Shown here: positions 1-64,000 of the stretch, in pieces
Layout: each line of letters begins with the position of its first letter
How positions within the stretch are numbered: position 1 is the first letter of the stretch
From: a virus
IMG/VR virus record: IMGVR_UViG_3300024978_000198
DNA length: 64,000 nucleotides
Strand: one strand, 5' to 3'
The notes under the pieces: generated by a model
Told to the model about the DNA's origin: nothing
The model's input: the letters and a program-made list of their open reading frames with translations, nothing else
The model's database searches: none
Program-made: the position numbers and the translations under genes

Positions 1-611
1 CAAAAACCGCGGCGTGGCCGACGTGTTCTTCATCGTCTGCGACGGCCTCAAAGGCCTGCCGGACAGCGCGAACGCGGTGTTCCCGCTGGCCACGATCCAA
101 ACCTGCATCATCCATCTGATCCGAGGCACGTTCCGCTACGCCTCGAAGAAATACTGGGACCGCATCGCCCGGGAGCTCAAACCGATCTATACAGCCCCGT
201 CGGCGGCGGCCGCGTGGGCGGCGTTCGAAGAATTCGAAGCCGAATGGGCGCCGAAATACCCTGCCATATCAGGGCTTTGGCGATCCGCATGGGAGCAGTT
301 CACGCCGTTCCTCGACTACGACATCGAGATCCGCAAGGTGCTGTGCTCCACGAACGCGATCGAGTCCCTCAATGCCAGGTTCCGGCGCGCCGTGCGAACA
401 CGGGGGCACTTCCCGTCCGAACAGGCAGCACTCAAGACGCTCTACCTCGTGACCCGATCGCTGGACCCGAAGGGCACCGGACAGGCACGATGGACCATGC
501 GGTGGAAACCAGCGCTCAACGCATTCGCCGTCACCTTCGCCGACCGCATGCCGGCCGCCGAAAACCTGTAGTACCAAAAACGCCGGTTACACCGAAATCC
601 GGACACTCCCC
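1..611 (+). mobile_element. Right part of an IS256-family insertion sequence; left end lies outside the window
   Basis: Transposase C-terminus, then a terminal sequence ending ...GGACACTCCC(C) at about 601-611, resembling IS256-family ends. Zinc-ribbon repeat coding sequence resumes immediately after it, mid-repeat. Confidence 0.85.
2..571 (+). CDS. IS256-family (Mutator) DDE transposase, 5'-truncated by the window edge
   Basis: Motifs VCDGLKGL, QTCIIHLIR, STNAIESLNARFRRAVRTRGHFPSEQAALK, typical of IS256 transposases. Confidence 0.93.
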   Translation, partial: KNRGVADVFFIVCDGLKGLPDSANAVFPLATIQTCIIHLIRGTFRYASKKYWDRIARELKPIYTAPSAAAAWAAFEEFEAEWAPKYPAISGLWRSAWEQFTPFLDYDIEIRKVLCSTNAIESLNARFRRAVRTRGHFPSEQAALKTLYLVTRSLDPKGTGQARWTMRWKPALNAFAVTFADRMPAAENL

Positions 612-3600
612 TGCCGGGTCGGGCAGGAAGGTTTGGTGGCTGTGCGGCGAGGGGCATGAGTGGGAAGCCGCTGTCGGCAATCGTTCCAGGGGTGACGGCT
701 GCCCCGCGTGCCCGCCCAAACCAAAGCTGGGGCGGTCGCTCGCCGAGGTGAATTCGGGGCTGGCGGCGGAGTGGCACCCGACCAAGAACGGGTCGCTGAC
801 CGCCTATGACGTCAGTGCCGGGTCGGACAAGAAAGTCTGGTGGCTGTGCGGCGAGGGACACGAATGGGGGGCAAAGGTCGGAAGTCGTTCAAGTGGTAGA
901 GGCTGCTCTGCGTGCGCAGCCAAACCGAAGCCGGGACAGTCGCTCGCCGAGGTGAATTCGGGGCTGGCAGCGGAGTGGCACCCGACCAAGAACGGGTCGC
1001 TGACCGCCTATGACGTCAGTGCCGGGTCGGGCAGGAAGGTTTGGTGGCTGTGCGGCGAGGGGCACGAGTGGGAGGCTAAGGTCAGTGGTCGTTCCAGGGG
1101 TGACGGCTGCCCCGCGTGCAGGGCCAAACCGAAGCCGGGACAGTCGCTCGCCGAAGTGAACGAGGATCTGGCGGCGCAGTGGCACCCGACCAAGAACGGG
1201 TCGCTGACCGCCTATGACGTCAGTGCCGGGTCGGAGAGGAAGGTCTGGTGGCTGTGCGGCGAGAGACACGAGTGGGAGGCCCGGGTCTATAGCCGATCGG
1301 GAGGTAAAGGCTGCTCTGCGTGCGCAGCCAAACCGAAGCCGGGACAGTCGCTTGCTGAGGTGAACGAGGACCTGGCGGCGCAGTGGCACCCGACCAAGAA
1401 CGGAGCGCTGACCGCCTATGACGTTAGTGCCGGGTCGAGTAGGAAGGTCTGGTGGCTGTGCGGTAAGAGACACGAGTGGGAGACCACAGTCGGCGATCGT
1501 TCAAAGGGTAGCGGCTGCTCTGCGTGCCCGCCCAAACCGAAGCCGGGGCAGTCGCTCGCCGAGGTGAACGAGGATCTGGCGGCGCAGTGGCACCCGACCA
1601 AGAACGGGGCGCTGACCGCCTATGACGTCAGTGTCTGGTCGGGCAGGAAGGTGTGGTGGCTGTGCGGCGAGGGGCACGAGTGGGAGGCTAAGGTCAGTGG
1701 TCGTTCCAGGGGTGACGGCTGCTCTGCGTGCCATGTGTTGAACAACAACATCTGGACCCGTGGTCGCGCTAAGGAGTTCGCCGAAACTTTGTCTCCGGGC
1801 GCCGTTCCTGCGAAGTGGGCGATGGTTGCCGCGTGGAAACAGAACGCTCTCACGTCGAAGCACGGAGCTGACCTACTCAATGCCATTGCGAAGGGAACAC
1901 CGCTTCCTGGAACCGAGATTGACAGTGACGATTCGGTCGGCACCACTGAAGCCCACACTGGCGAGACCGGCGCGGAAGTTGACCACCGGGATGCAGGGCC
2001 GAGTACCGAGATCGACGTATCGCAAGAGGATCTGGAGATCGTCTCCCCTGACCTGGAAACGGACGACTCCGATTCTGACCCGGACGACGAGTCGGATCGC
2101 GACCTGCCATCGCTTCGCGCCGAGAAGGTGCTCGCCGGGTTCGAGCACGCGCGCACCGTGTCGCCGGACGAGGAGCTGGTCAATTTCATGCTCTCGGATG
2201 CCGTGGCGACGTTGTGGCGTGAGGCGTACCGCGAGGACATCGGCGAGACGGTGCCGGGCCCGGGCGAATCGGTGTTCGACGTGGTGCGCTCCGGCGAATT
2301 GTCGGAGAACCAGCGCGTCGTCGCCGACGAGTTCCTGGCTCAGCACGAGCGGGCATCTGCGATCACGCCGCCGGCCGGCTGGTCGTTCGTCCGCCGCGGC
2401 GAGCCGATCGTGCCGAACCTGATGCAGAAGCACTTCGCCTCCCTGGTGCTCGAACGCCGCCGGGTCGGCAACTGGTCCGGCACAGGGGCAGGTAAGACGC
2501 TCTCGGCCGTGCTGGCCGCACGCCTGGCCGAGGCCGGAATGCCTGCACCCGACGGGTCTCTAGGCAAGGACGGCTTGATCCTGGTGCTCTGCCCGAACAA
2601 CACAGTGTCCGGGTGGGAGTCGACCATTGCCGGCGCCTACCGCGACAACCGAGTGGCGACGAAGACTCTCGATCCAACCTGGTCCCCTGGGTCGGGGCCG
2701 CGGTGGCTGGTCGTGAACTACGACCGGCTGCAGGACCGCGCCGCCGAAGATGCGCTTTCGCGGCTGTTGGAGCGTTTCCGGCTCAACATGGTTGTGATCG
2801 ACGAGGTGCATTTCTCGAAGTTCCGTGAGGGTACGGAGTCGTCGCAGCGGCGCGAGACCATCAGCCATCTGCTAGCCGAGGCCGGGCGAGAGAACCCCGG
2901 CATGTACGTGCTGGGTATGTCGGCCACGCCGGTGATCAACGATCTGTCAGAGGGCAAGTCGATTCTGGAGTTGGTCACAGGCGAGGAGATGCATGACCTG
3001 AAGACCAAACGCAGCATCGTCAATGCGATCTTGCAGCACGCTCAGTTCGTGCTCCACGGGGTTCGGTGGCTGCCGCGCTACAAGGCTCGTCTCGAACGTC
3101 CGCGGCGAGACCGGATCGATGTCACCGATCGGCTCGAAGCGCTCGTCGAGGCCAGCCGCTCGGATTCGCAGCTGCAGATCGAGCAGATCCTGGTGGACGC
3201 GAAACTGCCCACGATCGTCGATGACTGCCTTGAGGCGCACGAGCAGGGGCGCCGAACCTTGGTGTACACCGAGCTCGTCGACGGCATTGTCGATCCGATC
3301 AAGGACGCTCTGGAGGATGCCGGCCTGCGGGTGGGGGTGTTCACCGGTCAGGACAAGACCGGATTGTCGAAATTCCTCGGCATCGACTCCACCGGCGCGG
3401 GCGACCGCCCGCTACCCGAGTCGGAGCGAGTGGACGTCCTCATCGGATCGTCCGCAATCGGCACCGGCGTGGACGGGCTGCAGGACGTGGCCAGTCACAT
3501 CACCTTCGCGACTCTGCCGTGGACCGCGGCAAGCTACACCCAAGTGATCGGCCGGATCTGGCGTCAAGGGCAGAAGGCCGGTTGGGTCAGCGTCTCTGCG

Positions 3601-4530
3601 CCGACGTGTTTCGTGGCCACGCCCGATTCGGAGGACGGCCGGGACTGGTCGTACGACGATCAGCGTTGGGCTCGCATCCAGTTCAAGCGCACCCTCTCCG
3701 ACGCCGTCATGGACGGCGAAGTCGGCGCGGTGAACCTGGAGACGCAGAAGCAGCTGCGGCAGCGCATGGGCGACTGGTTGGAGCGGATCCTCACCGGCGA
3801 CCTGTCGACGATCGAGCGGCGCCCGCTTACCGGGGAGCTTCGCCGGATCGAGGTCGAGGCCGACGAGGACTCGACACACGGTGGCCGGCAACGGCGCTTC
3901 GGCAGACTCGCCGGGCTCAACTCGCGGTGGAACCGATCTGCATCGGCGGCTACTCATCGCCGGCTCTATGCGCATCCTGAGGAGTGGCACCTGTACCACC
4001 GGATCTACCGAGAGGCCCGCGAGACGTGGGACACGGTTCCGGCGCATGTCTTCGCCGACTGGCTGCAGGAGCGGACCGCGGGCAAGAAGGTAGCCGATCT
4101 CGGCTGCGGCGAGATGATCCTCGCAGACCGGGTCGCCGGGCGGCACGATGTTCGAGGGTTCGACCATGTGGCGATCGACGACCGAGTCACCGTCTGCGAC
4201 ATCGCCAACGTTCCGGCCAGCGACGGGGAGTTCGACTACGCGATCTTGTCCCTGGCGCTGATGGGATCTAACCATGCCGATTACGTCGCCGAGGCGCACC
4301 GCATTCTGGCCGTCGACGGGCAGCTATGGATCGCCGAAACCCGCACTCGGATCGGAGACGACGAGGACCGGATTCGGACGGCGCTCGCAGAGAATGGATT
4401 CGCTCTCACCGACATGTCCGCTGGCGAAACATTCATCCTCATCCGGGCAACCCGGCTACCGGCAGAGGCTATCGCCAACCCGGTGTCACTGCTGCTGCAG
4501 AGCGAACAGGACGAGTCCGTCGCTGCGTAG
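611..4530 (+). pseudogene. IS-interrupted multidomain gene: tandem zinc-ribbon repeats, SNF2-like SF2 helicase, C-terminal Rrp8-like class I methyltransferase
   Basis: Repeats WWLCxxGHEW...GCxAC; helicase motifs SGTGAGKT, VIDEVH, GMSATP, QVIGRIWRQGQ; MTase motifs VADLGCGE, VCDIANVP, LSLALMG. The track start at 214 runs through the IS and is artefactual. Confidence 0.8.
612..1733 (+). repeat. Coding tandem repeat, 204 bp (68 aa) unit, five full units plus one partial (DUF4379-like zinc ribbon)
   Basis: The SLAEVN codons recur at 736, 940, 1144, 1348 and 1552, a 204-bp period. Confidence 0.92.
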
Positions 4531-4738
4531 AGGGTCACGTGTCTCATCGGCTGCCCGAGCCCGCGGTATCTAGCGATCCGCCGCTGGTGCACCTGCCAAT
4601 AGGCAGGCGATTTTCTCCTTAATGGCAGGTGCACCAGGGTAGCCTTCGACACCTCCGACGTAGCTTGGCTGAACTGCCGGCCCCCGACCGGATCGCAGAG
4701 TTCCACAGCCAGCGCGACCGTCATGCCCATCTCTGAAC

Positions 4739-5323
4739 TCAGACCCGGGCCCCCGTCTCGGCCTGGTACTTCTGGATGCCCCACAGAATGGCGTGGCAGG
4801 CGAGCAAGTAGTGATGGTCGAAGTCGCGCCAGCGCTCCGGTGAGTCGAAGTCCCACAAGATGTCGTACTCGTCGCACAGGCCGACCGCTTCATCAGTGGT
4901 CGTGACGTCTCTCGACTTTCCGATCGCATCGGAGTCAGGGCCGCGGTTTTCCAGCAGCCACTCGGTGAACCTCTCCTGCGAGAACTGGCGCACCGGACGG
5001 GATCCGCGGGAGAGCTTTTCGGCCCAATATCCTGGATTGATCGTGCCCGGGCCCTGACCAGACGCGAAGAAAGCGAACATGTCGTCGTCGCGGGTGAAGA
5101 TGAACCCTTCGCCGATGTCACCACAGATCACCAGGCGCCCCGGCCATGTGATGAGATCGAAATGCCACATCATCGTGCCGGGCTTGGCGAATCGAATGTG
5201 ACGGTAGGCGCCGTCTTCGTGCAACACAGCCATTTCGTGCTCAGCGACTTCACCCAGCAGCTGCTGGTAGACGTACGGGTAGTAGTACCAGGCGAGCGTG
5301 CTGACCTTCGTCGCAGTGGTCAT
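4739..5323 (-). CDS. Hypothetical protein of phage/MGE type
   Basis: 194-aa ORF with GGGAG ribosome-binding site; ATG overlaps the stop of a short upstream ORF. Confidence 0.75.
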   Translation of the reverse strand: MTTATKVSTLAWYYYPYVYQQLLGEVAEHEMAVLHEDGAYRHIRFAKPGTMMWHFDLITWPGRLVICGDIGEGFIFTRDDDMFAFFASGQGPGTINPGYWAEKLSRGSRPVRQFSQERFTEWLLENRGPDSDAIGKSRDVTTTDEAVGLCDEYDILWDFDSPERWRDFDHHYLLACHAILWGIQKYQAETGARV

Positions 5324-5442
5324 TGCCGGTTCTCCCTGAAGTTGTCGGGTCTGTCAAATCCGGAGTGCGGTGCTGCCACGACCGCTACATCCTGCGCGTG
5401 TGCGCGGCATTCCCCTGACGTCGTCTGGCCGCTACCGACCAT
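5320..5442 (-). CDS. Putative 40-aa leaderless ORF, not in the track
   Basis: ATG lies exactly 5 nt after the class A motif; its TGA overlaps the next ATG (ATGA). Confidence 0.45.
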   Translation of the reverse strand: MVGSGQTTSGECRAHAQDVAVVAAPHSGFDRPDNFRENRQ

Positions 5443-5447
5443 GACCA

Positions 5448-5477
5448 CTACGTGTGCGGCCTCGCACTGGCACCCCC
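5448..5477 (-). promoter_or_regulatory. Class A motif GGGGGTGCC-N9-CCGCACACGTAG
   Basis: Exact spacing shared by 17 copies in the window. Confidence 0.75.
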
Positions 5478-5496
5478 CACGCCGTCTACCGCGGCG

Positions 5497-5508
5497 CCGC
5501 GCATAGAT
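5497..5508 (+). promoter_or_regulatory. Class B motif CCGCGCATAGAT, 5 nt before the ATG at 5514
   Basis: One of 13 copies directly upstream of tagged genes. Confidence 0.75.
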
Positions 5509-5513
5509 GGGTT

Positions 5514-7475
5514 ATGAGCGCAGCGAATCAGCCGAGAATCAAGCCAGGTGTGCCAACCGGCGGCCAGTGGGCCGCGTTCGAGCACAACGAAGCAGGGGTG
5601 TCCTTGTCGGATGCACCTCGCAAGCCGGCGTGGTCGGACATTCAGGCGCGGGTCGATGAACTGGCCAAGTCTGGCCATGCACCGGCGCGTGCAACTTCTG
5701 CCACGTCGGATCCACGACGCGCAGCGGGTGCGAAATCGTGGTGGGCGAATCACTTCGTGAATGCCGAGTACGGCGCCGCTGGTGGCGACTATCCCCAGAT
5801 GCCCGACGACTACACACCGAAGCGCACCGGCGGTAACGCGCTGTCAGGACATCGGCGCACACACCGGATGGCATATTCGACCGCAGACGGCAAGTTCTCG
5901 GTGCGGATGCCTTCAGCCACGTCGATCAAAGCCTTCGAGGGCGAGACCAGCGGCACGTTCGACGTACCGGTGTCCGCTGTGGACGCGGGCGGCAATACTG
6001 TTGCCGGCTGGGTCCGGGCCACCCGCTCGGGTGCCAACTGGAACGTGACCGCTCTCGGCGACTTCGGCGAGAAGACCGGCGCGCAGGTTTCGGAAGCGGT
6101 GTCCGCGGTACTGGAGTCTCGCCGTCCGTCGCGCTCGCTGCGCGATGTCGGTGACCTCCTCGAAGCACACCGGGCCCGCAAGGCCGCCGGTGGGGACACA
6201 TTCGTCGAGGTGCCTTCAACGTTCATCAGCGGGGTCGGCTACAGCGACGAGAACGGCACGATGGCCGTTGCGATCCGCGACAAACTCTATGGCTACCAGG
6301 TGTCCCGCGACGCGTTCGAAGCCGTGCGAAACTCAAGCTCCCCCGGCGGCGCCTACAACCGACTGGTAAAAGGACAGGCCCGATCCGAGCTCGGCCGTTG
6401 CGAGGAGTGCGGGCGCTTTTACGCTGCCGCCAATCCGCACACTTGCCCGACCGGTCACAAGCCGCCCACCGGCTTGACGATCGAGCACAACTTGGCCGCC
6501 CGGGCCTCGGTCGCTTCGATGGCGCGCCTAGCAATGCCTCCGACGCCTACCGCTGTCGATGACGGTCTGGACGACGAAACGCGCACCGCGATCGCCGCTC
6601 TCGCCTCCTACAAGGTCGGCGACAAGGACACCGAGGTAACCGCCGACGAAGCTCGGGATATTCTCGAATCCCTCTCGCCAGGTGACTGGTCCACTCGCGT
6701 CTACGGCATCGGCGTCTTCCCCAGCAATCCGACGCCACAGATCGTTCGCATCCATTCCGTTGCGAAGCTGGATTCGGACGCCTACCGCAGTCGCATCGCC
6801 AAGATGTGGGTTTCCGGCACCACGATCAACGATCTGGTTCAACCCGCCCGGCCCGCGCCTCCTCCCCAGCCGCCTTTCGGTACTCACACCGCGGTGCCGA
6901 AGGATGCGAAAACCGTTGATGTGCGCGCCTACATGATCGACGCCGGAAAGGAGCCACTCATCGACGTCGGGTGGAAGCCGGAGGGCTACCGGCGCGGCTG
7001 GACGACAGACCGGGCAGTGGCCGACAGTGTCGGCAAGTACACGTCTTCGCACTACCTCCCGCTGACCTACAAGAACTCGTCCGGGTACGGACAGCACTGG
7101 AATGGTGAGAGCGGCATCTTGCTCTACAGCGGCATCGGTGGCGAGGACGCCGGCGGGCTCGCTGAAGCGATCCCGGCCGGGCTGAAGGGTGAGCGCCAGG
7201 CCGATGGCCCAGCCGCTGCCGCGGTGCTTCAGGCCGCCGCGGCGAGCGACGGACGTCTGGAGGTCGGCGGCTACCTGGTGGGTCCCGATCGCACGGACGA
7301 GCGAGTCTCGACTGATTCCGTGTACCTGTACGACGCGACCGGGTCGTCACCTGAGTACGCGCTGCACACTCTCCGCACGAAGTACGGCGTCGATGCCGGA
7401 ACGCCGACTGAGGTTAAGAAGGTCGAAAACCCGTGGCGCCCCGGCGAGAAATGCTGGTACATGTTCTGGGACTGA
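5514..7475 (+). CDS. GGQF-tagged multidomain protein with a KTSC-like domain and CxxC-x-HxC knuckle
   Basis: Starts MSAANQPRIKPGVPTGGQWAAFEHNEAGVSL; KTSC-like VPSTFISGVGYS...LYGYQV...SSSPGGAYNRLVKG; CEECGRFYAAANPHTC. Confidence 0.8.
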   Translation: MSAANQPRIKPGVPTGGQWAAFEHNEAGVSLSDAPRKPAWSDIQARVDELAKSGHAPARATSATSDPRRAAGAKSWWANHFVNAEYGAAGGDYPQMPDDYTPKRTGGNALSGHRRTHRMAYSTADGKFSVRMPSATSIKAFEGETSGTFDVPVSAVDAGGNTVAGWVRATRSGANWNVTALGDFGEKTGAQVSEAVSAVLESRRPSRSLRDVGDLLEAHRARKAAGGDTFVEVPSTFISGVGYSDENGTMAVAIRDKLYGYQVSRDAFEAVRNSSSPGGAYNRLVKGQARSELGRCEECGRFYAAANPHTCPTGHKPPTGLTIEHNLAARASVASMARLAMPPTPTAVDDGLDDETRTAIAALASYKVGDKDTEVTADEARDILESLSPGDWSTRVYGIGVFPSNPTPQIVRIHSVAKLDSDAYRSRIAKMWVSGTTINDLVQPARPAPPPQPPFGTHTAVPKDAKTVDVRAYMIDAGKEPLIDVGWKPEGYRRGWTTDRAVADSVGKYTSSHYLPLTYKNSSGYGQHWNGESGILLYSGIGGEDAGGLAEAIPAGLKGERQADGPAAAAVLQAAAASDGRLEVGGYLVGPDRTDERVSTDSVYLYDATGSSPEYALHTLRTKYGVDAGTPTEVKKVENPWRPGEKCWYMFWD

Positions 7476-7487
7476 CCGCGCATAAGT
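7476..7487 (+). promoter_or_regulatory. Class B-like 12-mer CCGCGCATAAGT, 5 nt before the ATG at 7493
   Basis: Same core and spacing as the other copies, but the downstream gene is untagged. Confidence 0.55.
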
Positions 7488-7492
7488 ATGTC

Positions 7493-8155
7493 ATGAGGAG
7501 CTGTGCCCATCCTGAGGCGAACACTGTCGGACCGTCGATGAAGCTCGACGCACTGATGCATCGATACCGGCCGGCTTTCGCCGATACTTGGGCTGAGGCT
7601 CTGGAGATCGTCATGGCCTACGAACTGGAAACTAGACGCGTCGATGAGCTCGCGGCGGAGCTGTCGGCGGCCGGACGGTTCGACTTCCCGGTGGTGCTCG
7701 GGTTCGACGAGGTGATGAACGGTACGCAGATCCCGGCAGCGGTTGAAGACGGCATGCACCGCATCTTCGCGCACGTGCTCTCCGGCATCGACGACGTTCT
7801 CGTGTGCGATCTGAACCATGCGCCTAAAGAAGGCGGCTGGGTGGAGTTGGAGTGGATGCTTCCCGCTCCGCTGGCTGAATCGGTGATCGAGGAAATCGTC
7901 TCCCTCGGCTCATTCCGTATGGACGAGGACCACTGGACGGTCATGGAATCGTTCGGCACCAGCGACGCCTGGATGTCGGCATCCGTTTTCGGGGCTGCTG
8001 ATCACCTTGTGCATAAGACGCTCGCCGCGTACAGCGACCGGCTACATGCCGCCGGCGTCTCGCTCGGGCCTGGCATCGCGAGGTGGGCAACTGACCTGGA
8101 CGATTCGCCCGCATGGTCGGTCCTCCGCAGCGCAACCGGCCAGAACGTCAACTAG
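7493..8155 (+). CDS. Hypothetical protein, possible ParB/Srx-like fold
   Basis: PVVL...VEDGMHRIFA resembles the ParB DGxHR motif; start corrected from the motif. Confidence 0.55.
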   Translation: MRSCAHPEANTVGPSMKLDALMHRYRPAFADTWAEALEIVMAYELETRRVDELAAELSAAGRFDFPVVLGFDEVMNGTQIPAAVEDGMHRIFAHVLSGIDDVLVCDLNHAPKEGGWVELEWMLPAPLAESVIEEIVSLGSFRMDEDHWTVMESFGTSDAWMSASVFGAADHLVHKTLAAYSDRLHAAGVSLGPGIARWATDLDDSPAWSVLRSATGQNVN

Positions 8156-9066
8156 CGGATCGTGTGCACCCGCTCTGAATGGAGGATCGGGGCGTCTTCC
8201 GGCCCTTTGATATATGGCGCAATCCAGGTTGGTCTTCGGTAGGCGCCTTTCGGCCCCCACGGTTGGTTGCGCCAATGGCCGGACACGACCCACCGAGACT
8301 GGTATTCCCGGTCGGATTCGCCGCCGCCTCCGTTGCCATGGCCGCCGGCGATCGACACGATCCGCGCCGGTGTCGTCGGATGCCCCCGCCGTTCGAATCG
8401 CCTACGGTCCGCCGGGCGCAGCGCCTCTCCCGACTGGACGTCCGCGAGTGCGCGCTGCTCCATCAGTAGCCAGGTCGATACCGCACAGCGAAGCCACGTT
8501 TCCGAGAACTTCTCGGTCGCCACGGCGTTGGTCGGCGCCGTCACCAACAGTTCGTCGCGCCACGGAAGGTAGAACGAGGTGGACTCGGCGAGCCAGCCCA
8601 TTCCGATCGTGACCGCGGCAAGTTCCGGCCGGCTGAACACTGGTGAGTCGTCGTATCCGATCACCCACACGCCGTCTTCATCGGCTTTCCAGGCAAAGCC
8701 CCGGGCCGCCTGCCGCCCGATCGATGTGATCCGGCTGGCCACCGGATCCGCCCATACGAGCAGACCGGTTCTCGCCGGCAACATGTCCGGATGGCACCGA
8801 AACGCGGGCAGGGTCTTGCCTGATTCGGCGGCGAGGTGCGAAAAGGCCTCGTGGGCCCAGAACAACTCGGCCGTCGAGATCAGGTCATGCGTGTAGATCG
8901 CAAGGCGCTCGGGAAGGTCTGCTTTGGGCTCGGGTGAGACTTCCGGAGGAACGGGGAGAGCGATCCGTCGCGCCGACATCGCCCAGTCGTCAGCGGCCGA
9001 TGTCGTCAGGTAGCGAAGAAGCTTGGACCGGGCCTCGGGCATATCCTTGGCATATTTCAGCGGCAC
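8152..9066 (-). CDS. Hypothetical phage-type protein
   Basis: 304-aa ORF; C-terminal RWVVSGHWRNQPWGP...WIAPYIKGP block. Confidence 0.75.
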   Translation of the reverse strand: MPLKYAKDMPEARSKLLRYLTTSAADDWAMSARRIALPVPPEVSPEPKADLPERLAIYTHDLISTAELFWAHEAFSHLAAESGKTLPAFRCHPDMLPARTGLLVWADPVASRITSIGRQAARGFAWKADEDGVWVIGYDDSPVFSRPELAAVTIGMGWLAESTSFYLPWRDELLVTAPTNAVATEKFSETWLRCAVSTWLLMEQRALADVQSGEALRPADRRRFERRGHPTTPARIVSIAGGHGNGGGGESDREYQSRWVVSGHWRNQPWGPKGAYRRPTWIAPYIKGPEDAPILHSERVHTIR

Positions 9067-9075
9067 AGTTCGTCG

Positions 9076-9306
9076 CTATCCGCGTGCGGTACGGCGGAGA
9101 ATCGTGCATGCTGCAGCATCGTCGGCCGTCATCATCGGCGGATCTGTGGTCACGCCCAAGACGACCCGCAGAGTGTCACGCATGCCCTGCCAGTAGGCGC
9201 GTGACGCTGCACTGTATCCGTGAACAGACCACAACTCCGCTTGGTCGAGCGCTTCTTGCAGTTGCTCCACGCTCAGGTCAGCAAGCTTCGATGCCACCGT
9301 TCTCAC
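9076..9306 (-). CDS. Small hypothetical protein
   Basis: 76 aa, start overlaps the exonuclease stop. Confidence 0.6.
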   Translation of the reverse strand: MRTVASKLADLSVEQLQEALDQAELWSVHGYSAASRAYWQGMRDTLRVVLGVTTDPPMMTADDAAACTILRRTARG

Positions 9307-9821
9307 CCCTCAGTCATCCGCGTCAATGCAATATGAATCATCGCCGCGACAACAGCGTCATCCGCGGCGTCGTGATGATGCACCTGGTCGATGCCAAGGA
9401 ACGCTGCCACGTCAGGCAGCCGGTGACGGTTCAGGTTCGGTAGCGCGGCGCGCGCCTGCTTGAGGGTGCACACCCAGTCATTACGGGGCACGGCCAGGCC
9501 CTCGGCTGCGCACGCGGCCTTGAGTGTGGAGCGGTCGAACGGAGCGTTATGCGCCACGAGAGGCAGCGCGCCGACGATGTCGATGATTCGGTCGTAAGTT
9601 TCAGGAAATGGCGGGGCCCCGACGACCATGCGCGGGGTGATTCCGTGTACGTCTACGCACACAGGCTCGAAGATGCCGTTCTTGATGGACGCTGGCGGCC
9701 GCGACAGCCACGATTCTCGACTGACGATCTCGTCATCGACCACGACGGCGATGCCAACTTGGCAGATCGACCCGCGTCCGCGGTTGGAGGTCTCGAAGTC
9801 GATGGCGACAAAACCCGTCAT
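9303..9821 (-). CDS. DEDDh 3'-5' exonuclease (DnaQ/epsilon-like)
   Basis: ExoI FVAIDFETS, ExoII VAHNAPFD, ExoIII HHDAADDA; start corrected to 9821. Confidence 0.9.
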   Translation of the reverse strand: MTGFVAIDFETSNRGRGSICQVGIAVVVDDEIVSRESWLSRPPASIKNGIFEPVCVDVHGITPRMVVGAPPFPETYDRIIDIVGALPLVAHNAPFDRSTLKAACAAEGLAVPRNDWVCTLKQARAALPNLNRHRLPDVAAFLGIDQVHHHDAADDAVVAAMIHIALTRMTEG

Positions 9822-9916
9822 CACCGACCCCCTGCCGTGTCCTTGCACCTGCCATTTCGGATCGTCGATCTGGACGGTCTGGCGCTGTCGGTGGGAAGTC
9901 TAGGTTGTTGATGCAT
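9821..9916 (-). CDS. Putative 31-aa leaderless ORF (MHQQPRLP...), not in the track
   Basis: ATG 5 nt after the class A motif at 9922-9951; TGATG overlap with the exonuclease start. Confidence 0.4.
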   Translation of the reverse strand: MHQQPRLPTDSARPSRSTIRNGRCKDTAGGR

Positions 9917-9921
9917 ACCCT

Positions 9922-9951
9922 CCACATGTGAGGCAACCGGCCGGCACCCCC
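9922..9951 (-). promoter_or_regulatory. Class A motif
   Basis: GGGGGTGCC-N9-CCTCACATGTGG-N5-ATG. Confidence 0.7.
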
Positions 9952-9967
9952 GCAAGGCATGCTCTGC

Positions 9968-10906
9968 TCAGTACTCTTGCGGCACCTCAAGCTTGGACGT
10001 CATTGTCCAGCCGGACGTGTCGTTCGTCATTCGACGGAGGCTCGCGTCGCCTTTCCGCAAATCTTCGAGCGCCTCGGCTGCAGTGCCAGCCCACCCGGTG
10101 CTGTTCAGCGTCGCTGGGTCGAGACGACCGGCCCGCGGGTTGGCGCGCTCGATCGCCCATTTGTATCCGCCGTCGTTGAACGACTTCCAGAACCGGATGC
10201 GGGACCCCATCTCGTTGGCCGACCACGAGTGCTGAGCGCCTGAAGTCCAGCGAACCCCTACGTCGTCGGTGAACCACTCATCTCCGTTGCCGCCGCTGAG
10301 CTTCTCGGCTGTTGAGGCAGGGCTGTCAGTGCTGCTCCACGAGGCGTATGGGGCCTCACGGTCGGCTCGATCCAGATGAGAGCGCAGATCTTCGTAGAAG
10401 GACCCGGACTGGTATCCGCCATTCAGGGCATTGTGCAGTCGAACGGCGCCCGGGTCGGTCTCGGCCCGCAGGACGAGATCACCGATGTTGTCGTCCTCGT
10501 CGAAGTCGTCGATGACAAACTCGGCCTCCTGTTCGCTCCAGTCATCGCCGCCGCCGCCGAGCGACATGCCGTAGTTGTCGGTCAGGAACTTGCCGATCTC
10601 GTCGATGTGGTCGTTCAGATATCGGTCGGCGTCGTCCCCGACGTGATCGTCCGGGCATGCCTGCGTCAGATCGAGCCGGACGGCGCCTTCGATCACCGGG
10701 TTGGACCCGCCGACCAGTTCGAGCCGGTCATAGAGCCCGCCTTGTGCGGGCTGCTCGTGCGGAAGCTCGACCGAGTCGCCATCCTCCGGCATGATGTCGG
10801 CGACGAGGGCTGGCTCGTACAGATCGACGTCGGATTCGCCATGACTCGTTGGTGCGAATTGGCCGCCCGTGGGTACGCCAGCCTGGATACGGTTCACGTT
10901 GCTCAT
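9968..10906 (-). CDS. GGQF-tagged acidic hypothetical protein
   Basis: Starts MSNVNRIQAGVPTGGQFAPTSHGESDVDL; class B motif at 10912-10923. Confidence 0.8.
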   Translation of the reverse strand: MSNVNRIQAGVPTGGQFAPTSHGESDVDLYEPALVADIMPEDGDSVELPHEQPAQGGLYDRLELVGGSNPVIEGAVRLDLTQACPDDHVGDDADRYLNDHIDEIGKFLTDNYGMSLGGGGDDWSEQEAEFVIDDFDEDDNIGDLVLRAETDPGAVRLHNALNGGYQSGSFYEDLRSHLDRADREAPYASWSSTDSPASTAEKLSGGNGDEWFTDDVGVRWTSGAQHSWSANEMGSRIRFWKSFNDGGYKWAIERANPRAGRLDPATLNSTGWAGTAAEALEDLRKGDASLRRMTNDTSGWTMTSKLEVPQEY

Positions 10907-10938
10907 GCCATATCTATGCGCGGCACCAGTGGTCGGGG

Positions 10939-12576
10939 CTATTCCCGCGACCACTGGTCCATGTTGCTCTCCAGCCACTTGACAGCGCTTTGCTCATCAC
11001 TGAACTCTCCCTCGTCCTGAGCCCGAAGTGCGGCCCCGAGAATCTGTCCGAATACTGGCCCCGGCTCGAATCCGTAGTGCTTGAGGTGATGGCCAGTGAG
11101 GTATCCGCCACGCGGCCTGTCGGCGGTCCCGAGCTTGCTGGCGACCCGGACCCACGCATCGGCCGGATTAGACCCGCTGGCCGAGCCGCGCCCCGCGTGG
11201 TCCGCGCCGACGACCGCAGCCCACAACTGGAGCCCAGGTCCGCGCCCGCCCGGCGCGTCGAGCCTTCGTATGAGACGCCGAACTGCGTTCGCAGATGGCG
11301 TCCCCCCTTGCTGCACTCCGGCGACGGCCATGTGATTCGAGATGATCGGCAAGATCTTCTCGGCATACTTGGCCGGGGCTCCGATGCGCTCCAGGAGCGC
11401 ACTGGCCGGCTCGACGCCTGCTTCGGCATGGCCGTGCGACGTGATTCGCGTCCCGGGCGTTTCGGCCAGGTTTGGGTCCGGTAGCTGGGTGTGTGTTGCC
11501 TTGCCCAGATCGTGGAACATGCTGGCAAGCACGACCACAGCTCTGTCGTTCTCGGAGACCCGGTTTTTCGACGCCCAGGTGGCCGCGGCATCGGCCGACA
11601 AACCAAGGTGCACGTGCACCGGCCCTTCAGGATGCCACTTCGGATCCTGCGCGACGTCTCTGCAAGCGGCGAGCTCCGGAAAATGCTTCTCCCAGTCGAC
11701 CTCGTGCAAGGCCGCAAGCGACTGGGAAGGCGACTCAGCCCTAGTTGCGATCTTCTCCCACTCGCCCCAGATGCGCTCTTTCGGCAGCTCCTGGAACCGA
11801 TCGGCCAAGTCTCGGCACAACTCCGCGGTCTCAGGAGCGAAGCGCATATCGAAGCGCCCGGCCATCTGCACACCGCGCAGGACTCGCAACGGATCGTCGG
11901 AGAACCGGTCGCTGACGTGTCGCAGAACGCCGACCTGGAGGTCGGCCGATCCGCCGTAGTGATCGATCAGCGTCTCGGGTACCGGGTCGTAACCCATTGC
12001 ATTGACGGTGAAGTCGCGCCTGGCGAACGCCTCTAGCTCACTTAGCTCTGGGTCGATCTCGACGTCGAAGCCGCGGTGGCCGACACCGGTCTTGGAATCT
12101 CGCCGCGGCAGGGATACGTCGAAGTCGCCGTAGATGCCGTGTACTTTGATGACTCCGAACGACGCCCCTACTTCATCGACCCAGGCTGAATTCCGTTCGC
12201 CAAGTGGGCGTAGAGCTTCCCGGAGTTCGCCTGCTGTCAAGCCGTATACCTCGATGTCAACGTCTTTCGGAAGGATCCTCGACCCATGCATGCGGGCGAT
12301 CATGGAGTCGCGCACAGATCCGCCGACAATAATCGGTCGCCCACCGGCGTTCAGCACGACACTGAGCACATCCCACGCGCTGGTCGAAAGCGGAACGAGC
12401 CCGGGAGACAGGCAACGGTGTTCACTACCGCGTGAGGAAAGCCTGTCGCAGTTGACGCAGCGGAAGACCCCAGCCGGCATGTCAGACAGCGTGACGCCCG
12501 ATTCATTGTGGAAACCGGCGCTGAACTGCCCGCCCTCCGGAACTCCGGATCTGACACGATTTCGACGCAGAAACAT
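10939..12576 (-). CDS. cca: GGQF-tagged class II tRNA nucleotidyltransferase (CCA-adding-like) with HD domain
   Basis: GGSVRD, PKDVDIE, RRDFTVNAM, DDPLRVLR, ERIWGEWEK, and HD domain WHPEG...FHDLGK...GHA; class B motif at 12582-12593. Confidence 0.88.
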   Translation of the reverse strand: MFLRRNRVRSGVPEGGQFSAGFHNESGVTLSDMPAGVFRCVNCDRLSSRGSEHRCLSPGLVPLSTSAWDVLSVVLNAGGRPIIVGGSVRDSMIARMHGSRILPKDVDIEVYGLTAGELREALRPLGERNSAWVDEVGASFGVIKVHGIYGDFDVSLPRRDSKTGVGHRGFDVEIDPELSELEAFARRDFTVNAMGYDPVPETLIDHYGGSADLQVGVLRHVSDRFSDDPLRVLRGVQMAGRFDMRFAPETAELCRDLADRFQELPKERIWGEWEKIATRAESPSQSLAALHEVDWEKHFPELAACRDVAQDPKWHPEGPVHVHLGLSADAAATWASKNRVSENDRAVVVLASMFHDLGKATHTQLPDPNLAETPGTRITSHGHAEAGVEPASALLERIGAPAKYAEKILPIISNHMAVAGVQQGGTPSANAVRRLIRRLDAPGGRGPGLQLWAAVVGADHAGRGSASGSNPADAWVRVASKLGTADRPRGGYLTGHHLKHYGFEPGPVFGQILGAALRAQDEGEFSDEQSAVKWLESNMDQWSRE

Positions 12577-12658
12577 ACCTCATCTATGCGCGGCGCAAAA
12601 CACCCATTCGTTGCACGCCCAGCCGTGGTTGCGGCTGCCTCTCATGCAGTTCGGCGGC

Positions 12659-12690
12659 GGGGGTGCCGGCCGTATCCCCCGCACACAACC
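12659..12690 (+). promoter_or_regulatory. Class A-like motif with an 11-nt spacer, upstream of the helicase
   Basis: GGGGGTGCC-N11-CCGCACACAACC. Confidence 0.45.
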
Positions 12691-12725
12691 GTCGAACTCA
12701 TTCATGAAGAGCGGAGAGATCTCTC

Positions 12726-14216
12726 GTGGCGCACAAGACCGGTGGCAGGAAGCCGACCCCGGAGCAGAAGGCGGTCCTGGCCGCGTTCCGACAGGGGAAG
12801 TCGATGAGGGTGACAGCGCTGGCCGGTTCCGGGAAGACGACGACGCTCGAATATCTGGCCCTCAAGTCGCCGGATAAGAAGATCCTCTACATCGCGTTCA
12901 ACAAGTCGGTGCAGGTCGAGGCCGAAGAGCGGTTCCCGCGCAACGTCACGTGCCGCACAGCTCATTCGCTGGCGTTCAGTCGATTCGGCGGTCCGCTTCG
13001 CGGACGCCTCTTCCCGCCGGCCCGTGTGCCGGCGAACATGGCCGCACGCCTGCTCGGTCTGCACAAGATGAACCTGCGCCCCGAGAACAAAGACTCGGAG
13101 CCGCCATCCCTCAGCTCATCGGCCCTGTACGCCATGGCACGCTCCACCGTCACCCGGTTCATCCGATCTGCCGACGATGAGGTCGCCGAGCACCACTACG
13201 TCAAGCCGGACGGACTCACCGCATTGGATGAGGACCTCGAAGGCCTGAAGAAGGTCGTCGTAGACGCCGCCCGCGAGATATGGGAGGACATCTCCGATCC
13301 GAACGGGAAGCTCCGCTGCGAACAGGACGTCTACCTCAAGCTCTGGGCAATGTCGAAGCCGAAGCTCCGGGGCTACGACGTCATCATGGTTGATGAGGCA
13401 CAGGACACCGACCCGCTTCTCGCCCAGGTGATCGAAGCGCAGACCCAGACGCAGATCGTGGTGGTCGGCGACGAGAACCAGGCGATCTACGGATGGCGCG
13501 GTGCCACCTCGTTCATCACCGACTTCCCGGCTGAGAACGAGGTCAGCCTTACGCACAGCTTCCGGTTTGGCGATGCCATTGCCGCCGAGGCGAACATCTG
13601 GCTCGACCACCTTGGATCGCCGATGCGCGTGGTCGGCAACCCAGCGAAGAGCTCGACGGTCGCCGAACTCACCGACCCGGACGCAGTCCTGTGCCGCACC
13701 AACGGCGGAGCCATGGCCGCGGTCATGCACTACCTGCCGCTAGGCAAGGAGGTAGCTCTCGTTGGTGGCGCGCGCGACCTCAAGCACTTCGTCGAGCAAG
13801 TCGATCTGCTGCGGCGGGGTCGAACGGTCAGCCACCCCGACCTTGCGACTTTCCCGAACTGGACGGCTGTGCAGACCTACGCCCGCACCGACGAAGGCAA
13901 GGACCTTCTGGTGTGGGTGAGCCTGGTGGAGACGTTCGGAACGGCACGTCTACTGGATGCCATCGACAGCCTCGAACAATCCGAGAACGACGCCGACGTG
14001 GTGGTGTCCACGGTCCACAAAGCCAAGGGACGGCAGTGGCCGAAGGTGCTCATCTGGGGAGACTTCCCCGAACCGACAGTCGACGACAACAACATCCTGC
14101 AGCCGCTCGAACGGGACGAGAAGATGCTCGCCTACGTCGCCGTCACCCGCGCACAGGATGTGCTCGACCCGGCCGGCCTTGCGTGGATCCGCGACTATCC
14201 CGTCGGATCGATCTGA
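12726..14216 (+). CDS. UvrD/Rep-like SF1 helicase
   Basis: ALAGSGKT, VDEAQD, VVGDENQAIYGWRGA, LTHSFRFG, STVHKAKGRQW, YVAVTRA. Confidence 0.92.
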   Translation: MAHKTGGRKPTPEQKAVLAAFRQGKSMRVTALAGSGKTTTLEYLALKSPDKKILYIAFNKSVQVEAEERFPRNVTCRTAHSLAFSRFGGPLRGRLFPPARVPANMAARLLGLHKMNLRPENKDSEPPSLSSSALYAMARSTVTRFIRSADDEVAEHHYVKPDGLTALDEDLEGLKKVVVDAAREIWEDISDPNGKLRCEQDVYLKLWAMSKPKLRGYDVIMVDEAQDTDPLLAQVIEAQTQTQIVVVGDENQAIYGWRGATSFITDFPAENEVSLTHSFRFGDAIAAEANIWLDHLGSPMRVVGNPAKSSTVAELTDPDAVLCRTNGGAMAAVMHYLPLGKEVALVGGARDLKHFVEQVDLLRRGRTVSHPDLATFPNWTAVQTYARTDEGKDLLVWVSLVETFGTARLLDAIDSLEQSENDADVVVSTVHKAKGRQWPKVLIWGDFPEPTVDDNNILQPLERDEKMLAYVAVTRAQDVLDPAGLAWIRDYPVGSI

Positions 14217-14304
14217 TTGCAGCGCGCGATGTTTTGTTGTTTATGAGCAACACGCGCGGATCATAGTTGGTCATATGCAACAGTGCTGATACCGTGTCGC
14301 TTAT

Positions 14305-14616
14305 ATGCAACAAGTGGGAGGTGACGTTGTGCAGAATCTGATCGACCTGGCCAACAAGGTTCTGATCGCCAGAGAGAGCCAGGGCGTGACGCAGACGGAC
14401 TTGGCTAAGAGGTCTGGAGTCAACAGGTCATGGCTTGTTCAGTTCGAGGCCGGGTATGGAAACCCCACTTTCAAGAGCATCGTAGCGGTGCTGTCGGCCC
14501 TCGGCCTGGAGCTGGATGTGATCCCCGCTCCTGTGGTCGACGCCCCGAGTGGACCTGTCGACCTACAGCAGATCGTGCGCGGACTAACGAAGGGCGCCGG
14601 CGATGGAGACAGATGA
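14305..14616 (+). CDS. hipB: HTH-XRE antitoxin, HipB-like
   Basis: TQTDLAKRSGVNRSWLVQFEAG helix-turn-helix; overlaps hipA. Confidence 0.8.
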   Translation: MQQVGGDVVQNLIDLANKVLIARESQGVTQTDLAKRSGVNRSWLVQFEAGYGNPTFKSIVAVLSALGLELDVIPAPVVDAPSGPVDLQQIVRGLTKGAGDGDR

Positions 14617-15982
14617 GCTGTTAGTGGTTATGGATGGATCGGTGTCGGCGACCATCCTTCCTCGGGGGAAGAAATCCAGGCTCCTGTACGACACCAGGCA
14701 GGCATTGACCCCGGTGTCCTTGAGCATGCCCATCAGCGGTAAGCGTTTTCGGTCCGACGTACTGACCCCGTGGACCCGTGGATTACTGCCGGACCGAGAA
14801 GAGGTTCTCAAACGGTGGCGTCGGCATTTCGGTGTCCGCACTCTGGACCCGATCGACCTCCTAGTCCATGTGGGCGAGGATGTGGCCGGCGGCGCGATGT
14901 TCGTCCGCCCGGATCGCCTCACGGCGGCGATGACATGGGAGCCGGCTAAGCCCCTGGCGGAGCGAGAAATCGGCGACATGCTCCGGAGAGCTATCAGTGA
15001 TGCACCAGACCCGATCGCAGGAATCGAAGCGGGTAAGTTCAGCCTGGCCGGCATGCAGCCGAAGATCGCGCTGCAGCAAAGCGATGATGGCGGATGGTCG
15101 CTTCCATCCGGGATAAACCCGACAACACACCTGATCAAACCGGCCGTGTCGAACTACCAAGACCAGCACCTTGTCGAACACATGACGATGTTCTGCGCCG
15201 CAGACGTAGGACTGAGCACTGCGAAGACACGGCCGGCGGTCATTGACGGGATACCGGTCGTCGTGGTGACCAGATTCGACAGGCTGTTGCATCAGGGACG
15301 CTGGATCCGCATCCACCAGGAAGACCTGCTGCAGGCGATGAGTCGGAACCCGTGGGAGAAGTACGAATCCGAAGGAGGCCCCGGCGTCAGAGAAGTTGCG
15401 GCATTTCTTCGGCGGCACGAACTCCCGGAGGAATCGCTGCACCGCTTCGCCCAGTCAGTGATCTTCCACTGGCTCACGGCGAGCACAGATGCCCACGCCA
15501 AGAACTACTCCGTGCTGCTCAACGGCACGAGCGCAACACTGGCCCCCTTGTATGACCTGAACTCGTATCTTGCATACGGGACGCCGTCGAGTCTGTCGAT
15601 GTCAATGAAGGTGGGCTCCGAATACGGCGTCACAAAGGTCAGCAGGTCGGACTGGGCTTACTTCGCGAAAGACTGTGGGGTCACCGATGACTGGGTGATG
15701 TCCGAGATCGATCGGCAATCGAAACTGATCCCGGTTGGATTCAAGAAGGCGTCCGAACAGTTAGTCGCGCAAGACGGGTTTGACACCGTCATTCCAGACC
15801 GGATGGTCGAAGCGTCCACCGAGTGGGTAGACACCGTGCGCCGCTCACTAGGGCTTGTAGCGCGAGCTGCAGCCCCCGCTCCGGCGCGACTGAGTCGAGG
15901 GAAGACGACACGCGCCAGTAACAGAGGGTCATTCAAAACCGTGACTCACCAAGAGTCCGACGTCACCCTCGACCCGCACTGA
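14603..15982 (+). CDS. hipA: HipA-family kinase toxin with a C-terminal tag-like tail
   Basis: SLSMP, FSLAGMQPK, THLIKP, RFDR, DAHAKNYS, LAPLYDL. Confidence 0.92.
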   Translation: METDELLVVMDGSVSATILPRGKKSRLLYDTRQALTPVSLSMPISGKRFRSDVLTPWTRGLLPDREEVLKRWRRHFGVRTLDPIDLLVHVGEDVAGGAMFVRPDRLTAAMTWEPAKPLAEREIGDMLRRAISDAPDPIAGIEAGKFSLAGMQPKIALQQSDDGGWSLPSGINPTTHLIKPAVSNYQDQHLVEHMTMFCAADVGLSTAKTRPAVIDGIPVVVVTRFDRLLHQGRWIRIHQEDLLQAMSRNPWEKYESEGGPGVREVAAFLRRHELPEESLHRFAQSVIFHWLTASTDAHAKNYSVLLNGTSATLAPLYDLNSYLAYGTPSSLSMSMKVGSEYGVTKVSRSDWAYFAKDCGVTDDWVMSEIDRQSKLIPVGFKKASEQLVAQDGFDTVIPDRMVEASTEWVDTVRRSLGLVARAAAPAPARLSRGKTTRASNRGSFKTVTHQESDVTLDPH

Positions 15983-16001
15983 TGAGTCGCCGGCTGCTCA
16001 A

Positions 16002-16634
16002 CTACAGATCGGTCTCTCCTTGCGGTACACCGCCGAAGTTCACCAACTCGAACACCTCGGCCTCCTCTTCGAGGGAGCTGAGACTTCCTTCGATGACACC
16101 GATCGGGATGTTGCTGAACTGTCTTTGCCCTACCTTCGTCAGTCCGGAGTATCTGATGTACGGGCCGTCGTCAGTGTTCTCGGTGGACTCGACGCGGTCC
16201 GGCTCGAACCACGATGCGGGCACGGCGAGGTCGCTGTTGTAGAAGTCGAGGACGGTTCGCATGCGCTGCTTACCGTCGATGACGGCGTACATCGGTTGAT
16301 CGAGCTGGTAGTCGTCGAATGATCTCATGCGGTCGTTGATGATGAGCGACGGCACGGGGATCCCCTGCAGCAGGGAGCGGATCAGGTTCTTCCTGCGCAC
16401 CGCCCCCCACACGTCGCCGCGCTGATAGGGCGGATCGAAGTCGAAGTACCCTTCCGCTGCGCCGAGTGGAATGAAACCGATTTGCCGGGCGCTCGGCGAC
16501 AATTTGAGGCGCTCCAGCGGCGCATTGGTCTGCATGGTTGCGTAGCGCGTGAGAATCACACCGGGATCGTCGTGCAGCTTGTCCATGAACTGGCCGCCGG
16601 CGGGCACACCTGCTTGGACTCGTGCCTGGGTCAT
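16002..16634 (-). CDS. GGQF-tagged stand-alone DUF262 (ParB-like) protein
   Basis: PPYQRGDVW, LIRSLLQGIPVP, VIDGKQR; starts MTQARVQAGVPAGGQF. Confidence 0.85.
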   Translation of the reverse strand: MTQARVQAGVPAGGQFMDKLHDDPGVILTRYATMQTNAPLERLKLSPSARQIGFIPLGAAEGYFDFDPPYQRGDVWGAVRRKNLIRSLLQGIPVPSLIINDRMRSFDDYQLDQPMYAVIDGKQRMRTVLDFYNSDLAVPASWFEPDRVESTENTDDGPYIRYSGLTKVGQRQFSNIPIGVIEGSLSSLEEEAEVFELVNFGGVPQGETDL

Positions 16635-17044
16635 GTGCCGTTCCTGCTTCCTTCACAGGGTTGGGCCCGGTGGTGATCCTGGGCGGCTTCGGGGACTTGC
16701 CCGTCAGCAATCTGCATGACTCGCGCAGCATCGGTGCTCTTGACGTAATCGGCTCGCGCTCCGCCGAGCTTGCCGCTCTTGAGCACGGACCGTCCGATGA
16801 CCTTCGGTGTCCCCCGAATGCCGTTGTAGGACGTGACTTCGATTCGCTCGACCATGATTGGTGGCTTGGTCGGGTAAGTTTCAATCACGAATCGGTGATC
16901 TGCTGGCAACTCGAACTGAGCGGTTTGCTCGGTGAGTGCCGCCCCTTCTGCCGTCAACGTCACCTCGGGTTCCGTGTGCTGCACTTCGGCGAACCGTCCG
17001 CCGGCCCGACCTCTCCCGCGGGGGATCCTCGGTTGCGCCGTCAC
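16631..17044 (-). CDS. Hypothetical protein with a variant tag
   Basis: GTG start overlapping the upstream TGA; MTAQPRIPRGRGRAGGRFAEVQHTEPEVTL. Confidence 0.7.
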   Translation of the reverse strand: MTAQPRIPRGRGRAGGRFAEVQHTEPEVTLTAEGAALTEQTAQFELPADHRFVIETYPTKPPIMVERIEVTSYNGIRGTPKVIGRSVLKSGKLGGARADYVKSTDAARVMQIADGQVPEAAQDHHRAQPCEGSRNGT

Positions 17045-18450
17045 ACCGCTTCCTCCAGCTTCGCTCGGGTGAGCACCGTCTGCTTGGTGCCGTTCCATTC
17101 GCCGTGCTCCTTGACGGTAGCGGCCTGAATCATGACTTTGTCGCCTTCATTGAAGTCCATCGCACTGGAGGCCATCCATTTGAGCTCATGCCCGTCGTTG
17201 TCGCGGAAGATCAGCATGGTCTTCGTCCCGTAAAACGAATCCAAGTAGAGCGCCTTGGTCACGGTGGCCGGCACTCGACGTACCCGCTCGCCGACCGGCG
17301 CGAGGTACGCGTCCCTCGGCGGGTTCGCCTTGGCGATGGCCTCTTTGACCTGCTTCTCCTTGCTGCGTCGCCAGCCCGACACCGCCGAAGCGAGCATGCC
17401 TATGTGTCGCGGGGTGATGGCCTCTTGGCGGGCGATGTCGCGCATGTTAGCGGCATAGTCGCTCTCGCCTTCCATCATCTTGGCGAAGTCGAGCACCTCG
17501 GCTGCCATCTCCTTGATCTCGTCGCTCCGGATCGCAGCTACGGCTTGCCGGTACTCCTCCGAGTCGCGGGTGTGTTGGTCCGGCCACAGATAGGTCGTGA
17601 CGACACCAGAGGTGGCGTACCTCCCGTACATCTCGGCGTTACTCCGTGAGACGTAGCTCCGCCCCTCGTCAGTGACTGCAAGTGCCATCGTCAGGATCTC
17701 CTCCGGCGAGGCGCTGCGCTCCCACCCGCCAGAGCCGTAACTGCCTGGTTCGTCGTCGGCTTCTTTGATGTCGACGTCCGGATCCCACTCCAGGGACCAC
17801 AGTCCGCGAGGCTCGATGCCGGTGAACGCCTCCAGACAGTTCGATCCCACCTGCTTGACGTCGCCGGAGCTGTCCCGAAGCAGATACGTGGACTTGCGCG
17901 CACGAAGCGTGCCGCAGTGGTCGCACCGCTGTTCGGTCGGTCGGTAGCCCCCCAGTTCTGCGCCTGGCTTGGTGACTGCGATCGGCGTGCCGTCGGCCAG
18001 GACGTCGAGCCGACCGACGAATTCCCAGTCGCCGATCTTGACCTCGGGCTTGTTCAGCCGGTAGTCGATCAGGTCACGGGAGTACTGGCTGCCGTCGGCG
18101 GCCGTTCTCGTCTCGGTTCGCTGACCGAGAATCTCGATCTCGAAGCGCTCGGCAAGACCGTTGCGTTCCAGCTTCTTGTTCGCCGCGGCGATCTTCTTGT
18201 CGAGGTCAGCGAGGCGGGAAGCGAGCATGACCCGGGATCCGCAGATGTGTTCCCGGCCCGGCGAGGTGAACTGGCCGCAATCAGCGCAGCGCGGATCGGC
18301 TTCGACTGCATCGCTGCCTGCGCCCCATTCAGCGCTTTCGCTGACACCACCACCATCGTCATTGAGATCGACCGCCGCCTCGCCGTGCCTGTGCGCCGCG
18401 AACTGCCCGCCGGTCGGCACGCCGGCAGAGACGCGAAGAGTCTGTGTCAT
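17041..18450 (-). CDS. GGQF-tagged phage-type protein with Cys motifs and a putative C-terminal OB fold
   Basis: MTQTLRVSAGVPTGGQFAAHRHGEAAVDL; CADC...HIC; CDHC...QVGSNC. Confidence 0.8.
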   Translation of the reverse strand: MTQTLRVSAGVPTGGQFAAHRHGEAAVDLNDDGGGVSESAEWGAGSDAVEADPRCADCGQFTSPGREHICGSRVMLASRLADLDKKIAAANKKLERNGLAERFEIEILGQRTETRTAADGSQYSRDLIDYRLNKPEVKIGDWEFVGRLDVLADGTPIAVTKPGAELGGYRPTEQRCDHCGTLRARKSTYLLRDSSGDVKQVGSNCLEAFTGIEPRGLWSLEWDPDVDIKEADDEPGSYGSGGWERSASPEEILTMALAVTDEGRSYVSRSNAEMYGRYATSGVVTTYLWPDQHTRDSEEYRQAVAAIRSDEIKEMAAEVLDFAKMMEGESDYAANMRDIARQEAITPRHIGMLASAVSGWRRSKEKQVKEAIAKANPPRDAYLAPVGERVRRVPATVTKALYLDSFYGTKTMLIFRDNDGHELKWMASSAMDFNEGDKVMIQAATVKEHGEWNGTKQTVLTRAKLEEAV

Positions 18451-19358
18451 GGAGTCACACCGTCCGATTCCCATCGGGCCAGAGCATCCTCCGGGCTCTT
18501 GAAGTCGAAGGCAGCCCTGAATGACTCGTTAGGAGTGAAGCCATGCGAGTCCCATTGACTCGCCGTCCGCGGGGTGAACCCGAGATTCTTCCACTGCTTG
18601 GCCTGCTCGACGCGAAGCGCAGTTACGCGTATCCACTCACCGACTTCGTCGGGGTCGGAGAAGCCGTTGTCAACCCAGTCTTGAGCACCACCCTTGCCAG
18701 TAGGGGATCCGACACCGTTGTCGATCCACTGGAGAGCGTCTCTGTCGGAGAAGCCGCTGGAATTCCACTGCTTCACGAGGCTGACAGACATGTTCCTGTC
18801 GTTGAATTGACGTGCCCGCTGCGGTGTGAACCCGGCGTCGCGCCACGCCTTGGCTGTCATCGACTCCGTCTCTACCGGGAATCGTCTCGCCGGTCTTACA
18901 CCCGCGTACAAGCCCTGTTCCCAGATCTGGCGCTGTTCGGCGGCGTCAAATCCGCAATTCGCCCACACCCCGTCATCGTGGGCGCGCTCCGCGTCAACGC
19001 TGGCGATCTTGTTGTGGTAGGCCAGTAGCGCATGCGGCGCAGCCTCGAATACTCCATCGGCCGCCGAGTCGAATGAGTTCGCCGAGCCGGACGCTACCGA
19101 CATACTGCCGTAACGCTCGATACGGGTCTCCCACTCGAAGCCGTCGCCCGCCGGTCGGACGAACGACTCGATGAAAAGGTTCGAGGACGACACGTGCCCG
19201 GTCGGATGCGGGAGCCACATGACACCGTGGCTGTCCGTCATGATGCCGTCTGACGTCAGCATGGATGGTTCAATGATGACGCCCGGCTCTGCGTGTCTCT
19301 GCGGGGCGAACTGCCCCCCGGCCGGAAGGCCGGCTGACACCCTCTTCTGGTTGCTCAT
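18447..19358 (-). CDS. GGQF-tagged protein with WxxxGF repeats
   Basis: MSNQKRVSAGLPAGGQFAPQRHAEPGVII; class B variant CCGCGGATAGAT at 19364-19375. Confidence 0.8.
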   Translation of the reverse strand: MSNQKRVSAGLPAGGQFAPQRHAEPGVIIEPSMLTSDGIMTDSHGVMWLPHPTGHVSSSNLFIESFVRPAGDGFEWETRIERYGSMSVASGSANSFDSAADGVFEAAPHALLAYHNKIASVDAERAHDDGVWANCGFDAAEQRQIWEQGLYAGVRPARRFPVETESMTAKAWRDAGFTPQRARQFNDRNMSVSLVKQWNSSGFSDRDALQWIDNGVGSPTGKGGAQDWVDNGFSDPDEVGEWIRVTALRVEQAKQWKNLGFTPRTASQWDSHGFTPNESFRAAFDFKSPEDALARWESDGVTP

Positions 19359-19381
19359 GTCGTATCTATCCGCGGCGCCAG

Positions 19382-19705
19382 CTAGAACGTGGCTTCGGGA
19401 TTGTCGACGTCTTCGGCGGACAGCTCGATCTGCTGAATGATGTCCATCGGGGCAGCGACGATCTGGTGCTGCCCTGGCCGGAAGGCTGCGATCGCGGCAA
19501 TGGCTGCAAGCGGGTCGTCCGCCCCGGCCTTGACTGTCGGACCGAACGGTGTGAGGTCAACTTCAGCTCCCGATGCCGCAGCGCCCAGTGCGAACTGGAC
19601 CACCTCGTCGGTGCCGGTGAAAACGCCGTCCTGCCAGCGCCCGCGCAGCGGATCGCCTTGCCCGTCGTCGAACCACACCTCGACCAGACTCATTCGCTCC
19701 TCCAT
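19382..19705 (-). CDS. Hypothetical protein, untagged
   Basis: ATG 5 nt after the class A motif at 19711-19740. Confidence 0.75.
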   Translation of the reverse strand: MEERMSLVEVWFDDGQGDPLRGRWQDGVFTGTDEVVQFALGAAASGAEVDLTPFGPTVKAGADDPLAAIAAIAAFRPGQHQIVAAPMDIIQQIELSAEDVDNPEATF

Positions 19706-19710
19706 GGTTC

Positions 19711-19740
19711 ATGTATGTGCGGCGCACCGTCGGCACCCCC
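19711..19740 (-). promoter_or_regulatory. Class A motif
   Basis: GGGGGTGCC-N9-CCGCACATACAT-N5-ATG. Confidence 0.75.
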
Positions 19741-19757
19741 GTGGATCGGCAAGTCCG

Positions 19758-21362
19758 TCAGATCGTCGCTAGTGCGCCGAGTGCGAACGCTCGTGACTGC
19801 GGGTCTGCCTTGTGCCGGCCGGCACCGAGCAGACCGCCGTGCTTTCCGGTCATCAGCGCTGGGACAGCGCAGGAGAGGATCTCGAACGCTTCGTAGCCGC
19901 GTTCCCCATGCGCGTATTCCTTGCCCATGTAGGTATCCGCCCAGGTGCCTTCACGAACGATTTCGACACCGTTGCGCCTCGATTTGTGGTAGATGCGAGC
20001 AGCGTTTTTCGCACCGTCTTCGGATGCTGTTCGGCGCTCGAAGTGCGCGCGTTCCATGTCCGTCAAGCCAGGAACCGTGTGCTCGAATCGGTGAGCGAAC
20101 TCGTGCACCACGGTCCGGTAGGCCTCTTCACCTTTGGTCTTCGGGTTCTCTACCATGAGCTTCGAGACGCGCGCCCCGCGTTGTTCCTTCATCTGGTATG
20201 CGGGTCGCCGCCATGACTTCCACTCGCCGTCTTCTATGCCCGGCGTCCGTTCCCATTCCTTACCGCGGGTCGGCTTGTTCCTTCGATATTCCCATGACGG
20301 CCGGTACCACACGCGTGTCTGCCGATCCACGAAGCTGATCTTTCCCGTCTCCGGGTCAATGACCCGACGGGTTCCCCAGGCGACGTCACCGGCAACCATG
20401 CCTTCATGGTTCGGATCGTTGGGATTCGGCTCAAAGTCGAGTTCCTGCAGCGTGCTGTTCATCGATCGAACCCGGCTGATCTCAACACTGAGTCCGTCGC
20501 GCTGATAGTAGGCACGCCCTCGGGCACCGCGATCGCGGCCGATCGGCTCTAGGTGCAGCGGGCGCTCACGGGCAATCTCATTGGACGACTCGACCCAGTC
20601 GGAGGGGTAGCACTCCATTGCACGAGTGACGTTCTGTTCGACAAGCTTGCTGTTCGCGCCGGTGTACACGTGATCCACTGAGCCCCCCATGGGCCGGATC
20701 TCACCGAGGATTGTCTTGTAGGCATTTGCGAGTTGGAACATAGCGGCGTCGATCTCGGGGCCATTATTCAACGATGTTTCGGCAATTCGACGATGAAATG
20801 AGATGTACTCGGCGAAGGCTTCGTCGTACTGCTTGCTCTCAGGCGAATTGCGCAGTTCATTGTAGAGCTCTGCTGAGTAGTGACCATCGGGCATGATTCG
20901 GTCCCGCATTTCGGCAAGCTTCTTGTTGGCTGCGTCGGTCTTCTCTTTGGCGACCTGTGCTTGTTGCTGGAGCTCAGCGGTCAGAGACTTGCGTTCATCG
21001 ATCAGCCGATGGACATCGACGCCGACACGGCGGTCCGCCTCGTCTGCGATCCGCTGTCCCAACTCGCTCAATTCACGCTCGGCGCGAGCGGTCATCTCCG
21101 GTAGAGCTTCGTATTCGCCGTCAGCGAGATCAGAGGGTCGAGATGATTTGATTCGAGAAATGTCAGCGATCAGGAGTCGAATCTCTTCGGCATGCGCCTT
21201 CTCTGCGAATGGGTTCCACCTACTGATCTCATTGGCCGGCGCGCCGTCCGGCTCCCACTCATCTAGTGTCACACCGGATTCGCAGCGCACCTTAGCCAGG
21301 AACTGGCCCCCGATGGGGATGCCGGCCCGGGCCCGAGGCCTTCGGGATACGTCGACCGGCAT
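19758..21362 (-). CDS. GGQF-tagged protein with a C-terminal HExxH zinc-peptidase-like motif
   Basis: PRARAGIPIGGQFLAKVRCESGVTL; VVHEFAHRFEH and downstream AFEILS; class B motif at 21390-21401 followed by a short leader with AAGGAGG. Confidence 0.8.
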   Translation of the reverse strand: MPVDVSRRPRARAGIPIGGQFLAKVRCESGVTLDEWEPDGAPANEISRWNPFAEKAHAEEIRLLIADISRIKSSRPSDLADGEYEALPEMTARAERELSELGQRIADEADRRVGVDVHRLIDERKSLTAELQQQAQVAKEKTDAANKKLAEMRDRIMPDGHYSAELYNELRNSPESKQYDEAFAEYISFHRRIAETSLNNGPEIDAAMFQLANAYKTILGEIRPMGGSVDHVYTGANSKLVEQNVTRAMECYPSDWVESSNEIARERPLHLEPIGRDRGARGRAYYQRDGLSVEISRVRSMNSTLQELDFEPNPNDPNHEGMVAGDVAWGTRRVIDPETGKISFVDRQTRVWYRPSWEYRRNKPTRGKEWERTPGIEDGEWKSWRRPAYQMKEQRGARVSKLMVENPKTKGEEAYRTVVHEFAHRFEHTVPGLTDMERAHFERRTASEDGAKNAARIYHKSRRNGVEIVREGTWADTYMGKEYAHGERGYEAFEILSCAVPALMTGKHGGLLGAGRHKADPQSRAFALGALATI

Positions 21363-21443
21363 GTGCCCTCCTTGATTCGTGCTCGATGTATCTATGCGCG
21401 GCCCGAACTTGGGAAAGAGTGAGCAAGGAGTGGATCACGTGTC

Positions 21444-22223
21444 CTATGAACTTGCAGAGCGAACCGCTGGTGCGACGCGCCGACCGGCATTCCAATGGGT
21501 CGCGGAGACGAACGTCCCGTCGGATCCGACAGTGGAGACGGCGGGCTCTCCGCCGGGTCCGTCATCAAGGACGGGGCCGGCCTCTCCGTTGCCAGGATTC
21601 GTGTATCGGGTCACTCTTCGACCACCGGAACCAGTGCATTCAGTGGAGACGAAGTGGCCTTCACGTCGAGGATCCGGGTGGGTGACGACCGTCCCCGGCG
21701 GGTTGTCCGATGTCCACCGGCCATCGGACCATCGTTCGCTGCGCACGGAGCCGTCCGAGTGATAGAGGCGCTCGCACGGCGTTCCGTCGGGAAGATCGGC
21801 TCTGCGCCCGTTTATCACGTGAATCTCGGACGTCAGCCGGCCGTCCTCCGCGTAGTTGGATACCGCAGCGGCAGATCCGTCTGCCGGGTCTTCGGTCAGG
21901 CCCTGTCCGTTCTTGTGCTCAATTTGCGCCACGGCGCCGCCTCGGTAGTACCTCATCGACTTGCTCGGCACACCTTCAATGAAGTACCCGACAGTCCTCA
22001 GCCGGCCTTCCGAATCGAATGACCGGAATGCGGGAGCACCGTCTGGATGGTCGCAGAGTCGGCCATCGGAGTTGCGAATCTCTACCGTGCGGCTGTCATC
22101 GCCCCACGTTCGATCCTTGGTCGAGAATCCGTCATCCAGACGGACGTTGACATCGCTGTGGATAGACGCGGCGAACTGCCCACCGGACGGAACTCCGGAT
22201 TGAACGCGATTGCGGGTTGTCAT
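21444..22223 (-). CDS. GGQF-tagged protein with MORN-like repeats
   Basis: MTTRNRVQSGVPSGGQFAASIHSDVNVRL; repeated DxPDGxPA...DG units; class B motif at 22229-22240. Confidence 0.75.
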   Translation of the reverse strand: MTTRNRVQSGVPSGGQFAASIHSDVNVRLDDGFSTKDRTWGDDSRTVEIRNSDGRLCDHPDGAPAFRSFDSEGRLRTVGYFIEGVPSKSMRYYRGGAVAQIEHKNGQGLTEDPADGSAAAVSNYAEDGRLTSEIHVINGRRADLPDGTPCERLYHSDGSVRSERWSDGRWTSDNPPGTVVTHPDPRREGHFVSTECTGSGGRRVTRYTNPGNGEAGPVLDDGPGGEPAVSTVGSDGTFVSATHWNAGRRVAPAVRSASS

Positions 22224-22261
22224 GTTCGATCTATGCGCGGCTGACCGGCTAACCGCGGACC

Positions 22262-22789
22262 TCAGTCGCCGTATATCTCTGACTGGGCAACCGTTTTCGC
22301 CAATTCGGCAGCCGATTCGCGGTACCGCTCGGTGACCTCCCCGGCGATGGCTCGCCAATCATATCCGTACTGGTCGCTATCACCGGGATGGTCGCCGTCC
22401 TCCCATGCGCCGTGATCGTCGATATCGACGCCGAGAAGCATCTGTGGCTGCCGGTAATCGATATCGGCAGCGAGTTCTTCGCCGTGTTCGTCGTCTTCGA
22501 GTGCAATCGTCATCAGTTCGGCGCTGACCAAAGCGGCGCGGCCGGCAGACAGCGAAGCGCACCCCTGGTCCAGAAGTTCACGAAGCTTGTCGATGGACTC
22601 GGCGGCGTCCGGGTTCGCCTCGTAGAGCGCACTCGCCTTCTCGTACGCCTCGGTCTCCAGCCGATCGGCGCGAATGGCGACTCTCGATCTGACCTCGTCA
22701 CCGAGGGATACTGCTGGATCCGACTTGACCGCTGTGGCGAACTGTCCTCCAGCCGGAACGCCAGCTTCGACTCGAAACTGATTACTCAT
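22262..22789 (-). CDS. GGQF-tagged hypothetical protein
   Basis: MSNQFRVEAGVPAGGQFATAVKSDPAVSL. Confidence 0.8.
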   Translation of the reverse strand: MSNQFRVEAGVPAGGQFATAVKSDPAVSLGDEVRSRVAIRADRLETEAYEKASALYEANPDAAESIDKLRELLDQGCASLSAGRAALVSAELMTIALEDDEHGEELAADIDYRQPQMLLGVDIDDHGAWEDGDHPGDSDQYGYDWRAIAGEVTERYRESAAELAKTVAQSEIYGD

Positions 22790-22794
22790 ACCTG

Positions 22795-22824
22795 ATCTAT
22801 GCGCGGCGCCGAGACGGCACCCCC
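22795..22824 (-). promoter_or_regulatory. Hybrid motif carrying both the GGGGGTGCC box and the class B 12-mer
   Basis: GGGGGTGCC-N9-CCGCGCATAGAT-N5-ATG, linking the two classes. Confidence 0.75.
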
Positions 22825-22866
22825 GGCCGGTGCTCCAATTGCCGACGGAACGAGGGTGCCGTCTCG

Positions 22867-23136
22867 TCAGTCCGGATCAGTCTGCTCGGACGCCTTGCAG
22901 TAGACCAGCAACGGGACAACGACCTCGCCCGGGCATTCACGTGCTTGGCAGGCGTATATCTGGAAATACTTCCGCTCGCCGTCAGCGTCCGGTTCAACGG
23001 CTCGTTCGATGCGGAGGACTTCATCCGGGATCGTCTCGACTGATGCGCCGCATGCCTCGCACGAGACGAGGTCCACGACCCTGGCCACAGGAAGCGCGGG
23101 CATCGGAACCACGACGCGGTTCGAGGGAATGGCCAT
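22867..23136 (-). CDS. Small Cys-containing hypothetical protein
   Basis: CEAC...CQAREC; GGAG upstream of ATG. Confidence 0.55.
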   Translation of the reverse strand: MAIPSNRVVVPMPALPVARVVDLVSCEACGASVETIPDEVLRIERAVEPDADGERKYFQIYACQARECPGEVVVPLLVYCKASEQTDPD

Positions 23137-23233
23137 TTCTATCTCTCCTGTCGGTTGGTAATGACGGTCTTCAGGAGAAGTAGCACGGGCGATCTCGCAT
23201 CAGCGGCAACTTGGCAGCAAAGCCCCAGGTCGG

Positions 23234-24640
23234 TCAGAATGCGGTGGCGGAGGTCACAGCTTTGGGGATCGACTGCAGCACGAGATCGCCGGGGAGTCCG
23301 TCCGCGATGTTCCGATCGAATCCGTACCCGTATCGCCCGCTGATCGGTGCGCCGTGAGCTGTTTTTCCGGTCAAAGCAGCGCGCACCCGTGGGACAGTGA
23401 CCCGTCGGAAGATGCCTCGGGCTTCCCACTCAGGTTCACCCGGCGCGAGTCCATCGGCTAAGAGGTCTACCTGGTCGCCCGAAGATACCTCGTTGGCCGT
23501 GATCGTCACGGTGGACCTGCAGCCGCCGTCGTTGGCGTCGAGCAAGGCCGCCGCATGTGCTGTGGTGCCAGACCCTCCGAACGGGTCAAGAATCAGTGCG
23601 TCGGTCTTGTCGGCGGTAACGAACCGAAGCTGATCAGCTGCCGCGTACAGACTCTTCGCGTAGGGGAAACGTTCGCCGGGAACGAGTTTTGAGAGCAGCT
23701 TCGTGCCGTACCGCCCAGCATCATGACTTGTAACCGACCATGTTGTACCAGGGATCGACGGCGCCTTGCCGGCGACTTCAATGTCCAGCGTCCCGTTCGA
23801 CCTCTCACCGACGACTACATAGTGACCGGAGGCGATCTTGGCCTGCTCCCCCGGCGCCAGGTAGTGGATGTAGGCGTAGTCACCGGAGTATTTCACTTTG
23901 GCGCCGCCGACCATCTTCTTGGCCAGATACCCGCGGGCCGTGTCCGGTGCAATCCGCCATCTACCGTCGCCTCCGGAGCTGGTCTTCGGCCACACTGCAA
24001 CAGATCCACACGGTGCGCTCACCCTTCGCGGATCGTCACGCGGACCAATCGCATCCCCGATAGCCACCACCCGAAAGGTATCCGGATCGACGAACACGGG
24101 ATAGAACATTCCCGGCCGGTCGGCACGTGTCTCATGCTCGCCGCGGCGCACCATTGCGCGCCAGTATGCGCCGGGGCGTTGTGCAGTGTGCGCCGAATCC
24201 CCCCACTCGGCGCCGAGCACCACTGGCGTGATTGCAGCGTCACCGAGCAGCACGTAGAAGATGTACTCGTCAGTCCGGGCGAACTGCCCCTTGCGTGAAA
24301 CTCCCCTCGGGTTGATCACCGTGGTGACCATCTGGATGCGAGCCGTCGGGAACGTCTGTTTCAGCAGGAACCCCAACTGCAGATACTCCTTCTCGTCGAT
24401 CGTTGCGATCAGCGCTGAGTGCTGCGGGTTCATCAGCTGGGAGATCACCGCCAGCCGCTGCCGCATGAACACGCCCCATTCGTCGCCGAACCTGTTCTGA
24501 TACGCCCAGTCAGTTGCGCCTGTGTTGTACGGCGGATCCAGGTAGACGACACCAAACGCGCCGGCGCGGTCCGACAACATCGAGGTCATCACCGGAAGGT
24601 TGTCACCGCAGATCAGTTCGTGAGTACTCGAAGCGGTCAA
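23234..24640 (-). CDS. Orphan amino-DNA methyltransferase, type III Mod-like
   Basis: YLDPPYN, TIDEKE, FPYAKSLYA, LDPFGGSGTT; TTG start overlapping the upstream TGA. Confidence 0.88.
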   Translation of the reverse strand: MTASSTHELICGDNLPVMTSMLSDRAGAFGVVYLDPPYNTGATDWAYQNRFGDEWGVFMRQRLAVISQLMNPQHSALIATIDEKEYLQLGFLLKQTFPTARIQMVTTVINPRGVSRKGQFARTDEYIFYVLLGDAAITPVVLGAEWGDSAHTAQRPGAYWRAMVRRGEHETRADRPGMFYPVFVDPDTFRVVAIGDAIGPRDDPRRVSAPCGSVAVWPKTSSGGDGRWRIAPDTARGYLAKKMVGGAKVKYSGDYAYIHYLAPGEQAKIASGHYVVVGERSNGTLDIEVAGKAPSIPGTTWSVTSHDAGRYGTKLLSKLVPGERFPYAKSLYAAADQLRFVTADKTDALILDPFGGSGTTAHAAALLDANDGGCRSTVTITANEVSSGDQVDLLADGLAPGEPEWEARGIFRRVTVPRVRAALTGKTAHGAPISGRYGYGFDRNIADGLPGDLVLQSIPKAVTSATAF

Positions 24641-25023
24641 AGTTCTGCCTCGTGGCCACGTGCTTTAAGCGACGGCGGATAGTTGAGCGACATTACGCGG
24701 CAGTAATCAGCGAGCGTCATGTGTCCTGTTTGCTCCGGCGTCGCGGCTCCGCTGCCCCACGCGATCACGTCTGCGTGGGCGGCTCGGGCGGCCGTGTGAA
24801 GCTGATCTCGCGACAAGCTATCGAGCGTCGGGTGTTCTATTCGGATGAAGTCTTCTACGAGCGCCGCCATTTCCGGCTCTTCGGTGTCGATCGCTTCGGC
24901 GATCAAGCGCTGGTATCCGCGCAGCTCACGACGCCGGCCCAGTTCAACGCCGGATTCGGAGTGACGATCGGGCGAAAACTGACCGCCCGTCGGAACGCCT
25001 TTCGATACCCGCCCCCGGCTCAT
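24637..25023 (-). CDS. GGQF-tagged small protein
   Basis: MSRGRVSKGVPTGGQFSPDRHSESGVEL. Confidence 0.75.
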   Translation of the reverse strand: MSRGRVSKGVPTGGQFSPDRHSESGVELGRRRELRGYQRLIAEAIDTEEPEMAALVEDFIRIEHPTLDSLSRDQLHTAARAAHADVIAWGSGAATPEQTGHMTLADYCRVMSLNYPPSLKARGHEAEL

Positions 25024-26072
25024 CGATCGGCTCCGTACATCTCATCGAATGTGGACCGACGGATAACAGCGATTCCGCGGTTCGACCGCGCTTTCGCTTC
25101 AGCGGGGTCGTCCACCCCGGCGGCGATCCACAGGCCGGCTTGTTCCGGGGTCATTCCGGCAGAAAACCACGGACGGTACGCTTCGGCAGTAAGGCCGGGA
25201 TTGACGAAATGTACAGCGCTGCCGCCTTCCTCACATTCTGCTGAGGCCTCAGCGGCGGTGAATCTCCGCTGCTTCCATTCGAAAGCTTCCTCGGGGCTGA
25301 AGCCTTCGTCCGCCCAGCTCTTCAGGTCCCCGATCGGGCTGAAGCCGTTCACCTTCCATCGGATCGCTTCGCTGCCGGTGTCGATTCCAATCCGGCAGTA
25401 CGCGGTTGCTTCGGTGACGGTGAACTCGTTATCGATCCAGCTAGGTACGTCCCCGATATTGACGTCATCGGCGAGTTTCGCCCACTCCCGTGCCTGTGCT
25501 GGCTGCGGCATGATCTGCTGCCACGTACGGGCATCTGAGGGATGATCGAACGCCTGGCGCCACAAGATCGCCTCCCCGAGCCGGAATCCTTCGTCTTTCC
25601 ACTCCTTGGCCAAGGCGGGGTCGTCGAACCCGTACGCGCCCCACGTGGTGGCCTCGTCACGGTCGAAACCCTTCTCGAACCAGTCACCGGCGACGACCGG
25701 GTTCGGGAACGACTGGCGCCAGTTCTCTGCTGCCTCGGGCCAGAATCCGGACGCTTGCCAGTCGAACGCGTCGTTGTGATCGAAGCCGCTCCGCTTCCAG
25801 TTCTGTGCGATTTTCGGCGACGGGACGAGGCCGGCCCAGGTGGCGGCATCCTTGTCTGTGAACCCGTGGTCGAGCCAAAGCTGTCTGTCTTCCGGGGTGA
25901 GGCCCTGGTCGGTCCAGCGAGTAGCCTCCTCGGCGGTCAGGCCCACGGCACGCCATTTTGCGAAATCGATCTCGTCAGCCGAAAGAGTTAGCTCGGGGTC
26001 TGCGTGAGGATGCGCAGCGAACTGCCCTCCAGTCGGCACGCCAGGCTGGACCCGAAGCGGGATCCGTGTCAT
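25020..26072 (-). CDS. GGQF-tagged protein made almost entirely of 13-14 aa WxxxGF repeats
   Basis: MTRIPLRVQPGVPTGGQFAAHPHADPELTL; roughly 20 W-anchored units. Confidence 0.85.
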   Translation of the reverse strand: MTRIPLRVQPGVPTGGQFAAHPHADPELTLSADEIDFAKWRAVGLTAEEATRWTDQGLTPEDRQLWLDHGFTDKDAATWAGLVPSPKIAQNWKRSGFDHNDAFDWQASGFWPEAAENWRQSFPNPVVAGDWFEKGFDRDEATTWGAYGFDDPALAKEWKDEGFRLGEAILWRQAFDHPSDARTWQQIMPQPAQAREWAKLADDVNIGDVPSWIDNEFTVTEATAYCRIGIDTGSEAIRWKVNGFSPIGDLKSWADEGFSPEEAFEWKQRRFTAAEASAECEEGGSAVHFVNPGLTAEAYRPWFSAGMTPEQAGLWIAAGVDDPAEAKARSNRGIAVIRRSTFDEMYGADR

Positions 26073-26083
26073 CGAAAACCCTC

Positions 26084-27307
26084 CTACTCGTGCCGGATTG
26101 CTCGATCGAGATCGAGATGGAATCGCCCGCCGCGTTCAAATTTCTCCAGGTAGGGCAAGGTTCCTGGAGTGAGATTCGTCAGGTACATGAATGTCTCGCC
26201 CGGATCCTCCTTGACCGAGATGGCTCGGCCGTTCTTATCGAGGTAGGCGACTGGTTCCAGGTAGAGGCTCGGGCCCCAGTCAAGGTCGACCGACGCCGCC
26301 TGTGGAATCTCTTTGCGGATGTCCAAGGCAGCGGCATGCGCCGATAGTCGCTCGATCACCGTGTTGGCGCCGGCGCGCCCGGCATCCCTGTCGCGGTACG
26401 CCTCCTCCAACGCGTCTGCCACGTCGTTGAGATTCGACTCCCCGTCGATGTCACGATCGGCGCAGGTGCAGAAAGATCGACTGCAGGTCGGGCACTTCTC
26501 GCGCGACTCACTCCACAGGAACGAGCCGTTCTCCCACCATTCGCAGGTGCCGTCAGCCTTCTCAATCGCGGGTCCGCCGACGCGGTGGTACTTGCCGCTC
26601 ACCATCCAGGCGCATGTGCCGTCCGCATTCTCGATAGCCGGTCCGTCGAGACGGTGCGTCTGGCCGTGAATCATCCAGGCGCGAGAACCGTCAGCGTTCT
26701 CCACCGCGGGGCCGTCGAGACGGTGCAACTTGTTTTCCGAATCGTGCCAGGACCGACCTCCGTCAGGTTGCACTCGAACCTGGCCTGCGTCACCGTCCTC
26801 GTATTCAACCGGAATGTGATGGACCTCGTCGTTGATCATCACGGTGATCGGTTGCCCGTCGGTCTGGCCGGAGGTGTCCACCAAGATGAACGTGCCGGGC
26901 CCGGAATCGGGATCTCTCGGCGAGACGAGTACCTCACCAAAGTCGCCTTCGATGCGCTTCTCCGAACCGTCGTAGCGGTTAGCTGCGGCGATCTTCTGCT
27001 CCAGCAGCTCGATCAACTGGGCCTGCTGCGACACGATCGACTCCTGTAGATCGGGCTTCAACCGGTCGAGTTCATCCAGTGCGTTATCGCTCTCTTCAGC
27101 TTTGTCTTGCAGCTCCTGTATCTCGACGGTGTCGCTTTCGATGCCGGCGTGAAGTGCAGAGATCCGGTCATCGAGCGTGTACGTCCTACCGGTAGCAGTG
27201 TTCCTCGGCGATTCCGGAGCAAGCTCGATCCCGGACTCGTCGTGGCCCGCGGCAGCGAACTGCCCACCGGCGGGCACCCCTGCTTGGACGCGCTTCTGAA
27301 TGGTCAC
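26084..27307 (-). CDS. GGQF-tagged protein with a coiled coil and three HRxDGPA repeats
   Basis: MTIQKRVQAGVPAGGQFAAAGHDESGIEL; HRLDGPAVE, HRLDGPAIE, HRVGGPAIE at 23-aa spacing. Confidence 0.8.
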   Translation of the reverse strand: MTIQKRVQAGVPAGGQFAAAGHDESGIELAPESPRNTATGRTYTLDDRISALHAGIESDTVEIQELQDKAEESDNALDELDRLKPDLQESIVSQQAQLIELLEQKIAAANRYDGSEKRIEGDFGEVLVSPRDPDSGPGTFILVDTSGQTDGQPITVMINDEVHHIPVEYEDGDAGQVRVQPDGGRSWHDSENKLHRLDGPAVENADGSRAWMIHGQTHRLDGPAIENADGTCAWMVSGKYHRVGGPAIEKADGTCEWWENGSFLWSESREKCPTCSRSFCTCADRDIDGESNLNDVADALEEAYRDRDAGRAGANTVIERLSAHAAALDIRKEIPQAASVDLDWGPSLYLEPVAYLDKNGRAISVKEDPGETFMYLTNLTPGTLPYLEKFERGGRFHLDLDRAIRHE

Positions 27308-28170
27308 TGCTTGGTGGCCCCTTCCATGCTGGCTAGTGCGTCGCGGTCGTTGTCGCCGATCTGCAGCATCATTCGTTGCATCTGCCCTACCGACAGATCG
27401 ACAGCGCTGAAGAGAGTGGACGGGTCGGGGTCCTTGAGCGTCGGCCGCCTATCGACTTTCACGTCGTAGAGATCGGATCCATTGAGAGTGACGGTTACGT
27501 CCACCCGTGTGCGACCCATGCGGCAGTTGCCCATTTTCAAGCCGTTCCGGACGGCACCTGACCATGCCGCCTTCGCGTCCATGTTTCCGGCCACGATCGG
27601 ACCAATCTGCCGGTAGATAGTGGTGGCGACATTCTTGTCGGCCTCGGTGACCGGGCGAGGCACAGAAGCCGTCTTTAGCCCCCATTTGAGCAGGTAAGTT
27701 CTACCGTCAACGTCATCGTCAATACGACAGTCATCGACGTCCAAGTCGAAATCCTGCGACATCTGATCGAGCATCTCGGCTGCCACATTCCGTCCGTTGA
27801 CTGTTGCTGCAGCAACGGATCGATCACTGTCTTTCCAGCACCGCGCACCACGAATTTCGGACACGAAATTGGCGTGCAGTTCGTGGTCGCCCCAGTTGTC
27901 GGCGTCAAGACTCTCCTTTTCGGCGCGCGCATCCCGCACGGTCCTGAAGTGCGCCGCCATTGCATCCGGATCTGGCGCAGCTTTCGACGCCTGGCATGTG
28001 TGTCCAGGCGGCAGCGCCTCGTCGGGGCGAACGTACTCGTTTCCGCACCGTGGGCATGCGTAGCGAGACGAGTCGGAATGAGCGAGCGTGACGTCCGGGT
28101 CGCCATGGCTCGACGGCGCGAATTGGCCGCCGGCCGGCGTCCCTGGGCGTACCCGCATTTGGTTGCTCAT
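27304..28170 (-). CDS. GGQF-tagged hypothetical protein with a Cys/His knuckle
   Basis: MSNQMRVRPGTPAGGQFAPSSHGDPDVTL; class B motif at 28176-28187. Confidence 0.8.
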   Translation of the reverse strand: MSNQMRVRPGTPAGGQFAPSSHGDPDVTLAHSDSSRYACPRCGNEYVRPDEALPPGHTCQASKAAPDPDAMAAHFRTVRDARAEKESLDADNWGDHELHANFVSEIRGARCWKDSDRSVAAATVNGRNVAAEMLDQMSQDFDLDVDDCRIDDDVDGRTYLLKWGLKTASVPRPVTEADKNVATTIYRQIGPIVAGNMDAKAAWSGAVRNGLKMGNCRMGRTRVDVTVTLNGSDLYDVKVDRRPTLKDPDPSTLFSAVDLSVGQMQRMMLQIGDNDRDALASMEGATKQ

Positions 28171-28744
28171 GCCACATCTATGCGCGGCGCGTGCCGAGTC
28201 ATCGACTCGTAGACATCCGATGGCCCTCCGGGCTCGGACTTCTACCTTCCGAGACGGAAGCGTTTGGTTGGTCTGCTGCTGCCTCGGCGTGCAGCCTGGC
28301 CGAGCCCGTGAACGTGCCGGCGTTGACGAACGGGATGTGCTCACTGAAGCCGGCGATGATGTCTGCGGCCGCCGCGGTCGTGGACGGCTCCTCGCTAGCT
28401 GGAACGGATGGGTATCCAGTTGGGAGCAGGAACAGACCGGCGCAGGAAGCAGATTCTTATGCCGCCGGCTGCACTTCCCTGGTCATGCGTGGAACGTCGG
28501 GGCCTGGTCTGCGGTGGTGCTGGTCGGGGGCCGGGATGCGTGTCACTGATCCCGTGGCCGCGCAGACAAAAAAGCCACACCCTGCCGTGCCCGCAGTTCT
28601 GCATGGTGGAACGACGATCTCAAAGCCTACGGCAGGAAACCCCACTCGACGTCCCTGAAGCTCTGTTCCCAGGTGCGGCGGAAGATCGCGCCGGACCAGC
28701 GCCATCGCGTCGATGAGATCGTCGATCGCCCCCATTGTCGTCGC

Positions 28745-29767
28745 CTACGCCCCGAGATAGCCGCGCAGAGGTTCGAAGTCTGGATCGTTCGGACTGGAGA
28801 ACTCAGCAAGGACGGCTAAGTTGTGCCCGACGACTTGATTGCTCTTCACGCGCTTACCTGTGACCGGACGCATCACCCCATAGCGAACGGTGCCTGTCAC
28901 AGGAGCGACAATCAGATGGGTGCAGCCGGAGCATCCCGCGTCGGCTGCCTGAGCGGATGAAATTGCGTAGAGCTCGTAGGTTGCTGTCTGGTGCCCTTTG
29001 TGTTCGGGCTTGACCTTGAACGGTGCGCGACCAGCACGAAATAGGTTCGGAGAACCTTGCAGCTGCGGATCGAAGCCGCCCGAACGGAGCACCATCGACT
29101 CTTCAGGATCCTCATAGCCGAGGCCATGCCACCGGCGGGCGGCAGCCGGGCCGAACTCTGCGGCGCGCCACCGTGCCGACCGAATTGGCCCGATTCCACG
29201 GGCGCGCCAGACGTCAGCCGTTGCCGGGTCGAATCCGTTTCTCTTCCATTCCCCGGCGTCACCTGCACCGAAGCTGAAACCGGACCAGGCATCGGCCTCG
29301 TCCATACCTGTCTCTGGGTCGAATCCGGCCTTGATCCAAGGGACGTTAAAGTTCGCGTTCCCGCCAGGACCCGAGCGGTTCCACTTAGCCGCAATAGCTG
29401 GGTTGGTCACGCCTGCTTCGACCCAGAGATGCGACTCATCCGCACCGATGCCTTCTGCTGCCCACGCGCTGGACCCCATCTCGTCTCTGGAATCCGCAGG
29501 TTGGGCCACTTCGGCTTCGTCGTCCCGGGATTCCGACGCATCAAGTGCGGCCAGGAAGTCGTCGGTGGCGGCGTTCGATTCGTCGATTCTGTGTTGCAGG
29601 GCAACCCAGTCGTCGAAACCCAACTGAGTGCCCCCGCCAGCCACCTCTCGCCGCCATTCTTCGGCAGTGTAGTCGCCTTCCAGGGACACGCCGGCGTCGT
29701 CGTGAATAGTCGCTGCGAACTGACCGCCGGTGGGAACACCTGGTCGTACTCGATTCTGCATGATCAT
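28745..29767 (-). CDS. GGQF-tagged protein with WxxxGF repeats
   Basis: MIMQNRVRPGVPTGGQFAATIHDDAGVSL; class B motif at 29773-29784. Confidence 0.8.
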   Translation of the reverse strand: MIMQNRVRPGVPTGGQFAATIHDDAGVSLEGDYTAEEWRREVAGGGTQLGFDDWVALQHRIDESNAATDDFLAALDASESRDDEAEVAQPADSRDEMGSSAWAAEGIGADESHLWVEAGVTNPAIAAKWNRSGPGGNANFNVPWIKAGFDPETGMDEADAWSGFSFGAGDAGEWKRNGFDPATADVWRARGIGPIRSARWRAAEFGPAAARRWHGLGYEDPEESMVLRSGGFDPQLQGSPNLFRAGRAPFKVKPEHKGHQTATYELYAISSAQAADAGCSGCTHLIVAPVTGTVRYGVMRPVTGKRVKSNQVVGHNLAVLAEFSSPNDPDFEPLRGYLGA

Positions 29768-29792
29768 GCCCTATCTATGCGCGGTCTGGTGA

Positions 29793-30278
29793 TCACACGA
29801 AGTAGAGTCGGCCCTCGCCGTACTCTTCGAGATTCGATGATCCGTACACTTTGGCCGCGTCTGACAGCGTGTCGCCGTCTTCACCGAGTCCGTGGTCCCA
29901 GAATCCGGCTCCGTGCCTATTGCGCGTCAGGAAGAAATCGTGTCCGACCTGGCTGAGTCCGTAGTTCGGGTGTTGTGCCCGGACTCGTTCGATAGTGTCG
30001 CGGTTGGCGGCCAAGAAGTCAGCGACCTCGCCTCTTGCCTCGTCCAGCGAGGCAGGCATGATGTCGCCGGCGTCGTAGTTTTCGTCCATCGGGACGTCAT
30101 GTTCGTCGCACGAAGCCCACAGCGCTGTTTCCACGTACGACGACATAACCTGCTCGATATCGTCGGGCCGATAGTCGCCGGGGGCCTCAAGCAGTTGCAC
30201 ATCGGGCGCTCCGTGTTGCTTCTCCGCGAATTGGCCGCCGGAGGGAACCCCTGCCTGAACGCGATTCTGTGTGCTCAT
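29793..30278 (-). CDS. GGQF-tagged phage-type hypothetical protein
   Basis: MSTQNRVQAGVPSGGQFAEKQHGAPDVQL; YVETALW and GHDFFLTRNRHGAGFWD blocks; class B motif at 30284-30295. Confidence 0.8.
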   Translation of the reverse strand: MSTQNRVQAGVPSGGQFAEKQHGAPDVQLLEAPGDYRPDDIEQVMSSYVETALWASCDEHDVPMDENYDAGDIMPASLDEARGEVADFLAANRDTIERVRAQHPNYGLSQVGHDFFLTRNRHGAGFWDHGLGEDGDTLSDAAKVYGSSNLEEYGEGRLYFV

Positions 30279-30547
30279 GCCCCATCTATGCGCGGGAGCT
30301 GCCGCCGCCCGATGCCGAATCTTCGTGGGAGAGGGCAACGGATCGGGCGACGTTCTCGGCGAACAGCCAGTACCAGCCGCCCGCATGTGCTTGTGCGGGC
30401 GGCCAGCTGACGTGGGCCAACGCCTACGGTCGGGCCACAGGAGTCGCGCGCTATGAGGGGAATCTGCGCGCGGTCCTCGCGAGGCAGTTCGCAGTACGAC
30501 ACATCGGACGCGTTGGGCGGCTGCGGCTCGTGATACCGAACAGAACG

Positions 30548-33163
30548 TCACGCGTCAGCGGTTATGGTTGCGTACTTCGTGCCGTGGTCGGCATAGAGCT
30601 TCTTGATCGAGTCACTGTCGGCCGGGGATTCGTATACCGCCCGCCGGATCTTTGGGCTCTTCAGATTGATGCCGTAGAGAACTCCGTCCTTCTCGACGCC
30701 CACAGCGATGATCCGGTCGAACTCATCGCCGTGGGCGTCGGCATACTCGGCCAGCGCCTTGAGCTTCGGCGCCGCGTCTCCGAGGTGGGCGCCGTGAGGA
30801 TCGATGAGCGAGGCCCGGAACTCACCGTCGCTCTCATGGACGAAGACGAAGTCAGGCTGTACCGATCGCCACTCGTTACCGGCCTTGTGCGCTATCCGAA
30901 GCGAGTTCTCGCCAGCGGATGACGGATTGCGATACCACCCTGCGATCGTGTCGAGGCCGAGTTCGCACTTGATTGTGGCGCGTTCCCAGCGATTGTTCGC
31001 CGTCCTGAGTTCGAGAGGGTAGTCGCCTTCGGCTGTGGCGAGCACGTGCTTGCGCTCCGTCGGGAGCGTTTTGCGGTCAGTGTCGACCGAGTCGACCTGC
31101 TCATCGGTCTTGATCACAATGCCGATGCGCTCGGGTTCACGGGCCATGTCCTGAATCGCCTGATACGTCGGCTGCCGGGAATCGGGCAGGTTTGCGATCG
31201 CGCCCGCTTTGGCTGTCAGCCAGCTCCGGGTGAGTGCGTCGGCCGCGTCTTCGACGAGTTTCTGTACATCGGCGTCGATGAACGCCAGAGCTGCAACACG
31301 AGCTCGGAGGGCGGTCAGGTTGACCATCGACGGGTCGTCGCCCCGCTCGTAGGCGTCGCGCACGGCTCTGTCGATGTTCCTTCGGAGGTACCTGTTCACG
31401 ACGGATGCGCTGATCAGTCTACGCAGATGACGTAGCGCATCTGTGACAGTGGCCGCGTCAGCGTCTCGGGTCGTCGTGTCGTCAGTCGATTCGGTTTCAC
31501 CGCGCTGGGCAAAGATCCGGCGGATGTCGGCCGTCATGACTTGCTGCGCTTGCTTCTCGACGGACTCCGCATTCGCTGCGGTGATCGAATCGAGGACATC
31601 GAACATCGCCTCGTGGGCAATCTTGTTGGCCTCCGGAATGAGATCGTCCTGAGAGAGCGCCTGCGCTGCCTTGAGGATGCGCTTGATCGGACGCGGCTCA
31701 GTGGCCGGTTTCGCGAACGACGGCAATTCCTCGATCGTCGAGAACACCTCAGCAGGCAGATCCTTGTTCCGCAGCAGGGTCACGGGCTTGAGCATGACCT
31801 TCGAGATAATGGTTCCCCCGCCGCCAGGGCGTGGCTCACGCATCCCCATGATCTCTTCGGCGACCACCCTCGCCGTCTCCTTGTCGAAGTATGGCAGGTA
31901 GCACGACGACGTGTTGAGTCGTTCGACCGAAGTGGACTGCGCCAGCGGGGTGCGAACCATTCGTCCGAGAAGCTGGGTGACGTATGTGTCGTCCTTGCCG
32001 GGCCGAAGTGAGACGAGCACCTCAGCGCGAGGGCAGTCCCATCCGGTGGAAACGGCGTCTTTAGCCAGGAGGACCCTGATGCGCCGATCTCGTTCGACGT
32101 CCTGGGGTGCGACCTTCGGGATCACGTACGCGCCGACTTCAATCAGTCCGCGGTCACCTATAACGTGGGCCACGCCATCTTCGGGCAGCTCCGACCAGCG
32201 CTTCCGGATCGTTTCGAGCACGATATGGATTATCTGGTCCTCTTCGATCAGGCCCTTCTCGGTGTCCTTTTCGCCGGCAGCCTTATTAGGGATCTGTACG
32301 ACGAGCAGTGGAACCACCGGTTCGATGTTCTGCTCATCGCAGTACGCGTCCCACCGCTCGCACATCTCAACGAAGTCGGCCGTAGCGGCGCGCACCATGG
32401 TGGTCGAGAAGTCGCCGTCTTCATCGGGGATGTCCAGGACCAGCGCGTTCTTCAGCAGACCGGACTCTTGCACGTCCTTCGGGTCGATGATTATGTTGGT
32501 CGCCTTGATGAACGCGTCGGCCTTGGCCATCGCGTCAGTGAAGCGCTGCACGGTAGCCGAGATGCCCCAGACGATCGGCATTGCCGGGTTGACGCCGTTC
32601 CCGTTGATGATCTTGTGGACGATCGTCGTCGCGCCACTCGACAGCGCCCGCATGCCCTCGTGCGCCTCATCGAGAACCATATAGAGCGTCTTACTTTCGT
32701 CCCTGATGGTGTTGTCGAGGATCTCCCAAAACGTGAAGTGTCGGCTGTCGGTGTGCTTCACGAAATCGGCGCTCTTGCCGAGCTTGTCAGGATTGATGAA
32801 GTAGACAGTGCCCGTCTGCAGCGACTTCTCCGCGTAGGTCTTGTCGAGGAGCACCATGTCACCGATCGGGATCCGGTCGGCGCACTCGATGAATCGGCTG
32901 CGGGTCTGTTCGTTCAGTGAAGGATCTTTCGACACCCACAGCACCACGGCCGACGGGTCCGGCTCGATATCGAATTCGTCGCTCCCGTGCAGAAGCGCCT
33001 CGATCACGGTCGCTGCGATCACGGTCTTGCCCGAGCCGGTGGTCGACGACAACGCGAAGGTTGTCCGCTGCTGCCTACCGTGCCAATCCTGCCGGGCGTA
33101 CGTCAGGGATTTAATGATCCGCGCAACCGCGGTCGTCTGGTAGTCCTTCAGCGTGAACCGCAC
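30548..33163 (-). CDS. res: Type III restriction subunit-like SF2 helicase/nuclease
   Basis: LKDYQ, TTGSGKT, VLDEAH, GISAT, TGWDCPRA, QLLGRMVR, C-terminal VQPDFVF; directly downstream of mod. Confidence 0.85.
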   Translation of the reverse strand: MRFTLKDYQTTAVARIIKSLTYARQDWHGRQQRTTFALSSTTGSGKTVIAATVIEALLHGSDEFDIEPDPSAVVLWVSKDPSLNEQTRSRFIECADRIPIGDMVLLDKTYAEKSLQTGTVYFINPDKLGKSADFVKHTDSRHFTFWEILDNTIRDESKTLYMVLDEAHEGMRALSSGATTIVHKIINGNGVNPAMPIVWGISATVQRFTDAMAKADAFIKATNIIIDPKDVQESGLLKNALVLDIPDEDGDFSTTMVRAATADFVEMCERWDAYCDEQNIEPVVPLLVVQIPNKAAGEKDTEKGLIEEDQIIHIVLETIRKRWSELPEDGVAHVIGDRGLIEVGAYVIPKVAPQDVERDRRIRVLLAKDAVSTGWDCPRAEVLVSLRPGKDDTYVTQLLGRMVRTPLAQSTSVERLNTSSCYLPYFDKETARVVAEEIMGMREPRPGGGGTIISKVMLKPVTLLRNKDLPAEVFSTIEELPSFAKPATEPRPIKRILKAAQALSQDDLIPEANKIAHEAMFDVLDSITAANAESVEKQAQQVMTADIRRIFAQRGETESTDDTTTRDADAATVTDALRHLRRLISASVVNRYLRRNIDRAVRDAYERGDDPSMVNLTALRARVAALAFIDADVQKLVEDAADALTRSWLTAKAGAIANLPDSRQPTYQAIQDMAREPERIGIVIKTDEQVDSVDTDRKTLPTERKHVLATAEGDYPLELRTANNRWERATIKCELGLDTIAGWYRNPSSAGENSLRIAHKAGNEWRSVQPDFVFVHESDGEFRASLIDPHGAHLGDAAPKLKALAEYADAHGDEFDRIIAVGVEKDGVLYGINLKSPKIRRAVYESPADSDSIKKLYADHGTKYATITADA

Positions 33164-33165
33164 GG

Positions 33166-35292
33166 TCAGTTCCTCCCGGTGTTGATTTGGAAGGTACGCA
33201 GGTACGACTCGTACAGGCGCACGGATTCGACGCCGTCTGGTAGCTGTCCGGCGATCGACTGATACTGAACTTCGTCGTCGGTCACGATGTAGGCGACTCG
33301 GACTCCTGTGGCCTTTTCGATGGCTGACAGGAACGGGCTGGCCGAATCGACGTCAAACAGCACACCGTACCTATCCGCCACGTCGAACGTGTCGCATCGA
33401 TCATCGATCCGTCGCCCCTCGGAGCCCGCTCGCATCCATAACAGCGGTGCGATCCGCTCGAACGCCAGGTCCACCTCCACCAAGGCCGGATTCTCGTACG
33501 TCAAGGTGAAGAACTCGACGTTCTCCTCGAAGCCATCGGCCATCGGAAACTCGTCCGTGAACTTGTAGTCACCCGCTATCGGGTCGCCGCCCGGGGTAAG
33601 ACCGGTGATTGCAGCACTAATGCGTGGCTTCGTTATGTGTTCGCATATCCCCAGTGCATCCCAGTCTGAGTCGCCTTGACGCAACCCTTTTCTAAGGAGC
33701 TTCTCTTCTTGATCATTTACCTCATTGTTCGTGACCGACACCGATCTACGTCGCCCACCATCTTGCCGATTCAGACGCATCACAGAGTGCGCGGTGGTTC
33801 CAGAACCAGCGAAAAAGTCGACGACAAGAGCGTTTGGTTTAGCGGAAACGAAGAATCTAAGACTGTCTTCGACAGCGTAAAGAGATTTTGGAAACGGAAA
33901 TTTTCGATCTGGCAGGATCTTCAATAGTAGTCGAGTGCCATTCTGTGTCGCGTCGTGACTACTTAGCCTCCATTGCGAACTAGGCACCATAAGCCGCTCC
34001 GATACCTCAACAGAGTCGGTGATGACCGATCCATCTTCGCGGTTTCCTAAGACGTCATAGAATCCTTCGGCTATTTTCTTTCGCTCACCTTCCGCCAGAT
34101 AGTAAATGGGCGTATTCTCACCGTTGATTGAACCTAGTCGCAAGCATCCTTCAGCTAAGACTTTACGCACCGTTTCAGGCTTCAGACGCCACCGCCCCTC
34201 ACTGCCGTCCCTGCGTATGGGCCAAACGGCGAATGTGCCAGGAGGTGGTGAAGTATCAGATCTTGATACCCCTACACCGATTGGATCACCAACGCTATGG
34301 AAACGACTCCCATCGCTAGTGACGAAAAATGGGTAGAAGGTCTCAGGGTGGCCATCACGGGTGGGAGAGCTTCCTGACTTTCGAAGTAGGTCCCAACGAA
34401 TCTCGCCGCGATGCGTTCTCCCCTTCGACGTCACCCATTCGTCCTTTAATGGCAGTGGGCGAGCACCTGCCGATCCAAACATCACAAAGAACGCATATTC
34501 GTCAGACCTACCAAAATAGCCGTCCCTTGCCACAGAGGCTGGATTTATGAAAATCGACACCATCTGAATCTTGGCCTCTGGGCATGTTTGTTGCAGTAGA
34601 AGGCCCAAACGATGTACTTCCTTCTCGTCGATAGTCACGATCAGAACCGACTCGCTCGGATTCAGCAGCTTCTTGGCAATCTTCAGCCGCCGCTCCATGA
34701 ATGCAAGCCACTTCGAGTGCGCGTAGGAGTCGCCAGGATCAACAAAGTCGTTGTTGTACTTCCAGTCATTTGCCCGAGTATTATACGGCGGGTCGATGTA
34801 TATGCAGTCGACCTGCCCCTGGTAGGTGAATAGCATCGCTTCGAGCGCGTGGTAGTTCTCGGCGTTGATGACAGCGTGGAAGGGCTTGTCTCCGCCGCGC
34901 TCGACCTTCCCGGTTGAGATCAGGCCTGGGTAGATCGGGGCGCGAAAGTCTGCGATGAACACGAGGTCGTCAACCGCACGATCCGCTTCGTCCTTCGTTT
35001 TCGGGTCGACGAGACAGGCGATCCGCTTGCTCTTGGGCCCCGTTATGTCGGTGACGAGCCACGTAGCGTCCGAGTCGGCAGAAACCTCACCCCTCGGCGG
35101 AAGGAACCGGACCTTGTCTCCGACCGAGATGGGACGCCCCGTCAGAGCGACCGACTCGGGCATGTGACGCTCGAAGTTCAGTCCGAACTCGCGTCTGCTC
35201 TGCAACAATTCGATGTGCCGGCCAATTTCTTTGGCGGTGGCCGGGTCCAGTTCTTCGATGCGCGCCAGTAGCGCGGTCAGTTCATTGCTCAT
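33166..35292 (-). CDS. mod: Type III R-M methyltransferase subunit
   Basis: INAENYHAL, IYIDPPYN, FPFPKSLYA, VDFFAGSGTT. Confidence 0.92.
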   Translation of the reverse strand: MSNELTALLARIEELDPATAKEIGRHIELLQSRREFGLNFERHMPESVALTGRPISVGDKVRFLPPRGEVSADSDATWLVTDITGPKSKRIACLVDPKTKDEADRAVDDLVFIADFRAPIYPGLISTGKVERGGDKPFHAVINAENYHALEAMLFTYQGQVDCIYIDPPYNTRANDWKYNNDFVDPGDSYAHSKWLAFMERRLKIAKKLLNPSESVLIVTIDEKEVHRLGLLLQQTCPEAKIQMVSIFINPASVARDGYFGRSDEYAFFVMFGSAGARPLPLKDEWVTSKGRTHRGEIRWDLLRKSGSSPTRDGHPETFYPFFVTSDGSRFHSVGDPIGVGVSRSDTSPPPGTFAVWPIRRDGSEGRWRLKPETVRKVLAEGCLRLGSINGENTPIYYLAEGERKKIAEGFYDVLGNREDGSVITDSVEVSERLMVPSSQWRLSSHDATQNGTRLLLKILPDRKFPFPKSLYAVEDSLRFFVSAKPNALVVDFFAGSGTTAHSVMRLNRQDGGRRRSVSVTNNEVNDQEEKLLRKGLRQGDSDWDALGICEHITKPRISAAITGLTPGGDPIAGDYKFTDEFPMADGFEENVEFFTLTYENPALVEVDLAFERIAPLLWMRAGSEGRRIDDRCDTFDVADRYGVLFDVDSASPFLSAIEKATGVRVAYIVTDDEVQYQSIAGQLPDGVESVRLYESYLRTFQINTGRN

Positions 35293-35445
35293 CGCCGTGC
35301 TCCATCACCTTGGCGCACCGAAGCCGGCCCAGACGACAGCGCGCGCTTGTGACGCGATGGTGGGCAATAGCATTCTCGGCGCTCTCCTATCCTCGCTGAC
35401 GTGGGTCCACAGTTCTTGCTTCTGACCCGACATGCAGCTCATCAG

Positions 35446-35475
35446 GTATGTGTGCGGCAGGTTGATGGCACCCCC
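35446..35475 (-). promoter_or_regulatory. Class A motif upstream of mod-res
   Basis: GGGGGTGCC-N9-CCGCACACATAC; nearest ATG 3 nt away and mod starts about 150 nt downstream. Confidence 0.65.
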
Positions 35476-35742
35476 GAAGAATGTACCGTGACCGTGAACA
35501 GCGGGGTTAGCTTTCCTTCCACGCGGCCGCACCGGTAGCGCGATAGCAGCTGTGGGCGAGCCTCTGGGTGCGCCTCCCGTAGGTCAGTCTTCGAGGCCGA
35601 CAGTCTCCGTCCGCTAACCGACTTCTTGTCGCACCTGTGTACGGTCAGGGTCTTGTCCGAGTCGATGTTGAGCCTGGTGAAATGCAGTGCTGCATTGTTG
35701 CCGCGCACAGGAGCGTGCTAAGAGCTGACCAACGACAAGTCG

Positions 35743-36756
35743 TCAGTGGGGGTTTTTCTTCTCGTCCTCGTGCATCCACCGTGCCCGGTCAAGAGCCTCA
35801 TCCAGGTCGACGCCTCGCGCATCAGCCCAGTGCATAAGGTCGGTCAGCGCATCTTTCAGCTTCGTCTGCGGCTCCTCGTCGGCGTCCACCCATCTATTCA
35901 TGACATGCTCGGCGCGCGCCGCAGCGCGTGACGGTGCTGTCTGAGTATCTGGCTCGCGCTCCGCGTTGATGAACCCGCCTGCAAGGCTGATCGATACCGG
36001 CTGGCCATCTCCATCGGTGGCGGCGTAGTTGCCGTCCGGTAGTGCGTCGGGAATCTCGCCGATCGTGCCCATATAGATCTGGACGCCTGTATCTTCCGAG
36101 CGGATGATGACAAGCTCCTCAGCGTAGACGGAGTCGTTCGCCGACACCGGAAGCATTCCGGTCTTTTGGGTTTTCTTGCTCAGTCGGCGCAGGTCTCCGT
36201 CTAGTGACTGTGCGTAGTTCATGGCCGCGTTGATTCCGGTGGACTCGGGGTCGTAGGTGATGTCACCGGTGTCGCGATACTCCGAGATCGAGGTGAAGTC
36301 GCCGTGCCGGCCGGTGTAAACGGCGATCGAGTAGCCATCCACCCCCTCCCCGTCCGACTCGAAGGAGAACCGCGGCTCACCGACCGCGAGCTGTGACGAT
36401 GTTACGAATTGTCGCTCGTAACCGCGGCGCAGTCGATGGAATACCTCTTCAGCTTGTCCGAGCTCGTAGGAGCCTTCCATTGCGCCGTAGGTCTCTTCGA
36501 TCTCGTCGATCACGTCCTGCCGCGAACGGGCCACGCCGTCGTCGAAGTTCTCAGGATCGGTGATGACCGCGAACAACTTCTTGTTCTCATCGTCAAGGTT
36601 CCGGTAGTACGCAAGCACTCGCGAATCATCGATCTCCGCTGCGATCGGGTCGCTGGCCGGATCGGTCAGCAGCGTCACATCGGACTCGCCTTTCGTGTCC
36701 GGTGCGAACTGGCCGCCCGCGGGCACGCCGGATTGGACTCGCTTCTGCATGTTCAT
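35743..36756 (-). CDS. GGQF-tagged hypothetical protein
   Basis: MNMQKRVQSGVPAGGQFAPDTKGESDVTL; class B variant CCGAGCAAAGAT at 36762-36773. Confidence 0.8.
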   Translation of the reverse strand: MNMQKRVQSGVPAGGQFAPDTKGESDVTLLTDPASDPIAAEIDDSRVLAYYRNLDDENKKLFAVITDPENFDDGVARSRQDVIDEIEETYGAMEGSYELGQAEEVFHRLRRGYERQFVTSSQLAVGEPRFSFESDGEGVDGYSIAVYTGRHGDFTSISEYRDTGDITYDPESTGINAAMNYAQSLDGDLRRLSKKTQKTGMLPVSANDSVYAEELVIIRSEDTGVQIYMGTIGEIPDALPDGNYAATDGDGQPVSISLAGGFINAEREPDTQTAPSRAAARAEHVMNRWVDADEEPQTKLKDALTDLMHWADARGVDLDEALDRARWMHEDEKKNPH

Positions 36757-36759
36757 GGC

Positions 36760-37155
36760 CTATCTTTGCTCGGGTGGCTCGACGCGCTCGCCGTCTCGGT
36801 ACCACTGCTTTGTGCTGTTTTTCCAATCGATTGCCGGTCCGTCGTCGCGGTGCAGTTTGCCGTTGCGGTACCAGTCGTTGTTACCGCCCGGACGTTCTAT
36901 CGCCGGTCCGTCGTCGCGATGGCGTGTTCCGCTTCGGAACCACTGTTTCGCACCGTTGGCGTTCTCAATCGCCGGCCCGTCTTCACGGTGATACTCGCCG
37001 GCGGCGTTTCGCCATTCCATGTCGCCGTGCCGGTTGACCCGCATGGTGGAGCTATCGGTGGGCGCTGCCAAGCTCACTTCTGAGGCATAGTGTTGCTGCG
37101 TCGCGAATTGACCGCCGGTTGGAACCCCTGCGGAAACCCTTCGCTGTCTGCTCAT
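36760..37155 (-). CDS. GGQF-tagged protein with three HRxDGPA repeats
   Basis: MSRQRRVSAGVPTGGQFATQQHYASEVSL; class B variant CCGCATATAGAT at 37161-37172. Confidence 0.8.
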   Translation of the reverse strand: MSRQRRVSAGVPTGGQFATQQHYASEVSLAAPTDSSTMRVNRHGDMEWRNAAGEYHREDGPAIENANGAKQWFRSGTRHRDDGPAIERPGGNNDWYRNGKLHRDDGPAIDWKNSTKQWYRDGERVEPPEQR

Positions 37156-37328
37156 ATCCGATCTATATGCGGGATGGGCAGGTCTACCTCGTGACTAGAG
37201 GATTCGCGCGCACGTGGGCGAAAACTCGGCGTTCACAAGTGCGACTTCCGGATCCGTCGTGGTGATTCTCGGCGACCTGGCCGCCCATGGATACGGGCGT
37301 GCCAACGGGGCGGCGCCGCCGATCGAGC

Positions 37329-37991
37329 TCACTTCCTATTGGAAGCCAGGTCGAACTCCCCGGGGAAGAACCTTCGAGCACCTTGCTCTGCGTCTTCATC
37401 CGAAATCTCGACCCAGTCCTCGTTGCGGAAAGTGTGCTCGACGATATAGCGCTCGCAGTCCTCCTCGTACCAGCCGCCCCTACGCCTCCATGCCGGATGC
37501 ACTTGCTTGTTGCGCTGCTGGGAAAGCTTGTATCCGCCGTGGCCGGCGGTGGATGCAAAGGCGACGCCGGGAGCGAGGTTCTCGACGTGTTGAGCTCTGC
37601 CCCACGGCGTGGTGGATCCCTCGCGGACGCTGATGCGCCCGTAGCGTTCCTCCTCTGATCTCGCCCGCTCATCGATCTTGAGCATTGCGATGGCGTCGAT
37701 CGCCTGCTGCCGAGCATCTTCCGCGGACGCCCCTTGCCCCGTGATCGTGTGAAGTCCGTCGGCGGTGCTGGCCTCCCAGTAGCCGGATTCGGCAAGGACC
37801 ACGAGATTGAACCCGTCCTTGGTGGCACGGGAAACCTTTCCGGAAGGCGTCTCCACCCAGTCGACTCTGGCAACGAGTGGCGTTGACGCGCTGTCCAGGC
37901 TGACTCCAGATTCGGCATGCTGCTGCGGAGCGAACTTGCCGCCTTTGGATGCCGGGGTGCCCTTTGGGTGTCTCTTCTGATCGGTCGTCAT
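37329..37991 (-). CDS. Protein with a variant tag and a DUF7007-like C-terminal domain
   Basis: MTTDQKRHPKGTPASKGGKFAPQQHAESGVSL; TPWG...STAGHGGY...WYEEDCE; class B variant CCGCACATAGAT at 37997-38008. Confidence 0.75.
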   Translation of the reverse strand: MTTDQKRHPKGTPASKGGKFAPQQHAESGVSLDSASTPLVARVDWVETPSGKVSRATKDGFNLVVLAESGYWEASTADGLHTITGQGASAEDARQQAIDAIAMLKIDERARSEEERYGRISVREGSTTPWGRAQHVENLAPGVAFASTAGHGGYKLSQQRNKQVHPAWRRRGGWYEEDCERYIVEHTFRNEDWVEISDEDAEQGARRFFPGEFDLASNRK

Positions 37992-37998
37992 ACCTGAT

Positions 37999-38217
37999 CT
38001 ATGTGCGGTGGCGCCCCATGTACGCTTCCGTCTCGGCGCAGACGTTTCGCTCGTCGAACCCGAAGCAGGAGAACACCTGGCCGGCGAGCTTGTCGACTCG
38101 CACCCACACCGGGAACCGAGCGTAGAGGTGCGCGAGCTCTCCAGACGTCTCGATGACGGTTCCGGGGCCCTCGGGCGTGACAACCCGGTCGCCGGGGCGG
38201 AACACCGAATCGGTCAT
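37999..38217 (-). CDS. Small SH3/KOW-like hypothetical protein
   Basis: FRPGDRVVTPEGPGTVIE; ATGA coupling to the upstream ORF. Confidence 0.6.
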   Translation of the reverse strand: MTDSVFRPGDRVVTPEGPGTVIETSGELAHLYARFPVWVRVDKLAGQVFSCFGFDERNVCAETEAYMGRHRT

Positions 38218-38360
38218 TGCTTGCCCGAGCGTGTTGGGCGGCCTTTGTGAACGGCGAGCTTGCCGTCGCTCCGGACTGAGACCTTCTTTCCGCACGATGG
38301 GCAGGTTCCCTTGTATCCACGAAGGGCCCAGGTGTTCGAGTACGGGCAATTCGAAGCCAT
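38214..38360 (-). CDS. 48-aa Cys-rich protein, not in the track
   Basis: Translated by hand: MASNCPYSNTWALRGYKGTCPSCGKKVSVRSDGKLAVHKGRPTRSGKQ; stop overlaps the next ATG. Confidence 0.6.
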   Translation of the reverse strand: MASNCPYSNTWALRGYKGTCPSCGKKVSVRSDGKLAVHKGRPTRSGKQ

Positions 38361-38392
38361 GGTTATTGATCCTTCGAGTTTCTGGTCACGCT

Positions 38393-38875
38393 TCAGCTCG
38401 CTGTCTTCGAGACGGCTTCCAGCTCAGCGAGCGCGTCGATGACGTCCTCTGGGTCAAGGAGCAGCTGGCAGCCGAATTCGGGAAAGCACTTGAGCCGGAC
38501 ATCATGGCCGTGCACGGACTCCCACCTCACCAGTGCATCCTTGTCGTACGGCGGCTGGCCGAGCTTCTTATCGCGGTCCCAGGTGGAGTACTCGCCAGCA
38601 ACCATGTCGCGAATCGTGGCAGCGAACCGTCGCAGCGCTTCGAGTTCCCCGTCGTTCGAAGTTGGCTCCAGCGCCTTCTCGGGTAGCAGTGGCTCCCCGT
38701 CGCATGTCGAGTACTCCTCCTGCAGCTCGGCGTCGCCGATATCGAAGTTGTTGCTCACGTTCGCGTAGATTTCCACCTGCCCGTAGGCCAGCTCTTCGGC
38801 CTCCTCCAGGCTGTCGGCTTCGACCTCGATCGACTGCGATGCCTGGGCGGCAAAGTAGAGGTTGTAGGTGCTCAT
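38393..38875 (-). CDS. Hypothetical protein, N-terminal paralogue of 51400-51738
   Basis: MSTYNLYFAAQASQSIEVEAD; ATG 5 nt after the class A motif at 38881-38910. Confidence 0.75.
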   Translation of the reverse strand: MSTYNLYFAAQASQSIEVEADSLEEAEELAYGQVEIYANVSNNFDIGDAELQEEYSTCDGEPLLPEKALEPTSNDGELEALRRFAATIRDMVAGEYSTWDRDKKLGQPPYDKDALVRWESVHGHDVRLKCFPEFGCQLLLDPEDVIDALAELEAVSKTAS

Positions 38876-38916
38876 GACCGACCAGTGTGCGGCATCAGCC
38901 CGGCACCCCCCCCAGA

Positions 38917-39435
38917 TCAGCGCAGCAGGCAACCGCGGTGCGGCGTCACGTGGGTGCCGTGTTCGGCGCAGCAGGCGATCTCGTGATCGTGTGCAACACC
39001 CGGGCAGTGGTGCACGGCGTCCAGATCAACGTGGGAGGCGACGTGGTGGCCGGCGTCGGCTCGCTGACGGTACGTCCACGCATGAGCCTTATGCGTGGCA
39101 AGTAGCATGCAGAATCCGGATATGGCGCCCAGGTCAGCCTCGCCGTCTTCGCCGTCAAACCGCCGACATAGACTGCCCTTCACACTCCCAGGAGCGGGTC
39201 CGGAGTACGACACCAGAAGCAGCGTCTCGTCCCGAAAGTCCGGCACTCGGACGAGGATGCCATCGCGTACTGTCGCCACCCGTCGATCCAGATCTGGACC
39301 AAGAACTTCAACCTGGTAGGTGGACGGTGGTCCCGGCATCCGATCACCGACTCGATATGCGTCCAGTGCGCGGCTAAACGCCTTCGTCTGCCACTTTCTA
39401 CCGTTGCTGTCGAGCAACCAGTCAAGCATTCCCAT
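38917..39435 (-). CDS. Hypothetical protein, start uncertain
   Basis: ORF co-oriented with neighbours; MGMLDWLLDS. Confidence 0.55.
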   Translation of the reverse strand: MGMLDWLLDSNGRKWQTKAFSRALDAYRVGDRMPGPPSTYQVEVLGPDLDRRVATVRDGILVRVPDFRDETLLLVSYSGPAPGSVKGSLCRRFDGEDGEADLGAISGFCMLLATHKAHAWTYRQRADAGHHVASHVDLDAVHHCPGVAHDHEIACCAEHGTHVTPHRGCLLR

Positions 39436-39484
39436 CGGGTTTTTTCCTAAACCTCGACGCGCCCGTGCCAAGCGAAGCGCATTT

Positions 39485-39685
39485 CTAACGCGGTGACCGT
39501 GAGTTCTCCACGAACCACTCGATTGCGTCGGCGACGAAATGCCGGTGGTTCTCGTGGTCGTGTCGCCACGAAAAGACTATGTCGTCCCGCAGGCACTTCG
39601 GCAGCCGAAACCAGCACTTATTGCAGGCCAGCATATGCGCCGGCACCCTGCCCTCCCCGCATCCGGGGCATTTGTGGCTCGCCAT
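39485..39685 (-). CDS. Small Cys/His-rich phage-type protein
   Basis: HKCPGC...LACNKCWFRLP. Confidence 0.65.
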   Translation of the reverse strand: MASHKCPGCGEGRVPAHMLACNKCWFRLPKCLRDDIVFSWRHDHENHRHFVADAIEWFVENSRSPR

Positions 39686-39739
39686 TTCGCACAGCCCTTC
39701 TCTACCGCGTTTACCAGCCGTACTTCTCATCGATGTCCG

Positions 39740-39937
39740 CTAGCAAAACCCGTTCACCAGGCTCACGATCATCTCGGCGTCGGCGATGTGAAAACTCGCG
39801 CGCACACCGCAGTCGGGACAGGCAGCTATTGGGTTTTCGTTCGCGTCACGGATCACCACGCCGTCGGGCTCCTCTCGGTCGTCGATAGTCCAGGGCCTGG
39901 GTGAAGCGGCAGGATCGATTGCTTCGTCTCTACTCAC
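39740..39937 (-). CDS. Small hypothetical protein
   Basis: GTG start with GGAG; PRPWTI...ACPDC. Confidence 0.55.
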   Translation of the reverse strand: MSRDEAIDPAASPRPWTIDDREEPDGVVIRDANENPIAACPDCGVRASFHIADAEMIVSLVNGFC

Positions 39938-40076
39938 CGGCTCTCCCCTCCCATCCGCAGGCGTCGCAGATGACTTCGCTGCCGCGCGCGTCGGACTCAA
40001 CTTCGAAGATCTCCGTGCATGCCGGGCAGATGAACCGGTCGTACGTGCCGTCGTATGCGGCCACCTCCTCATCCAC
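39930..40076 (-). CDS. Small zinc-ribbon protein
   Basis: ICPAC...ICDAC. Confidence 0.55.
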   Translation of the reverse strand: MDEEVAAYDGTYDRFICPACTEIFEVESDARGSEVICDACGWEGRAGE

Positions 40077-40614
40077 GACTACCCACCCTCCAGTGCATCG
40101 GACAGTCGGGATGGACGAGGAACGGGAAGCGAGCGGCGTTCGCCTCATTGGAGAAGAAAGTCGCACCGTCACAGATGCACTGATGGCTCCCGCCTCGACC
40201 GACGTCGTGTTGATCCGCTGTCACGGGTCGTTCTCTTTCGCGATCAAGCATGGCCCGGCCCGTCGCTGTGAGCTCTACGGCGACTCGCCATCCGGGATCG
40301 ACCGGAACCTGACGTTCCGGCAGGTGGTGGACGGTGACGACTCCGATGATGTTCGTGTAGCGGCGATCTTCCGGCGGCGCCGCTTCGGTTTCGATGTCTT
40401 CCGTGCGCTCCCGTATTAGCTCGCGACGGGACAGAGCTGCGTATACGGACTTCTGCTGCCCGTATACCTCTATCCCGTCGACCAGGAACTCGTTCACTCC
40501 GGAAACACCTAGACGTCGGTCGCGTGCCGGGTATGCCGATCCCCACTGGACGCGCCCGTCGGCGACCGCGTGCAGTGCTGCGAGCTGGTTCTTGTTCGGG
40601 CGACCCGCCATCAC
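40069..40614 (-). CDS. Hypothetical protein, possible winged-helix fold
   Basis: 181 aa, coupled to the kinase gene; ends in a CxC...HPDCP motif. Confidence 0.65.
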   Translation of the reverse strand: MMAGRPNKNQLAALHAVADGRVQWGSAYPARDRRLGVSGVNEFLVDGIEVYGQQKSVYAALSRRELIRERTEDIETEAAPPEDRRYTNIIGVVTVHHLPERQVPVDPGWRVAVELTATGRAMLDRERERPVTADQHDVGRGGSHQCICDGATFFSNEANAARFPFLVHPDCPMHWRVGSRG

Positions 40615-41402
40615 GCCTCCCTTGATCCGGTCTCGTGGGCAGCGCCTTGCCGACTATCACGCGTACATGGCGCAACTGCGGAGGCTGAGACGCCGAACGG
40701 GCTAAGAGGTTGGCCGCCGTCCGTGAGCACATCATCGACAGACCAAGACAGTCCTTTTCGCGTGGCGCCAACGATGGTCGCGCCAGGTGCACCAAGCCGA
40801 TTGAGGGCCGGCGACAGGGTCAGGAGTTCATGCGCCCGGGCCCGCAGATCGTTGAGCGTGCCGTCGTTCTCGACGACGACGTCGAAGTCGGCCTGCCCCA
40901 AGGTCACCTCGGACTCATGCCCGTTCACTGGGCCGACTCCCGGTCGGTTGACCCAGACCAGTAGTCCACCGCGAGATGTGATTGCGCGGGCTTCGTTCGA
41001 AATACGAATACCGGTGATCACGGTGTCGACCGATGGGTCGATTCGCTGCGTCATTGCGTCGACCCAAACGTCCTGGCCGAACATGTTGCGCCCGACCTCA
41101 GTTCCCATGACCTGCAGCAGCCGGCGGACTTCGGGGAGCTTTTTCGTCTCAACCAACCCGCGGTCGGCCACAAGGTCCGTGAATCGAACTGATGATCCGT
41201 CATCGAGCGGTATGAACGGGTCGAGCAGCGTCAACGCCTCGACCATGGGTGCGCTCATTGTCGTGCGGGAGAAGCCGCGCTCTTCCAGGAAGTCCGCGAG
41301 TGCGTCTTTTCCGGCCGTGGCATAGCCTCCGACACCGATCAGTGCGGCAGCTCTAGGCCGGTTGGTAGATTCCCCGCCGTCGTTGCTTGTGCTGACTGTC
41401 AT
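40611..41402 (-). CDS. Phage-type deoxynucleoside monophosphate kinase
   Basis: GVGGYATAGKD, VRRLLQVMGTEVGR, VITGIRISNEA; class A motif at 41408-41437. Confidence 0.85.
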   Translation of the reverse strand: MTVSTSNDGGESTNRPRAAALIGVGGYATAGKDALADFLEERGFSRTTMSAPMVEALTLLDPFIPLDDGSSVRFTDLVADRGLVETKKLPEVRRLLQVMGTEVGRNMFGQDVWVDAMTQRIDPSVDTVITGIRISNEARAITSRGGLLVWVNRPGVGPVNGHESEVTLGQADFDVVVENDGTLNDLRARAHELLTLSPALNRLGAPGATIVGATRKGLSWSVDDVLTDGGQPLSPFGVSASAVAPCTRDSRQGAAHETGSREA

Positions 41403-41525
41403 GACTTGGTCATGCGAGGTCGAACACTGGCACCCCCTTCCGCTGAAGGCTAGGCAGGGGACGAGGAAGTCATATTGGGATGGGGCCTGGCAAATCTACG
41501 CTAGCGTCCAGACCGAAGGTAACTG

Positions 41526-41933
41526 TTAATCTCCTATGCCTTTTGATTTCATAGCCTTTTCCGTGACGATGATTCCAGTGACACATATCAGAATACCGAC
41601 GGCGGTAACCACCGTGGCGGCCTTCACGAAGACAAACAGAATCCGCGAGAATGCAGTCTCCGAAAGTGCATAACTTCCCCAACCGAACCAGATCGGATCG
41701 GAAAAGAGCAGGACCGCGAACCAGATGGTCCCAATAGTTAACGTAAATAGGAAGCCAATGAATAATGGTTTCAAAGCTTTAACGAGCTTGTCTTCCCTAG
41801 CCTGCAGCTCGGTAAGCTTGTACAACCCGTCGTCAATATTCGCTATTGGCTTGCCTGTTGAATTACTAGCCGAACGCAGCTCGAAGTTCCGGTCACCCAT
41901 CGCTACCTTCAATCCCGGGCATGTGCTCCGCAA
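41526..41933 (-). CDS. AT-richer putative membrane protein
   Basis: Two hydrophobic segments; composition differs visibly from flanks; start uncertain. Confidence 0.55.
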   Translation of the reverse strand: MRSTCPGLKVAMGDRNFELRSASNSTGKPIANIDDGLYKLTELQAREDKLVKALKPLFIGFLFTLTIGTIWFAVLLFSDPIWFGWGSYALSETAFSRILFVFVKAATVVTAVGILICVTGIIVTEKAMKSKGIGD

Positions 41934-42089
41934 TCTCGATTGTGAACGTAAGGACTTTGGAGGTCATCCATCGTCGACGTGTACTCATCCATGCTTCACC
42001 CGTGTGCGACTACCAAAGATGACGAGAGCGAGCGAGGCGGTGTCGATGCGTCTAGTGATCGATATGTGGTCCGTGCCGTTGGCCACCCT

Positions 42090-42389
42090 TCATGATGCCA
42101 CACCTACCTTGGCCTGGCTCCGCAGTGAGCCATTTCGACCATCGCGTAGCCTCTTCTGCCGCGGCCACCACAGGCCACCTAGCCGGTCCCTCGCGGCAAG
42201 CAGCTCCATTATCAACTCTTGAGTGACGGTCAGTTCTGGTTGCCCGGCCGGCTCCCCAATCGGGCTGGAGAACTTGTCTCCATGCAGCATCTGTCGTTCA
42301 CCCTCGGGTACGGCAAGTTGCCGGCTGGTGAAATCGGCAACTTGCTCGTCTAGATCCGCAAGTTCCTCCGGTGTCGGGTCTGCGCTCAT
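42090..42389 (-). CDS. Hypothetical protein
   Basis: ATGA overlap with the ATPase stop. Confidence 0.55.
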   Translation of the reverse strand: MSADPTPEELADLDEQVADFTSRQLAVPEGERQMLHGDKFSSPIGEPAGQPELTVTQELIMELLAARDRLGGLWWPRQKRLRDGRNGSLRSQAKVGVAS

Positions 42390-43537
42390 GCCGCGTTCTC
42401 CCACTTGCCGACGGCGGCGAACAGGTCGGAGAACGCGGCGCGCAATGTCTCGGGCAGAGCCACTTTCTTCGGCTTCAAGTCGATAAGGATCTTGACCGCT
42501 GGCGCTGCGGCGTCAGGACGGCCACCTTCGGCACAGGCGACCATCACATCGACGGACTGCCGCCACTTCTTCTCGGTGACGCCGCTCATCTGCAAAATTG
42601 CGGCGATTGAATACACCAAAGCGAACAGGCGATCCGGGCGGCTGCCTCGCCAGTCGACAATGGACGGGTCGGCCAATACCTCAGCTGGGTCATACAGGTC
42701 TGTTGTGACGAGCCACGCCAGGTATTCCGTAGCGGCACCTTCACCGACACAGCCGATGAGCACCAGGAGCGCGGCATCCTCGTCTGCAGGGTCGAGTTCA
42801 CCGAGCACCGCCATCGCGTTAGTCCACGATCGAGGCGACGGCCAGCCTTTGCCGGCAGTGACCGGATCGGATGGCATCTTGTGAAGTAGATTCGGATGTG
42901 AGCGCAGGAATGTGGTGATCTCGGCGCGCACCTTCACCCGGTGCTCGGTGCTGCCCACTCCGAGAATGCTTTCGATGGTCTGCGGGCGGGTTGCCTCGAA
43001 TCCGGTCATCACACCGGCGAACCAGGCATCTATGTCGAACTTCCAGTCCACGTGCATGAGCCGGTTGGCGATTGGGGCCGGTAGGTCCCAGCCATCGACG
43101 GCCACCGAGGCCGGGTTCGCCGCGGCGACGATAGATACGGAGTCGGGCAACTGGAATTCGCCGACCACGCGCTCCTGCAGGATGCGAAGCATGGCGCGCT
43201 GCACGCTCGGTGGCGCGGTTGTCAGTTCGTCGAAGAACAGGAGGCCCTTGTCGGCCTCCGCGACACGGCGGGCCCACGACAAAGTCGTGTACTTGACGGT
43301 GCCGTCGTCCTCGAACGGCAGCCCCATGAAGTCGGTCGATTCGCGTACTGAGCCGACGACTGTCTCGACGTGGAAACCGGAGGCCTTGCCGAAAGCGGTC
43401 AACGAAGCGGTCTTCGCGACACCCGGGTCTCCCCAGAGGACCGTCGGGATGTTGGCGCGGATCGCGGCGGCGAGTGCGCGCATGTGAGGCATGGCCTTGG
43501 TCGTGGTGGCGGTCGTTGCCGCGTCCTGGTTGCTCAT
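42386..43537 (-). CDS. MoxR-like AAA+ ATPase
   Basis: LWGDPGVAKT, LFFDELTTA, AAANP, PIANRLMH, PSPRSW; class A motif at 43543-43572. Confidence 0.88.
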   Translation of the reverse strand: MSNQDAATTATTTKAMPHMRALAAAIRANIPTVLWGDPGVAKTASLTAFGKASGFHVETVVGSVRESTDFMGLPFEDDGTVKYTTLSWARRVAEADKGLLFFDELTTAPPSVQRAMLRILQERVVGEFQLPDSVSIVAAANPASVAVDGWDLPAPIANRLMHVDWKFDIDAWFAGVMTGFEATRPQTIESILGVGSTEHRVKVRAEITTFLRSHPNLLHKMPSDPVTAGKGWPSPRSWTNAMAVLGELDPADEDAALLVLIGCVGEGAATEYLAWLVTTDLYDPAEVLADPSIVDWRGSRPDRLFALVYSIAAILQMSGVTEKKWRQSVDVMVACAEGGRPDAAAPAVKILIDLKPKKVALPETLRAAFSDLFAAVGKWENAA

Positions 43538-43585
43538 GTCCCTACCATGTGCGGGATCGGTCTGGCACCCCCGACGGTGCCCCAT

Positions 43586-44113
43586 TTACGGCTCGGCAAC
43601 GTCGGGCAAGTCTTCTTCCCCACTGGCACCCCGGGCGAAAAAAGCGTCCAGTGCGTCCATGAGAGCCTCGCCGTTGTCCCCTTCGCCGCCGGCTCGCCAG
43701 TCGAAGAAGCCGTCGCCACGATCCTTGTCGTAATCCTCCAAGAACTGGTACAGGCTGCTGGTGCGTGGGTCGCGCCCACCCGGTTCGCAGATCGCCGGAT
43801 CCGCGATTTCCTGCCGTTCGATTTGGTCAGCGAGGGCATGGAAGAATCGGCCGAGACTCGTTCCTTCACGGTCGAAGTCGCCATCGTCGGGTCTTGCCAT
43901 CAAGTGCTGGTGAGCGACGGTGAGCATGTGCGTGTTCAGCGTGTAGTCAGCCAGCGTGTGCAGCACCGCGGCGACCTGCAGAGGAGGGACGGGTTCGAGT
44001 AATCCGTCGCCGCGTCTAGAGTTCATCGCTACAGAACCGAAGCGCACGTCCTGGCTGCTCAGGATCCTCTCGGCGTACCTCTCAACCTGCGCCGGATCGT
44101 TCCGGTCAGACAT
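43586..44113 (-). CDS. Hypothetical protein
   Basis: 175 aa, start overlaps the ligA 3' end. Confidence 0.65.
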   Translation of the reverse strand: MSDRNDPAQVERYAERILSSQDVRFGSVAMNSRRGDGLLEPVPPLQVAAVLHTLADYTLNTHMLTVAHQHLMARPDDGDFDREGTSLGRFFHALADQIERQEIADPAICEPGGRDPRTSSLYQFLEDYDKDRGDGFFDWRAGGEGDNGEALMDALDAFFARGASGEEDLPDVAEP

Positions 44114-46295
44114 TCGACGGCGCCTTCCCGATCATTGCTGCGAACTGGCCCGGGGTAACAATCGGCACGCCGAGACTCTTGGCCTTGGCCCACTTCGACG
44201 AGCCTTCCTCACCGCACACCAGGAGAGAGGTCTTGGCCGACACCGATCCCGAGGACTTTCCACCGCTTCGCTCAATGAGCTCGTTCATCTCGTTGCGGGA
44301 AAGGCCATCAAGCGCACTGCCTTTCATCGATCCGGTGACGACGATCGTCATGCCCGAGAGGGTCGAGTCGTTCGCCTGGGCAGCAGACGAAGGCGGGTTC
44401 TCGCCGGCGGCTTCGGACCCGTCCTGGGCGGCGTTCTCGGCCATGATCGCCTCGATCCGGCGAATCAGCGGTCCCATCTCGGCAAGTTCTGAGACGATGA
44501 GCTGCGCCTTCTTGTCGCCGATGCCTTCGACTTCTTGTAGCTCGGCTTCGGTTGCCGCGCGCAGCTCGTGAAGCGAGCCGAAACGAGCAGCGATACGGCG
44601 AGACATGGCGCGCCCGGTTCCCCGGATGCCCAGTGCGGTGATGATCCTGGCCAGCGGCGCTCGGCGCGCCTTCCCGATCTGGTTAACCAGATGCTTGGCT
44701 GTTGATTCGCCGATTCGTCTTTCCTTGCCCGCGGCGTCCTTGGTCGTCAGGTCGATGAGGTCGGTTTCGCCCAGCAGGAGCAGTTCGTCGATATCGTTCA
44801 GGCCAGACTCGACTAGCGCCTCGACGATCGCGGTGGACATGCCATCGATGTCCAGCGCATCCCGGCTGACGGCGTAGATCAGCCTGGCTGCCACCGACAG
44901 TTCCGGTGTGATCGAACGCCACAGCAGGGTCGACTTGTCCCACGGGTTGCCTGCAGGGTCGGTTGCTGGCGGCTGCCAGCGCACCGCGTGCTCGGGGCGT
45001 CGCGACAGAATTGGCGACTCGACTCTCGGGATGACATCCCCGGCTTTCTTGACAATGACAGTGTCGTCGATGCGAATGTCTTCGTCCTGCAGCCACGAGA
45101 CGTTGTGCAGCGAGGCGTAAGAGACGACGGAGCCGTCCACGACTGTCGGGTTGATGCGGGCGCGCAGCGCGAGCCTGCCGGTGCGTCCGATCGAGACTTC
45201 AATGTCCTGGACGACGGCAGTGAGTTCCTTCGCCGGGAACTTGTACGCCAGCGCCCAGCGCGGCGCGCGGGACGTGGCTCCGAGTCGGGAGCGGTCCGCG
45301 TAGTTGTCGGCCTTGATGACGGCTCCGTCGATCGGGTAGCCGAGATCTTCCCGCTCGGCTTCGAGGATCTTCACTCGGGCGATGACCTCGACCGGGTCGG
45401 TGACGGCGATGCCTTCGCGCCCGTGCACCGAAACGACCGATTCGGTGTCCATGTAGGTCTTTTCGGCGCTGCCAAGCGCGAAGGAGAGCAGCCTGGCGGC
45501 TGTTCCGAACAGCGACTGGTGCAGAAAGTCGATGCGGCGGCTGTAGGTACCACGCGCTGCGATGGTGCCGAACGCCTCGATGACAGAATCCTCGATCGCG
45601 ACGAGGTGCGCCGATCCGGTGTCCACCAGATCGTAGGCAGCGAACGACAGCGGCACCGCGTAATCCCCGCGCTGCCGGCGGATCGAGCCGGCGACTGCGT
45701 TGCGTTGGTTGGCGAATGCATTCTCGCCGTGCTCCGCGCGAATCTCGTTGGCCCGCACAAACTGTGGGCTCGACATGTAGATTTCTCCGCGGACTTCGAA
45801 GTCGAGCTTCTGGCCGATTTCTTCGGGCAAGCCGGTGATCGGGTTCGGCTGCGCCGTAATGTCCTCACCGGTGGTGCCGTCGCCGCGAGTCACCAACTGC
45901 ACCAGCTTCCCGCTCCGATAGACTGCACGGACGGCCATGCCGTCGAGTTTCGGCTCCACGACCACTGGGCAATCAATGGAACCAAGCCACTCGTCCAGCG
46001 CTTGTGGGTCGTCGGTCACCTTGTCGAGGGACAGCATCGGAGTCGTGTGCTTTGTGTCGCCTCCGGCACTGGTCCCGGCCGCAACCTGATCGAACAGGTG
46101 GTGGTCGATCTTCCAATCCGGGTGGCTCTCCTCTGTTCGCGCGACGTCATCGACGAGCCGGTCGTACTCGGCGTCCGACATCAGCTCGATGTCTCCGTCG
46201 TAGTAGGACCCGGCCGCTTCGGTCGCGCGTCGGACTGCAGCTTCGTAGTCGTCCCGAATGTCGATCGTCATAGGTGCCTCCGTTGCGTAGCTCAT
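44106..46295 (-). CDS. ligA: NAD+-dependent DNA ligase lacking the C4 zinc finger
   Basis: YYDGD...MSDAEYD, EPKLDG, TRGDG, EVRGE, IDGAVIK, KAGDVIP, HhH repeats, BRCT; start set by the class A motif at 46301-46330. Confidence 0.92.
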   Translation of the reverse strand: MSYATEAPMTIDIRDDYEAAVRRATEAAGSYYDGDIELMSDAEYDRLVDDVARTEESHPDWKIDHHLFDQVAAGTSAGGDTKHTTPMLSLDKVTDDPQALDEWLGSIDCPVVVEPKLDGMAVRAVYRSGKLVQLVTRGDGTTGEDITAQPNPITGLPEEIGQKLDFEVRGEIYMSSPQFVRANEIRAEHGENAFANQRNAVAGSIRRQRGDYAVPLSFAAYDLVDTGSAHLVAIEDSVIEAFGTIAARGTYSRRIDFLHQSLFGTAARLLSFALGSAEKTYMDTESVVSVHGREGIAVTDPVEVIARVKILEAEREDLGYPIDGAVIKADNYADRSRLGATSRAPRWALAYKFPAKELTAVVQDIEVSIGRTGRLALRARINPTVVDGSVVSYASLHNVSWLQDEDIRIDDTVIVKKAGDVIPRVESPILSRRPEHAVRWQPPATDPAGNPWDKSTLLWRSITPELSVAARLIYAVSRDALDIDGMSTAIVEALVESGLNDIDELLLLGETDLIDLTTKDAAGKERRIGESTAKHLVNQIGKARRAPLARIITALGIRGTGRAMSRRIAARFGSLHELRAATEAELQEVEGIGDKKAQLIVSELAEMGPLIRRIEAIMAENAAQDGSEAAGENPPSSAAQANDSTLSGMTIVVTGSMKGSALDGLSRNEMNELIERSGGKSSGSVSAKTSLLVCGEEGSSKWAKAKSLGVPIVTPGQFAAMIGKAPSNV

Positions 46296-46661
46296 GGGTC
46301 GTACGTGTGCAGCGGCCGAATGGCACCCCCCTGCTAGCCTCTCTCGCCTGGCGTCGAACAGGTCATGCACTTTTGCGCCCATTCGCTTCTTCTCCGGGTC
46401 GGAGATCGCCGCCCATGCTCGTCCGCGGCGGCCGGAGTCTCGATCCCCGCCTCGGATGACCGGGCAGGCGATGTAGCTATGCAAGACGCGCATAACGAGT
46501 CGTGTCGCGGGCCGCTCACCGTAGATGATCGCGCAGAACAGGCAGGCGTACAGGTGGTCGTCCTTCCCCGTCCATGCCGCGAAGTTGACGACGACGATGA
46601 GCAGCAGCCAGCCGACCGGGAGTGTGGCCAGCCCCAACAGGTACCAGACGAGCGCGCTCAT
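46296..46661 (-). CDS. Putative membrane protein reading in frame into ligA with no stop
   Basis: ATG overlaps the trxB stop; hydrophobic N-terminus [25 protein letters not shown]. Confidence 0.5.
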
Positions 46662-47635
46662 ATCGACGCCTCGCCGAGCGCCGCTAGGTAATGCTGTGCA
46701 TCCAGCGCCGCCGAGCAGCCGGTGCCGGCGGCGGTGATGGCCTGCCGGTAGGTATGGTCCACCAGATCGCCACAGGCGAAGACCCCGGTCACCGACGTGC
46801 CGGTGGCGCGGCCGTGCCGCCCGACCAGCACATAACCCTCGTCGTCCAGCTCGACCTGCCCGCGCACGATCTCGGAGCGCGGGTCGTGGCCGATCGCCAG
46901 GAACAATCCGGTGGCGTCCAATATCCGCTGATCGCCGCTGGCGGTGTCCTGAAGGGTGAGCGACTCGACGGCGTTCTCGCCATTCACGCCCACGACCTGC
47001 GAGTTCACCGCCCAGCGGATCTTCGGATCGGCCTTGGCGCGATCCAACATGATGGCCGACGCCCGGAACTCGGGGCGGCGGTGCACCACCGTCACCGAGT
47101 CCGCGAACCGGGTGAGGAACGTCGCCTCCTCCATGGCGGAGTCGCCGCCGCCGACCACCGCGACGTCGCGGCCCTTGAAGAAGAACCCGTCGCAGGTGGC
47201 ACAGGCGGAGACGCCGTGACCGATCAGCCGCTGCTCGTCGGCCAGATTCAAGTAGCGGGCGGCCGACCCCATGGCCAGCACGATCGCCCGCGCCCGGTAG
47301 ACCGTCCCGTCCACCGACACGGTCTTGATCGGGCCGCTCAGGTCCACGGCCTCGACGTCCTGGGCGCGCAGGTCCGCGCCGAAGCGCTCGGCCTGCGCGC
47401 GCATGTTGGCCATCAGGTCCGGGCCCTGGATGCCGTCCACGAAGCCCGGGAAGTTCTCCACCTCGGTGGTGTTCATCAGCGCGCCGCCGTACTGCGAGCC
47501 CTCGAAGACAAGGGGTGCCAGGTCCGCGCGCGCCAGGTAGATCGCCGCCGTGTAGCCCGCCGGACCGGAGCCGACCACGATCACCTCGCGGACGACGTCG
47601 TCTTCGAGATCGATGGCTGTCTTCACAGTGGTCAC
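46658..47635 (-). CDS. trxB: Thioredoxin reductase
   Basis: [46 protein letters not shown]. Confidence 0.96.
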
Positions 47636-48201
47636 GGTTCTGCTCCGGTTGCCTGAGGCGCGCGACCTTGGTTGGTAGCGAGTTTTCGCAGCACGTCGAC
47701 TCTGACCATGCGGAGCGCAAACCCGGTCGAGGTCTCATTCGCCCTGGCTGGTCCGTCGTTCCTGTCGGCCTCTTCTTCAAGTCTGCGGACGATGGACGCG
47801 CTGACAATGTCGTCAACACTTCGGCGAATATAGGCGGACTGATGCTCAGCGAACGCCTGTGCCCTCCTCGCCTCTACAGGCGATGAGCGGTCCATCGAAA
47901 TGGTTATCGACTCCCCGCACGCACAGGTGTCAGGTGCGGTGGGTGTGAGACCTCGCCCATGCATGCGATGGGTGACAAGCGCTGTGATCAGATCGTCCGT
48001 GATTTCCGAAGAAGCCTCCTCGGAGTCCGAAGTCGGCAGTGTCCCAATGAGGATCGGCTCCGCCGAGTGAACGACGATCGACACGGTCTCATCGCCGTCC
48101 GGTAACCCCTTGCCGTCTTTAATTCGCCCCAAGATGACGTCTGACAGCTCCTTGGACGCGTGCTCGATGGCTCGTTCCATACGATCGTCCCGCGCAGTCA
48201 T
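47632..48201 (-). CDS. Hypothetical protein
   Basis: Coupled on both sides. Confidence 0.6.
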
Positions 48202-48422
48202 GCCGTGCCCCTTCCCGCTTCTTCGATTCGGCTAGGCACGTATCTGCTCCACCAGTTCACCGCTGACACCTTCCCCTTGCCGGGACCGTCAACCTGACGC
48301 CAGCGCACCTCGATCGGTGAGCCATCAATCCGATCTCTAACCACGTCGACGACCTCCACGGCCATGTCATTGGCGAGTCGACGCCAGATCTTCACTGTTG
48401 CGAACGGGTCTTGAATACTCAT
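48198..48422 (-). CDS. Small hypothetical protein
   Basis: Start moved to MSIQDPF: degenerate class A motif GGGGGTGCC-N9-CCACGTATATCG-N5-ATG at 48428-48457. Confidence 0.6.
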   Translation of the reverse strand: MSIQDPFATVKIWRRLANDMAVEVVDVVRDRIDGSPIEVRWRQVDGPGKGKVSAVNWWSRYVPSRIEEAGRGTA

Positions 48423-48473
48423 ATCCCCGATATACGTGGCCGACACCTGGCACCCCCAGCGGACGGGCCAGAT

Positions 48474-49280
48474 TCACGCGGCGACGACGCTCTGCAGGTC
48501 CATAAGGGAGATCGGCTTGTGCAACAAGAAGCCCTGCACCTTGTCGCATCCAATCGCACGTAGCGCATCCTGTTGATCTGCCGACTCCACGCCCTCGGCG
48601 ACAACCGCCAGGCCGAGCTTGTGCGCCATGTCCACGATCGAGTCGACGATCACCCGGCCGCGCTCCGTCGCTGACACGGAGTCGATGATCGACTTGTCGA
48701 TCTTCAGCTTGGTGAACGGCAACGAGTAGAGCCGCGCGAGCGATGACTGCCCGGAGCCGAAGTCGTCTATGGCGAGCCCGACGCCAATGTCGCGTAGTTC
48801 GGTCAGGGTGGCAAAGGCGTGGCTTGCGTCGCCGGTAATCGCGCTTTCGGTGATCTCCAGTACAAGCTGCGATGGGCTCACCGCTGACGACTGCAACAAC
48901 TTCTCGACGGCGCCGACGAGATGGGGGTCGAACAGCTGAAGTGGAGCGACGTTCACATGCAGCGTGAAATCACTGTGACGGCGCAGCAAGCCGGACATCG
49001 ACTCGATGGACTGCCGAAGCACCCAGCCGCCGATCTCAATGATCGCTCCGGTTCGCTCGGCCACGGGGATGAAGTCGGCCGGTGAGATTCGGCCCAGCTC
49101 GCCCGAGTGCCAACGCAGCAGCGTTTCGACGCCTGAGATATCGCCAGTGTCGGTGTTGCAAATCGGCTGATAGTCGAGAAACAGCTCACCGCGGTCTGCG
49201 GCGCCGCCGAGCAGCTCCCCCATTCTGGTCTCTACGCCGTGCCGGGCGTCTCCGTGTGTTCGCGATCTCGACACCTTCAT
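48474..49280 (-). CDS. Stand-alone EAL-domain c-di-GMP phosphodiesterase
   Basis: YQPI, ETLLRW, HVNV, LEITES, IDDFGSG, KLKID, AEGVE, QGFL; class A motif at 49286-49315. Confidence 0.9.
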   Translation of the reverse strand: MKVSRSRTHGDARHGVETRMGELLGGAADRGELFLDYQPICNTDTGDISGVETLLRWHSGELGRISPADFIPVAERTGAIIEIGGWVLRQSIESMSGLLRRHSDFTLHVNVAPLQLFDPHLVGAVEKLLQSSAVSPSQLVLEITESAITGDASHAFATLTELRDIGVGLAIDDFGSGQSSLARLYSLPFTKLKIDKSIIDSVSATERGRVIVDSIVDMAHKLGLAVVAEGVESADQQDALRAIGCDKVQGFLLHKPISLMDLQSVVAA

Positions 49281-50194
49281 ACCGGATACATGTGCGGCGA
49301 ACCCGCAGCACCCCCGTCGTGCGGGAGTGGGCCGGCTGCCACCGAGCGAGATACGAGAAGCGCGTCGGGGCGCCAAACGAATCGATCCTGCACGTCAAGG
49401 CCCTGAGCTACGGCCACCGCCTCGGCAAATGCGGGAATGTCACATCCGTACCATGCTGAGCACCACACCGGGTTTGCCTCGATGACCGCCCATCCGGAAG
49501 TCGTCCACGCTAAATCAAGGCTGTATGCCTGGCCAGCGGGATGCTGCCGCGCGATCTTGATAGCGAAGTCGTCAGCGGCGTGCTGGGCGGACGCGGCGTA
49601 TGCCGGATCTGGTTCGGCGAAATCCGGATCCGATCGATCCCGGCCGTCCGGGTCAAGGTAGGAGGAGATGGACGCCACGTCGGCGCCGATGACAATGGCT
49701 CGGTACTCCCGGGTGATCGAGAGTCTGGTGTCGCCCATCTGAAGTAGTGCATCGTCGGGGAGGCCCGCGGCCTTGATGTCTGCGCGGAGCTGCAGTGAAC
49801 CCCGCCATTTCGCGGGGAACGAGTCGAGCTTCGCCTCCGCGAGCTTCCAGAATCCAGTCCTCGGCGACCGGTAGGCGCTCCGCGCAGACATCAGCGCAAT
49901 GAGGCGTCCGGTCGGGATGCCGGCGACGGCGAAATGAATGCTGGCTGCTGGTAGCCACGTCGGCCCCGGTGCGGCCAGCCGCAGCAGATTGCCGTGCACG
50001 ATCTCCCTGGCTGCGAACGCGGATGGACACCACAAAATGTGCTCCGGACAGTGGCCGACACCCGGCGGAAGCGCTGAAAGCCCGTGGTGTGCGACCACAG
50101 ACCAGCCAGCAGGAACGAGCGCCGCAGTAAGTTCGTCGACCATCCAGCGCCGCTGGGTCACAACATGGAACGTGCGCCTAGTTGGGCCCGACAT
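49277..50194 (-). CDS. ATP-grasp protein, R2K/DUF4343-like
   Basis: REYRAIVIG, YSLDLA, WAVIEANPVW. Confidence 0.65.
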   Translation of the reverse strand: MSGPTRRTFHVVTQRRWMVDELTAALVPAGWSVVAHHGLSALPPGVGHCPEHILWCPSAFAAREIVHGNLLRLAAPGPTWLPAASIHFAVAGIPTGRLIALMSARSAYRSPRTGFWKLAEAKLDSFPAKWRGSLQLRADIKAAGLPDDALLQMGDTRLSITREYRAIVIGADVASISSYLDPDGRDRSDPDFAEPDPAYAASAQHAADDFAIKIARQHPAGQAYSLDLAWTTSGWAVIEANPVWCSAWYGCDIPAFAEAVAVAQGLDVQDRFVWRPDALLVSRSVAAGPLPHDGGAAGSPHMYPV

Positions 50195-50201
50195 GAGACA
50201 G

Positions 50202-50648
50202 TCACCCCTCTCCAAGGAGAGCTGCTCCGGTGAGTTCGTAGTGGCCAAGAACGAACTGTTCGAAGCAGTTCCGCTGCTCCCCGTGCGCCGTCTCGTAGTG
50301 CACATCCACGATTCCGCCGCCAAGATCTCTGATGCGCACGATCGTGATTACCTCGTCGGTCCCGTCGCCAGCCCGTCGCCAGCGCTGTCCGGCCCTGACA
50401 CGAATGGCGTGCCGATTTGCTTCGACCTTGACGAGGTTCTGGCATCCGATAGTCATGGCGACGACCGACGGGATGGCAGCCAGCATGGAAATGCCAGCCA
50501 GCATGGAAATGCCAGCGCTCAATGCGAGGAAGTAAACGGATGCCATACACGCGACGCCGGCGAGTACGAGGGCAAGGCCTGCCCAGTCCAGCCGCTTGCG
50601 CTGCCACGGCGTTAGGTCGCGTTGTTGCCTCACCGGAAGCCGCCCCAT
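50202..50648 (-). CDS. Putative membrane protein
   Basis: Two hydrophobic segments. Confidence 0.55.
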   Translation of the reverse strand: MGRLPVRQQRDLTPWQRKRLDWAGLALVLAGVACMASVYFLALSAGISMLAGISMLAAIPSVVAMTIGCQNLVKVEANRHAIRVRAGQRWRRAGDGTDEVITIVRIRDLGGGIVDVHYETAHGEQRNCFEQFVLGHYELTGAALLGEG

Positions 50649-51403
50649 TTCGCATCTCTCGCCGCCTGTTTTGCGGCCAACTGCTCGACGGTGACCGGGT
50701 TGTCCGGGAACAGTCGCTTCAGCCAGGCTGCTTGCTCTTCGCGACTCTCAGGTGTGCGTTCTTCGCTTCGCCGGCGCCGGTGACGCAGCTCGATGCGGTA
50801 GAGCTCACGGGCGATGTCATTTCGCATCTGGTCCTGGCGATAGAGCATCTCCCACATGAGGCTCGGCAGCGTCGACTCCCAGACGACGGCGGCACTGGAG
50901 ATTGGGCCATCCGGAAGCACCCGGTCCCAGACCTTGCCGCGGCGTCGCCACTCGGCGCGGCTCACATCATCGGGTTCGTCGGTGTTATTCCAGTACGGGT
51001 ACGGCTCGGTCCACGGCATCGACCGGAACAGGTCGAGGTATTCGGTGCGGCTGGCAAACGGGATCGCGTACATGTGCCGCGGGTTCTTCACGCCGGGGTC
51101 CGACAGGTACGCGACCGAGAATTCCAACGAGAACATCGGATCTTCGCGCTGCTTCGACTCGGATCGCTTCTTGATCTCGGCATCGACAGCCCTAATGAAA
51201 TGGAGGTCGAGGTAGTCGCCGTCTTCCGGATAGTCTCCGCCACCCGGCCAGTCACCGAAGAAGCAGCCGTGCAGCGCCTCTGCGGTTGATCGGATGATGA
51301 GCCGGCGCCGCAGCGGAGCGACAGCTTGTTCGAGTTCACGGACGAGTACTTCCGGCCGGTACGATGCTGGGATTCGATAGCCCTCGTATACCTTCGTGCT
51401 CAA
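50630..51403 (-). CDS. Hypothetical phage-type protein
   Basis: MSTKVYEGYRI; YPYWNNTDEPDDVS...W. Confidence 0.75.
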   Translation of the reverse strand: MSTKVYEGYRIPASYRPEVLVRELEQAVAPLRRRLIIRSTAEALHGCFFGDWPGGGDYPEDGDYLDLHFIRAVDAEIKKRSESKQREDPMFSLEFSVAYLSDPGVKNPRHMYAIPFASRTEYLDLFRSMPWTEPYPYWNNTDEPDDVSRAEWRRRGKVWDRVLPDGPISSAAVVWESTLPSLMWEMLYRQDQMRNDIARELYRIELRHRRRRSEERTPESREEQAAWLKRLFPDNPVTVEQLAAKQAARDAKWGGFR

Positions 51404-51738
51404 TTGAGAGCGTCCAGTTCGCTGATCGCCTCGGTCAGCGCATCGAACATCGGCTTGTAGCCGTTTCTCTCAATCAGAGCGCGAGCCTCTTCGACGATTT
51501 TCATCAGGGCGGCAGAACGTTCGGCCCGGGCGATCTCAGGGTCGGGCTCGATCTCCTCGCCATCGACCGTCGAGTACCGCAGAAGCACATCGGCGTCGCC
51601 CATGTCGAAGTAGTTGCTGATATTCGGGGACAGGTCCAACTGGGCAGTAGCTATATCGATGGCGTCGTCCAGATTGTCTGCGTCCACCTCGATGGTCTGA
51701 GAAGCCTCGGCGGCGAAGTACAGCTGATAGTGCGGCAT
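51400..51738 (-). CDS. Hypothetical protein, paralogue of 38393-38875
   Basis: MPHYQLYFAAEASQTIEVDAD. Confidence 0.75.
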   Translation of the reverse strand: MPHYQLYFAAEASQTIEVDADNLDDAIDIATAQLDLSPNISNYFDMGDADVLLRYSTVDGEEIEPDPEIARAERSAALMKIVEEARALIERNGYKPMFDALTEAISELDALN

Positions 51739-51741
51739 CGC

Positions 51742-52026
51742 TTAATCCTTCTTCCTGGTGATAATGATCGATCCGGCGGCGATCGCCGCAGCGAGGATGA
51801 CTCTCCAGTCCGTGTATGCCACGCCCGACAGGCTCTGCGACATGGAGCGGTCCGCGGCGCCTTCTTCACCGCGGGCCCAGCGCATCAGGTTGTACTCGAC
51901 TTCCATCCGGTGCTGCCCGGATGTGTAGCCGAGAGCCTCTGCCCGAGACAGGCCGGCAGCCACATTCACGGCGTCGACGTTGACGCCCGGCGTTAGGCCC
52001 TGCCCGGTGATCGTTCTTGCCCTCAT
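51742..52026 (-). CDS. Small hypothetical protein
   Basis: ATG 5 nt after the class A motif at 52032-52061. Confidence 0.7.
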   Translation of the reverse strand: MRARTITGQGLTPGVNVDAVNVAAGLSRAEALGYTSGQHRMEVEYNLMRWARGEEGAADRSMSQSLSGVAYTDWRVILAAAIAAGSIIITRKKD

Positions 52027-52036
52027 ACTGGATTTG

Positions 52037-52109
52037 TGTGCGGCCAGAGCGTGGCACCCCCGAGAGTGGTTCCGTGACGATCTCGGGGGTGCCACGCTCT
52101 GGCCGCACA
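52037..52109. repeat. Perfect 29-bp inverted repeat with a 15-nt spacer, each arm carrying a class A motif facing outward
   Basis: 52037-52065 TGTGCGGCCAGAGCGTGGCACCCCCGAGA is the exact reverse complement of 52081-52109. Confidence 0.92.
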
Positions 52110-52119
52110 TTGTGATGTC

Positions 52120-54801
52120 ATGAGCGAGGAGAGCCACTGGTTGCCGGCGGTATTGGGGACTGCGAGCAGCGCCGAGACGGTGAAGAGGCAGGCTGCGTCG
52201 CTGCGGGCCGACCTAACCAGGCGGAAGATGCAGCTCTCCGCTGATCAGGAGCGCCTGAAGTCCGACTTGGAGCGGCAGCGCCGGGAGATGGAGGCAGAGT
52301 TCTCGCGGAAGCGAGCTGAGCTCGACGCAATGATGAAGCCGCTTGTCGAGCAGCTCAGCAAGATCACCGAGATCGCATTCACAGTGGATCTTTACCTGGG
52401 GCGGGACGAGACTCTTCGGCAGATCGCCGATGGTTCGCCCGCCACAGCTGAGACGCCGCTGACCATCCGGCAGCGGGTGCTGGTGATGTCGGAGGAGTCG
52501 TTGATCCTCATGGGCGACGGCGGCAAGGGCGTCGACTACCGCAGCGTCGACTCGTTCCTTGGCTGGGTCACCTCGGACCGCTCCCACATCGACCAGATCA
52601 TCCCTGAGCAGCGTGGCGTCGTGGTGCTGGTCCCAACGCGCGTGAAGTCCAACAGTGGCAACGTTTTCGAGGATGCTGCAGTGGACTCAGCTAACGAGGA
52701 GTCCTATTGGCTTCTCCGCAATGGCGAGAAACTGTTCGTGCTGACCGTGAGTGACGGACTGCGCGTCGAAGACAAGATCCTTCCGGACCGCGACGAGTTC
52801 GTCCGCATTTTCGAGGAGCGTCTGTTCGGTGTGCGGCTGTCCGACGTCGAGCCCGGCTCGGCCAGGTGGATCGAGTTGGAAAAGAGGGCTGACGCCCTCC
52901 GCCGGCACTACATGCGTATCCTTCTGATCTTGCAGGGGCTCATCGACCGCACCGCGGTTTGGCATCCGCTACCAGCCGGCGGCCTGTCCGTTCTCAGGCT
53001 CGCCGATCAGGACAGTGGCAAGGTGGTGCTGCAGCAGGATGCCGACACCTCCCGGCAGCTCGGCGACGGACGCCCCAGCTTCTCCGACTGGATCGGCGGG
53101 CTTTCTGCCCAGCTTCGCCCCGGACTTCGCGTGATCGGGGCTTGGAACTCGGCGATGGCCGATGGCGACAGGGTGACCCCGGAAACTGTGCGGAGCAAGC
53201 CTTCGCAGGACATCATCTACACGATCGAGGACCGACGCGACGGCGATCTGATCATCCGGTTCAAGCGCACCGATCAGGTGTGGCGGAAGAATGTGCCAGT
53301 GCCGGGCGAGCCGGGATACGTGTATCGCGAACGGCTCGTCGATGCGAAGAACCGTGCCTCGTACCGCATCCAGGTCGGAGACAAGTGGGTGCTCCCGATC
53401 GATCTCGTCACCGAGGCTGACCTCACTTATTACCTGGGTTCGCGTGACAACCGGTCAAAGTTCTTCCTCAGCATGGTTCCCGTGCTGAAGGCCGCGATCG
53501 CTGCGAAGACAGCAGAGTTCGACGAAGAAGCCTCGTTTCAGCAGCTGATAGCCGCACAGATCGAGATGGAGGGCACTGACCTGGAGGAGTCGCGAGCGAT
53601 CACCGAGGAGCTGATCTCCTGGTGGAAGGTTGCGCTGGCCAAGGGGCGGAAACTCCAGGGGGACGCGGCGCATCAGCGGAAAGCGATCGCGGAGATCCTG
53701 GCCGAGCACAGGGCTCGGAAAAAGGGATCCAAGAGCGCAGGGTTCGATGCTGCGATGGCCGTCGGCGGTGTCATCGCCGTGGGAAGGAAGCGCAACGGCC
53801 ACTACCTCGCGCTCGTCCCTGCGACGCCGGCGCCTGATCCGAACGTGTTCCTGCACATCACCGAGTTCACGTCAGGCGGGAAGAAGGTAAGCGCGAAGGA
53901 GTGGACGACACTCCCCCGCCGGTCGGCTTCGCTCATGCGGTTCGAGTACGAGACCGAGCAGTGGGCCGGGTGGAACACGGTCGCGAATCCGCGCAACTAT
54001 CTCACCGGACCGCAGAGGGACGAACTCATCGAGCAGATTCTTGACGAGGACAACCGGGACTGGCGTCTGATTTGCGTCGAAGAGACCTTCGACCCGTCCA
54101 TGCCGGATCAACGTGTTCTGATTTCTTATCTGTGGGATCTCCCGAGCATGCCGAAAGACACCCCGGCTGTCGTGGCGAGTAACGCAACGAGCCACTTCTA
54201 CCAGGAGGGCAGTTACGTTCAGCCAGTGAAGGCGGTTCGAAGGCGCGTCAGCGTGAGCGCTCGCGGGGAAGAGTCTTTCACCGCGAAATCGGACTTGCGC
54301 TGCCACTACGGCGTTCCGTGGAACACGGACGGGTCGATTCGAAGCGGGAAGCGAACGCCGTGGGTTGACTCCTATCTCCTGTCCGATGTGAACGACTGGA
54401 ATCTTCAGTGCACCAAGGCGGCCACCGACGAGGAGAACCGGAGAAAGGCGCTCAGTGATGACGCCTACCGGTACGTCAACGCCATCACCGCCATCATCGC
54501 CGACCGGGTCCGAGCTGAGGCTTACGAGCGGTTCGTCGAGGACTACGGCACGGAATCCCGCGATCTCTGGCCGGCGCACGAGAAGCAGCTCAAGACTAAG
54601 CCGATCCACCCCCGGACTATCTGGGGCGTCGTCGCGATCGCTCTGGAGCACGGTGAAGACGTCGCCGGAAGAACACTCGGGGAGCTAGCAGAATCAGCCC
54701 ACGCTAACCATCAGAACAAGGCGCCGGGTGAATGGCATCCTGACCGCGGCGCTCAGAACATGGGCGAGTTCGCCGACGTGGTCGTGCCCGATCCCCGGTA
54801 G
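52120..54801 (+). CDS. Large hypothetical protein with an N-terminal coiled coil
   Basis: 893-aa ORF; ATG 5 nt after the class A motif at 52085-52114. Confidence 0.85.
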   Translation: MSEESHWLPAVLGTASSAETVKRQAASLRADLTRRKMQLSADQERLKSDLERQRREMEAEFSRKRAELDAMMKPLVEQLSKITEIAFTVDLYLGRDETLRQIADGSPATAETPLTIRQRVLVMSEESLILMGDGGKGVDYRSVDSFLGWVTSDRSHIDQIIPEQRGVVVLVPTRVKSNSGNVFEDAAVDSANEESYWLLRNGEKLFVLTVSDGLRVEDKILPDRDEFVRIFEERLFGVRLSDVEPGSARWIELEKRADALRRHYMRILLILQGLIDRTAVWHPLPAGGLSVLRLADQDSGKVVLQQDADTSRQLGDGRPSFSDWIGGLSAQLRPGLRVIGAWNSAMADGDRVTPETVRSKPSQDIIYTIEDRRDGDLIIRFKRTDQVWRKNVPVPGEPGYVYRERLVDAKNRASYRIQVGDKWVLPIDLVTEADLTYYLGSRDNRSKFFLSMVPVLKAAIAAKTAEFDEEASFQQLIAAQIEMEGTDLEESRAITEELISWWKVALAKGRKLQGDAAHQRKAIAEILAEHRARKKGSKSAGFDAAMAVGGVIAVGRKRNGHYLALVPATPAPDPNVFLHITEFTSGGKKVSAKEWTTLPRRSASLMRFEYETEQWAGWNTVANPRNYLTGPQRDELIEQILDEDNRDWRLICVEETFDPSMPDQRVLISYLWDLPSMPKDTPAVVASNATSHFYQEGSYVQPVKAVRRRVSVSARGEESFTAKSDLRCHYGVPWNTDGSIRSGKRTPWVDSYLLSDVNDWNLQCTKAATDEENRRKALSDDAYRYVNAITAIIADRVRAEAYERFVEDYGTESRDLWPAHEKQLKTKPIHPRTIWGVVAIALEHGEDVAGRTLGELAESAHANHQNKAPGEWHPDRGAQNMGEFADVVVPDPR

Positions 54802-54826
54802 CTAGGGTTAAGCGGTGCCGCTTCAG

Positions 54827-55831
54827 TCAGCGATGGATGGTCACCGTCCGGCTCACCGGGTCCAAGGTGATCACCGGCAGGCCTTCGGACCGTGCTCGCT
54901 TGACGGCATGCACAGTTCCGCCAGTTGTACGTCTCTTGTCGTGCACGGCAACGATGACATCCGAGTCGCGGACGATGAGATTGTTCCGCCCGAAGAGCAG
55001 CGCCAGATAACGGTTGCGCGGCCCGCCAATGGCAGGGGTGACACCCAGCATCACGCGGCGGGACGCGGAATTCAGCGCGTCTTCGTACCGTTCCTGCCAA
55101 CTCGCCGGCCAGTTGGCCGCCTGATCGGGAAACGGCATATACGCCCATGTCGAGAGCCCACCCCTGTCCGCCGCCTCGGCGGCGAGAAGGTCGGCTCCCA
55201 TGGCCATGCCGTTGATCAGCGTGGTGGCACCATGCTTTGCGCGAAGCTTGCGGAGCACCCGATCGAGCTCTGACGACACCCAGCGCCTATCGTCCCCGTC
55301 GAGATCACGGTGCCCGGTCACTCCGACTCGAACCCAGCGCTCCGGTCCGTCTTCACGAAGCGTCGACCGGATCGCCATCAACAGCCGGCCCAGATGGTTC
55401 GCGCCCGGAGTTTCTCGGTGCTCGGGACAACTGCAGTCGCCCCAGTGGTTGTCGTGGTGGCGGTTCCCCTCTACGAGTAGGGCGTCACCGGTGGATTGAA
55501 GCCATGTTCTATGCTTGGTGCGGAACATACGTCGTTCTTCGTGTGTTTCTTTTCCGAATTTGGATCGCAGGATCTCGGCCATCGCCTCGTAGCGGACCCG
55601 CTTATCCCAGTCAGGGCGTAACGCCACCGATCTCCCGTATCGCTTCGCTTCCCCTGGCTTTGAGGTTAGGGCGATCTTTCTACGCATCTCGTCGTCGGTC
55701 GTCTTTGCAGCGGCGAAAGCGTGCTCAGCGGTCGGGTATTCGATGCCCTCGAACATGACCGGCGTCCAGGCGAAGTTGGATAGAAACGCATACTCTCCGC
55801 TGAACGACTCGATGATGTCAGGCACGCTCAT
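54827..55831 (-). CDS. NADAR (DUF1768) domain fused to a SLOG (YspA/DUF1273-like) domain
   Basis: NADAR FLSNF, AEHAFAAAK, LVEGN...HWG, NHLGRLLMAIR; SLOG VGVTGHR, GMAMGAD, RNNLIV, GGTVH. Confidence 0.85.
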   Translation of the reverse strand: MSVPDIIESFSGEYAFLSNFAWTPVMFEGIEYPTAEHAFAAAKTTDDEMRRKIALTSKPGEAKRYGRSVALRPDWDKRVRYEAMAEILRSKFGKETHEERRMFRTKHRTWLQSTGDALLVEGNRHHDNHWGDCSCPEHRETPGANHLGRLLMAIRSTLREDGPERWVRVGVTGHRDLDGDDRRWVSSELDRVLRKLRAKHGATTLINGMAMGADLLAAEAADRGGLSTWAYMPFPDQAANWPASWQERYEDALNSASRRVMLGVTPAIGGPRNRYLALLFGRNNLIVRDSDVIVAVHDKRRTTGGTVHAVKRARSEGLPVITLDPVSRTVTIHR

Positions 55832-56078
55832 GAAGCGCATCGCCGATCGAATTGGACGACTGAGCGGCGCCGATGAGTTCGTAGCGCCTGCGGAAGAATC
55901 GACGTTCGACATGGATGAGGCGCGATCCGTCACCGACCATGTTCGCCGCAACGTACGCACTATCGCGGGGTGTGCGCGGCGGGGAGACGAAGGAGACAAC
56001 CACATCGCGAGGCTCATGGCCGTACAGCTCGATCGAACGCCACAGTTGACCGACCTTGATAGGTACGCTTCCGCTCAT
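55818..56078 (-). CDS. Small hypothetical protein
   Basis: GGAGGA ribosome-binding site; class A motif at 56122-56151 upstream. Confidence 0.6.
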   Translation of the reverse strand: MSGSVPIKVGQLWRSIELYGHEPRDVVVSFVSPPRTPRDSAYVAANMVGDGSRLIHVERRFFRRRYELIGAAQSSNSIGDALHERA

Positions 56079-56169
56079 TTCCTCCGCCGCCTTCGTCTCA
56101 GTCGATCACGATTGACATGTTGTACATGTGCGGCGACCGTCCGGCACCCCCGAATCTGCGGTAAGCAGT

Positions 56170-57024
56170 TCAGCCGGCTTTTTGCCAGTCGATCTCCCCT
56201 TTGCCGGCCGGCGCGCCGGTGATCGACGAGTGGTAGGTGCCGTCGTCGAACCTGCGGATCTCGAATCGTTCAATACCCTTGCCATTCGCGATCTTCTCGG
56301 CGGCCGCTTTGGCTGATTTCGCGGAACGATGGACACTGGCTACCTCAAGTTGCCACTTTTCCTTCCCGCCGTCGAGCACGTAGATGCGCTCGGGCTCGCC
56401 TATCAGTGTGGTCCGAACGCCGGGAGTCGTTCTCCTGTCGGCGATGATTGCGGACATGTACCCGTCACAGGGCCACACCACACTGCTGCGGAACCTGCCG
56501 TGATGCCGCCACAGGAGCGCTGCCCCTTCTGCCGCCTTTCCCGGATGCAGCTTTGAGATTGTCGCAAGTACATTCGGGTCCGCAGCTAGCCGCGCCTGGG
56601 GCTCTTCGTCGCCCAGATCCGGGTAGTCGACAGCGAGGATCATGCGCCCGGCCACTTCACACGTTTCGAAAGACTTTCCAGCGAACGAAACGGGCCCACC
56701 GGGCTCGCGCGGCATCGAGATTTCGACCCAGCTGCTTGTAGTCTTCAAGGTCGCCAGTATGACAGCAACCGTTTTAAGCGAGAGCGCAAAGCTGGCAGTC
56801 ACATCATTGCAATCGCCGGCAGGAATCGAATCCCGGTACAACAGGTAGCTATCGGTGGCGGTGACGCGCAGCCGTGCGGTGTTAACGGATCGCACGAGAC
56901 CCAATGCGACGAAACGGAAGTCGTCGCTCTTGCCTTTGTCTCTCTGCCGGTTGGGTAGCAGTCCCGTGACCAGCGTGGCATTCGTGAGAACGCGTCTGAG
57001 TTCAGTCGATTCCAGAGCCAGCAT
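56170..57024 (-). CDS. Divergent sliding-clamp (Pol III beta)-like protein
   Basis: LRVTATDSYLL resembles the beta-clamp VATDGxRL motif; later LAVDYPD. Confidence 0.5.
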   Translation of the reverse strand: MLALESTELRRVLTNATLVTGLLPNRQRDKGKSDDFRFVALGLVRSVNTARLRVTATDSYLLYRDSIPAGDCNDVTASFALSLKTVAVILATLKTTSSWVEISMPREPGGPVSFAGKSFETCEVAGRMILAVDYPDLGDEEPQARLAADPNVLATISKLHPGKAAEGAALLWRHHGRFRSSVVWPCDGYMSAIIADRRTTPGVRTTLIGEPERIYVLDGGKEKWQLEVASVHRSAKSAKAAAEKIANGKGIERFEIRRFDDGTYHSSITGAPAGKGEIDWQKAG

Positions 57025-57029
57025 GTGGG

Positions 57030-58847
57030 TCACCCTCTTCCGTTGAGGAACAGGGCCGAAGTGGCGGAAGTCATACCCGAGGCCGGGTAGTCCAGCAGGC
57101 CGAGGCTTCGCAGCGCACCGAGGTTGTTGGCGAACCCGCTGGACGCTGCGGAAACACCGGCTGCTTCGGCGAGGTCGTCTCTCGACATCGGGTCGGGGTA
57201 CGAGTCGATCAACGCGGCGAGAATCCGCCACCTGGCGGGTGAGACGAGGCTCTGGACCTTCCGGTGAAGCTCTTCGTCACTGACGATCGGCACTACCCGG
57301 CCGACAGCTGATCGTCCCTCGTCGGTAAGGCAGACGTGGCTGGGCGCTGGGTAGTCGATCAGACCCATGGTGCGCAGAGCTCCGAGGTTGTTGGCATACC
57401 CGCTGCTCTTCGGCGAAACTCCCGCCCATAGCGCGAGCTGCAGCTTGCCGGCCATTTCGAAGCCGACGCCCTCCAGTGCAGCGGCCGCTTTCAGCAGCTT
57501 CATCCGCGCCGGCGAGATTGACTGATCAGGCGCCGGCGTCTTGACAGTCACCGGATTCGATGCCGGTGGGGTGGCTCTCCTGGTGACGGCTTCGGTGACA
57601 GTGGGGGCAGATTGCCGGTGTCGGGCCGGTAGCTCAGCCTTGCCGGACCTGAGTGCCGCAGTGATGGACGATACCGTCTCGGCGATTTCCCGACTTCGAT
57701 TCTGGGCGTCATCAGCCGACGCGCGCATCACATCGGCCAGGGCACTCGCTTGCTCATCGGACCGCTTCTGCGCGTCCACAAACATGGCTACCGCTGCCTC
57801 CAGTCGGGCCACCAACTTCTCGTCAATCGCCGGCGTCTCGATGATCACCGGCTCGGGAGTCGGTGTGTCCTTCGTCTGAGTGGCGAGCGCCTTCTCCAGC
57901 TGGCGAATCTTGCGGGTCAGCTCCCTCGGGTCGGTCGCCTTCGCACGCTCGATGGTGGCCGCGATCCGGGCGCCGATGGCGTCCAAGTCAACATCGGCTA
58001 GAACCTTCGGCGCCGTCGCGGACTGTCCGCGCTTACGAGTCGGCGACGAATCGAAGGTGCGGGTGCGGCGGATCTGAACCCGTTCCAGGATCTTCTTCTC
58101 TGGGATCCACCACCACGATTCCCCGTTGGCGAGCCCCGGCAGTGATGGGGCGATCTCCTGCCACGTCGCTTCGTCACCCTGGCCACGAACCCAGTCGCGG
58201 ATGGCGTCCCGGTCCTGCGGTGCAGCGACGCGCAGCGCCACAAGACCGTCGACCTGGGTCAGAACGTCCTTGTTCAGCACGGCGGCCCGCTGGGTTGCCA
58301 TGGTGATGCCGATTCCGCGGTTGCGTCCGCGGCGAACAATGTTCTCCATAGTCACCAGCAGATGGGCGTCTTCACGTCTCGGCTTCTGCGGCGCAAGAAG
58401 GTCCGCCTCGTCCACGATGAGGTGCACGAGATCCTTGTTGGTGCGGTACAGCCTGTCCAGGAATGCCGCGGCGAACGAGCGCTCCTGGGTGCGGGAGCCG
58501 AATCCGGATAGGTCGAGAATCATCGACAGCCGTTCCTCGACGACGAGGTCCGCCATAAGCGCGCCAGCGGACGACTCCAGCGGCGCATCGCCGTGATCAC
58601 CTCCGAACACAGGTATCGGGATGCCGCCCTTGCCGCCATCGGCGCCAGCTCGAAGCCCCCAGAACACACCCATCGGGTCCACGATCACGGTTTGCACGCC
58701 AGCGTCGAACAGGGATTCCGCAAGTACGCGTGCGGCGTAGCTCTTCCCGGCGCCGCGCTTGCCGAGCAGTGCGATGCTGGCGCCGGCGATGTAGTCGGCG
58801 TCGAGCTTCATACCGGGTGCGATATCGAGCTCGTTCGTTCTCTTCAT
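57030..58847 (-). CDS. HerA/DUF87-like P-loop ATPase with two C-terminal winged-helix-like repeats
   Basis: LLGKRGAGKSY, LIVDEAD, RRGRNRG, MATQR; duplicated SPAR...AGVS..SSG.ANNLGALR..GL.DYP. Confidence 0.8.
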   Translation of the reverse strand: MKRTNELDIAPGMKLDADYIAGASIALLGKRGAGKSYAARVLAESLFDAGVQTVIVDPMGVFWGLRAGADGGKGGIPIPVFGGDHGDAPLESSAGALMADLVVEERLSMILDLSGFGSRTQERSFAAAFLDRLYRTNKDLVHLIVDEADLLAPQKPRREDAHLLVTMENIVRRGRNRGIGITMATQRAAVLNKDVLTQVDGLVALRVAAPQDRDAIRDWVRGQGDEATWQEIAPSLPGLANGESWWWIPEKKILERVQIRRTRTFDSSPTRKRGQSATAPKVLADVDLDAIGARIAATIERAKATDPRELTRKIRQLEKALATQTKDTPTPEPVIIETPAIDEKLVARLEAAVAMFVDAQKRSDEQASALADVMRASADDAQNRSREIAETVSSITAALRSGKAELPARHRQSAPTVTEAVTRRATPPASNPVTVKTPAPDQSISPARMKLLKAAAALEGVGFEMAGKLQLALWAGVSPKSSGYANNLGALRTMGLIDYPAPSHVCLTDEGRSAVGRVVPIVSDEELHRKVQSLVSPARWRILAALIDSYPDPMSRDDLAEAAGVSAASSGFANNLGALRSLGLLDYPASGMTSATSALFLNGRG

Positions 58848-59350
58848 GGCGCCTCCTTGGTCGCGCCGGTCGATCGAATCGTGACAACCAGCGTCTGCGG
58901 CATCGTGATGGACGAGAGCTCCGGCGGCTGATAGGCGCAGATCGGGTGAGGCGGCAGCCCACATTCGCTACCGTCGCAGGTGCCGGCCTCGGTGTCCTGA
59001 TCCTTCTGCAGCGTCGGATCGATACCAGCTGGCCACAGCCTCACCGACTCGGCGACCGCGACGAATGTAATTGCTCCGTCACCGCTGAAGCCGAGAGTGC
59101 GCAGATTGCACAGGTGTATCGAAGCGAGCAAGCACAGATCGTGCTCGAAGTCTCGGGCGTCGGAGCGGCATTCGAACCGCCAACGGTCGAGTGCGTCGTT
59201 GCTCCAGTCAAAGATTTCGGCGCCGTCCAAGACGGCGAGCACACGGCCTTCAGCGAGATTATGCAGCCTGACGTCCGGTGGTGCGATTCGGATCTCGACG
59301 TTAAACGGTCCGTCTCCATCGATCAGCAGCGGTGTCTCGTCAACCATCAC
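58844..59350 (-). CDS. Hypothetical protein
   Basis: ATGA coupling on both sides. Confidence 0.6.
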   Translation of the reverse strand: MMVDETPLLIDGDGPFNVEIRIAPPDVRLHNLAEGRVLAVLDGAEIFDWSNDALDRWRFECRSDARDFEHDLCLLASIHLCNLRTLGFSGDGAITFVAVAESVRLWPAGIDPTLQKDQDTEAGTCDGSECGLPPHPICAYQPPELSSITMPQTLVVTIRSTGATKEAP

Positions 59351-60024
59351 GCTCCGCCTCCTTCCAGCACGTCGAGCATCTTCGTCGCGTGCGCGTACTT
59401 TGCGGTCAGCCGACCCCTAGTGGCTGGGTCGAGGGCTTCAATGCGCCGTGGATCGGAGTTGTGCGCGATGTCGGCGCGTTTCACCCGGAGCGCGGCGCGG
59501 TTCGTGGCGAGCCGACGGTAGTAGTCGTCGCGTGGTTCGCCTGGACGGTGGGTAATCGCATCAACCGCCTTGGCGATCTCAAGTCCGAAACCGTCTCGGA
59601 TTTCGTCCAAGGTGGTGCTCGTGTCTTCGACGACGTCATGCAGCCAGGCGACGACACCAACGTGGGTGTCGTACGGAAATCGTTCGGAGACAATCCAGTA
59701 CACCGCGGCCGGGTGCAGAATGTACGCCTCGCCTGCCTTGTCTACCTGGCCGGCGTGGGCGTTGATCGCGATGACCATTGCGTCACCGAGGTCGCCGTCG
59801 GTTATGGGGGCGAGTTCTCCGAGCCCCGTTTCGGTGATGCGGTAGTGGAAGTCCAGCGACCGGGCATGTGTCCGGTCGAGCCAGCCGTTTCCGATCGCCC
59901 GTTTGACGGCAGCTTTGCTCAGCTGCCGACCGGTGGCCTTGGAGCGCGCAGTCGACGTCATCCGTTCGATGACGATGCCACCTTCAAGTGCGTCGGCCAG
60001 AACCGCGACGTCAGTGGCCCGCAC
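59347..60024 (-). CDS. HD-domain hydrolase, small SpoT/Mesh1-like; start uncertain
   Basis: AHAGQVDKAGEAYILHP, WLHDVVEDT, VKRADIAHN. Confidence 0.8.
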   Translation of the reverse strand: MRATDVAVLADALEGGIVIERMTSTARSKATGRQLSKAAVKRAIGNGWLDRTHARSLDFHYRITETGLGELAPITDGDLGDAMVIAINAHAGQVDKAGEAYILHPAAVYWIVSERFPYDTHVGVVAWLHDVVEDTSTTLDEIRDGFGLEIAKAVDAITHRPGEPRDDYYRRLATNRAALRVKRADIAHNSDPRRIEALDPATRGRLTAKYAHATKMLDVLEGGGA

Positions 60025-60586
60025 TGTTGTCTCCTTCGGTGAGCTTCCCCAGGATCTCTTCGATGATGCCTGGCCGGTGCTGGTACTGGCCTTTCCGGTC
60101 GACGTGCTTCTCGCACAGGTACACGGCCCTGCCTTCTGCGGTCTCGCCCCACCACCACATGGCTGGCTCGGCGCACACTTCGCAGAACTGGCCGAGTTCG
60201 GCGGCGGTGAACACGTCCGACTTGAACGTGCCGCAATGCTTGCAGAATCCGGCACCGTTGCGGTACCGGGCGTTCTTGCCGGTCTTGCCTCGCGGGTACG
60301 GGGAGTATTCGTGCCGACCATCGTGGCCGGTGCAGTTGAGGTGCCGCTGGTATTGACGCCAGCAGTCGTCCTCGGCGTCGGCTATTGTGGCCGCCTCGCC
60401 GCGCAGGAAGGTGCCGGCGACGAATGCTTCGACGAACGCGGTGCCGTAGGTTTTTCCAGGTTCGCGGGACAGGACGATGCCACGCCCGCCTTGAAGTTGC
60501 GCATCCGCCGGCCAGGGATGTCTCGCGTCGTGCCCGGTGCGCGCAATGGTCTTCCCAGTGTCAGCACCGGTGATCGGGTCAAGCAT
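60011..60586 (-). CDS. Cys-rich hypothetical protein
   Basis: CKHC, CEVC, LCEKH. Confidence 0.65.
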   Translation of the reverse strand: MLDPITGADTGKTIARTGHDARHPWPADAQLQGGRGIVLSREPGKTYGTAFVEAFVAGTFLRGEAATIADAEDDCWRQYQRHLNCTGHDGRHEYSPYPRGKTGKNARYRNGAGFCKHCGTFKSDVFTAAELGQFCEVCAEPAMWWWGETAEGRAVYLCEKHVDRKGQYQHRPGIIEEILGKLTEGDNSAGH

Positions 60587-61085
60587 TGTGCTCCGTCTCC
60601 CAAGCTTCTCGGCTCTTACGATCGATGGGCCCGATCATGGTGTCGACCCACGCGACCGAGCCGTCGCGGGTGACGTGGTTGTCGCCAGCATGGGCGTACG
60701 GCAGCCAGCAGGCGTTCACGTCGATACCTGGGCTGAATGACCCGCAGGTCACTTTGTGGCCGACGTAGTCGCCATGTCCGGCGTACAGTGCGCAGCGCAT
60801 CGGGTCGCCGTAGGAGTTGACGTCCACGGAGGTGCACCGGCCCCAGTCAGATCCGTCCCGCCATGGGGTCGCCTCGCACGAGTAGCACGGGGAGGCAAAC
60901 TGCTTTCCGTGGAACGGGCAGTCGAGCCCTCCGGGGGCTGCGACTTCGACATGGGTCGCGGCGCAGCCCTTGTCGGCGCATTGGTAGTCGCGGCACCTGC
61001 CGCGCTGCCCGACATATTCCCATGTGTGGTCGCCGGGACTTTCGTGCAGAGGTGGCCTCGCTGCTGCGTAGTCGTGATTGCTCAT
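60579..61085 (-). CDS. Cys/His-rich hypothetical protein
   Basis: ATG 5 nt after the class A motif at 61091-61120. Confidence 0.65.
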   Translation of the reverse strand: MSNHDYAAARPPLHESPGDHTWEYVGQRGRCRDYQCADKGCAATHVEVAAPGGLDCPFHGKQFASPCYSCEATPWRDGSDWGRCTSVDVNSYGDPMRCALYAGHGDYVGHKVTCGSFSPGIDVNACWLPYAHAGDNHVTRDGSVAWVDTMIGPIDRKSREAWETEHNA

Positions 61086-61155
61086 GATCTCCTTTTGTGT
61101 GGCGTCCAATTGGCACCCCCGCCATCCCCCGACTCAGGTCCCAGAATGCGGCGAG

Positions 61156-61299
61156 TCAGTTCAGGTACACGGCCAAGCCGATGGCCGTGAGGACAATCCC
61201 CCACCAAGGGATCATTCGCAGAATGCGCCCCACTATTTTCAGGAGGATCATCCAGACGAAGAGGAAGACCATGATCGCGACGAAGATTGTGGTGAGCAT
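61156..61299 (-). CDS. 47-aa hydrophobic two-helix peptide, not in the track
   Basis: Translated by hand: MLTTIFVAIMVFLFVWMILLKIVGRILRMIPWWGIVLTAIGLAVYLN; TGATG overlap with the upstream gene. Confidence 0.6.
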   Translation of the reverse strand: MLTTIFVAIMVFLFVWMILLKIVGRILRMIPWWGIVLTAIGLAVYLN

Positions 61300-61496
61300 C
61301 AGGAGTCACTCTCTTTGACATATCGTTCGCCGAACACGTGTGGATAGCAGGCATGGCGGCGAGTCTGCCCCTCATACACCCAGACGATGTCCCTGAGGGT
61401 GCCCTTCACCCAGTTCACAGATTCGACTCGGACACGGCGTCCGTCCGACTTTCGGCGCCAGACGCTGCCCTGGAAGACCATGCTGTTCTCGGCCAT
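61299..61496 (-). CDS. Small SH3-like hypothetical protein
   Basis: ATG 5 nt after the class A motif at 61502-61531. Confidence 0.65.
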   Translation of the reverse strand: MAENSMVFQGSVWRRKSDGRRVRVESVNWVKGTLRDIVWVYEGQTRRHACYPHVFGERYVKESDS

Positions 61497-61538
61497 GCAC
61501 AGTCCATGTGCGGTGGGTGTCCGGCACCCCCTAGAAAG

Positions 61539-62207
61539 TCATTCGATGTGCCTGCCACGTTGATCGGATAGGGTCATGCGCTTTGCTCCGGTTCGGTAGG
61601 CAGCGATGTCACCGTTGACGGCCGCGATGACGTCCTCGATCTCCCTCACATCAGATGCGGTCGCGCTCTTCACCACCTGAATGGTTTCCTCCGACTTCTG
61701 CGACCGGCATTCTTGGATCTCGAAGACGTCTCTTCGACCGTTAGCCAAAGCGACAAGGTCGGCGAGCTTCCCAGCGCCGGACTTGGTGAGCATGTACTCC
61801 CATTTCGGCCCGTCATCGATCACCACGTCGAATCCGGATGCTGCCACGATCGTGTTTTCGGCGTCTGTGATGGCGTCAATGAGCAGCGCTGACTCGGGAG
61901 CCACAGCGGCCCTGATGTGCTGGCAATACGAGGCGTCGATGGAGTTGAGACCCGGCGAAAAGACCTCGGGGTATTCCGCAGGCGGCGGCGACGCGACTGT
62001 CTGGGCGGCGCTGTTCGTAGGGTACCCGTCAGATTCGGCATCGATCGCGAATGCTCCACCGAATCCAGCGACAATTGGCACCGATATCAGAATCAGTGCT
62101 AGCGCAGTCGCAAGTGCGACGAACAGCGCTGCACGCCAGTCTGTGCGGTTCTCTTCCTTGCAGAGTGCGGCCGCATTCGGCGCCTCCTGTGGCGATCTCT
62201 GCAGCAT
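61539..62207 (-). CDS. Membrane-anchored or secreted hypothetical protein
   Basis: N-terminal hydrophobic segment. Confidence 0.6.
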   Translation of the reverse strand: MLQRSPQEAPNAAALCKEENRTDWRAALFVALATALALILISVPIVAGFGGAFAIDAESDGYPTNSAAQTVASPPPAEYPEVFSPGLNSIDASYCQHIRAAVAPESALLIDAITDAENTIVAASGFDVVIDDGPKWEYMLTKSGAGKLADLVALANGRRDVFEIQECRSQKSEETIQVVKSATASDVREIEDVIAAVNGDIAAYRTGAKRMTLSDQRGRHIE

Positions 62208-62251
62208 GTCTTGGAGCTCTTCTTTCCGTCTTGATGGGAGGATGGTGCCGG

Positions 62252-63598
62252 TCAGTCGTCAACGACGACGACAGTTGCCCAATCCGGGCAGGACTTCTTG
62301 AGCGCCTCGGCGCTCGGGCCGACCAGACAGATCACGAGCGGGATGCGCGTCGGCTCGGTGGGCCACGGCGTTCCGCCGTCTGAAACGACGACGACGACCG
62401 CCGGGTGCGGCTTAAGCGCTTCGGCCGCGGTGATGCCGACGCGCATGTCAGTGCCGCCTCGACCGGCGACTGTTTCCAGTGATTTCGCGGACGTGTAGTC
62501 GATCGTTTCGTGCACTTCGGCGTCCACGTCAAGCACTCGCAGTTCGCGACCGCGAACACCGACTGACCGGCTGATTCCGTCAACCTCGTTGGTCACGGCA
62601 TTCAGATCGTCTGCGCTCATCGACCCGGAGGTGTCGCGCACCACCGCGATCGATGGCTTCGGGGTGTAGGTGCCTGGATAGAACACCCGCCGCCCGTCGG
62701 GAAGTCGCGCGTCGTGTCGTCGCCTGGATCGGCGTGTGGGGTCGGCATCGAAGTCCCCGATCTTCTTGGCGACCGCGCGTTTGACCGCGGAAGCCAGCAC
62801 CTGCCGCCATGGAATCTTCGGCGGGGCCAGCACTTGCTCAGCCCGGGCACGCAGACCGGCCGGAACAGTCCCGCGGCCCTTGGCTGCATGGTCACGGATC
62901 GCTGCCGCTGTCGCTATCTCGACACGGATCTTTTCGGCGTCGGTCGCCCCCGGGGCGAAGGGCTCGCCGCCGGCGGATGAGCCGTCGTCATCGCCCAGTT
63001 CGCACGGCGCACCTTGCCCGCCGGACGCCGACCCGCAGCCGGAGAACTCACCCTGATGCGCGCCTCCCGGCTGCTTTCCGCCAGGCTTTGGCTGCTTCCC
63101 GCCGCGCTGCTGCCGCTGCTTGGCTTTGCGTTCCAGCGGCTCGAAGTACTGCTCGGCGAGCAGGTGATCATCCATTCCGAATCGGGACGGGAGCATCCCA
63201 TCAGACGCGAACGTTTGACAGCCCGCATCGGTGAGGTCATCGTTGATTTCGAGGTCGCAGGCGACGTTCCAATGCCGTTTCAGATTCCCGTGGACTCCGG
63301 CGTCCTCGGCGCGCTGGCGGTGCCGCCCGAAAAGGTGACCGCACTCGTGGAGCATCGATTCGACGCACCATTGATGGGTGTGCCGCTCGTCGGTGCGCAT
63401 CGACTCGAAGTCGACATAGAGCCGGTGCTTGTCGTCGCAGGCGAACGTCCCAAGGCCTGGCGCATCGACGGTCTGCAGCGAGAACAGCATCGCGGCCATG
63501 TACGGCATGATTTCCAGCGCCTCGGTGCGCCACTGCGCAAGAAGATCGAGGTCATCGGTGCTCGGCTTGCGGATCTGCGGGCCAGCCTGTGTGCTCAT
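62252..63598 (-). CDS. DUF2201-type HExxH domain plus C-terminal VWA domain
   Basis: LHECGHL, WNVACDLEIND, VVRDTSGSMS, GRGGTDM, VVSDG; class A motif at 63604-63633. Confidence 0.88.
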   Translation of the reverse strand: MSTQAGPQIRKPSTDDLDLLAQWRTEALEIMPYMAAMLFSLQTVDAPGLGTFACDDKHRLYVDFESMRTDERHTHQWCVESMLHECGHLFGRHRQRAEDAGVHGNLKRHWNVACDLEINDDLTDAGCQTFASDGMLPSRFGMDDHLLAEQYFEPLERKAKQRQQRGGKQPKPGGKQPGGAHQGEFSGCGSASGGQGAPCELGDDDGSSAGGEPFAPGATDAEKIRVEIATAAAIRDHAAKGRGTVPAGLRARAEQVLAPPKIPWRQVLASAVKRAVAKKIGDFDADPTRRSRRRHDARLPDGRRVFYPGTYTPKPSIAVVRDTSGSMSADDLNAVTNEVDGISRSVGVRGRELRVLDVDAEVHETIDYTSAKSLETVAGRGGTDMRVGITAAEALKPHPAVVVVVSDGGTPWPTEPTRIPLVICLVGPSAEALKKSCPDWATVVVVDD

Positions 63599-63656
63599 GC
63601 TCTATACGTGTGCGGCGATCGGCTGGCACCCCCGTGAAAACGTCCGCATTGCCGGG

Positions 63657-64000
63657 TCATGCGCCGGCGAGCGACACGTACAACGGGACGTCGCGTGTGA
63701 CCTGATCTTCCGGAGCCATCTGCTTTCCTGACCAGCGTTTAGCCACCACTGTGCTCGGGAGCGCGAGGAACGGCGCTGCCGAGATCAGCAGGTCCTCGTT
63801 GTCGTGCAGCGCGTTGAACACGGACGTCATGCCGTCGCGGCCACTTCGACTCGACTGCGACTTGGACGAGACGAGCAGCACTTCCATCTGATCGTCTTCG
63901 GTGACCAGGAACTTCTTGACCGAAACGAACGCCATGCTGTTGGTCTCGTGGTCGCACGGGGTGACAATCACGTCGCCTTCCTTGATGCGAACCGGTCCGT
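63657..64000 (-). CDS. Hypothetical protein, 5'-truncated by the window edge
   Basis: Open frame running to the window end. Confidence 0.45.
   Translation of the reverse strand, partial: GPVRIKEGDVIVTPCDHETNSMAFVSVKKFLVTEDDQMEVLLVSSKSQSSRSGRDGMTSVFNALHDNEDLLISAAPFLALPSTVVAKRWSGKQMAPEDQVTRDVPLYVSLAGA

Follow-up and report, generated by a model that had tools for sequence, protein, structure and literature searches.

A putative composite promoter repeated along an uncultured actinobacterial megaplasmid

Copies of a bipartite motif and the genes they precede

As shown in Table 1, genes and short reading frames throughout the window, that is, the whole 64,000-nucleotide stretch analysed here, are preceded by a bipartite motif called class A, in which box 1, GGGGGTGCC, is followed by a spacer and a CCGCACA core. 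It was found that all 18 window copies are co-oriented with the gene downstream. Class A copies head ligA, dnaE, RNase T-like, dNMP kinase, helicase, and trxB genes. Some copies stand before a short ORF or a leader. The stop codon of the 40-aa ORF behind the copy at 5440..5477 overlaps (ATGA) with the start of the gene at 4739-5323, which has its own Shine-Dalgarno sequence, and that of the 31-aa ORF behind the copy at 9914..9951 overlaps (TGATG) with the start of an RNase T-like exonuclease gene at 9821. The copy at 35440..35475 is followed by a short ORF and a 148-nt leader, then by a DNA methylase gene (33166-35292) and a helicase gene (30548-33163), and the copy at 56116..56151 by a 6-codon mini-ORF, then GGAGGAA as a Shine-Dalgarno sequence, and then the 86-aa gene, which starts with ATG. 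The copy at 12659..12696 is followed, after about 30 nt, by a GGAGAG Shine-Dalgarno sequence and by the UvrD-like helicase gene, which starts with GTG. As for other genes, the element carries FtsK/TraB-like translocases, and its right flank encodes MerR-like and HTH proteins as well as Lsr2.

Table 1. Class A copies in the window and what lies downstream of each
Position	Strand	Motif copy	Downstream gene or reading frame
5440..5477	-	class A: box 1, N9, 12-mer, N5, ATG	opens 40-aa short ORF
9914..9951	-	class A, core CCTCACA	opens 31-aa short ORF
12659..12696	+	class A variant, 11-nt spacer, leadered	precedes UvrD-like helicase gene 12726-14216
19703..19740	-	class A; box 1 18 nt past upstream stop	heads leaderless 107-aa gene 19382-19705
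22787..22824	-	G-box and CCGCGCATAGAT, both features	heads GGQF-tagged 175-aa gene
35440..35475	-	class A, ATG 3 nt past 12-mer	upstream of methylase and helicase genes
38873..38910	-	class A	heads leaderless 160-aa gene 38393-38875
41400..41437	-	class A, core CCTCGCA	heads dNMP-kinase-domain gene 40611-41402
43535..43572	-	class A; sister strain differs at -6 alone	heads MoxR-like AAA ATPase gene 42386-43537
46293..46330	-	class A, core CTGCACA; boxes same in sister strain	heads NAD-dependent DNA ligase gene 44106-46295
48420..48457	-	class A, exact box 1, core CCACGTA	heads 74-aa gene, then thioredoxin reductase operon
49278..49315	-	class A, box 1 GGGGGTGCT	heads EAL-domain gene 48474-49280
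52024..52061	-	class A, left arm of back-to-back pair	heads 94-aa gene
52085..52122	+	class A, right arm of back-to-back pair	heads orphan 893-aa gene 52120-54801
56116..56151	-	class A, leadered	upstream of 86-aa gene 55818-56078, itself upstream of NADAR gene
61083..61120	-	class A, core CCACACA	heads 168-aa gene 60579-61085
61494..61531	-	class A; box 1 8 nt past upstream stop	heads 65-aa gene 61299-61496
63596..63633	-	class A	heads DUF2201 metallopeptidase/VWA-like gene 62252-63598

I searched the window for GGGGGTGCC-N9-CCGCACA with at most 2 mismatches. There were 17 matches against 0.07 expected, and none of 100 shuffles reached 17. The first-pass annotation had listed 17 class A copies, 12 of them beyond 38 kb, and one variant with an N11 spacer, and all are present as described. 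The 17 matches comprise 16 of its 17 coordinates and one further match, 12659(+), which is in fact the N11 variant. The copy at 48428-48457, in which box 1 is exact but the core is degenerate, was picked up by the box-1 scan. The exact 9-mer GGGGGTGCC occurs 18 times in the window, each time adjoining a core, and there are no orphan boxes. After the parent metagenome scaffolds were walked, the catalogue comprised 35 non-redundant copies in about 140 kb. Box 1 is exact in 34 of them and is asymmetric, without a dyad. The spacer between box 1 and the core is variable in sequence, while its length is N9 in 32 of the 35 copies. Near-invariance such as that of box 1 is more characteristic of operators than of -35 elements.

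Position of the motif relative to the start codon

With the A of ATG numbered +1, box 1, GGGGGTGCC(R), spans -35 to -26, the core, GCCGCACA, spans -18 to -11, and a looser core tail follows at -10 to -6. The start codon lies exactly 5 nt past the 12-mer in 25 of the 35 copies (23 ATG and 2 GTG), and position -1 is C or T in every one of these. An ATG at this distance had been claimed for 15 of the 17 listed copies, which is correct; the other two (35475 and 56151) have it at 3 nt. It had also been noted that many ORFs seem to carry spurious extensions ending in Ala-Ala-His-x-x-x-Met. This is indeed the in-frame reading of the core (GCC GCA CAy ... ATG), and it is seen in relatives too. Box 1 often starts just 8-24 nt past an upstream stop codon. 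A-11 is invariant, and the canonical -10 hexamer TANNNT (T-12, A-11, T-7) is absent: -12 is C in 14 of 15 cases, and -7 has no conserved T. The least conserved part of the motif is the 5 nt adjoining the ATG.

Is this a signal for transcription or for translation? The motif might be transcribed and act in the mRNA as a start-associated sequence that recruits ribosomes, as proposed for cluster K mycobacteriophages. In start-associated signals of this phage type, the ribosome-binding site lies within or directly beside the conserved sequence, which is always next to the start codon. The strict distance to the start codon and the many unrelated genes preceded by the motif would suit such a role. 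However, the motif has no purine-rich Shine-Dalgarno-like content, no Shine-Dalgarno sequence fits between it and the ATG, and its least conserved nucleotides are the very ones beside the ATG. Furthermore, a separate Shine-Dalgarno sequence and start codon follow 32-148 nt downstream of five leadered window copies, and in relatives the AAA ATPase gene has its Shine-Dalgarno sequence about 50 nt past the core. Thus, the geometry is that of a promoter, and a translational role is extremely improbable.

The layout is that of a bipartite promoter, with two conserved blocks at a fixed spacing, upstream of and co-oriented with the gene. It is also that of a leaderless start, with the start codon at the predicted +1, a purine at +1, a pyrimidine at -1, and no Shine-Dalgarno sequence. 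Mapped start sites in Mycobacterium follow the rule of a purine at +1 and C or T at -1 and +2 (PMC3898074). The motif geometry matches this rule and fits a transcription start.

Conservation, distribution, and candidate readers

The core is found in other elements. CCGCACA-N10-ATG sites number 79 in pYJN5-1 and 82 in pACHL01, which are Arthrobacter-group megaplasmids, while a reversed-pattern control gave 0. In pYJN5-1, a distant relative, 63 untagged genes have an upstream box, cGGTGAGc at -38 to -31, and 16 tagged genes have the core only. Since this box and box 1 are offset by about 5 bp, the two may not be equivalent. Outside this element and its sister strain, box 1 itself, GGGGGTGCC at -35 to -27, was not found. 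The sister strain is 92-94% identical, and changes were found at 0/36 positions of box 1, 1/28 of the core, and 5/20 of the N5, against a background of 6-7.6%. The core is common to the whole megaplasmid family, and the class with box 1 (the G-box class) is what is new here.

The first-pass annotation suggested that a host ECF sigma factor might read the motif and proposed a scan of host chromosomes. An alternative sigma factor of the host would allow the element to plug its genes into a host regulon, and this would agree with the failure to find a sigma gene in about 170 kb of the element. The scan does not support it. The core with the ATG geometry gave 26 matches in 401 host-order genomes, or 0-2 per genome, against about 80 per megaplasmid; this order was reached through Piscicoccus, and the element itself comes from a bioreactor/wastewater metagenome. 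Searches with the exact 16-base class A pattern yielded no more than single matches per stretch in the species genomes listed, at chance level, and in IMG/VR, and the matches of a metagenome-wide scan came almost all from this element and its sister strain. Within the order examined, the chromosomes essentially lack the consensus, which is restricted to the element. In addition, the core-bearing relatives encode sigma-like proteins of their own. A host sigma factor as the reader is improbable.

What might read the motif instead? The relatives encode two candidates. One is a divergent, ECF-like sigma family that is conserved among them and matches sigma domain 2 in both profile and predicted fold, and the other is a helicase-sigma70 fusion. 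In this element, the fusion is missing from the syntenic site, and neither a sigma factor nor another DNA-binding reader was found in the approximately 170 kb of incomplete assembly searched (tblastn, a tag-free family profile, and Pfam/NCBIfam). That a sigma70-family protein recognises the core is an assumption, since the TANNNT signature is lacking (position -12 is C, and T is not conserved at -7).

Promoter classes, back-to-back pairs, and known counterparts

Class B promoters have the core without box 1 and carry a strong tail, TAGAT. The G-box and the TAGAT tail are anticorrelated in the window (Fisher p = 1e-4), as expected if the upstream box offsets a weaker -10-region tail. Box 1 is preferentially paired with weaker core tails and degenerate cores. 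The copy at 22824 was correctly noted to combine the G-box with the class B tail, and several copies outside the window also have both. Thus, the classes are modular rather than exclusive. The earlier proposal that the motif is a promoter-type signal, with classes A and B as two versions of one architecture, gains support, since the two-class design recurs on pYJN5-1. The two classes had also been taken to suggest a temporal cascade, which is conjectural.

Box 1 could instead be negative. The core would then be the promoter, and an element-encoded global repressor would bind GGGGGTGCC over the -35 region, so that the DNA-metabolism genes are kept off until transfer or induction, like multi-copy sites of the stoperator or KorB type. 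Box 1, which is nearly invariant in the catalogue and unchanged in the sister strain, is stricter than typical -35 elements and the cGGTGAGc box of relatives. It overlaps the position of a -35 contact, and the proteins encoded on the right flank (MerR-like, HTH, and Lsr2) would suit a repressor. On the other hand, box 1 never occurs away from a core, it has no dyad, and it keeps a base-exact distance from the core. Its preference for weaker tails and degenerate cores is more in keeping with activation than with repression. An operator is rather unlikely.

Two pairs of copies stand back to back, one at 52024-52122 in the window (52061- and 52085+) and the other 11 kb to the right. In the window pair, the spacers are identical in both arms, and the predicted fold has a dG of -45 kcal/mol (z -11). 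Two concerted substitutions in the sister strain keep the arms identical. Are the copies recombination or structural repeats (REP-like, cassette boundary sites, or single-strand hairpin modules) rather than duplex promoters? The two pairs form perfect 29-bp stems that evolve in concert, and the breakpoint of a strain-variant rearrangement lies 13 nt from one copy. In contrast, the 16 unpaired copies fold like shuffles (z -2.1 to +1.9) and have no common structure, the direction and phase of every copy are tied to a start codon, and a simple repeated mobile unit would not have a variable spacer. I regard this explanation of the copies as very improbable.

The pairs alone might serve as single-strand promoters built from the private promoter, although this is quite doubtful. 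On transferred ssDNA, the 29-bp stem would rebuild a duplex promoter from -37 to -11 and would leave the segment from -10 to +1 single-stranded as template. Arm identity ends at or just past the base flipped in promoter opening, at -11 in the window pair and at -8 in the second pair. If this is true, one flanking gene could be transcribed before the complementary strand is made, whichever strand enters, and the concerted substitutions and the point where arm identity stops would be the footprint of selection for a single-strand promoter.

Taken together, class A is probably a composite promoter private to an uncultured actinobacterial conjugative megaplasmid, in which a family core is combined with an element-specific G-box and read by a factor encoded on the element. 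The core and its looser tail would be the -10-region element of the megaplasmid family. The core would set the transcription start 11 nt past the invariant A, mostly at the A (or G) of the start codon; thus, most of the predicted mRNAs have no leader. Box 1 is most likely positive and would offset a weaker core tail, acting as a -35-equivalent contact for either an adaptor protein or the domain of the reading factor that binds upstream. Rather than a host sigma factor, an element-encoded specificity factor (a divergent sigma factor or a sigma adaptor) would probably direct RNA polymerase to these sites.

Several known systems resemble parts of this design. Frpo-type single-strand promoters lie in plasmid leading regions (PMC11541004, PMC9849209). 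Only the two back-to-back pairs are like them, in that their long inverted repeats could restore a duplex promoter when ssDNA is transferred, whereas 33 of the 35 copies stand singly and lack the potential to form a hairpin.

SigN (ZpdN) of the large Bacillus subtilis plasmid pBS32 is a plasmid-encoded, weakly ECF-like factor with about 19 private bipartite promoters, which are not used by the chromosome and precede genes for nucleotide synthesis, DNA Pol III, exonuclease, and gyrase (PMC6751061). Class A heads a very similar gene set. However, no sigma gene was found in about 170 kb of the element, and the class A consensus is G+C-rich and unrelated. Moreover, most class A transcripts are predicted to be leaderless, and there are two classes, with and without an upstream box.

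Leaderless SigA promoters of Actinobacteria have TANNNT centred 7-12 bp upstream of the start site and no conserved -35 element (PMC3898074). They share with class A a -10-region element at a fixed short distance, the start codon as +1, a purine at +1, a pyrimidine at -1, and an A at the position equivalent to -11. In contrast, the class A core is CCGCACA-yrTAy, its upstream box is invariant, and it is missing from host-order chromosomes.

In phage T4, the MotA box at about -30 makes an activator-dependent hybrid promoter. The -26 element of PafBC likewise forms an activator-dependent hybrid promoter, by 'sigma adaptation' (PMC8635444). In these systems, as in class A, a non-canonically placed upstream element at a fixed spacing replaces the -35 hexamer, and many dispersed copies form a regulon. 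Both keep a canonical housekeeping -10 element, whereas the -10 region of class A is not TANNNT, and no PafBC- or MotA-like gene was identified in the element. Finally, pYJN5-1 and pACHL01 have the core as CCGCACAC-N9-ATG, at the same distance to the ATG and element-wide before leaderless genes. Unlike this element, the elements that share the core have no upstream box or a different one, such as cGGTGAGc in pYJN5-1.

Class A copies and their position relative to start codons

A scan of the window for GGGGGTGCC-N9-CCGCACA, with a tolerance of two mismatches, gave 17 matches, against 0.07 expected from shuffles. Sixteen of them belong to the 17 copies of the bipartite motif described in the first-pass annotation, and the seventeenth is a variant with an 11-nt spacer at 12659. 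The remaining copy, at 48457, combines an exact box 1 with a degenerate core; a scan for box 1 recovered it, which completes the set. The exact box-1 9-mer occurs 18 times in the window and adjoins a core in 18 of 18 cases. Thus, there are no orphan boxes. The minus strand carries 16 of the class A window copies as well as most genes, and each copy has the orientation of its downstream gene.

In the ~140 kb made up of the window and its flanks, 35 non-redundant class A copies were catalogued. The spacer is 9 nt long in 32 of the 35, and a start codon follows the 12-mer after exactly 5 nt in 25 (23 ATG and 2 GTG), all of which have C or T at -1. Their density is high in the DNA-metabolism region and low in the adhesin/transfer region. 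The genes that they head include ligA, dnaE, two genes for RNase T-like exonucleases, helicase genes, a methylase-helicase pair, the genes for a dNMP kinase, a MoxR ATPase, a DUF2201/VWA protein, an EAL protein, and NADAR, and a trxB operon. Two variants of the element are alike only up to a point 13 nt from a class A box. Beyond it, one has the region of a 577-aa FtsK-type gene and the other that of a 1,389-aa one. Promoter repeats may have served for cassette exchange at this breakpoint, or its position may be a coincidence.

The 15 window copies with an ATG 5 nt past the 12-mer were aligned, taking the A of ATG as +1. Their information content is concentrated in two blocks, an upstream block of GGGGGTGCC plus a purine (-35 to -26) and a downstream block, GCCGCACA (-18 to -11). 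The A at -11 is invariant, and positions -10 to -6 are weaker (y-r-T-A-y). The five bases preceding the ATG are near random, save that -1 is always C or T, and this gap leaves no fit for a Shine-Dalgarno sequence. The same start pattern is known from the mapped start sites of M. tuberculosis, which have a purine at +1 and prefer C/T at -1 and +2 (PMC3898074). In that species, a quarter of the genes are leaderless, with a -10 element at a fixed short distance upstream. However, the class A core is not TANNNT, unlike the promoters of M. tuberculosis (PMC3898074).

Five class A window copies do not abut the start codon of the main gene (the first five rows of the table). Class A can adjoin a start codon or lie far ahead of a ribosome-binding site that is distinct from it, and in this it behaves like a promoter. 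On sequence and comparison, the reading of class A as a promoter and not as a translation signal is well supported. The overlap of two short-ORF stops with the starts of the real genes suggests translational coupling or regulatory upstream ORFs. A sigma-54-type -24/-12 spacing was ruled out for class A from the sequence, as the distance between GG and GC is not 10 nt.

Coordinates of the features discussed (L131, right flank of the window; L165, L177, and L178, other assembled stretches; L130, a stretch of the pYJN5-1 record)
Feature	Location	Remarks
Class A copy, N11 variant	window 12659 (+)	~30 nt ahead of the GGAGAG Shine-Dalgarno sequence and GTG start of a UvrD-like helicase gene
Class A copy	window 56151 (-)	six-codon mini-ORF, then GGAGGAA, then ATG
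Class A copy	window 35475 (-)	148-nt leader, then DNA methylase gene
Class A copy	window 5477 (-)	opens leaderless 40-codon short ORF (window 5320-5442, minus), whose stop overlaps the real gene's start (ATGA)
Class A copy	window 9951 (-)	opens leaderless 31-codon short ORF (window 9821-9916, minus), whose stop overlaps the real gene's start (TGATG)
First back-to-back pair	window 52024-52122	
Second back-to-back pair	L131 8640-8760	~11 kb right of the first, roughly 0.8 kb past the window's right edge
GGCACC/GCACC beside box 1	window 43573-43582, 22825-22834 (minus)	3-5 nt upstream of box 1
893-aa protein gene	window 52120-54801 (+)	headed by one arm of the first back-to-back pair
303-aa protein	window 18447-19358	
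DUF4379 zinc-ribbon/SF2 helicase/Methyltransf_8 protein	window 214-4530	at least 1,438 aa
Same protein, another assembly	L165 10794-14576	1,260 aa
Breakpoint variants	L177 14326; L178 9897	
Tagged proteins	window 5.5-38 kb; L131 2553	the ArdC-N/M78 gene is at L131 2553
Helicase-sigma70-HA fusion gene	L130 25592-28561 (pYJN5-1 record 45591-48560)	counterpart on pACHL01

Two probable promoter classes in a megaplasmid family

The window belongs to a 118.5-kb scaffold of bioreactor/wastewater metagenomes, and its flanks were reached by walking outwards via independent assemblies. The right flank encodes dnaE, RNase T-like exonucleases, ArdC-N/M78, WhiB, dCTP deaminase, ParA, Lsr2, and tyrosine recombinases, and the left flank an IS256-type transposase, G5 proteins, a 3,722-aa SpaA/fn3 adhesin, and FtsK/SpoIIIE translocases. 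The nearest relatives of the AAA ATPase (48% identity) are found on 370-440 kb megaplasmids of Arthrobacter-group bacteria, with which the element has many backbone genes in common. Thus, it is a large actinobacterial conjugative element and not a phage. No close DNA relative of the window was found among phage or plasmid records, and two window proteins searched in IMG/VR had no useful relatives. The DUF4379 protein differs in length between two assemblies, indicating that the number of its ~204-bp repeats varies between populations.

It was found that CCGCACACAT is the most frequent 10-mer on both Paenarthrobacter pYJN5-1 and Pseudarthrobacter pACHL01. The pattern CCGCACA-N10-ATG has 79 sites on pYJN5-1 and 82 on pACHL01, while a reversed-pattern control has 0. 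The relatives' AAA ATPase gene has the same box upstream, ~50 nt before the Shine-Dalgarno sequence. The first-pass annotation had suggested that a host ECF sigma factor might read the motif. Genomes of the host order do not support this: the 401 genomes searched, from the order sampled via Piscicoccus intestinalis, contain CCGCACACAT-N7-ATG 26 times in total, with 0-2 copies each. In IMG/VR and the listed genomes of reference species, matches to the 16-base class A pattern were only single and at chance level. The 19-base pattern including the ATG was found metagenome-wide almost only in this element and in a sister strain that is 92-94% identical. The abundance on the megaplasmids and the scarcity in host-order genomes show that the signal belongs to the elements, not to host regulons.

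The pYJN5-1 sites fall into two sets. Ahead of untagged genes, 63 sites have an upstream box cGGTGAGc at -38 to -31 and a core (G/T)CCGCACACAT with C at -1; ahead of tagged genes (N-terminal GxPxGGQF), 16 sites have no upstream box and the core AGCCGCACACA. The split in the window mirrors this one. Class A, with the G-box (box 1) and a variable tail, lies ahead of untagged genes, and class B, CCGCGCATAGAT with no G-box, ahead of tagged genes. The earlier proposal of two classes of one architecture is thereby supported, and the two-class design recurs on a relative. Within the window, an anticorrelation exists between G-box and TAGAT tail (1/15 vs 8/9, Fisher p = 1e-4), and the core differs from CCGCACA in 5 of 15 class A copies. 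Such a pattern is well known from promoters in which an upstream element is traded against -10-region strength. Several copies outside the window have both G-box and tail, and the two features are thus modular. When aligned on the common GGTG, the window's box lies ~5 bp nearer to the core than that of the relatives; because of this offset, the two boxes may not be equivalent contacts.

The tag itself, R-x-x-x-G-x-P-x-GGQFA-x-x-x-H-x-EP, begins ~25 unrelated proteins of the element, including a CCA-adding enzyme, DNA methylases, and an ArdC-like anti-restriction protein. The same tag is present on 16 pYJN5-1 genes, one of which encodes its ECF-like sigma candidate.

Two contigs of the sister strain span four class A promoters. 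Substitutions affect 0 of 36 positions in box 1, 1 of 28 in CCGCACA (A to G at -13, a variant tolerated by class B), and 5 of 20 in the N5 linker, compared with 6.1% and 7.6% of the whole aligned segments.

Back-to-back pairs and the search for the reader

Class A copies are arranged back to back, in divergent orientation, in two pairs, one in the window and one in the right flank. The 9-nt "variable" spacers are identical within each pair, ACGCTCTGG in one and AAGCAGATG in the other. The first pair folds into a 29-bp stem (dG -45 kcal/mol, z = -11). In the sister strain (94% identical), two substitutions, -37 T to G and -23 C to A, are present in both arms of this pair. The arms thus show concerted evolution. 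They are identical as far as -11 in the first pair, and as far as -8 in the second. The concerted change could result from gene conversion between the arms, or it could result from selection for the hairpin. Under hairpin selection, the pair might by analogy be a single-strand promoter like those of the Frpo type (PMC11541004, PMC9849209), although this is unlikely. A hairpin reading of all class A copies was ruled out, as the 16 unpaired copies lack hairpin potential. Near two further copies, GGCACC/GCACC is able to pair with the GGTGCC of box 1; by sequence, such sites resemble the inverted arrangement of the pairs in incomplete form.

The relatives encode two sigma candidates. One is a single polypeptide of 989 aa in which a complete primary-like sigma70, with regions 1.2, 2, 3, and 4 all present, is fused to an XPB/RAD25-like SF2 helicase and an HA domain; the MzaA sigma model is one of many sigma models that its sigma part matches. 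The other is the tagged ECF-like protein, a member of a divergent family. Neither candidate was found in ~170 kb of the incompletely assembled element, where tblastn matches of both were confined to the shared N-terminal tag. At the syntenic site, the two genes that flank the fusion gene in the relatives are only ~620 bp apart in the element, so the fusion gene is missing there. A profile of 106 ECF-like family members likewise matched only tags, and with the tag removed, the profile had a single match, spurious and antisense, and none in additional stretches.

Pfam/NCBIfam scans of ~50 element proteins revealed no sigma or HTH reader, and no DNA-binding candidate besides WhiB. WhiB is encoded by the element and absent from both relatives, which bear the core. 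Thus, it cannot be the reader of the shared core, but it is a candidate for reading the element-specific box 1. Two other proteins were considered and rejected. The 303-aa protein resembles the ECF-like candidate only in the tag, and an atlas search with it gave nothing. The orphan 893-aa protein, considered as a private RNA polymerase, has no DxDGD-type motif, no Pfam, PHROG, or usable atlas match, and no homologue on pYJN5-1.

Implications and comparison with known systems

Large actinobacterial conjugative plasmids appear to run a transcription code of their own, phage-like in being separate from that of the host. The element adds a second layer, in which the invariant upstream box marks genes of DNA replication, repair, and nucleotide metabolism as opposed to those of tagged proteins. 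The question of the reader is a real one on two grounds, namely the lack of a recognisable sigma factor in ~170 kb and the position of the box, offset from that of the relatives' counterpart by roughly half a helical turn. If this reading is confirmed, the 30-mer would be a defined bait for finding the reader. The motif would also give a simple sequence rule for correcting start codons on such elements, useful because many ORFs are called with false Ala-Ala-His-x-x-x extensions. Further, it would provide a means of recognising members and regulons of the plasmid family in metagenomes, and orthogonal G+C-rich promoter parts for actinobacterial engineering.

A literature search by motif string returned only chance matches, and no description of a class A promoter or of pACHL01 transcription was found in the literature searched. 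Among characterised systems, the SigN regulon of pBS32 comes closest; there, a plasmid-encoded sigma factor serves ~19 private bipartite promoters with a target gene set very similar to that of class A (PMC6751061). PafBC-dependent hybrid promoters share a displaced upstream element with class A, but only the PafBC type keeps a canonical -10 (PMC8635444). The novel features of the element are its invariant G-rich upstream box and the modular two-class logic.

What the first reader, a model, noticed from the sequence alone, without database searches (positions are those of the whole stretch)
5497..38008. Class B motif CCGCGCATAGAT-N5-ATG defines a regulon coinciding with the tagged genes
Seen: 13 copies at 5497-5508(+), 10912-10923, 12582-12593, 19364-19375, 21390-21401, 22229-22240, 22795-22806, 28176-28187, 29773-29784, 30284-30295, 36762-36773, 37161-37172 and 37997-38008. 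All precede tagged genes. Twelve are exactly 5 nt from the ATG, leaving no room for a Shine-Dalgarno. The exception (21390) is followed by a short leader with AAGGAGG, as expected if the motif fixes a transcription start rather than a translation start. The other six tagged genes sit downstream in two operons: 19358>18450>17044>16634 and 28170>27307>26072>25023. The motif is not a good match to the actinobacterial TANNNT -10 box. Inference: a leaderless promoter class read by an element-encoded sigma factor, activator or RNA polymerase, co-expressing all tagged cargo like a late or transfer programme.
Basis: partly seen in the sequence, partly recalled or inferred. Interest (0 to 1): 0.85.

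Follow-up and report, generated by a model that had tools for sequence, protein, structure and literature searches.

The report
Leaderless promoter subclass for tagged cargo genes
A 12-base DNA box sitting exactly five bases before the start codon of about a dozen genes is most likely one variant of a previously undescribed, mobile-element-specific promoter that starts transcription right at the ATG, and the same promoter grammar recurs on large conjugative elements across Actinobacteria.

Summary
CCGCGCATAGAT occurs 9 times exactly (0 expected) and 4 more times with 1-2 mismatches. Twelve copies lie exactly 5 nt before an ATG that opens a gene with the N-terminal RVxxGVPxGGQFA tag. The thirteenth has a leader with AAGGAGG.

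Class B is not a separate motif. Its first seven bases (CCGCGCA, -17..-11 from the ATG) occupy the same position as CCGCACA in the window's "class A" promoters, which add a -35 box, GGGGGTGCC. The core CCGC(A/G)CA-N10-ATG recurs on related elements. It has 104 copies on Pseudarthrobacter megaplasmid pACHL01 (0 in the control) and about 48 on a Nakamurella element. It is near control level in 400 other actinomycete genomes.

Rigid spacing, absent Shine-Dalgarno, C-1/A+1, and Shine-Dalgarno-bearing leaders where no ATG sits at +1 all point to a leaderless promoter. No RNA data exist to map starts.

The tag association is strong (p about 1e-8) but not exclusive. On the rest of the contig the box also precedes an untagged nuclease-DnaE operon and an excisionase-like gene. 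A tagged-gene promoter subclass also exists in relatives, with different discriminating bases.

No sigma or RNA polymerase gene lies on about 107 kb examined, though a WhiB gene does. I found no published description.

The parts
5497..5516 (+). Class B promoter: exact 12-mer, N5, ATG of tagged gene 5514-7475
7476..7495 (+).
10904..10923 (-). Class B promoter, exact; tagged gene 9968-10906
12574..12593 (-). Class B promoter, exact; tagged CCA-adding/HD enzyme 10939-12576
19356..19375 (-). Class B promoter (1 mismatch); heads operon of four tagged genes 19358>18456>17044>16634
21362..21401 (-). Class B 12-mer, exact, without ATG at +1; leader of about 22 nt with AAGGAGG, then ATG of tagged gene 19758-21362
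22221..22240 (-). Class B promoter, exact; tagged gene 21444-22223
22787..22823 (-). Hybrid promoter: GGGGGTGCC -35 box plus exact class B 12-mer; tagged gene 22262-22789
28168..28187 (-). Class B promoter, exact; heads operon of four tagged genes 28170>27307>26072>25023 (then untagged methylase 23234-24640)
29765..29784 (-). Class B promoter, exact; tagged gene 28745-29767
30276..30295 (-). Class B promoter, exact; tagged gene 29793-30278
36754..36773 (-). Class B promoter (2 mismatches, CCGAGCAAAGAT); tagged gene 35743-36756
37153..37172 (-). Class B promoter (2 mismatches, CCGCATATAGAT); tagged gene 36760-37155
37989..38008 (-). Class B promoter (CCGCACATAGAT: class A core with TAGAT); tagged DUF7007 gene 37329-37991
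19703..19739 (-). Class A promoter (GGGGTGCC-N9-CCGCACA-N10-ATG), untagged gene 19382-19705
38873..38909 (-). Class A promoter, untagged gene 38393-38875
41400..41436 (-). Class A promoter (core CCTCGCA), dNMP kinase gene 40611-41402
43535..43571 (-). Class A promoter, MoxR-like AAA gene 42386-43537
46293..46329 (-). Class A promoter (core CTGCACA), NAD-dependent DNA ligase gene 44106-46295
48420..48456 (-). Class A promoter (core CCACGTA), small gene 48198-48422
49278..49314 (-). Class A promoter, EAL-domain gene 48474-49280
52024..52122 (.). Divergent pair of class A promoters forming a perfect inverted repeat; genes 51742-52026 (-) and 52120-54801 (+)
61083..61119 (-). Class A promoter (core CCACACA), gene 60579-61085
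61494..61530 (-). Class A promoter, gene 61299-61496
63596..63632 (-). Class A promoter, DUF2201 metallopeptidase/VWA gene 62252-63598
5440..5476 (-). Class A promoter; ATG at +1 opens only a 40-codon ORF; gene 4739-5323 follows with GGGAG before its ATG
9914..9950 (-). Class A promoter (core CCTCACA); 31-codon ORF at +1, then RNase T-like exonuclease with G-rich SD-like stretch
12660..12696 (+). Class A-like promoter (core CCCCGCA) without ATG at +1; leader with GGAGAG before GTG of UvrD-like gene 12726-14216
35438..35474 (-). Class A promoter without ATG at +1; leader before methylase gene 33166-35292 (GGAG before its ATG)
56114..56150 (-). Class A promoter without ATG at +1; leader with GGAGG before an in-frame ATG upstream of the NADAR-SLOG gene

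Best explanation
The 12-mer is the downstream half of a leaderless promoter, and class B is one subclass of a promoter family specific to a group of large actinobacterial conjugative elements.

Anatomy, counted from the A of the ATG as +1:
- An invariant core CCGC(A/G)CA lies at -17..-11.
- Class B adds TAGAT at -10..-6 and usually has no -35 element.
- Class A has a variable -10..-6 and instead carries GGGGGTGCC at -35..-27.
- C at -1 and A at +1 are preferred.

Inferred mechanism: RNA polymerase bound to the core starts at the A of the ATG, giving an mRNA with no 5' leader that is translated without a Shine-Dalgarno. When no ATG sits at +1, the same promoter yields a leadered mRNA with its own Shine-Dalgarno.

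Class B works as a -35-independent, extended '-10-only' variant. It groups the tagged cargo genes, tagged ArdC, a nuclease-DnaE-exonuclease operon and an excisionase-like gene into a unit that can be regulated separately from class A genes (ligase, dNMP kinase, MoxR/VWA, helicase).

Shown: motif, spacing, association with the tag, conservation across elements, absence from host chromosomes.

Inferred: promoter function, start at the ATG, separate regulation of the two classes.

Unknown: the factor that reads the core. It could be an element-encoded sigma lying outside the sequenced part, or host polymerase modified by an element factor such as the WhiB-family protein next to the window.
For: Motif and spacing:
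- motif counts and exact N5 spacing.
- class A and class B cores sit at the same distance from the ATG.
- core-to-ATG spacing peaks sharply at N10 in three elements (21 vs <=5; 24 vs <=2; 48 vs <=6).
- conserved block -18..-7, with C at -1 and A at +4 in four elements.

Leaderless behaviour:
- genes with the box lack anti-SD complementarity (mean -1.6 kcal/mol, against mostly -5 to -12 for other genes; Mann-Whitney p = 1.5e-5).
- six box copies without an ATG at +1 are followed by leaders with SD-like sequences.
- no sigma-70-consensus promoter at these sites.

Selection rather than recent copying:
- 12-mer identity 0.92, against 0.26-0.32 in flanks and synonymous sites.

Conservation across elements and absence from hosts:
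- the same core-N10-ATG lies upstream of tagged genes in Arthrobacter, Brevibacterium, Nocardioides, Nakamurella and pACHL01.
- 104 copies on pACHL01 against 0 in the reversed control.
- copies cluster on the elements and are near control level in host chromosomes and in 400 other genomes.

Two promoter classes:
- TAGAT and the -35 box are negatively associated (3/16 vs 16/20, p = 5.6e-4).
- a tagged-gene promoter subclass also exists in Nakamurella (p = 1.7e-7) and pACHL01 (p = 0.012).
- the nuclease gene heading the DnaE operon falls in the tagged class both in this element and in Nakamurella.
Against: - No transcription start data exist. No RNA run holds this DNA.
- The core has A at -11 but no T at -12 or -7, so the usual housekeeping sigma should not read it.
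- No dedicated sigma or polymerase was found on about 107 kb.
- Sigma genes on relatives are of unrelated types: a helicase-sigma70 fusion on pACHL01 and ECF-like sigmas in Nakamurella.
- The pACHL01 sigma has a canonical-looking region 2.4/3.0 (sequence; comparison with E. coli sigma70 is from my own knowledge). This argues against it being the specific reader.
- Twelve invariant bases is more conservation than most sigma -10 elements show. It would also fit a sequence-specific regulator bound over the promoter.
- The class B to tag correspondence is imperfect.
Confidence: 0.72

Rival explanations
1. The 12-mer is mainly an operator: the binding site of an element-encoded repressor or activator overlapping a weak promoter. 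Its invariance would reflect that protein's specificity rather than polymerase recognition, much like the many oriented repressor sites ('stoperators') of cluster A mycobacteriophages.
For: Nine copies are identical over 12 nt, which is unusually strict for a -10 element. All copies are oriented with transcription. The class-specific bases differ between elements, as would be expected if each element has its own regulator. HTH, MerR, Lsr2 and WhiB genes are present on the contig.
Against: A pure operator need not keep a one-nucleotide-exact distance to the start codon in more than 170 sites across three elements. No other promoter-like element is present upstream. The core is shared by both classes and by nearly all backbone genes of pACHL01, which fits basal promoter recognition better than a specific switch.
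Confidence: 0.15
2. The box acts at the RNA level: a processing site or translation signal within longer transcripts, for example cleavage that creates leaderless mRNAs or an alternative ribosome-recruiting sequence.
For: The fixed distance to the ATG would also suit a processing or ribosome-positioning signal. The core contains ACA, the site type cut by MazF-like nucleases (my own knowledge).
Against: Tagged genes inside operons lack the box and use ordinary SD sequences. The 21390 copy and five class A copies lie 20-150 nt from the real start, followed by an SD. Class A needs a second conserved block 9 nt further upstream at a -35-like position. No conserved fold covers the box. No complementarity to the anti-SD was found.
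Confidence: 0.05
3. The box and tag are a recently copied cassette. The apparent regulon would then be an artefact of duplication or gene conversion, not selection on a regulatory signal.
For: The motif and tag travel together at 13 loci in the window.
Against: Upstream flanks, the N5 spacer and synonymous positions of the tag are at or near random identity (0.26-0.45), while the 12-mer is 0.92 identical. The same box precedes untagged genes. Tagged genes inside operons lack it. The core is conserved in distant elements.
Confidence: 0.03
4. The box is part of a single-strand promoter of the Frpo type, active on the incoming transferred strand of a conjugative element.
For: The element has conjugative-plasmid-like content (ArdC, DUF7007, adhesin). 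Nearly all class B genes lie on one strand.
Against: DNA folding of the 13 sites shows no shared hairpin containing the box. Z-scores are mostly between -1.7 and +1.1. The few strong hairpins lie upstream, like terminators.
Confidence: 0.03

Closest known systems
Leaderless promoters of Actinobacteria read by the housekeeping sigma (TANNNT at -12..-7, start codon at +1; known from genome-wide start-site maps of Mycobacterium, Corynebacterium and Streptomyces; my own knowledge)
   Same: Start codon at the inferred +1, no Shine-Dalgarno, A at -11, pyrimidine at -1 and purine at +1.
   Different: No T at -12 or -7. The information lies instead in CCGC(A/G)CA at -17..-11 plus element-specific bases. 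The motif is confined to mobile elements and is not used by host chromosomes.
'-10-only' promoters of phage developmental classes, e.g. T4 late promoters (TATAAATA, read by gp55/gp33), and Thermus phage middle/late extended -10 promoters favoured when a phage protein blocks sigma region 4 (my own knowledge)
   Same: Class B is a single, highly conserved block around -10 without a -35 element. It sits beside a second class on the same element that does use a -35 box, an arrangement suited to class switching.
   Different: No gp55-like sigma or known appropriator was identified. The element is plasmid/ICE-like rather than a phage. Transcripts are leaderless.
Start-associated sequences (SAS) of cluster K mycobacteriophages and stoperators of cluster A mycobacteriophages (my own knowledge)
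   Same: Many copies of a 12-13 bp asymmetric motif, oriented with transcription and placed just upstream of gene starts in an actinobacterial mobile element.
   Different: SAS contain the ribosome-binding purine run and sit 3-8 bp from the start. Stoperators sit at variable distances and bind the repressor. Here the spacing is exact, there is no SD complementarity, and a -35 partner exists in class A.
Plasmid-encoded sigma regulons (e.g. SigN of Bacillus pBS32; my own knowledge) and the helicase-sigma70 fusion annotated on pACHL01
   Same: An element-wide promoter consensus distinct from the host's. The pACHL01 sigma gene itself carries the box.
   Different: No sigma gene on the 107 kb examined here. 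No sigma type is shared among the elements that share the core.

Membership tests
Housekeeping-sigma leaderless promoter (TANNNT) | TANNNT hexamer at about -12..-7 from the start | tested here: not met
   Logos show C-12, A-11, then TAGAT, CAT or TGT. There is no T at -12 or -7. The sigma-70 consensus scan finds nothing at the sites.
Housekeeping-sigma leaderless promoter (TANNNT) | Start codon at +1 and no Shine-Dalgarno | tested here: inconclusive
   Spacing and lack of SD are met. The transcription start itself could not be mapped because no RNA runs exist.
ECF-sigma promoter | GGAAC-like -35 and CGT-like -10 separated by 16-17 nt | tested here: not met
   GGGGGTGCC ends 9 nt before the core. 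Class B has no -35 element at all.
Frpo-type single-strand promoter of conjugative leading regions | Long imperfect hairpin that recreates -35/-10 boxes on single-stranded DNA | tested here: not met
   No shared fold covers the box in 13 sites.
Cluster K phage start-associated sequence | Motif includes the ribosome-binding sequence 3-8 bp before the start codon | tested here: not met
   Anti-SD pairing is near zero for box genes.
Stoperator-like repressor sites | Many oriented asymmetric sites bound by one repressor, at variable distance from starts | tested here: inconclusive
   Orientation and copy number fit. The exact N10 spacing does not fit. No cognate protein could be tested.
Phage-type '-10-only' developmental promoter class | Single conserved block near -10 without a -35 element | tested here: met
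   Class B: conserved at -17..-6, random upstream. Negatively associated with the -35 box.
Phage-type '-10-only' developmental promoter class | Dedicated element-encoded sigma or appropriator | tested here: inconclusive
   None was found on 107 kb. A WhiB-family gene is present. The element is incompletely assembled.

The most novel reading that the evidence does not exclude
Large conjugative elements across several actinobacterial orders carry their own transcription grammar. Its promoters are leaderless, built on CCGC(A/G)CA at -17..-11, and read by a still unidentified factor. Within each element, a promoter subclass specifically marks the genes for N-terminally tagged proteins together with anti-restriction and replication genes. 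Expression of that cargo or establishment set would then be switched separately from the rest, for example by a protein that targets sigma region 4, such as the element's WhiB.
Probability: 0.3. Interest if true: 0.85.

Novelty: new variant of a known kind. Interest (0 to 1): 0.66.

Why it matters
- **Annotation.** If it is a promoter, this short box gives a ready handle for annotating and dissecting a poorly known group of actinobacterial megaplasmids and integrative elements. It predicts the transcription and translation starts of more than 100 genes on pACHL01 alone.
- **Missing reader.** It points to a polymerase specificity that is not the housekeeping TANNNT type.
- **Function of the tag.** It links a separately regulated promoter subclass to a family of proteins sharing an N-terminal tag, including ArdC, a CCA-adding enzyme and DUF7007. 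This makes the tag's function (candidate transfer or establishment cargo) experimentally approachable.
- **Tools.** It offers compact, SD-free expression signals for high-GC hosts.

Tried and rejected
- **Exact-motif scans.** Scanning for the exact 12-mer+N5+ATG in viral and genome collections gave only single chance hits. The one Gordonia hit is chance.
- **Near-identity searches.** These found nothing in the plasmid or phage collections.
- **Locus search with the tag alignment.** I replaced it with a back-translated pattern.
- **Whole genome.** None is held for the window.
- **RNA data.** None available.
- **Sigma search.** Pfam scans of about 65 window ORFs, the Pfam lists for the contig extensions, and tblastn with three relatives' sigmas found none.
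- **The 893-aa protein at 52120-54801.** No Pfam hit and no DxDGD-type polymerase motif.
- **Single-strand hairpin promoter.** Rejected.
- **Recent-duplication cassette.** Rejected.
- **Literature.** Searches for the core sequence, the tag peptide, Arthrobacter megaplasmid promoters, actinobacterial leading-region signals and pACHL01 found nothing on this motif.
- **Earlier scan notes.** None by sequence or by words.
- **One failed look-up per contig side.**


Full report
**Observation**

CCGCGCATAGAT occurs nine times exactly in the 64-kb window, against none in 100 dinucleotide-preserving shuffles. Extracting each site shows that twelve are followed by exactly five bases and an ATG. Every one of those ATGs opens an ORF beginning with the peptide x-R-V-x-x-G-V-P-x-G-G-Q-F-A.

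A six-frame scan finds 19 such tagged ORFs, plus a degenerate one starting at 17044.

The copy at 21390 has no ATG at the expected place. It is followed by a short leader with AAGGAGG and then the ATG of a tagged gene.

Over about 65 genes the association of box and tag gives Fisher p = 1.7e-9.

The box is held by selection and is not a product of recent copying. Pairwise identity is 0.92 in the 12-mer, 0.26-0.27 in the 60 nt upstream, 0.45 in the 5-nt spacer, and 0.32 at third positions of the invariant Gly/Pro codons of the tag.

**Class B is a variant of a shared promoter architecture**

I then searched for CCGC(A/G)CA followed by ten bases and a start codon.

Class A promoters read GGGGGTGCC-N9-CCGCACA-N10-ATG. 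Counted from the ATG, CCGCACA occupies -17..-11, exactly where CCGCGCA of class B lies. I found 18 copies with the upstream box. All precede untagged genes except one hybrid at 22787-22823, which has both the upstream box and the exact class B 12-mer.

TAGAT at -10..-6 and the upstream box tend to exclude each other: 3 of 16 against 16 of 20, p = 5.6e-4. So the element has one core with two ways of completing it. Class A uses a -35-like box. Class B uses an extended downstream block.

**Evidence that the box fixes a transcription start at the ATG**

- The distance from core to ATG peaks sharply at ten bases: 21 sites against at most 5 for any other spacing from 5 to 15 in the window, and likewise in two relatives.
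- Genes with the box show almost no complementarity to the anti-Shine-Dalgarno sequence (mean -1.6 kcal/mol). Most other genes in the window score -5 to -12 (p = 1.5e-5).
- C at -1 and A at +1 are preferred in four independent elements.
- Six box copies without an ATG at +1 (21390, 5476, 9950, 12660, 35474, 56150) are followed by leaders of about 20-150 nt carrying Shine-Dalgarno-like sequences before the real start.
- A sigma-70 consensus scan of 19000-31000 finds no more sites than in shuffles, and none at the boxes.
- Folding the 13 sites as single-stranded DNA shows no shared hairpin over the box. A few strong hairpins lie just upstream, like terminators of the preceding gene.

No RNA data hold this DNA, so the start itself remains inferred.

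**What the element is**

The window is part of a 118.5-kb metagenome scaffold from a bioreactor or wastewater community.

Genes in the window:
- a zinc-finger/helicase/methyltransferase giant;
- a helicase-methylase pair;
- HipBA;
- a UvrD-like helicase;
- NAD-dependent ligase;
- dNMP kinase;
- an R2K ATP-grasp protein;
- an EAL protein;
- NADAR-SLOG;
- a MoxR/VWA-metallopeptidase pair.

Walking along the contig adds:
- to the right: ArdC, a WhiB-family protein, dCTP deaminase, DnaE, two tRNAs, MerR, an excisionase-like HTH_17, two integrases, ParA and Lsr2;
- to the left: an IS256-type transposase, G5-domain proteins and a SpaA/thioester adhesin of more than 3,700 residues.

Homologues of the tagged DUF7007 protein occur in 416 plasmid records against 3 phage records. 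The best actinobacterial matches are Arthrobacter-group megaplasmids. This is a conjugative plasmid or integrative element, not a phage.

**Relatives**

A pattern back-translated from RVxxGVPxGGQF found tagged genes in many genera:
- Arthrobacter
- Brevibacterium
- Nocardioides
- Nakamurella
- Oerskovia
- acidimicrobial MAGs
- others

Upstream of these genes the same arrangement appears: CCGC(A/G)CA, ten bases, ATG. The acidimicrobial genomes use a variant, C(C/T)GCCCT.

Genome-wide, the pattern clusters on the elements, each with its own 3' extension:
- CCGCGCATG(T/G) in Nakamurella;
- CCGCACACAT in Arthrobacter;
- CCGCACACC(T/A)T in Nocardioides.

On the complete Pseudarthrobacter chlorophenolicus A6 megaplasmid pACHL01 there are 104 copies of CCG(C/T)ACA-N10-ATG, against 0 for the reversed control. 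They precede tagged and untagged genes alike. That plasmid carries a type IV coupling protein, an FtsK-like ATPase, Tad pilus genes, DnaE, SSB and NrdEI.

In 400 other genomes of the class, GCCGCACA-N10-ATG occurs 0-8 times per strand, close to the control. That tally includes four unpublished genomes (G011, G034, G047, G036). The claim does not depend on them and nothing specific is reported from them. The signal therefore belongs to the elements and is not a general host promoter.

**Is there really a tagged-gene regulon?**

On the rest of this contig the association weakens but does not vanish:
- Tagged ArdC has CCGCACATAGAT-N5-ATG.
- A tagged 113-aa gene has CCGCGTATAGAA.
- The exact 12-mer also precedes an untagged 198-aa gene (N-terminus resembling Holliday-junction-resolvase-type nucleases, by my own reading) that heads the DnaE/exonuclease operon.
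- A hybrid copy precedes the untagged HTH_17 gene.

The comparative test is the informative one. In the Nakamurella element, promoters of tagged genes have TC at -19/-18 in 17 of 19 cases, against 2 of 22 for untagged genes, p = 1.7e-7. One of the two untagged exceptions appears to be a tagged gene read out of frame. The other is the orthologue of the 198-aa gene that carries class B here.

On pACHL01, tagged-gene promoters depart from the plasmid-wide CAT at -10..-8: 3 of 13 against 8 of 10, p = 0.012.

A promoter subclass for tagged genes plus the replication operon therefore recurs in at least two elements. The bases that mark it differ from element to element.

**Who reads it**

This is unresolved.

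- No sigma-70-family or polymerase gene appears on about 107 kb of this element (Pfam calls above; tblastn).
- pACHL01 encodes a 990-residue helicase-sigma70 fusion, and its own gene is preceded by the box. Its region 2.4/3.0 looks like that of primary sigmas (sequence; comparison from my own knowledge). It has no homologue here or in Nakamurella.
- Nakamurella contigs carry ECF-like sigmas.
- WhiB-family genes are present here and on the Nakamurella contigs but not on pACHL01.

So no single candidate co-occurs with the core. The contrast between -35-dependent class A and -35-independent class B would suit control by a protein acting on sigma region 4, as WhiB-family proteins do. This is a hypothesis only.

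**Comparison with known systems and novelty**

The arrangement works like a leaderless actinobacterial promoter but fails the TANNNT test. It resembles phage '-10-only' developmental promoters in logic. It differs from SAS and stoperator motifs of mycobacteriophages in its exact spacing and lack of ribosome-binding content.

I found no description of the core, of class A or B, or of the pACHL01 consensus in the searchable literature. That library is incomplete.

I rate it a new variant of a known kind: an element-specific promoter family. It has an unusually clear anatomy, wide distribution and a link to a tagged protein family.

**Verdict**

Leaderless promoter: yes. Distinct subclass enriched for tagged genes: yes, and conserved in concept. 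Independent motif, exact coincidence with the tag, and an element-encoded sigma in reach: no.

Noticed in passing
L224:5573-5646 and 5968-6041 (about window 67015-67483, just right of the window): The element carries tRNA-Arg(TCT) and tRNA-Lys(TTT), decoders of A-ending codons that are rare in a 63% GC background. The window itself has no tRNA.
   Followed up: partly
L224:7141-7452 (+), about window 68583-68894: A 103-aa WhiB-family gene lies next to a dCTP deaminase gene on the element. Homologues sit on both Nakamurella element contigs, one directly behind a box promoter.
   Followed up: partly
L224:8559-9587 (-), about window 70001-71029: The ArdC anti-restriction protein (ArdC-N plus M78 peptidase) carries the N-terminal tag and a TAGAT-type promoter. 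This ties the tag to a protein class thought to act in the recipient cell.
   Followed up: partly
L220:12250-15222 (pACHL01 377249-380221): A 990-aa fusion of an SF2 helicase, a complete primary-like sigma-70 and a C-terminal extension. Its own gene is preceded by the box at the leaderless distance.
   Followed up: partly
window 1-571 and L227:13535-14845: The left edge of the window lies inside an IS256-type transposase gene. Further left are G5-domain proteins and a SpaA/thioester-domain adhesin of more than 3,700 residues.
   Followed up: no
window, all box promoters; also pACHL01 and Nakamurella: The base after the ATG is A in most box genes, so proteins start Met-Ser/Thr/Asn in tagged and untagged genes alike. 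This may reflect a preference of leaderless initiation or of the initially transcribed sequence.
   Followed up: no
window 10924-10960, 22807-22866, 30296-30345: Strong GC-rich hairpins without T tracts lie immediately upstream of several class B boxes (z = -3.5 and -4.2 for two of them). They may be terminators of the preceding gene. At 22823 the hairpin includes the GGGGGTGCC box.
   Followed up: no
L141, L151, L152, L169, L180, L189 (acidimicrobial and other actinomycete MAGs): Tagged genes there are preceded by a different box, C(C/T)GCCCTCT, at the same distance from the ATG or GTG. This suggests promoter and reader have diverged together.
   Followed up: no

What the first reader, a model, noticed from the sequence alone, without database searches (positions are those of the whole stretch)
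5514..37991. A shared N-terminal peptide tag on 19 unrelated proteins: candidate targeting or packaging signal
Seen: ORFs starting at 5514(+), 10906, 12576, 16634, 17044, 18450, 19358, 21362, 22223, 22789, 25023, 26072, 27307, 28170, 29767, 30278, 36756, 37155 and 37991 begin with about 25-30 aa matching R(V/I)xxG(V/T/L/I)PxGGQF(A/S)xxxHx(E/D)xx(V/I)x(L/I). Two are variants (GGRF at 17044, GGKF at 37991). What follows the tag is unrelated: CCA-adding enzyme, DUF262, KTSC-like, HExxH, WxxxGF, HRxDGPA and MORN-like repeats, DUF7007-like. Codons vary synonymously (GGC GGC CAA TTC, GGA GGG CAG TTC, GGA GGA CAG TTC), so selection appears to act on the peptide. No tagged gene occurs after 38 kb. Known analogies: the T4 capsid-targeting sequence on internal proteins, encapsulin cargo-loading peptides, and conjugative or secretion translocation signals. 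Inference: the tag loads diverse cargo into a particle or transfer apparatus for delivery to a new host, or docks it on a common scaffold. Short G..GGQ(F/W) motifs are familiar to me from other MGE proteins, so the motif may not be new, but I know of no described function for such an array.
Basis: partly seen in the sequence, partly recalled or inferred. Interest (0 to 1): 0.95.

Follow-up and report, generated by a model that had tools for sequence, protein, structure and literature searches.

The report
Shared address tag on megaplasmid proteins
Nineteen unrelated proteins in this stretch start with the same undescribed ~30-residue floppy peptide, which marks about a tenth of the genes of a family of giant actinobacterial plasmids and is probably an address label read by one still-unknown partner.

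Summary
All 19 start coordinates carry the peptide R-V-x-x-G-V-P-x-G-G-Q-F-A-x3-H-x-E-x2-V-x-L. A profile scores them 45-63 bits, against under 10 bits for everything else in six frames. Conservation lies in codon positions 1 and 2, so selection acts on the peptide.

The tag is modular. It is fused in front of the ancestral start of a DUF262 enzyme, is predicted disordered, and sits C-terminally on a HipA relative.

No Pfam, NCBIfam or PHROG model covers it, and I found no paper describing it. It is nonetheless widespread, with 1,946 protein clusters.

It is confined to one lineage of giant actinobacterial plasmids that carry a VirB4-type transfer module. One member comes from a cultured strain: Pseudarthrobacter chlorophenolicus A6 plasmid pACHL01, with 49 tags. 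No sequenced phage has it.

The first half of the tag recurs between the effector domains of phage "polyvalent" proteins encoded in head-assembly modules. An ArdC homologue just outside the window is tagged, and so is an SSB-domain protein from elsewhere.

My best reading is a linear docking motif read by one common partner, most likely for delivery together with the DNA. The partner is unknown, and one complex prediction gave no answer. An earlier report of this scan (e1-2628465) describes a similar array on other DNA.

The parts
5514..7475 (+). Tagged gene, 653 aa (GGQW variant), with a weak KTSC-like region. It is the only tagged gene on the + strand.
   Evidence: Tag scores 57.8 bits. The box CGCGCATAGAT at 5498-5508 lies 5 nt before the ATG. 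Orthologues in four other elements are all tagged.
9968..10906 (-). Tagged gene, 312 aa, cargo unknown.
   Evidence: Tag scores 61.3 bits. Box at 10912-10922. No Pfam or PHROG family.
10939..12576 (-). Tagged CCA-adding/poly(A)-polymerase-type nucleotidyltransferase with an HD domain, 545 aa.
   Evidence: Pfam PolyA_pol, PolyA_pol_RNAbd and HD. Box at 12582-12592. Tagged orthologues in G002 and G004.
14603..15982 (+). HipA-type kinase, 459 aa, ending in a degenerate copy of the second half of the tag.
   Evidence: Pfam HipA_C and Couple_hipA. The C-terminal 15 residues give 9.9 bits, the best non-member hit. The HipA homologue in G004 ends in a complete tag.
16002..16634 (-). Tagged DUF262/GmrSD_N (ParB-like) protein, 210 aa.
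   Evidence: Pfam GmrSD_N. Only 2 of the 120 closest homologues have the tag; untagged homologues begin at the position of Met34. AlphaFold gives the tag pLDDT 48-59 as coil and the domain 87-99. Start overlaps the end of the upstream gene.
16631..17044 (-). Tagged gene, 137 aa (GGRF variant, GTG start).
   Evidence: Tag scores 45.4 bits. Overlaps the stop of the upstream gene; Shine-Dalgarno-like GGAGGAAG upstream.
17041..18450 (-). Tagged gene, 469 aa; the cargo belongs to phrog_2319.
   Evidence: PHROG match 3.8e-66 over residues 79-467. Phage and plasmid homologues align only from about residue 71-86 onward, except one Curtobacterium plasmid copy that aligns from residue 1.
18447..19358 (-). 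Tagged gene, 303 aa, first gene of a four-gene tagged operon.
   Evidence: Tag scores 61.3 bits. Box with one mismatch at 19364-19374.
19758..21362 (-). Tagged gene, 534 aa, with a divergent tag.
   Evidence: Tag scores 47.6 bits. The box at 21390-21400 lies 27 nt upstream and is followed by AAGGAGG.
21444..22223 (-). Tagged gene, 259 aa.
   Evidence: Tag scores 58.0 bits. Box at 22229-22239.
22262..22789 (-). Tagged gene, 175 aa.
   Evidence: Tag scores 57.3 bits. Box at 22795-22805.
24637..25023 (-). Tagged gene, 128 aa, translationally coupled to the gene upstream.
   Evidence: Tag scores 55.2 bits. Start overlaps the upstream stop.
25020..26072 (-). Tagged gene, 350 aa, with W-x3-GF-type repeats.
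   Evidence: Tag scores 54.3 bits. GGAGG lies upstream.
26084..27307 (-). Tagged gene, 407 aa (GTG start).
   Evidence: Tag scores 58.1 bits. Residues 173-261 are 43% identical to the cargo of 36760-37155.
27304..28170 (-). Tagged gene, 288 aa, first gene of an operon that ends in the untagged DNA methyltransferase 23234-24640.
   Evidence: Tag scores 61.9 bits. Box at 28176-28186.
28745..29767 (-). Tagged gene, 340 aa.
   Evidence: Tag scores 62.4 bits. Box at 29773-29783.
29793..30278 (-). Tagged gene, 161 aa.
   Evidence: Tag scores 62.7 bits. Box at 30284-30294.
35743..36756 (-). Tagged gene, 337 aa.
   Evidence: Tag scores 60.9 bits. Box with two mismatches at 36762-36772.
36760..37155 (-). 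Tagged gene, 131 aa, with repeats of the H-R-x-D-G-P-A type.
   Evidence: Tag scores 62.6 bits. Box with two mismatches at 37161-37171. The repeats are visible.
37329..37991 (-). Tagged DUF7007 protein, 220 aa (GGKF variant).
   Evidence: Pfam DUF7007, 5.3e-30. Tag scores 50.3 bits. Box with one mismatch at 37997-38007.

Best explanation
The tag is a portable, intrinsically disordered peptide of about 30 residues. It has two blocks: R-V-x-x-G-V-P-x-G-G-Q-F-A and H/R-x-E-x-x-V-x-L.

It marks a large class of otherwise unrelated accessory or effector-type proteins in one lineage of giant actinobacterial plasmids. These plasmids share a backbone of DnaE, MoxR, an SF1 helicase and a VirB4-type transfer module. 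Examples of tagged proteins are a CCA/HD enzyme, a ParB-like DUF262 protein, ArdC, SSB, pentapeptide proteins, LigA, HipA, and many proteins of unknown fold.

The first gene of each tagged operon follows a conserved promoter-like box at a fixed distance from the ATG, probably giving leaderless mRNAs. The tagged genes therefore also form one expression class.

Inferred: the tag works as a short linear docking motif that one common partner binds, so that all tagged proteins are handled as a group. The role I think most likely is coupling them to the element's DNA-transfer route, so that they reach or act in a new host together with the DNA. On this view they are the un-fused counterpart of the polyvalent proteins of phages and conjugative elements.

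Shown: modularity, selection on the peptide, restriction to one element lineage, predicted disorder, and the shared motif with phage head-module effectors. Inferred only: the existence and identity of the partner, and delivery.
For: Reality and selection:
- 19 copies score 45-63 bits against under 10 bits of noise.
- Conservation lies in codon positions 1 and 2 and not in position 3.

Modularity:
- The tag is fused upstream of the ancestral Met of DUF262, and 118 of the 120 closest homologues lack it.
- Phage homologues of the phrog_2319 cargo lack it.
- AlphaFold predicts coil next to a confident cargo domain, and no fold for the tag alone even with a 120-sequence alignment.
- It occurs at a C-terminus (the HipA homologue, P0008) and internally.

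Retention:
- Orthologous cargo stays tagged across elements at 30-55% identity: 5 of 5, 3 of 3, and 4 of 5 for ArdC.

One reader per element:
- Tags carry element-specific signatures. In 14 of 17 comparisons, orthologues' tags resemble each other less than each resembles the other tags of its own element.

Distribution:
- 1,946 clusters at 50% identity; 144 of the 146 strong matches start within the first 20 residues.
- Arrays of 8-49 copies are confined to islands or megaplasmids that have AAA_10/VirB4-like ATPases, and in pACHL01 also cell-wall hydrolases.
- 0 of 400 other sampled Actinomycetota genomes had a match.

Link to delivered proteins:
- Block 1 precedes each effector domain in the polyvalent proteins P0021, P0089 and P0007 (ART, NUDIX, GNAT).
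- P0021 and P0089 are encoded in phage head modules: P0089 between portal/MuF and the S78 prohead protease, P0021 just upstream of a protease-capsid gene.
- In the P0089 phage the motif also occurs in the neighbouring Zeta-toxin and ART proteins, but in none of the 30 other genes.
- The ArdC of an IncW plasmid is transferred with the DNA (PMC5512222). The ArdC of these elements is tagged.
- The gene content and co-orientation resemble plasmid leading-region establishment islands (PMC11541004).
Against: - No partner was identified. The single complex prediction, against a conserved 181-aa backbone protein, gave no answer.
- Known type IV secretion signals are C-terminal, whereas this tag is mostly N-terminal.
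- Each tagged operon has its own promoter-like box, so the proteins could simply be made in the recipient and need no transport.
- Tagged proteins include LigA and a CCA enzyme, which look like housekeeping functions of the plasmid rather than injected weapons.
- Arthrobacter sp. N1 keeps 9 tags with no VirB4-like gene found in the genome. These may be remnants.
- In polyvalent proteins the motif is repeated before every domain. That fits a processing site at least as well as an address.
- A transfer module has not been seen on the 91 kb of the window's own scaffold that I could read.
- A checker of the similar earlier finding e1-2628465 gave low odds to a transfer-machine partner.
Confidence: 0.4

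Rival explanations
1. Processing or turnover signal. The tag is recognised by a protease, from the element or the host. It would cut polyvalent proteins into their domains. On single proteins it would remove the tag, or would expose a destabilising Phe or Trp after G-G-Q, so that these proteins are activated or removed on a schedule.
For: - Block 1 sits before every domain of the polyvalent proteins. These are encoded next to a prohead protease (S78) or upstream of a protease-capsid gene.
- Iyer et al. propose that polyvalent proteins are cut into functional units (PMC5512222).
- The invariant residues are G-G followed by an aromatic, and the residue between them varies among Q, E, R and K.
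- Peptidase-like genes travel with the tags: ArdC with an M78 domain, and a DUF2201 putative metallopeptidase with MoxR in 4-5 of the elements.
Against: - About 30 conserved residues in two blocks are far more than a cleavage site usually needs.
- On single proteins, cutting would remove only about 15 residues.
- DUF2201 is common in chromosomes of genomes without the tag.
- No protease family is shared by all tag-bearing elements.
- No cleavage data exist.
Confidence: 0.2
2. Docking motif for a host hub, with no transport involved. The proteins are made in whichever cell holds the plasmid. The tag then recruits them to one cellular structure, for example the nucleoid or replisome, RNA polymerase, the ribosome or a chaperone.
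For: - The tag is a disordered linear motif that works at either end of a protein or internally.
- Tagged cargo includes nucleic-acid enzymes: LigA, CCA/HD, DUF262, SSB and ArdC.
- The tagged genes have their own promoter-like boxes.
- The tag occurs both on phage proteins and on plasmid proteins, which share the host but not a transfer machine.
- Tag signatures differ between elements from different host genera.
Against: - None was seen outside the islands.
- No candidate hub was tested.
Confidence: 0.2
3. Capsid or particle targeting sequence, like the T4 CTS. The element would be a giant phage or would make particles, and tagged proteins would be packed inside them.
For: - The motif marks effector proteins in phage head modules.
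- The megaplasmids have phage-like content: 39 tRNAs plus a tmRNA, DnaE, a DNMK-like kinase, dUTPase, WhiB and Lsr2.
Against: - No HK97-type capsid or MuF gene lies on any tag-bearing contig, on the complete plasmids pACHL01 and pS16, or in the complete Arthrobacter sp. N1 genome.
- The full tag was not found in 50,697 phage records.
- The plasmids carry VirB4-like ATPases, and pACHL01 also CHAP and transglycosylase wall hydrolases, which are typical of conjugation.
- Forty-nine cargo species is a lot for one capsid.
Confidence: 0.05
4. No function of the peptide itself. The conserved start would be a by-product of the spread of a promoter-plus-5'-end cassette, or of constraints on translating leaderless mRNAs.
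For: - The tag and the upstream box travel together as a unit of about 115 bp.
- Leaderless starts are plausible, because the box lies at a fixed distance from the ATG with no Shine-Dalgarno sequence.
Against: - Third codon positions are nearly free while the amino acids are kept.
- Six tagged genes lack the box and use Shine-Dalgarno-led, coupled starts.
- The tag also occurs at C-termini and internally.
- Orthologues keep the tag across genera at 30-55% cargo identity.
Confidence: 0.05

Closest known systems
Polyvalent proteins of phages and conjugative elements (Iyer, Burroughs, Anand, de Souza, Aravind 2017, PMC5512222)
   Same: - Block 1 of the tag (Q-x-R-V-x-x-G-x-P-x-G-G-Q/E-F/W) is the motif that precedes each effector domain in bona fide polyvalent proteins containing ART-PolyVal, ADPrib_exo_Tox, NUDIX and GNAT.
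- The cargo classes overlap: ArdC-N with a peptidase, and ParB-like nucleases, among the tagged cargo; NUDIX, an SNF2-type helicase-MTase fusion and Zeta/HipA-type kinases among their neighbours.
- The mobile-element context is the same.
   Different: - Here every domain is a separate gene with its own promoter-like box, rather than one giant polypeptide.
- The tag has a second block (H/R-x-E-x2-V-x-L) that is absent from the internal repeats.
- My searches of the 2017 paper for 'linker', 'peptide motif', 'short motif', 'glycine' and related terms found no description of such an inter-domain motif.
Capsid-targeting sequence (CTS) of phage T4 internal proteins IPI-III and Alt (from my own knowledge of T4 biology; not looked up in a paper here)
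   Same: A short N-terminal peptide shared by unrelated proteins. In phages, the block-1 motif marks effector genes in the head module next to the prohead protease.
   Different: - The tag-bearing plasmids have no detectable capsid or MuF genes.
- The tag is three times longer than the CTS, is not similar to it in sequence, and is not restricted to the N-terminus.
- Cleavage is untested.
Translocation signals of type IV secretion / conjugative protein transfer (ArdC, TraC1/Sog primases, relaxases)
   Same: - The tag sits on these elements' ArdC homologue.
- The replicons carry VirB4-like ATPases, and related contigs also FtsK-like ATPases.
- The signal is unstructured.
   Different: - Known signals are C-terminal, positively charged or hydrophobic tails, or internal folded TSA/TSB domains (from my own knowledge).
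- This tag is mostly N-terminal.
- No coupling protein has been linked to it, and transfer is untested.
Leading-region 'establishment and anti-defence' islands of conjugative plasmids (Samuel and Burstein 2024, PMC11541004)
   Same: A co-oriented array that contains orphan-like DNA methyltransferases, a toxin-antitoxin pair, ArdC nearby and many uncharacterised small genes. Tagged SSB and pentapeptide-repeat proteins occur among the 122 tagged proteins from elsewhere.
   Different: - That work describes no shared peptide on the proteins.
- oriT and the direction of transfer are unknown here.
- The promoter-like box here is a fixed-distance linear motif, not a hairpin ssDNA promoter.
Earlier report of this scan, e1-2628465 (12 co-directional genes with one ~29-residue N-terminal module in an actinobacterial plasmid-like element)
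   Same: The architecture and the proposed reading are the same, and the closest known system named there is also the polyvalent proteins.
   Different: - Sequences are not shown in that report, so identity of the two tags could not be checked.
- Its checker found the stretch more often internal than N-terminal across the phylum. Here the full two-block tag is N-terminal in 144 of 146 strong matches, and only block 1 is internal.

Membership tests
T4-type capsid-targeting sequence | Encoded by a virus with capsid, portal and prohead-protease genes | tested here: not met
   Phage_capsid (PF05065) and Phage_Mu_F (PF04233) are absent from all tag-bearing contigs, from plasmid pS16 and from the complete Arthrobacter sp. 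N1 genome. pACHL01 was searched for PF05065 only and has none. The tag was not found in 50,697 phage records.
T4-type capsid-targeting sequence | Short N-terminal peptide shared by unrelated proteins | tested here: met
   19 of 19 in the window; 144 of 146 strong matches elsewhere start within 20 residues of the N-terminus.
T4-type capsid-targeting sequence | Removed by the prohead protease after packaging | not testable with these tools
   Needs proteomics of particles or cells.
Polyvalent proteins (Iyer et al. 2017) | Two to 15 effector domains in one polypeptide | tested here: not met
   The tagged window proteins are 128-653 aa and have one Pfam-detectable enzyme module or domain, or none.
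Polyvalent proteins (Iyer et al. 2017) | Encoded by phages or conjugative elements, with effector domains such as ArdC-N, ParB-like, NUDIX and ART | tested here: met
   Plasmid backbone with a VirB4-like ATPase in the relatives. Cargo includes ArdC-N+M78 and DUF262. The block-1 motif is shared with P0021, P0089 and P0007.
Type IV secretion translocation signal | Located at the C-terminus and rich in positive charge | tested here: not met
   The tag is N-terminal in 19 of 19 window proteins, and its sequence is Gly/Pro-rich with few charges.
Type IV secretion translocation signal | Same replicon encodes a T4SS (VirB4-type ATPase, coupling ATPase, wall hydrolase) | tested here: inconclusive
   Met for the related elements: AAA_10 in pACHL01, pS16, G002 and G004; FtsK_SpoIIIE in G002 and G004; CHAP and transglycosylase in pACHL01; NlpC/P60 in pS16. 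Not seen in the 91 kb of the window's own scaffold that could be read. That stretch has only a HerA/FtsK-like ATPase at 57030-58964.
Type IV secretion translocation signal | Signal-dependent transfer of the protein to recipient cells | not testable with these tools
   Needs mating assays with reporter fusions.
Sec or Tat signal peptide | Hydrophobic core of 10-20 residues after a basic N-region (twin arginine for Tat) | tested here: not met
   The alignment shows no hydrophobic stretch and no R-R-x-F-L-K. The consensus is polar and Gly/Pro-rich.
Plasmid leading-region establishment genes (PMC11541004) | Located next to oriT on the first-entering side, on the transferred strand | not tested
   oriT and the relaxase were not located. 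Only co-orientation (18 of 19 on one strand) and gene content are consistent.

The most novel reading that the evidence does not exclude
The tag is an address code read by one dedicated partner. Through it a lineage of giant actinobacterial plasmids would handle up to a tenth of their proteome as a single class (49 proteins in pACHL01) and send these proteins into the recipient cell together with the DNA. This would be a 'co-transferred proteome' built from separate genes, and the same code would separate and address the domains of phage polyvalent proteins. It would give the first sequence-defined delivery signal common to conjugative and phage-injected effectors.
Probability: 0.25. Interest if true: 0.85.

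Novelty: new variant of a known kind. Interest (0 to 1): 0.66.

Why it matters
Shared address peptides tell us which proteins a mobile element treats as one set. This one labels hundreds to thousands of protein families of unknown function: 1,946 clusters, with about 90% of a sample of 122 tagged proteins lacking any Pfam domain.

- It would define a new sorting or processing route in Actinomycetota.
- It would give a handle for predicting the establishment and anti-defence arsenal of giant plasmids directly from sequence.
- It would explain the repeated motif between the domains of phage and plasmid polyvalent proteins, whose delivery and processing are still conjecture.

The system is testable, because a cultured and fully sequenced strain carries 49 tagged genes: Pseudarthrobacter chlorophenolicus A6, plasmid pACHL01. 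The fixed-distance promoter-like box in front of the tagged genes also offers a defined regulon for studying leaderless expression.

Tried and rejected
- Complex prediction of the tag against the 181-aa acidic backbone protein conserved in five elements (L043:6656-7201). Verdict 'no answer', score 0.00, and both chains folded poorly. This is not evidence either way.
- The MoxR/DUF2201 (VWA, putative metallopeptidase) pair as a dedicated reader. It is conserved in 4-5 tag-bearing elements, but DUF2201 is common in actinobacterial chromosomes at 45-50% identity while the tag is rare. I did not test it further and keep it as a low-odds candidate.
No plasmid copy was found in pS16, and the copies in G002, G004 and G005 lie on contigs without tags.
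- The whole genome of the window is not held. There is no near-identical DNA in the plasmid or phage collections.
- Pfam, NCBIfam and PHROGs have no model for the tag. No solved structure contains it.
- Literature searches by motif strings, 'pACHL01', and the polyvalent, MuF and polymorphic-toxin papers gave no description of the motif.
- An alignment that mixed short tags with DUF262 homologues misaligned the tags and was discarded.
- No RNA runs hold the element. It occurs only in bioreactor and wastewater metagenome DNA runs (plus a 6% word share in one landfill run), so transcript starts could not be checked.
- A search for homologues of the 181-aa protein returned only the protein itself.

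Full report
**Observation**

The aligned consensus is M-x2-Q-x-R-V-x-A-G-V-P-x-G-G-Q-F-A-x3-H-x-E-x2-V-x-L. R, G and G-G are invariant, and P, F and L are at least 90% conserved.

A profile built from the 19 copies scores them 45-63 bits in a six-frame scan of the window. The next hit scores 9.9 bits and is the C-terminal end of HipA.

Information content over 30 tag codons is 1.03, 1.09 and 0.40 bits at codon positions 1, 2 and 3. The conserved Gly, Arg, Val and Pro columns use three to five different codons, all four for Gly. Selection is therefore on the peptide and not on DNA or RNA.

**Local anatomy**

Thirteen of the 19 genes follow the box CGCGCATAGAT (0-2 mismatches). In 12 of them it lies 5 nt before the ATG with no Shine-Dalgarno sequence. 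All nine exact copies of the box in the window lie in front of tagged genes. The other six tagged genes overlap or abut the stop of the previous gene and have GGAGG-like sequences. The array therefore consists of short operons headed by a probably leaderless promoter.

Cargo is diverse:
- a PolyA_pol/HD enzyme of CCA type;
- a GmrSD_N/DUF262 protein;
- a DUF7007 protein;
- a phrog_2319 protein;
- a weak KTSC-like region;
- repeat proteins;
- most of the rest with no family at all.

Untagged neighbours include two N6/N4 DNA methyltransferases and a ResIII helicase. One methyltransferase and the helicase form a type III restriction-modification-like pair. Other untagged neighbours are a UvrD-type helicase, HipA with a HipB-like partner, an NAD-ligase fusion, a DNMK-like kinase, a NADAR-SLOG protein, an EAL protein, an R2K ATP-grasp enzyme, MoxR, a DUF2201 VWA protein and a HerA/FtsK-like ATPase with an HTH domain.

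**The element**

No genome is held for the window. The same DNA occurs on metagenome scaffolds of up to 118.5 kb from bioreactor and wastewater samples.

The flanks hold:
- a giant SpaA/TQ/fn3 surface protein and G5-domain proteins;
- a transposase;
- an SF1 helicase, a dCTP deaminase and WhiB;
- an ArdC-N+M78 protein that also carries the tag;
- an RNase T-like exonuclease;
- a DnaE-type polymerase.

**Distribution**

The profile finds 1,946 clusters (50% identity) among 1.84 billion proteins at E <= 1e-3. Among the best 150 proteins, 144 of the 146 strong matches begin within the first 20 residues.

In genomes the tag is all-or-none and clustered:

| Genome | Tags | Location |
|---|---|---|
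| Arthrobacter sp. N1 (complete chromosome) | 9 | all within 36 kb |
| Nakamurella MAG | 33 | 2 contigs |
| Actinotalea MAG | 38 | 4 contigs |
| Acidimicrobiaceae MAG | 8 | 1 contig |

None of 400 other evenly sampled Actinomycetota genomes had a match at E <= 1e-5. The caveat is that only 19 candidates per genome were scored.

In the plasmid collection a 40-aa tag query hits only five megaplasmids, each 375-440 kb. They come from Arthrobacter, Pseudarthrobacter and Paenarthrobacter. It hits none of the 50,697 phage records.

Plasmid pACHL01 of Pseudarthrobacter chlorophenolicus A6 has 49 profile matches, about 9% of its genes, and one of them is its LigA. Curtobacterium plasmid pS16 carries divergent variants, G-K-F-G-E-Q-H-R-x-E-A and H-P-R-x3-G-R-F.

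Gene-content comparison shows that the window's scaffold, pACHL01 and the three MAG elements form one lineage. They share an untagged backbone of MoxR, DUF2201, an SF1 helicase, DnaE, a DNMK-like kinase and a 181-aa acidic protein. pACHL01 and the three MAG elements also share a transfer-like module with AAA_10/VirB4-like and FtsK-like ATPases; wall hydrolases (CHAP, transglycosylase) are annotated in pACHL01. HK97-type capsid and MuF genes are absent from all tag-bearing contigs and plasmids.

**Modularity**

The DUF262 protein consists of 33 tag residues placed directly in front of a Met. That Met aligns with the start of 118 untagged close homologues; only 2 of 120 homologues carry the tag. 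Phage and plasmid homologues of the phrog_2319 cargo align only from residue 71-86 onward.

AlphaFold2 gives the DUF262 domain pLDDT 87-99 and the tag 48-59 with no secondary structure. The tag alone, with a 120-sequence alignment, gives no secondary structure and pTM 0.18.

The tag is not bound to the N-terminus:
- a HipA homologue in the Actinotalea element ends in a complete tag;
- the window's HipA ends in a degenerate copy;
- P0008 has the tag at both ends.

Orthologous cargo keeps the tag across elements at 30-55% identity.

Tags carry element-specific signatures. The window has H-x-E where others have R-x-E. The Actinotalea element has R-Q-P-A-G...F-A-T-T-A-R, and the Acidimicrobiaceae element has F-A-P-K-T-T-A-E. 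In 14 of 17 ortholog pairs the two tags resemble each other less than each resembles the unrelated tags of its own element. This fits one reader per element or host, or homogenisation within an element.

The upstream box is element-specific too, but keeps its distance to the ATG. Examples are CCGCGCATAGAT, GCCGCACACA, CCCGCGCATG and CCCGCACATC, most followed by G-G-C just before the ATG.

**Link to polyvalent proteins**

Three giant hits (1,692-1,965 aa) contain 5-8 internal copies of block 1, in the form K-Y/F-x3-Q-P-R-x-P-A-G-x-P-x-G-G-Q/E-W/F. The copies lie between the domains, which are ART-PolyVal, ADPrib_exo_Tox, NUDIX and GNAT.

Two of the three lie in phage head modules: P0089 between portal/MuF and an S78 prohead protease, P0021 just upstream of a protease-capsid gene. 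In the P0089 phage the motif also occurs in the neighbouring Zeta-toxin and ART proteins, but in none of the 30 other genes. One of the P0089 copies is the short form Q-P-R-D-x2-G-R-W.

Iyer et al. (PMC5512222) argue that such proteins are delivered with the DNA and processed into units. My term searches of that paper found no description of this motif.

**Interpretation**

The tag is a disordered linear motif kept by selection on many unrelated proteins of one element lineage. It works at different positions in the chain and changes in step within an element. I put about 0.75 on its being a docking motif read by one common partner.

What the partner does is open:
- I favour coupling to the DNA-transfer route at about 0.35-0.4. 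The reasons are the tagged ArdC and SSB-domain proteins, the polyvalent-protein motif, the transfer modules on the related replicons, and the resemblance of the array to leading-region establishment islands (PMC11541004).
- Processing or turnover signal: about 0.2.
- Recruitment to a host hub without transport: about 0.2.
- Capsid targeting: disfavoured for these plasmids.
- A pure nucleotide-level or cassette artefact: largely excluded by the codon analysis.

The single complex prediction allowed gave no answer.

**Novelty**

No Pfam, NCBIfam or PHROG model, no solved structure and no searched paper describes the tag. An earlier report of this scan (e1-2628465) describes a similar array on other DNA, and its transfer-machine reading was later given low odds.

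The concept of a shared address peptide on mobile-element cargo is known. This peptide, its scale and its tie to the polyvalent-protein motif appear to be new.

Noticed in passing
window 5498-5508, 10912-10922, 12582-12592, 22229-22239, 28176-28186, 30284-30294 and others; class A copy at 52081-52119: A promoter-like core, CCGC(G/A)CA followed by about 10 nt and then the ATG, precedes tagged genes. Untagged genes have it too, in a longer bipartite form. Related elements from other genera have their own versions at the same distance, most with G-G-C just before the ATG. This looks like a leaderless promoter class of this plasmid lineage, perhaps read by a dedicated sigma factor.
   Followed up: partly
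L063 (pACHL01, NC_011879.1) 27520-34677 and 11238-12836: The 427-kb plasmid of P. chlorophenolicus A6 carries an array of 39 tRNA genes plus a tmRNA gene, and its own secY and secG. It also encodes peptidyl-tRNA hydrolase, a GatB/YqeY-domain protein, DHFR and thioredoxin reductase. This is a near-complete translation-support set on a plasmid.
   Followed up: partly
window 30548-35292 (-): A 708-aa N6/N4 methyltransferase and an 871-aa ResIII helicase lie side by side inside the tagged array and look like a type III restriction-modification pair. A second, paralogous methyltransferase (23234-24640, 42% identical) is the untagged last gene of a tagged operon.
   Followed up: no
window 14305-15982 (+): A HipB-like HTH gene and HipA lie on the opposite strand within the array. 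HipA ends in a degenerate tag, and its homologue in the Actinotalea MAG ends in a full tag.
   Followed up: partly
window 44106-47819 (-); L062 19986-22091: The NAD-dependent DNA ligase in the window is a 1,237-aa fusion with about 580 unassigned N-terminal residues and no tag. The pACHL01 LigA (701 aa) carries the tag at its N-terminus.
   Followed up: no
L043:6656-7201 (about 2.1-2.6 kb left of the window start); pACHL01 147886-148410: An acidic protein of about 180 aa with no family is conserved in five tag-bearing elements and is nearly unique in the 5.8-billion-protein collection. In pACHL01 and the Actinotalea MAG it sits next to the DNMK-like kinase gene.
   Followed up: partly
L045:14365-18849 and L048:7802-12613 (Nakamurella MAG): The AAA_10-like and FtsK-like transfer ATPases of the related element contain LAGLIDADG / homing-endonuclease segments, which suggests inteins.
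   Followed up: no
window 1-4530 (+): A protein of more than 1,500 aa with six DUF4379 treble-clef zinc-finger repeats, an SF2 helicase core and a Methyltransf_8-type methyltransferase. It is built like a polyvalent protein but has no tag.
   Followed up: no
window 42386-43585 and 62252-63598 (-): MoxR AAA+ and a DUF2201 protein (putative metallopeptidase plus VWA) are conserved in four to five of the related elements. They are adjacent to each other and to a 380-510-aa unknown protein in G002 and G004. The DUF2201 family is also common in actinobacterial chromosomes.
   Followed up: partly
P0078 (metagenome protein, 434 aa): A tagged protein with a weak Sigma70_r2 match (E 7.5e-4). It could be a tagged sigma-like factor.
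   Followed up: no
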